DNA of 32,400 nucleotides. Origin: Clostridia bacterium. GTDB lineage: Bacteria; Bacillota; Clostridia; Christensenellales; Pumilibacteraceae. The notes beneath the pieces were generated by a model. The model was not told the origin of the DNA and did no database searches. It saw nothing but the letters and a program-made list of their open reading frames with translations. The DNA is taken from NCBI GenBank assembly GCA_017452405.1, contig JAFTMM010000038.1, positions 1 to 32,400 on the forward strand. The letters are read 5' to 3'. The translations under genes and the position numbers were made by a program. Positions 1 through 32,400 of the stretch are shown piece by piece; position 1 is the first letter of the stretch; each line of letters begins with the position of its first letter.

Positions 1-2527
1 ACTGGTCGTCGAACGCCTGCTCAACCATTTCGTCAAGACGATCAAGGAAGTTCTGTTCGTCGGCAACGTAGTCCTTAATGGTGGGCTTGATACCTACTTT
101 CGCTTTAAGCTCGTCAATAGCCTTGATGAGATTTTCCACCTTTTCTTCGTCCGTCTTGCCTTTAAGTCCGAGGTAGTCGGCTACTTCAGCGTAACGAGCG
201 CGAGCGTGAGGGTGGTCGTACTGCGAGAACGTACCCATCTTTGCAGGAGCTTCCTTGGAGTTAAAACGGATAACCTCGCCAATGAGGAGAGCGTTTGCAA
301 CGCCGTGGGGGAGATGATGGAACGCACCGAGCTTGTGAGCCATAGAGTGGCATACGCCGAGGAAAGCGTTAGCGAACGCCATACCTGCCATAGTAGCGGC
401 GTTACCCATCTTCTCACGCGCAACGGGATCGTTAGCTCCGTTGTCGTAAGCGCGGGGGAGATATTCGAAAATCATTTTGAGCGCGCGGAGAGCAAGCCCG
501 TCGGTATAATCGGTTGCCATAACCGAAGCGTAAGCTTCGAGAGCGTGGGTAACTGCGTCGATACCCGAAGCGGAAGTAAGTCCCTTGGGCGCGTTCATCA
601 TGAGGTCTGCGTCAATAATAGCCATGTTAGGCATCAGCTCATAGTCTGCAAGCGGATACTTTACGCCGGTAGTCTCGTCAGTAATAACCGCGAAAGGCGT
701 TACTTCCGAGCCCGTACCTGCGGAGGTGGGAACTGCGATGAAGTATGCTTTTTCGCCCATCTTGGGGAAGGTGTAAACTCTCTTGCGAATATCAATGAAG
801 CGCATTGCCATGTCTTGGAAATCTGCTTCGGGGTGTTCGTAAAGCACCCACATGATTTTTGCGGCGTCCATAGGCGATCCACCACCGACTGCAATAATAG
901 TATCGGGCTGGAACGCTTCCATTTGCTTAGCGCCTTCACGCGCGCTGGCAAGCGTAGGATCAGGTTCAACGTTAGAGAACGTCGTGTGCTTGATACCCAT
1001 TTCGTCGAGTTTGGCTTCAATAGATTTGGTGTAGCCATTATTGTAGAGGAAGGAGTCCGTTACGATAAACGCCTTCTTCTTGCCGAGTACTGCGCCAAGC
1101 TCGTCAAGAGCAACGGGCAAACTGCCTTTTTTGAAATATACCTTCTGAGGTGCTCTGAACCAAAGCATGTTTTCTCTCCTTTCTGCAACCGTTTTAATAT
1201 TAATAAGATGTTTTGCGCCTACGTTATCCGATACGCTGTTACCGCCCCAGCTACCGCAACCGAGTGTGAGCGAGGGAGCGAGCTTGAAGTTGTAAAGGTC
1301 ACCGATACCGCCGTGAGAGGAAGGCGTATTAACGAGAATACGGCAGGTCTTCATTCTTTCACCAAATTCAGCAATTTTTGCCGTTTCGGTTACTGCGTTA
1401 AGGTAAATGGACGAAGTGTGTCCGTAACCGCCGTCTGCAATAAGGTGTTCAGCTTTTTCGAAAGCATCGCCTATATCTTTAGCCTTATACATAGCAAGAA
1501 CGGGGGAAAGCTTTTCGTGAGCAAACTCTTCGGAAATATCAACGCTTTCCACTTCACCGATAAGAATCTTTGCGGATTCGGGTACGTCAACACCTGCAAG
1601 CTTAGCAATGGTGTGCGCCTTCTGTCCTACGATCTTAGCGTTAAGTGCGCCGTTGATAATAATGGTCTTTCTTACTTTTTCGATTTCATCCGGCTTAAGG
1701 AAGTAGCAACCGCGGTAAGCGAATTCCTTTTTAACGGCTTCGTAAATCTTTTTGTGAACGATAACGGACTGCTCAGATGCGCAGATCATACCGTTGTCGA
1801 AGGTCTTGGAATGAATTATCGAGCTTACTGCAAGAATGATGTCAGCAGTTTCGTCGATGATTGCGGGAGTGTTACCTGCGCCTACGCCGAGAGCGGGCTT
1901 ACCGCTGGAATATGCGGCTTTAACCATACCAGGACCGCCGGTAGCAAGAATGATATCCGACTCCTTCATGACGAGATTGGTCATATCGAGGGAGGGAACG
2001 TCAATCCAGTCGATAATTCCTTCGGGCGCGCCTGCTTCAACAGCTGCTTCAAGGACTATCTTAGCCGCCTCAATGGTAGACTTCTTCGCTCTGGGGTGAG
2101 GGGAGATGATGATACCGTTACGGGTTTTAAGCGCAAGGAGAGTTTTGAAAATAGCCGTAGAGGTGGGGTTGGTCGTGGGGATTACCGCAGCGACAACGCC
2201 GATAGGCTCTGCTACTTTCTTAATACCGAATGCGGGATCTTCTTCGATAACACCACAGGTTTTGAAATCCTTGTAAGCGTTATAGATATATTCGGCTGCG
2301 TAGTTATTCTTAATTACTTTATCTTCAACTACGCCCATGCCCGTTTCAGCTACTGCCATTTTAGCAAGGGGAATTCTCTGCTTATTAGCTGCGAGAGCTG
2401 CTGCTTTGAAAATCTTGTCTACTTGCTCTTGCGAGTATTCGGCAAAAATCTTCTGAGCTGCTCTTACTCTTGCGAGAGCTTCTTCGAGCTTTTCAATACT
2501 ATCAACGATGGGATAGTTCTTGTTCAT
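1..2527 (-). CDS. adhE: Bifunctional acetaldehyde-CoA/alcohol dehydrogenase AdhE. It is 3'-truncated by the window edge; roughly the last 25 codons are missing.
   Basis: Absent from the ORF track because it is open at the left edge. Minus-strand translation from ATG 2527..2525 (GGAGG 8 nt upstream) reads MNKNYPIVDSIEKLEEALARVRAAQKIFAEYSQEQVDKIF... It continues through an aldehyde dehydrogenase half and an iron-type alcohol dehydrogenase half (GVCHSMAHKLGAFHHLPHGVANALLI) to ...LDEMVEQAFDDQ at position 2. Confidence 0.93.
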   Translation of the reverse strand, partial: MNKNYPIVDSIEKLEEALARVRAAQKIFAEYSQEQVDKIFKAAALAANKQRIPLAKMAVAETGMGVVEDKVIKNNYAAEYIYNAYKDFKTCGVIEEDPAFGIKKVAEPIGVVAAVIPTTNPTSTAIFKTLLALKTRNGIIISPHPRAKKSTIEAAKIVLEAAVEAGAPEGIIDWIDVPSLDMTNLVMKESDIILATGGPGMVKAAYSSGKPALGVGAGNTPAIIDETADIILAVSSIIHSKTFDNGMICASEQSVIVHKKIYEAVKKEFAYRGCYFLKPDEIEKVRKTIIINGALNAKIVGQKAHTIAKLAGVDVPESAKILIGEVESVDISEEFAHEKLSPVLAMYKAKDIGDAFEKAEHLIADGGYGHTSSIYLNAVTETAKIAEFGERMKTCRILVNTPSSHGGIGDLYNFKLAPSLTLGCGSWGGNSVSDNVGAKHLINIKTVAERRENMLWFRAPQKVYFKKGSLPVALDELGAVLGKKKAFIVTDSFLYNNGYTKSIEAKLDEMGIKHTTFSNVEPDPTLASAREGAKQMEAFQPDTIIAVGGGSPMDAAKIMWVLYEHPEADFQDMAMRFIDIRKRVYTFPKMGEKAYFIAVPTSAGTGSEVTPFAVITDETTGVKYPLADYELMPNMAIIDADLMMNAPKGLTSASGIDAVTHALEAYASVMATDYTDGLALRALKMIFEYLPRAYDNGANDPVAREKMGNAATMAGMAFANAFLGVCHSMAHKLGAFHHLPHGVANALLIGEVIRFNSKEAPAKMGTFSQYDHPHARARYAEVADYLGLKGKTDEEKVENLIKAIDELKAKVGIKPTIKDYVADEQNFLDRLDEMVEQAFDDQ

Positions 2528-2582
2528 TATTATATCCTCCAAAAAAAGTATACTGATTTAGTTTGTAGCCTTTTGGCGAGGC

Positions 2583-3206
2583 TTATTCGCCTATATGTTT
2601 AGTGAGAACCGCGAGTGAGGAAGCAAGGTTCTCGTTTTCTACGAGTACGCCTTCGGGTACTTTAATTACGGTAGGCGCAAAGTTCCATATCGCTTTAATT
2701 CCGTGAATTATAAGTTCGTCGGCGGCTTTCTGCGCTCCGCTTGACGGCACGGTTATAATTCCTACTTTGACGTCGTATTTTTTACAAATCCTTTCAAGTT
2801 CGCTTAATGGTTGTACTATACGACCGCTAACCGCTCTGCCTACGACAGCAGACGAGTTATCAAACGCCGCAACTATGTCAAGTCCGTAATCCGAAAAGCC
2901 TTGATAGGATAGAAGCGCGCGTCCGAGGTTGCCTGCGCCTATAAGTACGGCTTTGCTCTTTGCGCCAAAACCAAGATAGTCCTCTATTTCGTCAATAAGT
3001 TCGGCGGTTACGTATCCTTTTTTCGGTCGTCCGCTTCCGCTTACCGAACCGAGATATTTTCGGACCTGTACGTCGTTTTGCCCGAGCGCTTCCGCAATTA
3101 CCGTTGCCGATACCATAGGCAACGCGCCTCCGAGCGACTTCAAGTAGTGTAGATATACGGGAAGACGGCGTAAGGTTTGTATTGATACGCTTTTTTCTTC
3201 TTTCAT
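2583..3206 (-). CDS. rex: Redox-sensing transcriptional repressor Rex
   Basis: The winged-helix N-terminus (SIQTLRRLPVYLHYLKSL) plus a Rossmann GAGNLGRALLSY motif is typical of Rex. I place the start at ATG 3206 (MKEEKSVSIQ...), preceded by GGGGAGAAG. The ORF-track ATG at 3260 directly abuts the predicted -10 hexamer, so it would lie upstream of the transcription start. Confidence 0.88.
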   Translation of the reverse strand: MKEEKSVSIQTLRRLPVYLHYLKSLGGALPMVSATVIAEALGQNDVQVRKYLGSVSGSGRPKKGYVTAELIDEIEDYLGFGAKSKAVLIGAGNLGRALLSYQGFSDYGLDIVAAFDNSSAVVGRAVSGRIVQPLSELERICKKYDVKVGIITVPSSGAQKAADELIIHGIKAIWNFAPTVIKVPEGVLVENENLASSLAVLTKHIGE

Positions 3207-3260
3207 TGATATCTTCTCCCCGTAAGACAAAATTTCCGAAGTTTCCTTGACTTCAAACAT

Positions 3261-3289
3261 ATTATAACATATATTTTTATATTATGCAA
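3261..3289 (-). promoter_or_regulatory. Predicted sigma-A promoter of rex (and possibly rex-adhE)
   Basis: On the minus strand: TTGCAT (3289..3284), 17-nt spacer, TATAAT (3266..3261). Confidence 0.5.
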
Positions 3290-3378
3290 TTAAATCAATG
3301 CGTATCGATAAAAATTTATTTATTAATTTTTTATTTTGCTTTTCCTTGTCATCTCTACTACAGTACTATGTCTATTTA

Positions 3379-3412
3379 AATAAAATCCCCGAAAGCAGAG
3401 TGCGATCGGGGA
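3379..3412 (-). terminator. Rho-independent terminator downstream of ilvN
   Basis: On the minus strand: 7-bp stem TCCCCGA/TCGGGGA (3412..3406 and 3392..3386), 13-nt loop, then TTTTATTT. It starts 6 nt after the ilvN stop codon. Confidence 0.75.
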
Positions 3413-3417
3413 AGGGA

Positions 3418-3951
3418 TTATTTATTAATTTCCAAATTATAGTCCATAACGTCGTCAATGCAGTCACGACCGCGTGAAAGAGCGGTAACGCCCGTACGCG
3501 CAAGTTCAAGTATGCCGTAAGGACGCATAAGCTCGATAAACTTATCCAGCTTTACGGGTTCACCCGTCATTTCACAAATAACCGAAGTGGGGGCAACGTC
3601 GATGATTTTAACTTTCATCATGTTCGCCGTACTCTCTATTTCAGGACGTTTGTCGGCAGGAACGTTGACTTTAATGAGGAGCAGTTCGCGCTTAACACTT
3701 TCCGTCGGCTCGAAGATCATGATCTTGTGGCAGTCAACGAGTTTGTCAAGCTGACGAACGATCTGATTGATTTCGTCTTCGTCGCCTACGGCAACTATAG
3801 TCATACGTGAACGGTCGGGATTATGCGTTCCGCAAACGGACAGCGAATCGATATTATAACCTCTGCGTGCGAAAAGTCCGCTCAGTCTGGTAAGTACGCC
3901 CGCTTTGTTGGAAACGAGCGCGGTAATTATATGTTTCGTAGCTTTTTCCAT
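3418..3951 (-). CDS. ilvN: Acetolactate synthase small (regulatory) subunit
   Basis: ACT-domain N-terminus HIITALVSNKAGVLTRLSGLFARRGYNIDSLSV. Start set at ATG 3951 (MEKATKH...), with GGAGGG upstream and 10 nt after the ilvB stop. The longer track ORF (to 3996) would overlap ilvB. Confidence 0.9.
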   Translation of the reverse strand: MEKATKHIITALVSNKAGVLTRLSGLFARRGYNIDSLSVCGTHNPDRSRMTIVAVGDEDEINQIVRQLDKLVDCHKIMIFEPTESVKRELLLIKVNVPADKRPEIESTANMMKVKIIDVAPTSVICEMTGEPVKLDKFIELMRPYGILELARTGVTALSRGRDCIDDVMDYNLEINK

Positions 3952-3961
3952 AATGCCCTCC

Positions 3962-5626
3962 TTAGACGATAGGTTTGGCGGTGAGGATTGCCTCAAAGCC
4001 CTTGCCTGCGGGAATCATAGGCAGAACGAATTCGTCTTTGTCGATAGCGCAGTCGATAATCTTAACGCCCTTTTCAGCAAATGCTTCGCTCATAACCTTT
4101 TCGATATCCTCATTCTTGTCTATTCTATAACCCTTAGCGCCGAGAGCGTCTGCAAGTTTGACGAAATCGGTGGGGTAGTAGATATCCGTGGACGAGTAAT
4201 GTTTGTTGTAGAATAACGTCTGCCATTGACGCACCATGCCGAGGGTGTGGTTGTTAAGCACGATAACGGTAACGTCTAAACCGAGCTTAGAAGCGGTAAC
4301 GATTTCGTTAAAGTTCATATGGAAGGAGCCGTCGCCCGTGAAAAGTACGGTCTGTTTTCCGCTACCGATACAAGCGCCGATTGCCGCGCCCATGCCGTAG
4401 CCCATAGTTCCGAGACCACCGCTGGAAATAAACTTGCGAGGCTTGTCGAAGTTATAAGTCTGCGCCGTCCACATCTGGTGCTGTCCAACGTCGGTAACTA
4501 CGACTTTATCCTTATCGCCGAGCTTGTTGGACGCCATAATAACTCTTCTGGGGCAAAGCTTGCCGTCCGAGCCGAGCAAATAATCTTTTGCTACGCGCTC
4601 ACGGCACTCGTTAATCCATTCGTCCGACTTGGCGGGCGTAAGGTCGGGGAGCATAGCGTTAATAGCCTTCTTAGCGTCGGCAAGCACGCCAACGTCTACC
4701 TTAACGTTCTTATTCAATTCGGCAAGGTCAATGTCGATATGTACGATCTTTGCGTTTTTACAGAAGTTCTTGCGGTCGCCGGCAACACGGTCGGAGAAAC
4801 GACAGCCGATAGCAAGCACGAGGTCGGCTTTTGAAAGCGTTTCTGCTACGTTAGCCTTACCGTGCATGCCGATCATACCCATAAAGTTGGGATGTGAGGC
4901 GGGGAAGCAACCGAGTCCCATCATAGACGAGGTAACGGGCGCGCCGATTTTTTCACTAAGCGCGATAAGCGCGTCGCCTGCGTCCGAAGCTATGCAACCG
5001 CCACCAACGTACATAACGGGACGAGAGCAAGAATTAATAATCTCAATAGCTTTCTTGACGTATTTGTTTTCCTTAAAGTAAGCCTTCGTGGGCTTAACTT
5101 CTGCCGGCTCGTACTCGCAAAGCTTCTGCTGAACGTCCTTAGGAACGTCAACGAGTACAGGCCCGGGACGACCGGAACGCGCGATAAAGAACGCTTCACG
5201 AATAGTGTTAGCAAGTTCTTCGACGTTCTTGACCATATAATTATGCTTGGTAATGGGCATAGTCACGCCCGTTATATCTATTTCCTGGAAAGAGTCGCGA
5301 CCGAGGAAAGCAGACGCCACGTTGCCCGTAATTGCGACGAGAGGAATGCTGTCCATATATGCGGTAGCGATACCCGTGACGAGGTTGGTTGCGCCCGGTC
5401 CGGAAGTGGCGATAACAACGCCCGTTCTTCCCGTAGCTCTTGCCCAGCCGTCTGCTGCGTGGCAAGCTCCCTGTTCGTGACAGGTTAGTATTTGCGTTAC
5501 GTTTTCCTTTTCTTCGTAAAGCGCGTCGAAAATATCGAGAATAGTTCCGCCCGGATAACCGAATACGGTTTCGATTCCCTGCTCCTCAATACACTTAACG
5601 ATGATCTGTGATCCTTTGAGTTTCAT
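3962..5626 (-). CDS. ilvB: Acetolactate synthase large (catalytic) subunit, ThDP-dependent
   Basis: 554 aa. N-terminus GSQIIVKCIEEQGIETVFGYPGG, plus GPGATNLVTGIATAYMDSIPLVAITG and a ThDP-binding GDGSFHMNFNE motif. GGAG lies upstream of the ATG. Confidence 0.93.
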   Translation of the reverse strand: MKLKGSQIIVKCIEEQGIETVFGYPGGTILDIFDALYEEKENVTQILTCHEQGACHAADGWARATGRTGVVIATSGPGATNLVTGIATAYMDSIPLVAITGNVASAFLGRDSFQEIDITGVTMPITKHNYMVKNVEELANTIREAFFIARSGRPGPVLVDVPKDVQQKLCEYEPAEVKPTKAYFKENKYVKKAIEIINSCSRPVMYVGGGCIASDAGDALIALSEKIGAPVTSSMMGLGCFPASHPNFMGMIGMHGKANVAETLSKADLVLAIGCRFSDRVAGDRKNFCKNAKIVHIDIDLAELNKNVKVDVGVLADAKKAINAMLPDLTPAKSDEWINECRERVAKDYLLGSDGKLCPRRVIMASNKLGDKDKVVVTDVGQHQMWTAQTYNFDKPRKFISSGGLGTMGYGMGAAIGACIGSGKQTVLFTGDGSFHMNFNEIVTASKLGLDVTVIVLNNHTLGMVRQWQTLFYNKHYSSTDIYYPTDFVKLADALGAKGYRIDKNEDIEKVMSEAFAEKGVKIIDCAIDKDEFVLPMIPAGKGFEAILTAKPIV

Positions 5627-5657
5627 GCTTTTCTCCTGATTGTGAGGATATTGATTG

Positions 5658-5687
5658 ATTATATCATATAATAAATAAGATTGTCAA
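5658..5687 (-). promoter_or_regulatory. Predicted sigma-A promoter of ilvBN with an extended -10
   Basis: On the minus strand: TTGACA (5687..5682), 18-nt spacer ending in TGa, TATAAT (5663..5658). The leader to the ATG is about 30 nt. Confidence 0.6.
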
Positions 5688-5717
5688 AGGTTTTAACTTG
5701 CGCTAAGTAAGGTGATA

Positions 5718-5993
5718 CTAATCAAATAAATCGGAATGTGTGCCTGTTCGAGTTAAGTATAAAATTAACTCGTCATTTGCTATTTTATATATCAAAAGCC
5801 AATCGGGCTTAATATGACATTCGCGACAACCGGAATATTCGCACGTAAGCTGATGATCTCGGTTTTTTTCGGGAAGCGGTTCGCCTTTTGATAGTTTTGT
5901 AACTACTTCGTCCATTAAACGCATGTCGTAGCCACGTTTGATTATAGCTTTCAAATCACGTTTAAAGCTGTTAAGCGCAAAAATTTTATACAT
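5718..5993 (-). CDS. yafQ: Type II toxin, YafQ/RelE-family mRNA interferase
   Basis: 91 aa. FKRDLKAIIKRGYDM..., HQLTCEYSGCRECHIKPDWLLIY and the C-terminal TGTHSDLF match the YafQ family pattern. It overlaps the upstream antitoxin gene by 8 nt. Confidence 0.8.
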   Translation of the reverse strand: MYKIFALNSFKRDLKAIIKRGYDMRLMDEVVTKLSKGEPLPEKNRDHQLTCEYSGCRECHIKPDWLLIYKIANDELILYLTRTGTHSDLFD

Positions 5994-6258
5994 CTGCGTT
6001 CACTTCCTCTAATAGTTCGGAAAAGCTGTCGTACGTTTTCTTGTTTGCTTGTTTTTCCGCTTCTTCAAGTTCTGCAAGCGCGGAAAGAGTGAGTGCGTTT
6101 GGCAGTTCTCTATTCACGGCAAACGGTAAACCATCGTGCATAATGGCTTGTCGCAGAAATATATTAATAGCCGTACTCATATCCAACCCTAAATCAGCAA
6201 AAAGGGCAGTAGCTTGTTTCTTAACGTTTTCGTCAAGTCTAATATTTATTGTAGTCAT
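5986..6258 (-). CDS. dinJ: Type II antitoxin, DinJ/RelB family (ribbon-helix-helix)
   Basis: 90 aa. TTINIRLDENVKKQATALFADLGLDMSTAINIFLRQAI is the DinJ/RelB N-terminal RHH signature. GAGGTGAG lies upstream of the ATG. Confidence 0.8.
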   Translation of the reverse strand: MTTINIRLDENVKKQATALFADLGLDMSTAINIFLRQAIMHDGLPFAVNRELPNALTLSALAELEEAEKQANKKTYDSFSELLEEVNADV

Positions 6259-6278
6259 ACACTCACCTCGTATATATT

Positions 6279-6317
6279 TTGTATATACATTGTATGCTAT
6301 TTGTATTCATTTGTCAA
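6279..6317 (-). promoter_or_regulatory. dinJ-yafQ promoter with embedded repeat/palindrome operator
   Basis: On the minus strand: TTGACA (6317..6312), 17-nt spacer, TACAAT (6294..6289). TTGTAT/TTGTCA hexamers on the plus strand start at 6279, 6290, 6301 and 6311. The perfect 10-bp palindrome TGTATATACA spans 6280..6289. Confidence 0.55.
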
Positions 6318-6432
6318 CAAATATTAGCCTTTAATTCAATAACTTGATTATTAGAAAATCATCGTGGTTGCCATCAATCAACTATTTGATGCCTGTTGCG
6401 ATGATAATAAATTGTAGGAGAATGTCTAATTT

Positions 6433-6873
6433 ATGTGGAATTTGTCGAAGTTTGCCGAAAGCCTAAAAGAACTCATGATCGATCGCGATTTGAAAGCACC
6501 TGCATTGGCAGAACAAATAGGGACTCATAGAATAAATATTACGAGATATTTGCGTGGGGAACGAGCGCCTGTGTTTAGCGGTCTTATAAAGTTAGTAGAA
6601 TACTTCGATTGTTCTGCCGACTTTTTACTCGGACTTAGCGAATATTCAAAAGAGGGCGGATATTTGCCACCGCTTGATTTTGCAAAACGATTAAGAGAGG
6701 TTATGAAAGAAAATTCAGTTACGCAATACGCTCTTGAAAAGAAAACAAAAATTTCGGGTGATATTGTTTATAAATGGCTCAATGGAATAACCAAACCTTC
6801 GATTGAAAATCTGGTAAAACTTGCAGAATATATTGACTGTTCCGTCGATTATCTTCTTGGAAGAGTTAGGTAA
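6433..6873 (+). CDS. Tandem (two-domain) XRE-family helix-turn-helix transcriptional regulator
   Basis: 146 aa with two HTH_3-like halves. Both end in the same motif (YFDCSADFLLGLS and YIDCSVDYLLGRV), and each follows a (Y)LxGxxxP turn. Confidence 0.8.
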   Translation: MWNLSKFAESLKELMIDRDLKAPALAEQIGTHRINITRYLRGERAPVFSGLIKLVEYFDCSADFLLGLSEYSKEGGYLPPLDFAKRLREVMKENSVTQYALEKKTKISGDIVYKWLNGITKPSIENLVKLAEYIDCSVDYLLGRVR

Positions 6874-6906
6874 AATGCGTAGTACCGTATAAGGCACTAC
6901 GCATTT
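6873..6906. terminator. Bidirectional stem-loop terminator between the convergent XRE gene and mgtE
   Basis: Perfect 11-bp stem AAATGCGTAGT/ACTACGCATTT (6873..6883 and 6896..6906) with a 12-nt loop and A/T runs on both sides. Confidence 0.65.
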
Positions 6907-6950
6907 AAATTAGGCAAATTTATTTATTATTTTTCAGGGAACACTTTTAT

Positions 6951-8708
6951 TCAGAAGCTCCAACCGAATGCGCTTGAAGTCCACATGATAATAAGGCAGT
7001 ACAGCAGTATGGAAAGCGTATCCATAATGGTGGTAATCACGGGGGTAGACATGAGCGCAGGGTCTACTTTAATCTTTTTCGCCAAGATGGGAAGCATCGC
7101 GCCTATAACCTGCGCCAAAAGCACGATGCCTATGAGCGAAAGTCCGAGAATAAGCGCAATTTTAAGAACGGCTAAATCTTGATTGATAACCGGATCCCAC
7201 CAATATATAAGCACAACTCTGACTGCGTTAGCGACTGCAAGGATAGCGGAGCAGATTAAAGCTATGCGTCCTTCTTTTAGCGTTACTTTTATAAAGTCCT
7301 TAGTGGATATTTGGTCGAGGGCGAGCGCACGGATAACCGTAGTGGACGACTGCGCTCCGCAGTTACCTGCCGTACCCATAAGCAGGGGAGTGAAGGCAAG
7401 CAGGAACGTTGTCAGCTCGGCTTCAAACGCCTGAATCATAAGACCGGTAAACGTCGAAGAAATCATCAAGAAAAGTAGCCACAAAATTCGACCTTTGGAA
7501 TGTTTCCAAGACGAAGTTTTGAGATACTCGTCCTCAATGGGCGCCATTGCCGCCATCTTAGAGAAGTCCTCTTCCGTTTCCTCTTCGATTATGTCCACGA
7601 TATCGTCAACGGTAACGATACCGACCAGCCTGTTTTCGCTGTCGCATACGGGCATGGACGTAAAGTCGTATTTTTTGAAAAGCCTTGCAACTTCTTCCTG
7701 GTCGGTGTTCGTGCGGACGATAATGACGTTGTCGTCCATTAGCTCTCCGACTTTATCTTCAGGCGAAGCAAGGAGAAGCTTGCGAAGCGTAACGATACCG
7801 AGCAATTTGCGCGCAGAATCGAGTACGAAACAGCTGTTAATGGTTTCCTTGTCTATACCTACGCGACGGATTTTTGCAATAGCTTGATTTACGGTGTCGA
7901 ACTCTTTGAGATCGACGAACTCCACCGTCATTATGCTACCTGCGCTATCCTCTGCGAATTGGAGCAGGTGGTTGACGTTGGCGCGAGTTTCGGGCTTGGC
8001 GTTTGCAAGCAGTTTTTTTACGACCATCGACGGCATTTCGTCAAGCAGGTCGGCTGCGTCGTCGGCGTACAGGTCGTCGATTATAGCGCCGGCTTCGGAA
8101 TCGGATAATCGGGTAAGCAAGCTCTGACTTACTTCGGGCGGGAGATAGACGAATACGTCCGTTGCCATATCCTTAGGGAGCAGGCGATAAATTTTAAGCA
8201 GATCTTCGGTTTTAAAATCGTCGAGAATTTCTGCGATATCTACGGGATTCAGTTCGATAAGAACGCTACGGAGCAGGGCAAGCTGTCGTGACTCCATGAG
8301 GTACTCCATAGAATCTTCGATAATTTCGCGCGCGCGGTCGTCCTTATGCGCCAACATCTTCTGAATAACGAAGGGCGGTAAGTCGATAACGGCGGCGCGG
8401 TCGTCCTTGCCGTACAACACTTCAAGTACTCTTGAGGTATGCACGCCCTGAATTTCACGCATGAAGTTCTCGTCGGGATCGTCACTCGTTTCCCTTATAA
8501 GCCTTACCGCCTCGTCTTTTTCGAGAGAAAGCAGGGCGTCCGCTCTGATTTCAGGCGGAACGAGCTTGAGAATTTCATTCATTTCGGCGTACGTGAAAGC
8601 GGAAAGCAGTTCCTTAACGCTTTCATAATCCTCTTCTTCGAGAAAGTCTATTATCTTTTTTGCGAGATCGTCGAGGCTTGGGGTAAGTTTTTCAAGAGTT
8701 TCTGCCAT
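6951..8708 (-). CDS. mgtE: Magnesium transporter MgtE with an extended N-terminus
   Basis: 585 aa. It has an MgtE_N helical region, a CBS pair (IMTVEFVDL..., MPVCDSENRLVGIVTVDDIVD) and a TM domain with GNCGAQSSTTVIRALAL. About 130 extra N-terminal residues look like a second partial copy of the MgtE_N helical repeat. GGAGGAGG lies upstream of the ATG. Confidence 0.92.
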   Translation of the reverse strand: MAETLEKLTPSLDDLAKKIIDFLEEEDYESVKELLSAFTYAEMNEILKLVPPEIRADALLSLEKDEAVRLIRETSDDPDENFMREIQGVHTSRVLEVLYGKDDRAAVIDLPPFVIQKMLAHKDDRAREIIEDSMEYLMESRQLALLRSVLIELNPVDIAEILDDFKTEDLLKIYRLLPKDMATDVFVYLPPEVSQSLLTRLSDSEAGAIIDDLYADDAADLLDEMPSMVVKKLLANAKPETRANVNHLLQFAEDSAGSIMTVEFVDLKEFDTVNQAIAKIRRVGIDKETINSCFVLDSARKLLGIVTLRKLLLASPEDKVGELMDDNVIIVRTNTDQEEVARLFKKYDFTSMPVCDSENRLVGIVTVDDIVDIIEEETEEDFSKMAAMAPIEDEYLKTSSWKHSKGRILWLLFLMISSTFTGLMIQAFEAELTTFLLAFTPLLMGTAGNCGAQSSTTVIRALALDQISTKDFIKVTLKEGRIALICSAILAVANAVRVVLIYWWDPVINQDLAVLKIALILGLSLIGIVLLAQVIGAMLPILAKKIKVDPALMSTPVITTIMDTLSILLYCLIIMWTSSAFGWSF

Positions 8709-8763
8709 ATTCCACCTCCTCCGTATCCGCTACAGGAGCGGATAAATAGTTTTCTTCGTTTAT

Positions 8764-8792
8764 ATTATACAACCCACTCACAAATTTTGCAA
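8764..8792 (-). promoter_or_regulatory. Predicted sigma-A promoter of mgtE
   Basis: On the minus strand: TTGCAA (8792..8787), 17-nt spacer, TATAAT (8769..8764). Confidence 0.55.
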
Positions 8793-8848
8793 CTTTTTTA
8801 CTAAACTTTATTTTGCTAAATAATAAAATCAATTTGACCGCAAATCGT

Positions 8849-8877
8849 TTGATTTTTGACGGCTTGTGTAGTATACT
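8849..8877 (+). promoter_or_regulatory. Predicted sigma-A promoter of the five-gene operon
   Basis: TTGATT (8849..8854), 17-nt spacer, TATACT (8872..8877). An in-frame GTG lies 7 nt downstream at 8885. Confidence 0.5.
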
Positions 8878-8884
8878 TTTACGA

Positions 8885-9997
8885 GTGAGTTTATATTCTG
8901 ACAAAGAAAGAGAGGAATTACTTTCTTTTATAGTCAAAACTCGGCGTGAGCTTCACGCTATGCCCGAATTGTCCAGCAAGGAATATCGCACGAGCGAGTA
9001 TGTTGCTGAAAAATTAAGAGGTTGGGGTGTAAGCTACAAACGCGCGCATACCGGTCTTATTGCCGAAATCGAGGGTACAAACCCCGAAGTTGTGGCTCTC
9101 CGCGCTGACTTTGACGCGCTCCCCATTGTTGAAAACACGGGTTTACCTTTTGCTTCTACCAACGGAAACATGCACGCTTGCGGTCACGACGGGCATACGG
9201 CGATGCTTCTCGGCGCAACTAAGTTTTTGACCGAGCATAAACCTAAGTATACCACCAGGCTTATATTCCAATTCGGCGAAGAGGGGGATGGCGGTGCAAC
9301 CACCATGATAGACGGCGGAGCACTCGACGGCGTTAACGCAATATACGCTCTTCACCTTTGTCCCGAACTTCAAAAAGGCAAGGTGGGAACGAGGGTAGGC
9401 GCGTTGTTTGCCGGCGTAGTGGAGTTTGACGTTGAGTTCGTCGGAAAGAGCGCGCACGCCGCCACCAAGAGCGAAGGTAACGACGCGGTAGCTTCCGCCT
9501 GTGAGTTCGTCACTTTGTTAGACTTATGCCGTCACGGCGACGAGAATATGCTCCTTCACGCAGGAGTGATTAAAGGCGGTCAGGCAAGAAATATCGTAGC
9601 CTCCGCTTGCGACGTTGAATGTACTTTCCGTTTCTTTGACGTAAAGCAAAGCCAAACGGTGCTTGCCGAGATAGGAGAGCTGGTAAATACTATCGGCAAA
9701 AAGTACGGAGCGACGGGCAGAGTAACCGTAAAATGTATATATCCGCCCCTCATCAATCACGGTTCGGCGGTAAATAAGCTCAGAGCTATGACGGACGTTG
9801 TGGAAATGCCGGCGCGCTTCACGGCAGAGGACTTTGCGTACTATCTTGAAAAGGTTGAGGGCGCGATGGCGTGGTTAGGCGTTCGTGACGAAGAGCACGT
9901 TTTCCCTCTTCACAGTGATAGATTTGATTTTGACGAAAGCGTTCTCATTACGGGAACGGAATTATTTATAAAACTTGCTAATGCAGGAGTGATCTAA
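8885..9997 (+). CDS. M20-family amidohydrolase (N-acyl-L-amino acid amidohydrolase / hippurate hydrolase type)
   Basis: RRELHAMPELSSKEYRTSEYVAEKL, ALRADFDALP and MHACGHDGH are hallmarks of the M20D family. The start is uncertain. The track ORF begins at 8813, upstream of the predicted promoter. I prefer GTG 8885, which has no SD and sits 7 nt after the -10 hexamer. Confidence 0.85.
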   Translation: MSLYSDKEREELLSFIVKTRRELHAMPELSSKEYRTSEYVAEKLRGWGVSYKRAHTGLIAEIEGTNPEVVALRADFDALPIVENTGLPFASTNGNMHACGHDGHTAMLLGATKFLTEHKPKYTTRLIFQFGEEGDGGATTMIDGGALDGVNAIYALHLCPELQKGKVGTRVGALFAGVVEFDVEFVGKSAHAATKSEGNDAVASACEFVTLLDLCRHGDENMLLHAGVIKGGQARNIVASACDVECTFRFFDVKQSQTVLAEIGELVNTIGKKYGATGRVTVKCIYPPLINHGSAVNKLRAMTDVVEMPARFTAEDFAYYLEKVEGAMAWLGVRDEEHVFPLHSDRFDFDESVLITGTELFIKLANAGVI

Positions 9998-11241
9998 TGG
10001 CAGATAACGTAACAATAAAAGGTTTAGGCGCAAAAGCCAAACGCCGTGACGAATTTTCGACTACCGCAATTGAAGGTAGCGCTTGGTCTACGTTTAAAAA
10101 AGCATGGTCGGGCGTTAAAATTTCCAGAATATTTATAGTTGCAATCATTTGCGCGCTTTTCTGCGCCCCCGCAGTCGTATGGGTTATGATGTTTTTGCAG
10201 TACTTTACCAAAGCCATTGGCACGTCGTTTAACTACGGTTTATTTGACGGCTTGGGCTACGCCGGAGCAGGCGCGCTCACGAGTGGCATGAATACTGCGG
10301 AGATATTGGGCGCGGTAAGATACTATGAATACGCCGTTCTTCAATACGCAGTACTAATTCCTTGTATAGCGCTCGGCGCGATCGGTATCGGCGGACTCGT
10401 GACTTTGGCGCGTAAATCCATGTTTGAAGCTGCAGATAAACCCATTCGTATCTTCTTTGAGGGCGTTAAGCAGTCCTGGCTCCCTGCGATTATCGGCGGT
10501 ACTCTCGTTTCCGCTTGCATTTTCCTCGTAGTATTCTGCGCGCACGTCTTTACGGCGTACGGTCTGGGGCTGGGCGGTATGATAGTGACTATGATATTGT
10601 CGATCATACTTCTCGTTTTTGCAAGCATATACGCGTTTTATCTTCTTACTTTGAACGCAAACTATAAAATGCCTCTCGGCAGTCTGCTCAAAGACGCATT
10701 TATTCTTACCTTTAAGCGTTTCGTGTCTAATATAATCACCGCGCTTATGGTTTCGCTTATTATAGGACTTGCGTTTATGCTTACCGTTGGACTCGGTTCG
10801 TCCGGTTTTGATATGGTAGCCTGGTCGTTCCTGTTTATGTTCGGGTTCTACGCTATCTGCGCAATTTTCGTTTCTTCCAATCAAAAGACTTTTGAAACGG
10901 TTATGAACGATGGAATCGAGGAGCGTGAAGCTAAGGCAAGGACGCAGGATGCATACGCTGCGATAAGAGCTGCGAAAGCGGCAGGCGAACGCCCTGTGAA
11001 AAAATCGCAGGCGCCTCAGAGCAAGTACGTAAACCCCAAAAAGAAAAAGAAAAGCGAAAGCGCGAAAGACGAACTCGCAAAGGAAAAGATAGATCCTTTC
11101 AAGATCGAGCCTATCCGCGCAAAGGGCGGTTATACGGCTGAAGAACTTGCCAAGATCGAAGAGGATAAGCAGAAAATACTTGCGGAAGAAAATAAAGTTA
11201 CGATTGAAGACCTTTCCGCATATACTGATGATGACGAATAA
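9997..11241 (+). CDS. Hypothetical polytopic membrane protein with a long Lys/Glu-rich cytoplasmic tail
   Basis: 414 aa with about 6-7 hydrophobic segments, then a roughly 110-aa charged tail (KKSQAPQSKYVNPKKKKKSESAKDELAKEK...YTDDDE). The start overlaps the upstream stop (TAATG). Loosely reminiscent of YesL/DUF624-type proteins, but I cannot verify that. Confidence 0.7.
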   Translation: MADNVTIKGLGAKAKRRDEFSTTAIEGSAWSTFKKAWSGVKISRIFIVAIICALFCAPAVVWVMMFLQYFTKAIGTSFNYGLFDGLGYAGAGALTSGMNTAEILGAVRYYEYAVLQYAVLIPCIALGAIGIGGLVTLARKSMFEAADKPIRIFFEGVKQSWLPAIIGGTLVSACIFLVVFCAHVFTAYGLGLGGMIVTMILSIILLVFASIYAFYLLTLNANYKMPLGSLLKDAFILTFKRFVSNIITALMVSLIIGLAFMLTVGLGSSGFDMVAWSFLFMFGFYAICAIFVSSNQKTFETVMNDGIEEREAKARTQDAYAAIRAAKAAGERPVKKSQAPQSKYVNPKKKKKSESAKDELAKEKIDPFKIEPIRAKGGYTAEELAKIEEDKQKILAEENKVTIEDLSAYTDDDE

Positions 11242-12860
11242 TGATTCTTGAGTTCAAACAATCAGATAATTTTTATATAAAACAATCCGAAGCGTTCGGA
11301 CGAAGGGGCGATTTTTATAAGTCGCTCCTTTATGCGCGTAGAGCGGTTTATTTAGGCAATTCAGGCGGGGAAGAACGCCTTGCTGACGCGTTACTTGAAA
11401 GCGGTAATCTGTCTCAGGCGTGCAAAGAATACCTAAAATTATATCGCGCGGGCAGAAAGTCCACCAAAGTATATGCTGGACTTATCAAAAGCCTTACCGC
11501 TATGTCGCGCTACGCTTCCGCTACGCGTTTTATTTCCGAGGCAACGGACGAGTATTATCTTCCCGAATTCGGTGAAGATTCTTATTCGGGCGTGGATAAC
11601 GTAAAAAAATACGTCAAGCATTTATATGAAACGTATCCCTATCCAAAAGCAGACGAATCGTTTGGAATGTTATACGCTATCGGGCGTGGTGACGCGCTTC
11701 GCGACAGAACGTATATGGCGGATATGTGTCCGCAGAACGAAATGCCAGAGCCTGCTTTTTTATACAATACCATAAGCGTAGTAACGCCCGACCGTATGGA
11801 TAAAAAGCACGCCGAAGCGTTCCTGAAAATGGCAACGGCAACGTACGCCGAGGAGGAACGTCCCACCGCTATTCTTGCAACGGCGGTAGTTGCGTTACTT
11901 GCGCTCGGCACCAAGGCGGAAGCAGAGGACGTAGCAGACGAGCTTGCTTCACTCGTTCTGCCTGAAGATCCCGTCGAGCTTGCTAAATGCGCAATAGCAA
12001 TGCTTAGTTTGCGCGACTACGAATCGGCAATAGATTATTTGGAAGAACTGCTGACAATTTGCTTTGAATTTCGGCTTGTTACCGTTACCGCAATAGCGCA
12101 TATGAACGCAGGGAACGTAAAGCGTGCGCAGGAGCTTTTCGGCGCGGTGCTGAATATCGAGCCTGAAAACTACGTCGCGCGGTATTGGATAGGTCGTCTT
12201 AATAAAGGCGAAACCCCTTATCACAAGTTGGGCGAAACGTTGCCGAGAGAGGAAATCGTTCGCCTTAAAACGCTGATCGGGGAAGCGCTACTCGGCGTTG
12301 ACGTTGACGAGAAGCAAAGTAAACGCGCCGTTCGCTATTTCTTGGGCAAAACCGACGAATACGCCACGACGTTAGCGCGTAGACTAGCCGAAACGGGTTT
12401 ATATCCAGACGTATTGGAGGATGAATTATGTTCGCCCGAACACGGACTTGAGTTCGTGCGAGACGCTGTGAGCGAACTGCTCTGCAAAGAGCATAACAGC
12501 CGTCCCTCATTCTTTTTGCAAGGGCTGTTTAGTATGCGCCTTCGTTTTCAGCCTCAGATGGGAAACGAAAACGTTACGCGCGCCTTCGTGTTTGCGCAGG
12601 TAACGATGAACTTACTCGGCTTCAACAAGCAAAAAGAACTTGACTTGCTTTACGGGAAAGCGCTCGGCATAATTTCAAGTAAAGACCTTATAGGCGAAAC
12701 GAACGTACAATCGGTAGCGGCTGCGGTGTTGTCCGCCGTAAGCCTTGACGAGAACCTTAATGCTAAGACCGCTTCCGCGTTGTTTGCGTTCGCAGACGAG
12801 GAGAGGTCGGACGAGTTTTATAATCTTCTTACCGGCAAGTCCGAAGGAGGCAAATTATGA
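11241..12860 (+). CDS. Hypothetical TPR-like repeat protein
   Basis: 539 aa, all-helical, with TPR-like segments (AIAMLSLRDYESAIDYLEELL; HMNAGNVKRAQELFGAVLNIEPENYVARYWIG). The start overlaps the upstream stop (TAATG). Confidence 0.7.
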   Translation: MILEFKQSDNFYIKQSEAFGRRGDFYKSLLYARRAVYLGNSGGEERLADALLESGNLSQACKEYLKLYRAGRKSTKVYAGLIKSLTAMSRYASATRFISEATDEYYLPEFGEDSYSGVDNVKKYVKHLYETYPYPKADESFGMLYAIGRGDALRDRTYMADMCPQNEMPEPAFLYNTISVVTPDRMDKKHAEAFLKMATATYAEEERPTAILATAVVALLALGTKAEAEDVADELASLVLPEDPVELAKCAIAMLSLRDYESAIDYLEELLTICFEFRLVTVTAIAHMNAGNVKRAQELFGAVLNIEPENYVARYWIGRLNKGETPYHKLGETLPREEIVRLKTLIGEALLGVDVDEKQSKRAVRYFLGKTDEYATTLARRLAETGLYPDVLEDELCSPEHGLEFVRDAVSELLCKEHNSRPSFFLQGLFSMRLRFQPQMGNENVTRAFVFAQVTMNLLGFNKQKELDLLYGKALGIISSKDLIGETNVQSVAAAVLSAVSLDENLNAKTASALFAFADEERSDEFYNLLTGKSEGGKL

Positions 12861-13648
12861 ACATAGAAAAGCTTTTTGAAAAGGAACTTCGCGCGTATTT
12901 TACGTCCCACCGCGGAATATCTGCGGACAAGCTGGACGACGTTACGCAAAAGTTATACGAAAAATGGTCGGACACGCCTTGCGCAGAACTCGGCGGTAAG
13001 ACGCCGAGACAGTACGTCGAGAGTATCGACGACGTAAAAACGCTGGTGTCGCTTGCTCTTGAAAGCGTAAGAGGAGGGGGAGAGCCTGCGCCTTTATACG
13101 TCGAGCGCATTTCCCGAATGCCTCACGCCTCTATCGAATTAAAGGAAATTCTACTGTCGAGTGAGAAAGAAAGCGTACGAATAGTAGCGTCGGAACTGTT
13201 GGATAGAATAGGCGATACTCCCGTTTCCGACTACGTTGAAATAGTGTTCGATCCCGACACTCCTACCGATCTTCGTGAAACGCTGATCAGCCGTCTGGAA
13301 GGTGAGGACGGATTAGCGGAAATTCTCATTCCGAGAATAAGTGAAACGGAGGGTGGAGCAAAGTTTATTCTTGCCGAACTTCTTGCGCGAAGTGGCGAAG
13401 TAGACGAGCGAATTTACGAACTTCTTATTGGACTGCTTGACGAAAAGGGCGCGGTAGCCTACGTCAGCCAGCTCTTGTCCGCTTACGGCGATCCGCGCGC
13501 GATTGAAAAGCTGTCTATGATAGCCGAAACGTGCGACTACGCCGACTATATTGACATTAGAAACGCCGTGGAAGCGCTCGGCGGAGAGCTTGCACTCCGA
13601 TTAAGCTGGGATAACGACGCGTCGTATAAAAAAATAAAAGGCGAGTAA
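12857..13648 (+). CDS. Hypothetical HEAT/PBS-lyase-like repeat protein
   Basis: 263 aa, acidic and helical, with a HEAT_PBS-like motif (YGDPRAIEKL). ATGA start/stop overlap with the upstream gene. Confidence 0.68.
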   Translation: MNIEKLFEKELRAYFTSHRGISADKLDDVTQKLYEKWSDTPCAELGGKTPRQYVESIDDVKTLVSLALESVRGGGEPAPLYVERISRMPHASIELKEILLSSEKESVRIVASELLDRIGDTPVSDYVEIVFDPDTPTDLRETLISRLEGEDGLAEILIPRISETEGGAKFILAELLARSGEVDERIYELLIGLLDEKGAVAYVSQLLSAYGDPRAIEKLSMIAETCDYADYIDIRNAVEALGGELALRLSWDNDASYKKIKGE

Positions 13649-13667
13649 AATTAAATCGGAGGAAGTA

Positions 13668-14411
13668 ATGGAATACAAACTCATTACGCTCAAAGACGTC
13701 AAAGCAAACGAGGAATTTAAAGCTCTTATCGAACGTCAGAGCTCATATCTGGAAGAACTCGGTTATACCGAACACGGTCTTCGCCATTCGGGTTACGTTT
13801 CGGTTGCAACGGCCAACATACTTAAAGAACTCGGCTATGACAGTCGCATGATCGAACTCGGCAGAATAACGGGCTGGATACACGACGTCGGCAACACGCT
13901 CAATCGCAAGTACCACGGGCTTACGGGTGGCGTTTTAGCGTATAACGTACTCGTTAGAATGGGCATGGATCCCAAAGAAGCCATAATGATAAGCAACGCA
14001 ATCGGCAACCATGAAGAAAACGTAGGCGTTGCGTCCACTCCTCTTGCCGCGGCTCTTCAACTTGCCGATAAATCGGACGCTCATCGTTCCCGCGTAAATA
14101 AGGGCGGTTACGACGAACACGATATTCACGATAGAGTAAACATGTCGATTAGAAAGAATTACCTCGTCGTGGATAAGGAGAAACAGATTATCCGCCTCGT
14201 GCTCATAATGAAAGCGACGAGCGCGCCTATGGAATATCTTCAGATATACCTTCCCAGAATGGTAATGTGTGAAAAAGCGGCGACCTTTCTCGGCTACACC
14301 TTCGAACTCGTTATCAACGGCGTGCTTATAAACCACCACCGTAGAGCTAGCGCGGTAAACATAAAACTTCGTTCTTCGGAAACGGAGGTTACTTCGGACA
14401 CGGAAGACTGA
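13668..14411 (+). CDS. HD-domain metal-dependent phosphohydrolase
   Basis: 247 aa with H...HD metal-binding signatures (TEHGLRHSGYV; GWIHDVGN; AIGNHEE; LADKSD). GGAGG lies upstream of the ATG. Confidence 0.8.
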   Translation: MEYKLITLKDVKANEEFKALIERQSSYLEELGYTEHGLRHSGYVSVATANILKELGYDSRMIELGRITGWIHDVGNTLNRKYHGLTGGVLAYNVLVRMGMDPKEAIMISNAIGNHEENVGVASTPLAAALQLADKSDAHRSRVNKGGYDEHDIHDRVNMSIRKNYLVVDKEKQIIRLVLIMKATSAPMEYLQIYLPRMVMCEKAATFLGYTFELVINGVLINHHRRASAVNIKLRSSETEVTSDTED

Positions 14412-14417
14412 AATAAA

Positions 14418-14450
14418 ACACGCTAAGGGTGCGACTTGGCGTGTTTTTTG
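14418..14450 (+). terminator. Rho-independent terminator ending the five-gene operon
   Basis: Stem ACACGC/GCGTGT (14418..14423 and 14439..14444) followed by TTTTT. Confidence 0.7.
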
Positions 14451-14524
14451 ATAAAATCGTGCGATTTTATTCTTATCGCTATTTCTCTTTCATACTAATT
14501 TAACTAAGTTACGATAATATTAGC

Positions 14525-14553
14525 TTGCGAAATAAAATCAAGTATGATAAAAT
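14525..14553 (+). promoter_or_regulatory. Predicted sigma-A promoter of holA (extended -10)
   Basis: TTGCGA (14525..14530), 17-nt spacer ending in TGa, TAAAAT (14548..14553). The ATG lies 6 nt downstream with no SD. Confidence 0.6.
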
Positions 14554-14559
14554 AACCGT

Positions 14560-15531
14560 ATGAAGTTTGCGGAACTAAAAAAACGCGTGCTTGGAGGTGA
14601 AATCAAGCCGTTTTATCAGCTCACGGGTGACGACGAGTATCTCAAATCGTCTGCGCGGAAAATCCTCGCAGGCAGAATTTTTATGCCCGAACTGAACGTG
14701 GTAAGTTTGGAAAACCCCACGTCAAGTCAGCTCCGTGACGCTCTTTCCGCTATGCCCATGATGAGCGACAGAAGACTCGTTATAGTGGATAATATTTCCG
14801 AAGTGTCTGCCGTTCAGGATTTGGAATGGGGAAGTACGATATTGCTTTTGACGCACCAAGCTACCAAAAAGAAGACAAAGCCCACGAAAGCTTCAAAGTC
14901 GCAAACTAACGAGGATGCAGTCGGTGCGTTTCTTGTAAGAGCCGAAGAGGTAGACTGCTCGCCCATGGACGAGTCGATTATCTTTAATTGGCTGGCTGTG
15001 GAAGCAAAGAAGAACGAAGTTACTATCGACGTGGAGTCTGCGCGCCTTCTCTGTGAATATTGTCGCAATTATATGTCAAGAATATCGACGGAGTTTGCTA
15101 AACTTGCTTCTTACCGCATGGGCGGAGTGATAACGGTAGAGGACGTGAAGAAATTAGTAACGCCGGATACCGAATACGCCGTATGGCAACTGTCGGGAGC
15201 GATAGCGTCGGGTAACGGCAAAAAAGCTATGGAGATTTACGGCGGTATGAACGAGGATGCAAAAAAGCCCGAAGTCCTCTTAGCAAACCTTCAAAGTCAC
15301 TTTCGCAAGCTGTTTTATTCTCTCACCGAAGCTGAAGAAAAATTGACCAAAAACCTTATGCGCTCAAACGCCTTGTTTGCCGTTAAACGTGAAGCCAAGC
15401 GTTTCGGCGCGTCGCGTCTGGCAGGTATTCTCCGTAGCCTCGGACAGACGGACGAAGACGTTAAGTCGAGCGTACTGCCCAGAGAAGTGGCAAGTGAAAC
15501 GATGATTTCACGCATATTATCCGAAGTTTAG
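14560..15531 (+). CDS. holA: DNA polymerase III subunit delta
   Basis: 323 aa. The N-terminus KPFYQLTGDDEYLKSSARKIL and the overall length and architecture fit HolA. Confidence 0.82.
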   Translation: MKFAELKKRVLGGEIKPFYQLTGDDEYLKSSARKILAGRIFMPELNVVSLENPTSSQLRDALSAMPMMSDRRLVIVDNISEVSAVQDLEWGSTILLLTHQATKKKTKPTKASKSQTNEDAVGAFLVRAEEVDCSPMDESIIFNWLAVEAKKNEVTIDVESARLLCEYCRNYMSRISTEFAKLASYRMGGVITVEDVKKLVTPDTEYAVWQLSGAIASGNGKKAMEIYGGMNEDAKKPEVLLANLQSHFRKLFYSLTEAEEKLTKNLMRSNALFAVKREAKRFGASRLAGILRSLGQTDEDVKSSVLPREVASETMISRILSEV

Positions 15532-15535
15532 TTTT

Positions 15536-16126
15536 ATGGAATATTTGAGTTTAAAAAAAGAAAATCCGCGTGGAATTGCCAAAATTCTGCTCATGAAAAA
15601 ATTGCCGAACACGCTCTTATACGCGCTGTTCTATTTGTTTTTGTGTTTCGGCAATTGGTTTTCAATGCGTAGAACGGTAAGCTATATAGTCTACGCCTTT
15701 AATACTAATAACACCGTTAAACTTATACTCGGCAATGAAGTTTTCGCCTTTTTGTCGGCAGGACTCGTCCCGCTTTTGCTTTATATACTTGCGCGTTTGC
15801 TTGCATTTAGCGTTTTTCGCTTTATGCCTCGAAAGGACGTTGCCGATATGGAATACGCTCTCCGCTTCTTTTACGGACTCGGCTATCTGGTATACGGCGC
15901 GTTTTCCATGATTTATTACGCCGTTCCCGTACTTTCGGTATACGGCGAAACTATAATCCGCTTCCTTATAGTAGGCGGAGCGGTTGCGCTTTACACCTTG
16001 TTTGAAGCGAAGTACCGTATGCCCAAAAGGTTCGTACCTCGTTCGGTATACGCCTTTATCGGCACGTACTGTATAATAAACGGACTGAGCGCACTTATAT
16101 TGCTATTCAGTTATATCGTGGGGTGA
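15536..16126 (+). CDS. Hypothetical integral membrane protein
   Basis: 196 aa with about 5 hydrophobic segments. It starts 4 nt after the holA stop and ends 4 nt before the next gene. Confidence 0.62.
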   Translation: MEYLSLKKENPRGIAKILLMKKLPNTLLYALFYLFLCFGNWFSMRRTVSYIVYAFNTNNTVKLILGNEVFAFLSAGLVPLLLYILARLLAFSVFRFMPRKDVADMEYALRFFYGLGYLVYGAFSMIYYAVPVLSVYGETIIRFLIVGGAVALYTLFEAKYRMPKRFVPRSVYAFIGTYCIINGLSALILLFSYIVG

Positions 16127-16130
16127 GGGT

Positions 16131-17519
16131 ATGAAAAAAATAGCTTTGATTTTAATTTGCGTCTTAACCCTTGCATTTTCGGTAGTAGTTTTCGGCGGTT
16201 GCGGAGGAGCGCCTGCCGAGCCTAAGACCGACACGTTCTCGTCCGGCGACATGAAGTCGCTTCTTTCTGAGTTTTTGACGGCTAACCCCGACCGTACCTG
16301 TCTTCCGAACGCTATTGAAGCGGACGGGGAAGAGAAAACTGCGGAGTGGTTAAAGGCAAAACTTGCCGAGTCGCTTGGCGAAGACAACGTTTCTTTGCAA
16401 GCGATAACCGACAAAAAAACGGAATACAACGACGTTTTCCGTTCGCAGAACGTCATAGGTAGGTTACGTGGCGGTAGGACGCAGAAAGGCAATAAAATAA
16501 TAATCGGAGCAAGCTACGATAACGTTTATTCGACTGCGGAAATTGCCCAGTACGAAGGCTACGCATACTTTGAAGGGACTAGCGCCGAGGGCGCAATCGA
16601 CGCTACGGGCGTGGTGACCGTGCTTGCGCTTGCCGAGTATTTCTCGCGTGATAACGTAAAGTCCAAATTGACGGTGGACGTAGAATTTGTTTTTTACGGC
16701 ATGGGCGAAATGGGTTATAGAGGTTCACATCATTATCTTCAGAGCCTCGGAACGACAGGCAGGGATAAAATACTACTTGCCGTCAACGTGGACGGCTTAG
16801 GTGGCGACGCTCCGTTGGTTTATTTTGATGAAACGCCGACTATTCACGGCGAGTTTATTATGGAAACGGCAAAAGAGGAAGGTTTCGGTAATTATCTGAC
16901 TCAGCCGTCAGCGTTCGAAGCGGACTACGGCGCAAACTTCGTGGAGGGCGTGTCGTATACGCCTACGCAAATTTTGTCCGACGCAGGTCAATACTATGGC
17001 GATTATAATCTCTGCGCCTTTACGTCGGGCGCAAAAGGTTCGTTCTTCCTCGGTAGTAGGGAAAGCGCGGTGGATGGCAATATCCGTTCCACTCCGCTCG
17101 ATACGCTCAAAAATCTCCAATCCCGAAATCCGGGTTACGCGCTTCAAATGGCGGTAGTTGCCCAAACGGTAGCCTCAAGCGTTATGCGTGACGGCTTCGT
17201 GGAGGCAATGGAGCAGAGTAAAGAAAACGTGGGTGCATTCTCGTGGCTGTTAAATTCTCTTATTCCGAGTATCGTCGTAGCGGTAATCTGTATCGGCGCT
17301 ATCGTGCCCATTATTATTATCGTGCGCAAGAAAGAACGAAAGTACGCCGAAGCGGACGCGCAGAATAAACCCAACGTAAAAGTCGCCGTTTTTGGTATGG
17401 ACTACGAACAGCCGAAAGAAAACGAACTGTACGTTGATATAAGAAGCGAAAGCCCGTTTGACAATCAGCCTTCCGAAGATCCTTTCGCGGACTTCGACAA
17501 GCATGACGAGGAAAGTTAA
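16131..17519 (+). CDS. M28-peptidase-like lipoprotein with a C-terminal TM anchor; active-site residues appear degenerate
   Basis: Lipoprotein signal MKKIALILICVLTLAFSVVVFGGC. M28-like blocks are present: NVIGRLRGG, IIIGASYDNV, GAIDATGVV, FYGMGEMGYRGSHHY, NVDGLGG. A C-terminal TM segment (LIPSIVVAVICIGAIVPIIIIV) and an acidic tail follow. GGGGTGAGGG lies upstream of the ATG. Confidence 0.75.
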   Translation: MKKIALILICVLTLAFSVVVFGGCGGAPAEPKTDTFSSGDMKSLLSEFLTANPDRTCLPNAIEADGEEKTAEWLKAKLAESLGEDNVSLQAITDKKTEYNDVFRSQNVIGRLRGGRTQKGNKIIIGASYDNVYSTAEIAQYEGYAYFEGTSAEGAIDATGVVTVLALAEYFSRDNVKSKLTVDVEFVFYGMGEMGYRGSHHYLQSLGTTGRDKILLAVNVDGLGGDAPLVYFDETPTIHGEFIMETAKEEGFGNYLTQPSAFEADYGANFVEGVSYTPTQILSDAGQYYGDYNLCAFTSGAKGSFFLGSRESAVDGNIRSTPLDTLKNLQSRNPGYALQMAVVAQTVASSVMRDGFVEAMEQSKENVGAFSWLLNSLIPSIVVAVICIGAIVPIIIIVRKKERKYAEADAQNKPNVKVAVFGMDYEQPKENELYVDIRSESPFDNQPSEDPFADFDKHDEES

Positions 17520-17539
17520 AAGTATGTATTAAGATAAAA

Positions 17540-17566
17540 ACGGAATGTGCAACACATTCTGTTTTT
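17540..17566 (+). terminator. Rho-independent terminator
   Basis: 10-bp stem ACGGAATGTG/CACATTCTGT (one G-U pair), 3-nt loop, then TTTTT. Confidence 0.75.
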
Positions 17567-17586
17567 ACTTTTACCCTTGCGTTTCC

Positions 17587-17615
17587 TTGCGGTTATTTTA
17601 TTTTTGTGCTAAAAT
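17587..17615 (+). promoter_or_regulatory. Predicted sigma-A promoter of the NSS transporter gene
   Basis: TTGCGG (17587..17592), 17-nt spacer ending in TGc, TAAAAT (17610..17615). A leader of about 30 nt carries the GGGAG SD. Confidence 0.55.
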
Positions 17616-17648
17616 ACCGTATAGAGAAAAATCGTAAAGGGAGAAAAA

Positions 17649-19019
17649 ATGGAAAGAGAAAGACTTGGTAGCCGATTGGGCTTTATATTGCTCAGTGCAG
17701 GTTGCGCAATCGGTATCGGCAACGTGTGGAAATTCCCATATATGGTAGGGCAGTACGGCGGAGGAATCTTCGTTCTTATTTATCTTATTTTCCTTATCAT
17801 TATGGGCGTACCCGTTATGACTATGGAGTTTGCGCTCGGTAGAGCAAGCCGTAAAAGTCCGGCAAGACTTTATCAGGCGCTTCAGAAGAAAGGTCAAAAG
17901 TGGCATATTCACGGCTACGCAGCGCTTGGCGGTAACGTACTTTTAATGATGTTCTATACCGTAGTTTCGGGCTGGTTACTGCAATACTTTACTAAAATGG
18001 TAAGCGGTGGATTTAACGGTTTAGACGCGAGCGGAGTAAACGCTGTTTTTGCTGAAATGCAGAGCAATCCTGGCATGCAAATTCTTTTCACTAGTATCAT
18101 TATAGTGGTAGGCTTTTTGGTATGCGCTTTCGGCGTAAAGAAAAGTTTGGAAAAAATAACCAAAGTAATGATGCTTGTGCTTCTGCTCATTATGGTAGTG
18201 CTTGCCGTGCAGGGCTTCTTCCTTGCGGGCGCAGGCGAAGGACTTGCTTTCTATCTCATTCCAAATTTCGAAAGAATGAACGAGATAGGAATATTCAACG
18301 TAATCACGGGCGCAATGAGTCAGGCTTTCTTCACGCTCAGCCTCGGCATAGGCTCGATGGCGATTTTCGGAAGCTATCTAGATAAAGACCGCGCGCTGTT
18401 CGGTGAATCTATTACTATAGCTTCGCTTGATACTTTCGTAGCGTTCGTCTCCGGTCTTATTATTTTCCCTGCGTGCTTTACGTACAATAACGGTGAAGTA
18501 GGTTCCGGTCCTCCTCTTATCTTCCAGACTTTCCCCAACGTGTTTAACAACATGGCAGGCGGTCAAGTATGGGGAAGTTTCTTCTTCCTGTTCCTTACCT
18601 TTGCCGCATTGTCAACCGTATTTGCGGTATTTGAAAACATTATAGCCTGCGTGCAGGATTTAACGAATTGGTCGAGAGTTAGAACGTGCATAGTATGCGG
18701 AATAGCAATGTTTGCGCTATCCCTGCCATGCATATTCGGTTATAATATTTGGTCGGGCTTCCAGCCTTTCGGCGCAGGAACGGCAGTGCTTGACCTTGAA
18801 GATTTTATAGTTTCAAACATCATACTTCCCATAGGAGCGTTTACTTTCGTTATGTTCTGCGTAAGCAAGTTCGGCTGGGGTTGGGATAACTTCATAGAAG
18901 AAGCCAACACCGGCAAGGGTATAAAGATCAAAAAGTGGATGAAAGTATATATGAAGTACGTTCTTCCCGTGATTATGTTCGCGTTCATAATCATAAGTAT
19001 CGTGACGTTTTTCCTGTGA
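17649..19019 (+). CDS. Sodium-dependent transporter, neurotransmitter:sodium symporter (NSS/SNF) family
   Basis: 456 aa. SRLGFILLSAGCAIGIGNVWKFPYMVGQYGGGIFVLIYLIFLIIMGVPVMTMEFALGR is the NSS TM1-TM2 signature. Confidence 0.92.
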   Translation: MERERLGSRLGFILLSAGCAIGIGNVWKFPYMVGQYGGGIFVLIYLIFLIIMGVPVMTMEFALGRASRKSPARLYQALQKKGQKWHIHGYAALGGNVLLMMFYTVVSGWLLQYFTKMVSGGFNGLDASGVNAVFAEMQSNPGMQILFTSIIIVVGFLVCAFGVKKSLEKITKVMMLVLLLIMVVLAVQGFFLAGAGEGLAFYLIPNFERMNEIGIFNVITGAMSQAFFTLSLGIGSMAIFGSYLDKDRALFGESITIASLDTFVAFVSGLIIFPACFTYNNGEVGSGPPLIFQTFPNVFNNMAGGQVWGSFFFLFLTFAALSTVFAVFENIIACVQDLTNWSRVRTCIVCGIAMFALSLPCIFGYNIWSGFQPFGAGTAVLDLEDFIVSNIILPIGAFTFVMFCVSKFGWGWDNFIEEANTGKGIKIKKWMKVYMKYVLPVIMFAFIIISIVTFFL

Positions 19020-19055
19020 CCTTGAGTTTGTGATAAAAATATTACGTTAAAATTA

Positions 19056-19084
19056 TTGAAAAATATAAAATAAAAGTATATAAT
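19056..19084 (+). promoter_or_regulatory. Predicted sigma-A promoter of cdaA
   Basis: TTGAAA (19056..19061), 17-nt spacer, TATAAT (19079..19084). The ATG lies 7 nt downstream with no SD. Confidence 0.6.
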
Positions 19085-19091
19085 ATAAGAT

Positions 19092-20123
19092 ATGGCTGAT
19101 AATAAACTCCCCAATGCGGAAAAAAAGAATAAAACGGATAACGCTTTCGTAAAAGTAGTGAAGGCGATTTTCGTGCGTGATATCGTAGTCAAACTCATTT
19201 GTCTAGGCGCGAGTGTCGCGCTTTGGCTTCTTGCCGTCGGTCTTGGCGTATCCAACGTCGAACACCCCGAACTCGGCTTCTTTGAAGGCTTCGGCGCAAA
19301 TATTGCTTACGAGTTTAGTTCACCCGGTAGAATTATTATCAGCATTATCGACGTGCTTGCGATTTTCTTAATCGCATACGTTGCCGTCACGTATCTTCGT
19401 AAAAATAACTCCACTCCTCTCATTAAGTTGCTTGCAATCGGATCCGTTATTTGTCTGGTGCTTACCAGCTCACTCGTTTCGTTCCCCATGCTCGGCAACG
19501 TATTTGGAGGCGGACTTATGCTCATCGTTATCATAGCGGTAATTCTTTTCCCGCACGAGCTTCGCAGATTTATTATAAGGCTTGCAAGCAGAACGGAGGG
19601 TAGCGCAAGCACGAGCTACGACTGTACGGAGGAAGAACTTCGCGAGGCGGTAGGCGATATCGTTAAAGCCGTACTCAATATGTCCAAGGACAATACGGGC
19701 GCGCTCATTATTCTCACTAATCAGAGCGTACCTGCGCATATACTCGAAAGCGGTACGGAGCTGGGCGCAAAACTCAGTCAGTCGCTTATTGAATGTCTTT
19801 TCAACACCAACGCTGACCTTCACGACGGAGCGGTATTTATTCGCGGTAACCGCGTGCTTTCGGCAGGTTGCTTCCTGCCCCTCTCGCAGAACCAGTCGCT
19901 TCCCAAAGAGCTCGGTACTCGTCACCGCGCAGCTCTCGGCGTTACCGAGCAGTACGACGTGACGACTATTGTTGTCAGTGAAGAAACGGGCGTTATTTCG
20001 GTAGCGCGCGGAGGTAAACTCGACAGATATTACGACGCGGTAATGCTTACCGACGTAATCGAAGACGTATACGGACTTAAAGCCGTTGGCAGAAAGGGCA
20101 GAAAGAAAAGGAATAAAGTATGA
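19092..20123 (+). CDS. cdaA: Diadenylate cyclase CdaA (membrane-anchored DAC domain) with an N-terminal extension
   Basis: DAC-domain motifs are present: TGALIILTNQ, LHDGAVFIRGNRVLSAGCFLPLS, LGTRHRAALGVTE, VVSEETGVISVA. The canonical 3-TM N-terminus starts near IISIIDVLAIFLIAYV and is preceded by about 75 extra residues containing another TM segment. Confidence 0.9.
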   Translation: MADNKLPNAEKKNKTDNAFVKVVKAIFVRDIVVKLICLGASVALWLLAVGLGVSNVEHPELGFFEGFGANIAYEFSSPGRIIISIIDVLAIFLIAYVAVTYLRKNNSTPLIKLLAIGSVICLVLTSSLVSFPMLGNVFGGGLMLIVIIAVILFPHELRRFIIRLASRTEGSASTSYDCTEEELREAVGDIVKAVLNMSKDNTGALIILTNQSVPAHILESGTELGAKLSQSLIECLFNTNADLHDGAVFIRGNRVLSAGCFLPLSQNQSLPKELGTRHRAALGVTEQYDVTTIVVSEETGVISVARGGKLDRYYDAVMLTDVIEDVYGLKAVGRKGRKKRNKV

Positions 20124-21274
20124 GCGTATTAAAGAGCGGAGATTTTCTTCTCCCTAAGGATGGATTTGATAAATGGGCGGTAGTTGCTTGCGACCAATAC
20201 ACGTCCTCTCCCGAATATTGGGAAAACGTAAAGGCTAAGGTAGGCGACGCGCCCAGCGCGCTCAACCTCATTTGCCCCGAGGTTTATCTTTCGTCTATTG
20301 ACGAGCGCAAAGAGGGCATTAAACAGGCAAGCGAAGCATACGTTAAAATTCTTAGCGCCGTTTGCGGAATGATTTTCGTTAGAAGAACGATAGAAGCAGG
20401 CGAGCGTGACGGACTTGTATGTCTCGTTGACCTTGAAGCGTATAGTTATGAAAGACGCGACACGCTTGTTCGCGCAACCGAAGGCACGGTTATCGAGCGT
20501 ATACCTCCGCGTCTTAAAGTCCGCAAAAGTTCCCGACTTGACCTTTCTCACGTTATCTGCCTTATCGACGACGAGAAAAAGAGTGTAGTGGAAAAAGCAG
20601 AGAAGGGCGAGAAGCTTTACGACGTTGATCTCGGCAAAGGCGGACGTCTTGAAGGCTGGCTCGTAGCCAATACGGCGGAAATCGAAAAGGCGCTTGACGC
20701 AATGGAAGCGGAAGCGGTGGCAAATAACCGTCCTTTCGTCCTCGTAGGCGACGGAAATCATTCCCTTGCCTCTGCAAAAGCGTTATACGAGGAACTTAAA
20801 AACGCAGGTGACGAGAGAGCGGAACGCGCGCGTTACGCTATCGTTGAAGTGGAAAACCTGCGCTCTAACGCTATCGTATTCGAACCCATACACCGCGCGT
20901 TATTCAACGCAAACGGCTTTGCGGAATATCTTGAAAATAAAGCAAAGGAAAAAGGCGCAAGCGTGGAGCAAACTTCGAGCGGACTCGTAGTTAAAGCATA
21001 CAGCGAAATTGAAGTCTACCGCATTACGCAAAGCATAATCGACGAATACCTTGCCTCTAATAAGGGAGCAAGCGTAGACTATATTCACGGCGAGGACGAA
21101 CTTCTTCGTCTTAAAGCAAACGGCGCTATTACCGTTAAAATGCCCTCTATTTCTAAAGCCGAATTTTTCGACTACGTCGCAAAAAACGGTAATCTGCCAA
21201 GAAAGACTTTCTCCATGGGTGAAGCATACGAAAAGCGCTACTATATGGAAGCGCGCGATATCGGCAGATCTTAA
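20120..21274 (+). CDS. DUF1015-like protein (function unknown)
   Basis: 384 aa. VGDGNHSLASAKALY and IVFEPIHRALF resemble the DGHHR and PtHR blocks of DUF1015. The assignment is by eye only. ATGA overlap with the cdaA stop. Confidence 0.68.
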   Translation: MSVLKSGDFLLPKDGFDKWAVVACDQYTSSPEYWENVKAKVGDAPSALNLICPEVYLSSIDERKEGIKQASEAYVKILSAVCGMIFVRRTIEAGERDGLVCLVDLEAYSYERRDTLVRATEGTVIERIPPRLKVRKSSRLDLSHVICLIDDEKKSVVEKAEKGEKLYDVDLGKGGRLEGWLVANTAEIEKALDAMEAEAVANNRPFVLVGDGNHSLASAKALYEELKNAGDERAERARYAIVEVENLRSNAIVFEPIHRALFNANGFAEYLENKAKEKGASVEQTSSGLVVKAYSEIEVYRITQSIIDEYLASNKGASVDYIHGEDELLRLKANGAITVKMPSISKAEFFDYVAKNGNLPRKTFSMGEAYEKRYYMEARDIGRS

Positions 21275-21307
21275 TGATGAATTAAATTTTTTCACAAGGA
21301 AACGTAT

Positions 21308-22630
21308 ATGATAGTAAAAGCTCTGAAATTCGGCGGTACGTCAATGGCGAACGCCCAAAGCATTGCTCAAGTCAGGGACGTCGTTCTATCGGACGAAACG
21401 GCGAGATACGTCGTCGTTTCTGCTCCCGGTAAGCGTCAGCCCTCCGACACCAAAGTCACCGACCTTCTTATTCAGCTCCACGGCGAGCAGACTGAAAAGG
21501 GCAAGCGTGAAGTAATGGACGTAATCGAGGCGCGTTTTGACGATATCGTCAAAGGTCTTGATCTTGACCTTGACCTCAGCTACGACTTCAAAGAAATCTA
21601 CTCCAAAGTAATCGGTGGCGCATCCTACGATTACGTAGTGAGCAGAGGCGAATATCTCTCTGCTAAGGTGCTTGCAAAGCTCATAGGTTACGAGTTTGTA
21701 GACGCAAGCGAAATTATCCGCTTTAAGGGCGGAGTTCTCGACTCCGAAGGCACGCAACAGCTTGCTTTTTCCGTGCTTGCAAAAGCCAAGAAAGCGGTAG
21801 TACCCGGCTTCTACGGTTTGGATGAGAAGGGCGAAATCAAGGCTTTCTCACGCGGTGGCTCGGACGTATCGGGCGCAATCGTTGCGCGTGCGGTACACGC
21901 TTCCGTTTATGAGAACTGGACGGACGTAGACGGCTTCATGGTTTGCGATCCCAGAATAGTGAAGAGTCCTGAAGTTATCGAAATGGTAACCTACCGCGAA
22001 CTGCGCGAGTTGTCGTACATGGGCGCTAGCGTACTTCACCCCGAAGCAGTGTTCCCCGTGAACGTAGCAGGTATTCCCATCAATATTCGTAACACCTTCC
22101 GCCCCGAAGCCAAGGGCACGATGATCGTTAAATACGAGGACATACTTCGCGGTAAGTTCGCGCGTAAAAGCAACGTAATTACGGGTATTGCAGGAAAAAA
22201 GAACTTCGTCGGCATCTTCCTTGAAAAGCAGATGATGAATAACGAAATCGGTATCTGTAAGAGCTTACTCGACGTGCTTTACGAAAACAATATTTCGCTT
22301 GAGCATATGCCGACGGGTATTGATACAGTAACGCTCGTAGTTGATCCTACTGACGATAAGGTGCTTGCCGAAGCAATTGCAGGAATTAAGGAGCGTTGCA
22401 AACCCACTACTCTTGAAGTGCATAAAGGGCTTGCGCTTATTGCAGTCGTTGGACACGGTATGAATAAAATGAAAGGTACAGCATACCGCGTTTGTAAGGC
22501 GCTCACCGATGCGGATATAAATATTCGCATGATTGATCAGGGATCTAGCGAAATGAACATTATCGTAGCCGTTGAAGACGAGGACTACGAGAAAGCAATT
22601 TCCGCATTATACCACGAATTCGTAAAATAA
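21308..22630 (+). CDS. lysC: Aspartate kinase
   Basis: 440 aa. KFGGTSMANAQSI, VVVSAPGK, and a C-terminal ACT pair (LIAVVGHGMNKMKGTAYRVCKALTDADINIRMIDQGSSEMNIIVAV). Confidence 0.92.
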   Translation: MIVKALKFGGTSMANAQSIAQVRDVVLSDETARYVVVSAPGKRQPSDTKVTDLLIQLHGEQTEKGKREVMDVIEARFDDIVKGLDLDLDLSYDFKEIYSKVIGGASYDYVVSRGEYLSAKVLAKLIGYEFVDASEIIRFKGGVLDSEGTQQLAFSVLAKAKKAVVPGFYGLDEKGEIKAFSRGGSDVSGAIVARAVHASVYENWTDVDGFMVCDPRIVKSPEVIEMVTYRELRELSYMGASVLHPEAVFPVNVAGIPINIRNTFRPEAKGTMIVKYEDILRGKFARKSNVITGIAGKKNFVGIFLEKQMMNNEIGICKSLLDVLYENNISLEHMPTGIDTVTLVVDPTDDKVLAEAIAGIKERCKPTTLEVHKGLALIAVVGHGMNKMKGTAYRVCKALTDADINIRMIDQGSSEMNIIVAVEDEDYEKAISALYHEFVK

Positions 22631-22647
22631 TAAACATAAGAAATGCG

Positions 22648-22683
22648 ACTCACCACTCTATGGAAAGGAGTGGTGAGTTTTTA
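22648..22683 (+). terminator. Rho-independent terminator after lysC
   Basis: Perfect 11-bp stem ACTCACCACTC/GAGTGGTGAGT, 9-nt loop, then TTTTT. Confidence 0.8.
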
Positions 22684-22726
22684 CATAAAAAGTATAATAT
22701 AGACTTTAACCGCGCAACCTAAAAGC

Positions 22727-24142
22727 GTGGAAAGAGTAGACGAATTATTAAGTAAAATCGAAACGCCGACGCTTTACGCCGTCAGCGCGTTTTCCTCATG
22801 CGGAACGGAGGGAAAGGTTATAGCCTCTGTTGACATAACCGATGCAATGGCTCTCCGTGATCTAATCCGCGCTATAAACACGGCAGACAAGAATAAATTA
22901 ACGTATGACGTACTTGAAAACGAAGTTCTCGTCAGTCTAGAACACAAGCACGTAACTGACTTTAGCGAGCAAATGACCGGCTTGCTTTCGGGTGACGCGC
23001 TCGTATTTCTCGACAAACAAAAGGGGTGCATGCTCGTCAACGTGCGCAAGTACGAAACGCGCGCCGTAGCCGAACCTCCCACGTCAGGCGTAATCAAAGG
23101 GCCGAGAGAGGGCTTTATAGAAAACATAAAGACCAATCTTTCGCTTATAGAACGCAAGCTCCGCACCGAAAAGCTCAGCATTGAACGCCTTAAAATAGGA
23201 AAGCAGACGGGAACGGACGTAGCGATAGTAAGCATTACGGGCATAACCGACTCCAAAGTTATTGAGGAAGTTAAGCAAAAGCTGGAAAGTATTGATATTG
23301 ACGGCGTACTCGACGCGCATTACGTGCAGACCTTTCTTGAACCTCGACCTTATTCTATTTTTAATCAAATCGGCAGTTGTGAAAAACCGGACGTAGCGGC
23401 GGCAAAACTACTCGAAGGTAGGGTGGCGGTTTTGGTAGACGGCTCTCCTATCGTACTCACGTTGCCGTTTATTTGTTTAGAGGACGTTCAGTCACCCGAA
23501 GACTACTACGAACGCTCCACCTTCGCTTCGCTTCTCCGCGTAACCCGAATAGTATCTTTATTTCTCGGAATATTCCTGCCCGGCTTTTACGTGGCGCTTG
23601 AAGTTTATCATTTTTCGGCAATGCCTCTTCAGCTTCTGCTAACCGTAATGAACGCTACTAAAGGCGTACCGTTTCCACCGCTTGCCGAAATACTTTTCGT
23701 AATGCTTCTGTTTGAAATCATAAGAGAAGCGGGAATACGTATGCCACAGGCAATGGGGCTGGCAATGAGCGTGGTAGGCGCGCTCGTTCTCGGCGATACT
23801 GCGGTAAAGGCAGGCTTCATAGGCTCTCCTGCGGTAATGATCGTGGCGCTGTCGGCAATAGCGACTTATACCGTTCCCAACGCGGCAGGCAGTTCGGCGC
23901 TTCTTCGAGTGCTATTTACTGTAATCGGCGGACTGCTCGGTATATACGGACTTCTTATTTGCGGAATGTTCCTCGTGCTGTATCTTGCAGGCATAAACAG
24001 CTACGAAACGCCGTACCTTGCGCCTTACGCGCCCGATATTTCCCGAGACAAACAGGACGGACTGCTGAAAACCCCGATAGTGGACGTAGTCAGACGGCCC
24101 AAAAGCGTGCCTAACGTAAACGGCACGCGCCAAAAACGCTGA
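22727..24142 (+). CDS. Spore germination protein, GerA-family A subunit
   Basis: 471 aa. GPREGFIENIKTNLSLIERKL and RVAVLVDGSPIVLTLPF, plus C-terminal TM segments, are typical of GerAA/GerKA. The GTG start has no obvious SD, so the start is uncertain. Confidence 0.87.
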   Translation: MERVDELLSKIETPTLYAVSAFSSCGTEGKVIASVDITDAMALRDLIRAINTADKNKLTYDVLENEVLVSLEHKHVTDFSEQMTGLLSGDALVFLDKQKGCMLVNVRKYETRAVAEPPTSGVIKGPREGFIENIKTNLSLIERKLRTEKLSIERLKIGKQTGTDVAIVSITGITDSKVIEEVKQKLESIDIDGVLDAHYVQTFLEPRPYSIFNQIGSCEKPDVAAAKLLEGRVAVLVDGSPIVLTLPFICLEDVQSPEDYYERSTFASLLRVTRIVSLFLGIFLPGFYVALEVYHFSAMPLQLLLTVMNATKGVPFPPLAEILFVMLLFEIIREAGIRMPQAMGLAMSVVGALVLGDTAVKAGFIGSPAVMIVALSAIATYTVPNAAGSSALLRVLFTVIGGLLGIYGLLICGMFLVLYLAGINSYETPYLAPYAPDISRDKQDGLLKTPIVDVVRRPKSVPNVNGTRQKR

Positions 24143-24152
24143 AGGAGGGCGC

Positions 24153-25268
24153 ATGGATAAAGTAAATTTACGCCAATTTTTGTGTATAACGTTCCTCGTA
24201 GCAATCGCTATGAAGATGTTCCTGCTTCCCGTGCTAATGATGCGCGCAAGTGGTCGCGACAGTTTTCTCGCTATGATTTTCGCGCTTTCAGCCGACTTAC
24301 TGCTTATGCTCGTGGTTATTATAGCTCTGCAACTTTCGGGCGAGAAAAACGTGTTTGAGCTACTCAAAAACGCTTTTGGATCGATAGTTTCCCGAATATT
24401 ACTTCTTTTAGTCAGCGCTTTTTATACTTTCAAATTGTTCGTGGTGCTGGCTGACGTAAGAATGTTTTTCTCGACGTCGGTATACTCGTCAACAATGAGC
24501 CCCATTCATCTTTTGCCTTTTATTGCTCTACTTGTATATTTTGCTTTCAAACCTTTTTCGGCAAGCGGACGGTTAACGGAAATTATAACGCCTCTCGTGG
24601 TGGTCAGTATGCTACTATTGTGCTTTATGACTCTGCCCGAGGTGGACTTTACCAATATCCTACCCATAGCGGGCGAGGGTTTAGATAAAGCGGTGAACGG
24701 GACTTATCCGTTTGCGCTGTGGTTCGGTGACTTCACCGTACTCCTTGCGCTGTGTGGAAAGGTAAAAGGGGGTGGCGGAAAGCTGTATTTCGGACTGATC
24801 TCCGCATTTGTGGGCTTTGCGTTTATGCTCTTGTTTTCGACTACGCTGTTTTCGGCGTACGGAGATATGACCGAAGTTTTGACCTACGGACACAACATAA
24901 GCAATATGACTCAATACGGAGCAGGTAGCTATAAGTTTGGACGCATAGACCTCATAATTTACACGCTGTGGCTGTCCGCCGTCGTGCTGTCGGCAGGAAT
25001 CATGACGTTGTTCATCTGCCGATCAACCGAGTATACGCTGAGCAGTAAGATCGGTAAATGGGTTACGCTCGGAGTAGGCGTTCTTCTGTTTATAATGAGT
25101 ATAATATTCAGCGAAATGAACAGAGTAACGGAATTTATGACTACCGTGATGTGGCTACCTGCCGTAATAACGCAATACTGCTTCCCGATTATCTGCCTCA
25201 TTGCAGGAATAATCAATAAATTCAAAGAGAGGAGGAAGTGCTATGATAAAGCTGAACAGAAAGCGTAA
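24153..25268 (+). CDS. Spore germination protein, GerA-family B subunit (APC-superfamily permease-like)
   Basis: 371 aa with about 10 TM segments. It sits between the A and C subunits, with AGGAGGG upstream. Confidence 0.8.
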   Translation: MDKVNLRQFLCITFLVAIAMKMFLLPVLMMRASGRDSFLAMIFALSADLLLMLVVIIALQLSGEKNVFELLKNAFGSIVSRILLLLVSAFYTFKLFVVLADVRMFFSTSVYSSTMSPIHLLPFIALLVYFAFKPFSASGRLTEIITPLVVVSMLLLCFMTLPEVDFTNILPIAGEGLDKAVNGTYPFALWFGDFTVLLALCGKVKGGGGKLYFGLISAFVGFAFMLLFSTTLFSAYGDMTEVLTYGHNISNMTQYGAGSYKFGRIDLIIYTLWLSAVVLSAGIMTLFICRSTEYTLSSKIGKWVTLGVGVLLFIMSIIFSEMNRVTEFMTTVMWLPAVITQYCFPIICLIAGIINKFKERRKCYDKAEQKA

Positions 25269-26412
25269 AAACAGCCTACTCGTACTCTTTTTCTCCGTTA
25301 TGTTTATTCTAATTTCGCTTACGCCTCTCGTTCCATCGGCTGAAGTGGAAACAAGGCTAATGGTCAACGCAATAGGCATAGACGTAGGCGAGGACGGAAT
25401 GACCGTGACGGCGGAAACTATTAACGGCGAAGAAAACGAAGTGGTATACGGCAAAGGTGATATGCTTGTTGACACCTTGCAAGACCTTAACGAAAGATAC
25501 GGACGGCGTATAGAACTCGGTCATTGCGGACTTATAGCACTCGGCTCAAACGTTACGCGCGAGGACGCTATCTGTATATTTATGAACGTACTGTCCGACG
25601 GATTGATAAACACGGGTTGTTCGGTTGTCAGCGCTTCTGGTTCGGCACGTGAATTTATAAGCAAAGCCGCTCTTCTTACCAAGTCTACGGGTGACGGCGT
25701 AAGCGGTTTTATATCGTTCACCGACAGTCAGGCGTCAATGACCGTACCGTCTATTCTGGAAGCTATGCAGGCTCTTAAATCCAAATCGGGCGTGGCGGTA
25801 ATCCCCATTCTCGGCTTTAAGGAAAAGGAAGAGGAGTCCGGTCAGAGCGGAAGCCAAGGCTCAACGACGGAGCAGGGCGCGTCGCAGAATAATCAAAGCA
25901 AGACTAAGGAAACGGAGATAGTGCCTCCCAAAACAGCAAAGATGTTAAGTCGAGAGACGTACGTGCTTGACGAGGAAATGAGCAAAGGACTGATTTGGCT
26001 ACTTCCACGAAGCAAAGACGGTATGGCGGAGGCGGAAATGGAGCTTAATAATCAAACGTACGTACTTCGTTCGGTAATTGAATCCAAAACTACCGACGTT
26101 TCCGCTAAGTTTGAGGACGTTCCCGTCATAACGGTAGGGGTGGAAACTAAGCTGAAATTAGCGCAACGCTACGCCGTACTCTCCGAGGTGGAAAAGGGGC
26201 TAAGCCTGAACGAGCTTCACGATATGATGGCAGAAGCGTATGAAAACTCGATAAGAGAAGAAGTATCACGGCTGGCAGAGCTTTCAAAAACGGACGACTT
26301 CCTCGGCTTTAAAACAAGACTGTATCGCGCCGATCCCAAGCGGTTTAACTCGTGGGACGGCGACCTGTCAAACGCGCGTATTGAGTACGATATAAAAGCT
26401 ACCGTACTTTGA
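25243..26412 (+). CDS. Spore germination protein, GerA-family C subunit (Ger(x)C)
   Basis: 389 aa. An N-terminal hydrophobic segment is followed by NAIGIDVGEDG, and the C-terminal Ger(x)C-like region ends in IEYDIKATVL. GAGGAGGAAG SD. It overlaps the B gene by 26 nt. Confidence 0.8.
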   Translation: MIKLNRKRKNSLLVLFFSVMFILISLTPLVPSAEVETRLMVNAIGIDVGEDGMTVTAETINGEENEVVYGKGDMLVDTLQDLNERYGRRIELGHCGLIALGSNVTREDAICIFMNVLSDGLINTGCSVVSASGSAREFISKAALLTKSTGDGVSGFISFTDSQASMTVPSILEAMQALKSKSGVAVIPILGFKEKEEESGQSGSQGSTTEQGASQNNQSKTKETEIVPPKTAKMLSRETYVLDEEMSKGLIWLLPRSKDGMAEAEMELNNQTYVLRSVIESKTTDVSAKFEDVPVITVGVETKLKLAQRYAVLSEVEKGLSLNELHDMMAEAYENSIREEVSRLAELSKTDDFLGFKTRLYRADPKRFNSWDGDLSNARIEYDIKATVL

Positions 26413-26413
26413 T

Positions 26414-26486
26414 TTCGACGGAAAACGACGGAGAATAAGCATCTTCGGCAATTTTAGCGCTTATAAAAAAGTTATAATGATAAGCG
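26414..26486 (+). promoter_or_regulatory. spoIIE control region: Spo0A-box-like tandem repeat, -10 hexamer and flanking inverted repeat
   Basis: TTCGACG (26414..26420) matches the 0A-box complement TTCGACA at 6 of 7 positions. It lies within the tandem decamers CGACGGAAAA/CGACGGAGAA (26416..26435). TATAAT is at 26473..26478 with no good -35 hexamer. The inverted repeat CGCTTAT/ATAAGCG (26458..26464 and 26480..26486) brackets the -10. Confidence 0.45.
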
Positions 26487-28676
26487 ATGAATAGAAGTGT
26501 GATAAAAACCGTCATAGTCCACATGCTTACGCTGGCTTTCATGATAACGGCTTGTAGCGCAACAGCTTTCGGCGTTTCGCCCTTCGGGTTTTCGGCTCAT
26601 CTTGCCGTACTCTATTCGGGCGGATTGCCTCTGGCATCGCTTTACTTTTTAGTAGCGTCAATGCTTGCAAGTCCCACGCTTACGGCGTTTTGCGTTTCCG
26701 CTTCGCTAAGCGTAGTAGGCGTAATAGCCAACCTAATCATAACTTTTGCGCCTATAATGCGCAAGAAAACGTGGCGCATGATAGCCCACTCCGCCCTCCA
26801 AACGACGGGCTACGGAGTATTTCTATACCTTTTCGGCGCGCCGAGGATAATTGCTATCGTCAGCGCGCTTCTCGGTATTCTTCTCGGTATTTTAATGTCA
26901 TTTGCTACGCCTGCGCTTGCTTCGGGCGTTACGAGGATAGATACGCTGGGGAAAGCAGGACTCAGCGCCGTTTGCGTGGTGTTCTTTATGGGGATCGAAG
27001 GGATTAAAATAGTTGACTATCCCGTTGCAAGACTAATTTTCGCGCTGTTCACGCTTGCGGTAATTTCGTGCAGGGGTAACGCTTTCGTCCTCGGCGCGCT
27101 GGCGTCTTTTGGATCTGCCGTAGCCTCGGGCAGTACGGTAATTATGGCTTGCGGGGTAATGTCGGCGTTCGGTGCGATGGCGTTTGGCAAGGGCGCGCGA
27201 ATTTTGCCTGCGCTTGCCATGCCACTTGCGTATTTTGCCGTAGCGTGTTTATTCTCATACTCGTTAGACGTCGTAGGGTGGGAAATGCTTGCTATGGGGT
27301 GCGGTTGTGTAGCTTACGTCTTGCTTCCTAAAAAGGTTATTAAGGGCGTAGCGGATTATTTCCGTCCCATAGATGCGCTGACTTTGGAAATCTCTGCTTC
27401 GGGAATGGGGCGTAAACTGCCCGAACGGCTAATTCGCGCGTCCGAGGCTTTGGGCGAGATGAGCGAGCTTCTCGGCGCAGATGCGCGCGCGGACGGCGGT
27501 GTGGGTATGCGCGTAGCCGAAGCCCTTCAAGACGTTTGCTTGACGTGTGAAAAATGCGACACGTGCGCGGTTTGCGCGGATATGACTGCGCTTGCCGAGG
27601 ACTTCGTGCTCGGTGGCGCAAGGCTGAAAAATAACGTGATTTCCATGCCTTGCTCGTGTGGCGGACGTTTATTACGCGTGGCGGGCGAGATAAAGGAAAG
27701 CTTAGCAGGTAAATTGAGCGAGAGTGAAAGCGAAAGAAGGAGCGCGTCAAGCTACGCCAAACGCCTGGCATCGCTAAAAAAACTTATAGGAAAAATTTCT
27801 GCAGGGGTGGTAGAGGATTATCGCTACGACGGTGAACTTTCCGAAAGAGTTCGAAGTAATTTACCTGATGCCGGACTGCCGTGCGGTGGCGCTCTCGTTA
27901 CTGCCAAACTGTGCGGAGTGGTGCTTGTTCCAACGGACACGTCGCCCGAAACGCTGGAAAAATCTATGCGCAAAATCATAGGTAATATAAGGGTGGATAG
28001 AACGGACGAAGTTACGCCGAGCTGGACGGCAATGTCTTTTTCGCGCGCGAGCGCTCTTGACGTAGTGTACGCCGTAGCCCAATCACCCAAGCCGGGCAAT
28101 AAGGCAAGCGGTGACTCTTACTCCGCAACGCTGTGCGATAACCGCGCCCTGCTTTCGCTGTGTGACGGTAGCGGTACGGGCAAGAGCGCTTCAAGGTTGT
28201 CGCAAGCTACGCTATCGCTGATAGAAAGCCACTACAAAGCGGGGTTTGACGCGTCGGACGGAATAGCGTCTGTAAATTCTTTCCTATCATCACGCGCCTC
28301 CGAGGAGTTTTCCGCGCTTGACGTAGTGTCAATCAACCTTGAAAACGGTGAGGCGGATATTCTTAAAGCAGGTACGCCCTCGACGTACGTAATCCACGGC
28401 GACAGCCTGACCAAAATCGACGGCTCAGCGCTTCCCGTCGGAGCGTTGGAAAAAGCCTCTTATGCCTTAGCTACCAAACGCCTTACGGCAGGCGACGTGG
28501 TGATTTTAACTTCCGATGGAGTGTCCGACGCTTTGCCCGACCTGCCCGAAATTATCTCCGCGCAGTCGAGAATTAACGTGCGTAGAATGGCGGACGGAAT
28601 ACTAGCTGAAGCCGAGCGCCGTTCCTCGCACGACGATATGTCGGTGCTGGTCGCAAGGTTAATCGTGAAAAATTAA
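26487..28676 (+). CDS. spoIIE: Stage II sporulation protein E (PP2C-type phosphatase with a polytopic N-terminal domain)
   Basis: 729 aa with about 10 N-terminal TM segments, a central region and a C-terminal PP2C domain (GDSYSATL..., SLCDGSGTGKSASRLS, LTSDGVSDAL, HDDMSVLVARL). Confidence 0.9.
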   Translation: MNRSVIKTVIVHMLTLAFMITACSATAFGVSPFGFSAHLAVLYSGGLPLASLYFLVASMLASPTLTAFCVSASLSVVGVIANLIITFAPIMRKKTWRMIAHSALQTTGYGVFLYLFGAPRIIAIVSALLGILLGILMSFATPALASGVTRIDTLGKAGLSAVCVVFFMGIEGIKIVDYPVARLIFALFTLAVISCRGNAFVLGALASFGSAVASGSTVIMACGVMSAFGAMAFGKGARILPALAMPLAYFAVACLFSYSLDVVGWEMLAMGCGCVAYVLLPKKVIKGVADYFRPIDALTLEISASGMGRKLPERLIRASEALGEMSELLGADARADGGVGMRVAEALQDVCLTCEKCDTCAVCADMTALAEDFVLGGARLKNNVISMPCSCGGRLLRVAGEIKESLAGKLSESESERRSASSYAKRLASLKKLIGKISAGVVEDYRYDGELSERVRSNLPDAGLPCGGALVTAKLCGVVLVPTDTSPETLEKSMRKIIGNIRVDRTDEVTPSWTAMSFSRASALDVVYAVAQSPKPGNKASGDSYSATLCDNRALLSLCDGSGTGKSASRLSQATLSLIESHYKAGFDASDGIASVNSFLSSRASEEFSALDVVSINLENGEADILKAGTPSTYVIHGDSLTKIDGSALPVGALEKASYALATKRLTAGDVVILTSDGVSDALPDLPEIISAQSRINVRRMADGILAEAERRSSHDDMSVLVARLIVKN

Positions 28677-28721
28677 TTGCTTTTTTCCTACCGCAAGTGT
28701 ATAATAGCGGTGGAGAAAACT

Positions 28722-29279
28722 ATGGTTAAATTACTTATCGTCCGTCATGCAAAGACGGAATGGAACAAAACGGGTAGAATACAGGGCAGAAGCGACGTTC
28801 CCCTTGCCGAGGAAAGCAGAGAGCAGTCTGCTAAGTTATGGCAACAATTAGCGGATAAAGAAATTTCGGCGGTCTTTTCGTCGCCACTTTCACGCGCCGT
28901 GGATACTGCAAAACTTATTACTGACGGACGTTACGAAATCGTCACCGACGCAAGACTTATCGAGCGTGACTTCGGCGAGTACGAGGGCAAGACGTACGCC
29001 GAACTTAATCTTGCCGATCACGACAAGCTCTTTTTTGCGCTTGACGGAGTGAAAAACGTCGAGAAAAGCGAAAGTATTTTTAATCGCGTGCGTTCGTTTG
29101 TCGAGGACGTAAAAAAGACTTACGACGGCAAAACCGTACTCGTCGTAAGCCATGGGGTATGTATTTCGTTTTTGAAGTTTGCCTCAAACCATAAAGTATG
29201 GAATGAAAAGCTATACGATATGGGCTACGTAAAAAACCTTACGCTGACTGAAATAACGATCGGGGAGGATGAAGAATGA
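28722..29279 (+). CDS. Histidine phosphatase family protein (phosphoglycerate mutase-like)
   Basis: LLIVRHAKTEWNKTGRIQGRSDVPL (RHG-type motif) and VVSHGVCI (the second catalytic His). Start set at ATG 28722, with GGTGGAG upstream. The track's TTG at 28677 has no SD. Confidence 0.85.
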   Translation: MVKLLIVRHAKTEWNKTGRIQGRSDVPLAEESREQSAKLWQQLADKEISAVFSSPLSRAVDTAKLITDGRYEIVTDARLIERDFGEYEGKTYAELNLADHDKLFFALDGVKNVEKSESIFNRVRSFVEDVKKTYDGKTVLVVSHGVCISFLKFASNHKVWNEKLYDMGYVKNLTLTEITIGEDEE

Positions 29280-29740
29280 TTTCCATCGTACTCGTAGAAC
29301 CCGAAATACCCGCTAATACCGGTAATATATCCCGCACTTGCGCTTGTACGGGTATGCCCCTTTTCCTCGTCGGCAAGCTCGGCTTTGAAATCAGCGAATC
29401 GCGAGTTAAGCGCGCAGGACTCGACTATTGGGATAAAGTACAGATAACGCGCGCGGATACTTTGGAAGAGCTGTGGGAAAAATACGGCAAAGAGAAGTTC
29501 TTTTATTTCTCCACCAAAGCGGACAAGTTATATACCGAAGTAGACTATCCCGAAGACGCCTTTCTCGTGTTCGGCAAGGAAACTAAAGGACTGCCCGAAA
29601 GCGTGATTGAAGCTAACTTAGAGAGGGCGGTGCGTATTCCCATGCGCGAAGAACTGCGCTGTCTGAACTTATCCAACAGCGTGGCAATCGGCGCCTACGA
29701 AGCGCTTCGCCGTCACGATTTCTTCGATATACTACGCTGA
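29276..29740 (+). CDS. trmL: tRNA (cytidine/uridine(34)-2'-O)-methyltransferase TrmL (SpoU/TrmH family)
   Basis: 154 aa. IVLVEPEIPANTGNISRTCACTG, LVFGKETKGLP and NLSNSVAIGAYEALR. ATGA overlap with the upstream gene. Confidence 0.88.
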   Translation: MISIVLVEPEIPANTGNISRTCACTGMPLFLVGKLGFEISESRVKRAGLDYWDKVQITRADTLEELWEKYGKEKFFYFSTKADKLYTEVDYPEDAFLVFGKETKGLPESVIEANLERAVRIPMREELRCLNLSNSVAIGAYEALRRHDFFDILR

Positions 29741-30018
29741 GATCGTTGCTTCCTTTGCGAAAGGACAAAATGCGCAATACATATGCCTAGAATGAAGAAG
29801 ACTGCGTAAAAAACGCGAACCTCGTCGGCAAGGAGTAAACACGTTACGAGCATTACGCCCGAACCTATCACCACTGCGCAAACGTCGGTGAGCGCGTTAA
29901 ATAGCTTGCCTTTAACTTTCTTTTGGACTGAGAGTATAAAAGAATAGAGCAGACGCGTAGCGAAACCTTCTATGACGAGAATGAAAAAGAGTAATATTTC
30001 CAACCAAACCCCCGTCAT
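29713..30018 (-). CDS. yabQ: Spore cortex biosynthesis protein YabQ-like small membrane protein
   Basis: 101 aa with 3 hydrophobic segments. LLLADEVRVFYAVFFILGICIAHFVL resembles the GE(V/L)R(F/V)Y block of YabQ. ATGA overlap with the yabP stop, which matches the conserved yabP-yabQ pairing. Confidence 0.62.
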   Translation of the reverse strand: MTGVWLEILLFFILVIEGFATRLLYSFILSVQKKVKGKLFNALTDVCAVVIGSGVMLVTCLLLADEVRVFYAVFFILGICIAHFVLSQRKQRSQRSISKKS

Positions 30019-30353
30019 CGGAACAACCTCCGAAGAAGGGGTTTTTTAACTCCCGAGTATTGCATAAGGCTAACTTCGCCCTCAAACGTCAGACAACCGT
30101 CTGCTTCGGAGTACGAAACGATTTTAAGTCCGTTGCCTTTAACGACCAGCGCTCCGTCGCTTGTAACCGTATTAATAATGGTAGGGGAAGCGTCCACTAC
30201 TTTTTCCACGCCCGTAACGAGAGCGCGTTTTCTGCTCTCTAGCGTAATACTGTGTTTTGGCTTTATTTTGTTTTCTTTATTTTCCACGCTATATATTACG
30301 TAAATAGCGCGAATTTTATGCAAAAATACCTGCCTTTTAAATTTGCTTGACAA
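30015..30353 (-). CDS. yabP: Sporulation protein YabP
   Basis: HSITLESRKRALVTGVEKVVDASPTIINTVTSDGALVVKGNGLKIVSYSEADGCLTFEGEVSLMQY matches the YabP fold pattern. Coordinates give the maximal ORF (TTG 30353). The real start is more likely TTG 30323 or GTG 30287, because 30347..30352 is the divIC -35 hexamer. Confidence 0.78.
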   Translation of the reverse strand: MSSKFKRQVFLHKIRAIYVIYSVENKENKIKPKHSITLESRKRALVTGVEKVVDASPTIINTVTSDGALVVKGNGLKIVSYSEADGCLTFEGEVSLMQYSGVKKPLLRRLFR

Positions 30354-30375
30354 TAAACGCGATTTCTAATATAAT
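30347..30375 (+). promoter_or_regulatory. Predicted consensus sigma-A promoter of divIC
   Basis: TTGACA (30347..30352), 17-nt spacer, TATAAT (30370..30375). The ATG lies 6 nt downstream with no SD. Confidence 0.6.
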
Positions 30376-30381
30376 TTTACC

Positions 30382-30660
30382 ATGACTGAAAAACAGAAAA
30401 AAATTACTATGATTTGTACGGTGACGGGTATGGTGCTTTTACTTATATCCGTTATTGCGCTGATTGTCAATATAATTTCACTTGTTTCTCTTGAATCAAA
30501 ACGTGCAGAACTTGAGGCGCGTAGCGCGCAACTCCAAGAAGTCATTGACTCCAACTCTGAAGAAATTACATACCGTAATACCGAAGAATATATCGAAAGA
30601 TACGCTCGTGACTACCTTAATATGAAATACGAAGACGAGGAGGTCTACGAGGCAGAGTGA
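30382..30660 (+). CDS. divIC: Septum formation initiator family protein (DivIC/FtsB)
   Basis: 92 aa: one TM segment (MICTVTGMVLLLISVIALIVNII), a coiled coil (ESKRAELEARSAQLQEVI), then EEYIERYARDYLNMKYEDEEVY. Confidence 0.75.
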   Translation: MTEKQKKITMICTVTGMVLLLISVIALIVNIISLVSLESKRAELEARSAQLQEVIDSNSEEITYRNTEEYIERYARDYLNMKYEDEEVYEAE

Positions 30661-31505
30661 GTTCAGCTGTTATAGACATCGGAAGCGGTAGCGTCAGACT
30701 CCTTCTGGGAGGCAAAAAAACGACGGTAATGACTAAGCTCGGCGAAGGCCTAAATGCAGAAGGCGTGTTGTCCGAAACGGCAATAATCCGTACGGTTTCC
30801 GCAATTAAGGATCTCGCTATGACCGCACGTCTTGCGGGCGCAGAAGTGCACGCCTTTGCTACTGAAGCGGTGAGAGTCGCATCTAACCGCGGAGAGTTTC
30901 TTTCCGCAGTCAGTGCCGAATGCGCTGTGGACGTGGAAATTATAAGCGGTTACGAAGAAGCCGAGGTTGCGCTTCTCGGCGCATGTCCCGACGGTGACGC
31001 AACCGTTATCGATATAGGAGGCGCAAGCGTGGAAATAGTGTGCGGAAGCCGTGGCAATATTTCTTACGTCAAGTCGTTGCCTCTCGGCATGGTGCGACTT
31101 ACCGAACAGTCGGACGGCGCTCCCGATCTTATAAGGGCGTATTCCGTACGTGGTCTTAGTAATTACGGCAAAGTCGAAGTTCTCGGCAAGGCTATCGGAG
31201 TGGGCGGAACGTTCACCTCACTTTCCGCCATGGCGCAGGGCTTGGAAAAATACGATTCGGAAAAAGTTCAAGGATATTATCTTGACAAGGAAACGGTCGC
31301 AGGGATACGGGAAAAACTTATCGAAGCCGAAACTCCGGAAAAGATAATGGAAATTTATCCGTCCTTACCTCCGCTCCGCGCAGAACTGATCAAAGCCGGC
31401 GCAATCTTCGTGGGCGAACTATTTGACTATTTAGGCATAGACGGCGTAACGGTCAGCGAAGCCGACAATCTCGACGGATATTTAAGATATAAAGGATTAA
31501 ACTGA
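30657..31505 (+). CDS. Ppx/GppA-family phosphatase (short form, ASKHA fold)
   Basis: 282 aa. AVIDIGSGSVRLLL, ATEAVRVASN and VIDIGGASVEIV are the phosphate-binding loops of Ppx/GppA. The GTG start overlaps the divIC stop (GTGA). Confidence 0.83.
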   Translation: MSSAVIDIGSGSVRLLLGGKKTTVMTKLGEGLNAEGVLSETAIIRTVSAIKDLAMTARLAGAEVHAFATEAVRVASNRGEFLSAVSAECAVDVEIISGYEEAEVALLGACPDGDATVIDIGGASVEIVCGSRGNISYVKSLPLGMVRLTEQSDGAPDLIRAYSVRGLSNYGKVEVLGKAIGVGGTFTSLSAMAQGLEKYDSEKVQGYYLDKETVAGIREKLIEAETPEKIMEIYPSLPPLRAELIKAGAIFVGELFDYLGIDGVTVSEADNLDGYLRYKGLN

Positions 31506-31535
31506 AAAATCTCACTCCTAAGGGTGAGATTTTTG
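31505..31535. terminator. Bidirectional rho-independent terminator
   Basis: Perfect 11-bp stem AAAAATCTCAC/GTGAGATTTTT with an 8-nt loop, between the convergent Ppx-like gene and the 67-aa ORF. Confidence 0.75.
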
Positions 31536-31536
31536 T

Positions 31537-31740
31537 TTACCAATCGAGTTTGGATAACTTTTTGGAATTATTTACTTTTACGTCGTCATACTTTGCGAAA
31601 TACCGTTCTTTGAAGGATTCGGGCAGGTCGGATATGCCTTCGGATGCGATTAACTCGGCAAGTTCGTCGGGCGTAAAATCGGACAGCGAAATTTCACCGT
31701 CATAGCTGTCAAACAAGCGCATAATATCTCTTTCCGTCAT
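31537..31740 (-). CDS. Hypothetical small acidic protein (67 aa)
   Basis: It has its own promoter, an AGGAGG SD 8 nt from the ATG, and a terminator. I recognise no family for it. Confidence 0.55.
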   Translation of the reverse strand: MTERDIMRLFDSYDGEISLSDFTPDELAELIASEGISDLPESFKERYFAKYDDVKVNNSKKLSKLDW

Positions 31741-31767
31741 AAGCGCGACCTCCTAAAACGCGCTTTC

Positions 31768-31796
31768 ATTATACCATAAGTAAAACGATAGCGCAA
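31768..31796 (-). promoter_or_regulatory. Predicted sigma-A promoter (extended -10) of the 67-aa ORF
   Basis: On the minus strand: TTGCGC (31796..31791), 17-nt spacer ending in TGg, TATAAT (31773..31768). Confidence 0.55.
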
Positions 31797-31800
31797 TTAT

Positions 31801-31829
31801 TTGACTTAAATTTTCGATTATTATATAAT
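31801..31829 (+). promoter_or_regulatory. Predicted consensus sigma-A promoter of hisH
   Basis: TTGACT (31801..31806), 17-nt spacer, TATAAT (31824..31829). The ATG lies 9 nt downstream with no SD. Confidence 0.6.
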
Positions 31830-31838
31830 ATACTGCGT

Positions 31839-32400
31839 ATGATTACCGTAATAGACTACGGCGCAGGCAACCTCCGCAGTGTGGTGAACGCGCTCAAAAT
31901 TTTAGGTGAGGATCCCCTCGTCAGTTCGGACGCAGACGTTATTGCAAAGGCAGATAAGCTTATTCTGCCCGGCGTCGGCGCTTTCGGCGAGTGCATGAAA
32001 AAACTCACCGCAAGCGGTATTGCAGACGCGGTTAAGGAAACGGCGAAAAAAGGCGTACCGCTTCTCGGCATTTGTCTTGGACTTCAGCTCCTTTTCGATT
32101 ACTCTACCGAGTTCGGTAAGCGTGAGGGCTTAGGACTGATTAGCGGAGGCGTGGAGAAACTCAGCGCAGGCGAGCTTAAGCTTCCGCACATAGCCTGGAC
32201 AAGCGTGGAGGTCAATCCCGACAGTAGGCTTTTAAAAGGTACGGAAAACGGAGAGTTCTTCTATTTTGTGCATAGCTACCGCGCTAAGGCGACTAACGAG
32301 GCGGACGAAGCCGCAACGGCTGTATACGGCGAACGGTTCACCGCGGCGGTGGAAAAGGACAATATCTTCGCCACGCAATTCCACCCCGAAAAAAGTGGCA
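31839..32400 (+). CDS. hisH: Imidazole glycerol phosphate synthase, glutamine amidotransferase subunit HisH (3'-truncated by the window edge)
   Basis: Absent from the ORF track because it is open at the right edge. Translation reads MITVIDYGAGNLRSVVNALKILGEDPLVSSDADVIAKADKLILPGVGAFGECM...GVPLLGICLGLQLLF...FYFVHSY...ATQFHPEKSG, which is the class-I GATase triad context of HisH. Confidence 0.92.
   Translation, partial: MITVIDYGAGNLRSVVNALKILGEDPLVSSDADVIAKADKLILPGVGAFGECMKKLTASGIADAVKETAKKGVPLLGICLGLQLLFDYSTEFGKREGLGLISGGVEKLSAGELKLPHIAWTSVEVNPDSRLLKGTENGEFFYFVHSYRAKATNEADEAATAVYGERFTAAVEKDNIFATQFHPEKSG

Follow-up and report, generated by a model that had tools for sequence, protein, structure and literature searches.

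Six transcription units in a 32,400-nucleotide stretch of DNA from a Clostridia bacterium (contig JAFTMM010000038.1, hereafter the window) most probably have promoters placed so that transcription starts at the start codon or 1-3 nt before it, which would make their mRNAs leaderless. This interpretation, proposed in a first-pass annotation of the window, is well supported by sequence-level tests on start codons, conserved geometry and restriction to first genes, and by controls. Judged from sequence, a known mechanism is here extended to a new lineage, with about a third of the clade's operons of the leaderless type. The sites and the further features discussed below are listed in Table 1.

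Table 1. Promoter and start-codon layout of the features discussed in the window
Feature	Position (strand)	-35 element	Spacer	-10 element	Gap to start	Start codon	Remarks
M20 amidohydrolase operon	8849..8887 (+)	TTGATT 8849-8854	17 nt	TATACT 8872-8877	7 nt	GTG 8885	
holA	14525..14562 (+)	TTGCGA 14525-14530	17 nt	TGa-TAAAAT 14548-14553	6 nt	ATG 14560	TGn extension
cdaA	19056..19094 (+)	TTGAAA 19056-19061	17 nt	TATAAT 19079-19084	7 nt	ATG 19092	
spoIIE	26473..26489 (+)			TATAAT 26473-26478	8 nt	ATG 26487	no -35
divIC	30347..30384 (+)	TTGACA 30347-30352	17 nt	TATAAT 30370-30375	6 nt	ATG 30382	
hisH	31801..31841 (+)	TTGACT 31801-31806	17 nt	TATAAT 31824-31829	9 nt	ATG 31839	
Putative Spo0A-box-like motifs upstream of spoIIE	26414..26431 (+)						TTCGACG (26414), AACGACG (26424)
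gerA (extra candidate)	22692..22729 (+)	GTATA 22692-22696	18 nt	CAACCTA 22715-22721	5 nt	GTG 22727	no SD
yabP (extra candidate)	30285..30321 (-)	GCATAAA 30321-30315	14 nt	cgTAATAT (TAATAT 30298-30293)	5 nt	GTG, first base 30287	sigma-E-like -35
gpm	28677..28724 (+)	TTGCTT	17 nt	TATAAT 28700-28705	16 nt, containing GGTGGAG	ATG 28722	mini-leader

Coordinates and sequences agree with the claim that a -10 hexamer stands 6-9 nt before each of the six starts (gaps of 6, 6, 7, 7, 8 and 9 nt), and the sequence bears out a -35 element at a 17-nt spacer in all but spoIIE. An independent promoter scan scored divIC at 12/12 and cdaA and hisH at 11/12, all within the five best matches of the window. The 20 nt upstream of the six starts gave duplex energies with the anti-Shine-Dalgarno (anti-SD) sequence of -1.6 (M20), +0.5, -1.0, -1.0, +2.9 and +1.0 kcal/mol, against -5.2 to -16.6 kcal/mol at SD-bearing genes, in line with the reported lack of an SD. 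The first genes named as a contrast set (adhE, rex, ilvB, dinJ, mgtE, the SNF (NSS) transporter and a 67-aa ORF) all carry SDs, the true starts of adhE and rex lying at 2527 (SD GGAGG) and 3206 (SD GGGGAG), and so do most operon-internal genes of the window (12/15). The ATG at 3260, upstream of rex, was tried as a leaderless start and rejected, as it follows TATAAT with a gap of 0 nt and the true rex start is the one behind GGGGAG. The proportion of first genes involved, put at about 40 percent by the first-pass annotation, is a fair figure by its own lists (6/13); an independent list of first genes in the window gives 6/17-18, or 8/18 when gerA and yabP are counted.

It is very improbable that these TATAAT-like hexamers are a chance product of AT-rich intergenic DNA, with the true starts elsewhere. 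Promoter-like sites (at least 9/12) ending 5-9 nt upstream were found at five among 18 promoter-proximal starts of the window, whereas composition-preserving shuffles in the same register gave a mean of 0.27 and none of 20,000 reached five; at a threshold of at least 11/12, three were observed and 0.005 expected. The remaining 5-nt offset bins, from 0 to 24 nt upstream, contained no promoter-like site. The reading frames of holA, cdaA, spoIIE and divIC are closed by stops 2-5 codons ahead of the start, no start codon was found across the 33 codons preceding hisH, and the N-termini are kept from residue 1 among orthologues of holA (MKF(A/S)ELK), hisH (MI(T)(V/I)IDYGAGN), divIC (MTEKQKKIT) and spoIIE (M..(V/I)(I/L)KT(V/I)IVH), so that five of the six starts are fixed. 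Downstream in-frame starts preceded by an SD, which the first-pass annotation had said would speak against leaderless mRNAs, were not convincing, the best reaching -6.0 kcal/mol. For these five sites shuffles, stops and N-terminal conservation lead us to reject an artefact. What favours one is the M20 gene, whose GTG start has in-frame TTGs upstream and is less certain than the other five, the gene callers of two assemblies having given the same sequence different starts (this GTG, 370 aa, or an upstream start, 387 aa), and yabP, for which the window offers an alternative upstream TTG (30323) behind an SD-like AAAGGCAGG. Gene callers that take no account of leaderless starts also mis-extend two orthologues, spoIIE in L013 and holA in L027. 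An Rfam scan found no family match anywhere in the window and a tRNA scan found nothing, which leaves the leaderless reading with no rival riboswitch or T-box leader. Over their first 40 nt the leaderless candidates fold no less than other genes do (-4.3 vs -3.2 kcal/mol, p = 0.55), a comparison that says little either way.

The layout is kept in further genomes for holA (9/9), cdaA (8/9), spoIIE (5/5), hisH (2/2), divIC (2/3) and M20 (1/1, identical in L006). Over 31 gene-genome cases, which as orthologous sites are non-independent observations, the gap measures 6 nt in 11, 7 nt in 11, 8 nt in seven, 9 nt in one and 10 nt in one, thus 6-8 nt in 29/31; 28 of the genes start with ATG and three with GTG. 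Anti-SD energies lie between -4.0 and +2.9 kcal/mol in all orthologous cases but one, divIC of L013 (-5.1 kcal/mol). The -35 element, the -10 element and their distance to the start are conserved while the bases between hexamer and start drift. Thus an alignment (A1) of seven holA upstream regions has an invariant -35 TTG, -10 TA...T and ATG, and the holA layout is kept in three further genomes (L025-L027). With a score of 11/12, the cdaA promoter stands 6-8 nt before its ATG in eight genomes (L005, L006, L007, L008, L009, L025, L026 and L027), with a different gap sequence in each. For spoIIE a TAnnnT stands 7-8 nt before the start in 6/6 genomes, and for divIC identical consensus hexamers stand 6 nt before the ATG in L012 and L013, the L011 gene being leadered and provided with an SD. 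The hisH gap (8 nt in L012, 9 nt in the window, 10 nt in L011) exceeds the optimum, and a leader of 1-3 nt appears more likely for this gene.

The promoters near the ATG could also be real while expression comes mostly from longer transcripts, produced by read-through or from upstream promoters and translated SD-independently through an A/U-rich standby site or re-initiation. Intergenic gaps are indeed short: 72 nt separate cdaA from the preceding SNF gene and 74 nt separate spoIIE from the preceding gerC, neither gap showing a clear terminator. Another, weak promoter-like site is present at holA (14489-14518). Most 'potentially leaderless' genes of C. phytofermentans likewise have an upstream transcription start site (TSS) too (PMC5171806). 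We regard this explanation as unlikely, since such leaders would still lack an SD although strong SDs precede the other genes of the genome, and since it leaves the 6-8 nt between -10 and ATG unexplained in the face of drifting intervening bases.

The comparison within the lineage covered about 275 kb of loci from the clade, which comprises Ca. Protoclostridium-related Clostridia MAGs and CAG:552. A metagenome scan with SpoIIE gave a single locus, and more relatives were obtained through two protein searches and the contigs traced from them; ilvB and divIC, used to extend the window's own genome, returned only contigs lying inside the window. In an unbiased promoter-first scan of these loci, 21/99 strong promoter matches had an ATG that opens an ORF 6-9 nt downstream of the -10 element (3/9 in the window and 18/90 in relatives, all 21 starts being ATG). 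In the same register E. coli gave 0/18, the outgroup L028 0/8 and C. acetobutylicum pSOL1 1/164 (lineage vs E. coli plus pSOL1, Fisher test, p = 1e-9); pSOL1 is much more AT-rich, which again argues against a chance origin. Leaderless-type starts account for 25/76 first genes (33%) vs 2/63 operon-internal genes in these loci, and SDs for 37/76 and 50/63, respectively. Beyond the six units, five more gene families show this layout in relatives, namely those of a PHP hydrolase, of gpm and of three unnamed proteins with lengths of 164 aa (161 aa in L007), 201 aa and 197 aa. The suggestion of a lineage-wide feature is right at the level of the clade, with an uneven share of leaderless first genes that ranges from about 7% to 55% per locus (1/14 in L014, 5/9 in L012). 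Literature searches on leaderless genes in Christensenell*, Bacillota or MAGs turned up no work on this lineage.

The restriction to first genes also bears on the idea that the TA-rich hexamer is no promoter but a non-SD ribosome-binding signal on leadered mRNAs, of the kind found in Bacteroidetes (GeneMarkS-2 group B). The hexamer is A/T-rich and sits at the position of a ribosome-binding site, as this idea would have it. It is, however, accompanied by a -35 element at exactly 17-18 nt or by a TGn extension in 25/31 cases, and it stands before first genes, whereas internal genes use GGAGG (2/63 internal genes being of the leaderless type). Group B motifs precede all genes, internal ones included (PMC6028130); here the internal genes have GGAGG-type SDs without the hexamer. 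We therefore give this idea hardly any credence.

Under the leaderless reading, RNA polymerase would begin on the A (or G) of the start codon or 1-3 nt ahead of it. Transcription usually sets in at the seventh or eighth base after the -10 element, and start-site selection would favour a purine after a pyrimidine, here the A of the ATG, which is preceded by T in 19/31 cases. The resulting mRNAs would be unable to pair with the anti-SD, and the 5'-terminal AUG would be bound directly by ribosomes already charged with initiator tRNA, a step that we infer from what leaderless mRNAs do in E. coli, mycobacteria and Deinococcus. Two modes of initiation would then coexist in one genome, leaderless for these first genes and SD-dependent for the others, because operon-internal and other first genes carry ordinary GGAGG-type SDs. 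The GTG start of M20 and of two orthologous cases counts against the reading, GTG being a poor leaderless start in E. coli.

The arrangement would also reach developmentally regulated promoters, namely those of spoIIE (-10 only), yabP (sigma-E-like) and gerA (sigma-G/F-like). In B. subtilis, the spoIIE promoter is a sigma-A promoter activated by Spo0A~P, which has a -10 element without a usable -35 and TTCGAC-type motifs upstream. The spoIIE promoter of the clade may be of this type: the best -35 match matches 1-3 of 6 positions in all six genomes, and TTCGAC is aligned in 5/6 genomes about 55-70 nt before the start. Since the 0A box is TGTCGAA and the TTCGAC-type motif its reverse, these motifs resemble Spo0A boxes and are candidates for them by analogy with B. 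subtilis. The clade differs in that its -10 sits 7-8 nt from the start in all six genomes, and the B. subtilis spoIIE mRNA is not known to be leaderless.

Two further leaderless candidates, gerA and yabP, lie behind promoters that look like those of sporulation sigma factors. The gerA layout is repeated in L006, and L011 has GCATA-18-CAATATA-5-ATG, so that the pattern G(T/C)ATA, 17-18 nt, CAA(C/T)(C/A)TA is present in 3/6 genomes and tentatively suggests a forespore (sigma-G/F-like) promoter. No convincing match to such a promoter was found at gerA of L013, L014 and L015, where the genes also lack an SD. For yabP the -35 element, placed in one register in the window and in L011, L012 and L013, matches ZHATAXX at 7/7 positions, with a 14-nt spacer and a -10 element matching 5-6 of 8 consensus positions, which makes a sigma-E promoter a candidate.

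Among described systems, the closest is group C of GeneMarkS-2, in which a Pribnow box lies 6-8 nt before the first genes of 25-50% of operons, a distance also reported for leaderless genes of M. tuberculosis (PMC6028130). The clade shares with it the absence of an SD at the affected first genes, with SDs kept at internal and remaining first genes, and comes close to its figures, with 6-8 nt in 29/31 cases and 33% of first genes; across the loci sampled, a promoter signal stands before a sizeable share of first genes and SDs before most internal and most other first genes, as in that group. It differs in having full TATAAT hexamers with a good -35, where high-GC genomes have a bare TAnnnT, and in its host, a spore-forming Clostridia lineage. 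Group C is made up mostly of Actinobacteria (90%) and Deinococcus-Thermus, with 36/1064 Firmicutes assigned to it, and the main text of the survey names no Clostridia (PMC6028130). In Firmicutes, TA-like signals located some 10 nt ahead of the start codon have been described in Lactococcus-Streptococcus, Oenococcus-Leuconostoc and Mycoplasma, and leaderless genes were predicted at a mean of 4.2% and a maximum of 16.6%, mainly in Lactobacillales and Mycoplasma (Zheng et al. 2011, PMC3160421). The clade shares with these a TAtAAT-type box that in those genomes frequently carries a TG extension, as holA does here, but 6-8 of the 32 window genes (19-25%) fit the pattern.

Mapped Clostridia belong to the same class and have sporulation genes and GGAGG SDs, yet leaderless TSS amount to 6/1646 (0.4%) in C. 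difficile (bioRxiv 10.1101/2020.08.10.244764), 2-3% in solventogenic clostridia of the C. acetobutylicum group (PMC9045289) and about 4% 'potential' cases in C. phytofermentans (PMC5171806), compared with 21/99 promoter matches in the lineage vs 1/164 on pSOL1. Leaderless initiation is thus rare in each Clostridium mapped to date, and the prior for Firmicutes is therefore low, which weighs against the leaderless reading.

On the broadest reading, about a third of the transcription units in an entire family-level clade of uncultured spore-formers of the gut have gone over to leaderless initiation, including genes of replication (holA), c-di-AMP signalling (cdaA), division (divIC) and histidine synthesis (hisH), and sporulation genes behind Spo0A-dependent sigma-A, sigma-E-like and sigma-G/F-like promoters. 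We hold the chances for and against this to be about even. Leaderless initiation is common in Actinobacteria; if the broad reading is true, this would be the first clade of Clostridia and the first endospore-former to use it at an actinobacterial level. Heavy use would then have arisen inside the Clostridia, whose mapped species stand at 0.4-4%, and would have reached sporulation-specific promoters, and the ribosome and initiation factors would be adapted to 5'-terminal AUGs in mother cell and forespore alike. Leaderless translation responds differently to the balance of IF2 and IF3 and to some antibiotics, which could affect the responses of these gut organisms. Gene callers built around an SD set starts wrongly in this clade, as seen in three examples, and the N-termini in gut MAG catalogues would therefore be systematically wrong for such lineages.

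Single genes would flip between leaderless, mini-leader and leadered forms among close relatives, and the gene-by-gene differences at divIC and gpm could serve as a natural series for studying leader gain and loss. Three genomes have a leaderless-type divIC and one has a leadered divIC, and gpm, which has a mini-leader in the window and is of the leaderless type in L015, occurs in leaderless, mini-leader or long-leader form.

All six promoter-to-start layouts described in the first-pass annotation were found in the window, at the starts listed in the table. In a promoter scan of the whole window, the sites of divIC (12 of the 12 hexamer bases matching the -35 and -10 consensus), cdaA and hisH (11/12 each) were within the five best sigma-70-type matches. 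The remaining two lie upstream of ilvB and dinJ, 31 and 30 nt respectively from an ATG preceded by a Shine-Dalgarno sequence (SD), and therefore correspond to ordinary short leaders. Anti-SD pairing over the 20 nt before each start ranged from -1.6 to +2.9 kcal/mol at the six sites, and from -7.4 to -16.6 kcal/mol for the genes annotated as SD-led. These include adhE (start 2527, behind GGAGG) and rex (start 3206, behind GGGGAG), whose starts are misplaced in the raw ORF list and were corrected; the corrected starts agree with the first-pass annotation. Promoter-like sites ending 5-9 nt upstream were present at 5 of the 18 promoter-proximal starts of the window, as against a mean of 0.27 in shuffled upstream regions, and the 20,000 shuffles never yielded as many as five; when at least 11/12 was required in this register, 3 were observed vs 0.005. 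A sliding test on the window starts gave zero sites in every other bin between 0 and 24 nt. The observation of six near-start promoters without SD is confirmed. The gene names were borne out by the Pfam labels Peptidase_M20, DNA_pol3_delta_C (holA), DAC (cdaA) and SpoIIE on the called genes, and by orthologues for divIC (DivIC, locus L013) and hisH (GATase, L012), L numbers designating loci from relatives' genomes.

Coordinates of the features in the window and in relatives' loci
Feature	Sequence	Position (strand)	Arrangement	Layout kept in further genomes
M20 amidohydrolase	window	GTG 8885	-10 hexamer 6-9 nt before start	1/1
holA	window	14560	-10 hexamer 6-9 nt before start	9/9, protein identity down to 30%
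cdaA	window	19092	-10 hexamer 6-9 nt before start	8/9; exception CAG:552 (operon-internal, GGGAGG SD)
spoIIE	window	26487	TAnnnT 7-8 nt before start	5/5
divIC	window	30382	-10 hexamer 6-9 nt before start	2/3; exception L011
hisH	window	31839	gaps 8, 9, 10 nt	2/2
divIC	L011	14379-14478	leader with hairpin and SD	
gerA	window	22692-22729 (+), GTG 22727	no SD; GTATA-18-CAACCTA ends 5 nt before start	
gerA	L006	~13630-13674	layout as in window	
gerA	L011	~6250-6293	layout as in window	
yabP	window	30285-30321 (-), conserved GTG first base 30287	-35, 14-nt spacer, TAnnnT-containing -10, 5-6 nt to start	
gpm	window	28677-28724 (+)	promoter begins 1 nt past spoIIE stop; mini-leader of ~9-10 nt carrying GGTGGAG	
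gpm	L015	9139-9176	TATAAT-6-ATG, fully leaderless register	
holA, spoIIE, yabP	L028 (outgroup)	2352-2354, 5667-5850	holA coupled to comEC; AAGGA SDs at spoIIE and yabP	
spoIIE	L013	10001-10019	called 18 nt too long	
holA	L027	10001-10142	called 47 codons too long, overlapping upstream gene	
TPR protein	window	11238-11243, start 11241	operon-internal, no SD	
Membrane protein	window	15528-15538, start 15536	operon-internal, no SD	
Promoter-like site, rex-ilvN	window	3247-3275 (+)	10/12, no ORF downstream	
dinJ/relB-yafQ and Xre-type gene	window	5718-6873	divergent	
DUF421 hairpin	L025	~8800-8840		
DUF421 hairpin	L026	~8790-8830		
DUF421 hairpin	L027	~8920-8960		

The start codons themselves are well delimited for holA, cdaA, spoIIE and divIC, with in-frame stops 2-5 codons upstream, and the 33 codons upstream of hisH contain no start codon. 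None of the downstream in-frame starts of the six genes has a convincing SD, and N-terminal residues are kept from position 1 in orthologues. M20 is the weakest case: it starts with GTG and has in-frame TTGs upstream, none of the four being preceded by an SD; its orthologue in L006 has the identical layout TTGATT-17-TATACT-7-GTG. Gene callers mis-extend leaderless genes, as seen for spoIIE in L013 and holA in L027, and two assemblies disagree on the M20 gene of the window, one calling 370 aa (start 8885) and the other 387 aa (start 8834).

Relatives' genes came from a genome scan and a metagenome scan, supplemented by two protein searches and by look-ups of contigs. The window, a metagenomic contig with 47% GC, has its closest genome-level relatives among uncultured Clostridia, namely Candidatus Protoclostridium gallicola, of a genus placed by NCBI in Clostridia incertae sedis, and several 'Clostridia bacterium' or 'Christensenellaceae' MAGs; Firmicutes bacterium CAG:552 is more distant. 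In an alignment of seven holA upstream regions, TTG, TA...T and ATG are invariant. We tabulated each gene once per distinct genome, leaving out L008 as a near-duplicate of L007. Over these 31 cases the gap between the -10 hexamer and the start was 6 nt in 11, 7 nt in 11, 8 nt in 7, and 9 and 10 nt in one each, matching the 6-8 nt of Mycobacterium tuberculosis leaderless genes (PMC6028130). The start was ATG in 28 and GTG in 3, and was preceded by T in 19, the gap sequence not being conserved. Such a pattern would be expected if selection acted on how far the first transcribed base lies from the -10 hexamer. The consensus TTGACA-17-TATAAT of divIC is retained in L011 but lies about 70 nt upstream; a GC-rich hairpin, the SD AAGAGGTGG and a start three codons earlier come after it. 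Among the relatives, this gene would thus have switched between leaderless and leadered initiation. For gpm, the -10 hexamer and the ATG are separated by 16 nt in L013 and by 20 nt in L014, and the leader is long in L011.

Independently of gene calls, all sigma-70-type matches of at least 10/12 were collected from the window and the loci of 13 relatives (~275 kb), and the first ORF-opening start downstream was recorded. Such a start lay 6-9 nt after the -10 hexamer at 21 of 99 sites, invariably as ATG, with near-zero counts at neighbouring distances. Five of the gene families recovered lie outside the original finding: three unnamed proteins, a PHP hydrolase and, in L015, gpm. With 150 kb searched of each, this register was occupied at 0 of 18 sites in Escherichia coli K-12 and at 1 of 164 in Clostridium acetobutylicum pSOL1, which is much more AT-rich; the count was 0 of 8 in the outgroup locus L028 (holA 32% identical), which marks a boundary of the trait. 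We also counted called starts in eight lineage loci, after correcting two mis-called ones and curating those of the window. Leaderless-type starts accounted for 25 of 76 first (promoter-proximal) genes and 2 of 63 operon-internal genes, SD-led starts for 37 and 50, and starts of neither type for 14 and 11. The suggestion of a lineage-wide feature holds for the clade, but the leaderless-type share of first genes is uneven, from 5/9 in L012 and 6/17 in the window to 1/14 in L014.

Geometry, SD absence, restriction to first genes, conservation and lineage specificity were observed directly. Start placement, orthologue geometry, first-gene restriction and the controls support the annotated interpretation of the six sites as leaderless transcription units, which we regard as quite probable, with transcript 5' ends predicted from the sequence. 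The first base transcribed by RNA polymerase would be the A or G that opens the start codon, a purine following a pyrimidine and placed 7th-9th after the -10 hexamer, and ribosomes would load straight onto the 5'-terminal AUG. For hisH, with a gap of 8-10 nt, a leader of 1-3 nt is more likely; such leaders are usually still counted as leaderless.

Leaderless genes preceded at about 10 nt by a Pribnow box are well described. Group C of GeneMarkS-2 comprises 90% of Actinobacteria and 97% of Deinococcus-Thermus, but only 36 of 1064 Firmicutes (PMC6028130). Of 4930 species bins from the human gut, 717 were assigned to group C, with no taxonomic breakdown given. An earlier survey gave a mean of 4.2% leaderless genes in Firmicutes and a maximum of 16.6%, concentrated in Lactobacillales and Mycoplasma (PMC3160421). 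Experimental maps gave 0.4% in C. difficile (bioRxiv 10.1101/2020.08.10.244764), 2-3% in solventogenic clostridia (PMC9045289) and ~4% in C. phytofermentans (PMC5171806); a higher figure for C. acetobutylicum was derived from RNA-seq coverage, not from 5'-end mapping. Our literature search on leaderless genes found no paper on this lineage. The mechanism is thus already known; its use in this lineage, on this scale and at sporulation promoters seems not to have been described before.

Five of six genomes have TTCGAC motifs 55-70 nt upstream of spoIIE; the window carries two copies, spaced 10 nt apart. The motif resembles the reverse of the B. subtilis 0A box, and its presence is the likely reason for the missing -35 hexamer; by this analogy, the arrangement would fit a Spo0A-activated sigma-A promoter. 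The gerA layout shared by three genomes, G(T/C)ATA, 17-18 nt, CAA(C/T)(C/A)TA and 5 nt to the start, tentatively resembles a forespore sigma-like promoter in the leaderless register; in L013 and L014 gerA also lacks an SD and has a different upstream sequence. The yabP promoter is a sigma-E-like candidate in the same register, its -35 fitting the sigma-E pattern at 7/7 positions in four genomes. An alternative yabP start in the window, the upstream TTG 30323 with an SD-like motif, is the one called in the window's own assemblies, and the short form is called in L012 and L013. If both gerA and yabP hold, 8 of ~18 transcription units in the window would be leaderless and the trait would not be confined to sigma-A.

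Some minor features were also noted. Two SD-less operon-internal genes of the window overlap or abut the preceding stop (TPR protein, ATAATG) or follow it after a 4-nt gap (membrane protein), which suggests termination-reinitiation coupling. The promoter-like site between rex and ilvN lies antisense to the region of the promoter of rex. The dinJ/relB-yafQ toxin-antitoxin pair adjoins a double-HTH (Xre-type) gene with GGAG ~13 nt before its ATG, which is unusually distant. Finally, in three relatives' genomes a perfect 11-bp hairpin (GATAAGCACAC, 7-nt loop, GTGTGCTTATC) encloses, and may occlude, the GTG start codon of a gene annotated as DUF421 in L025 and L026.
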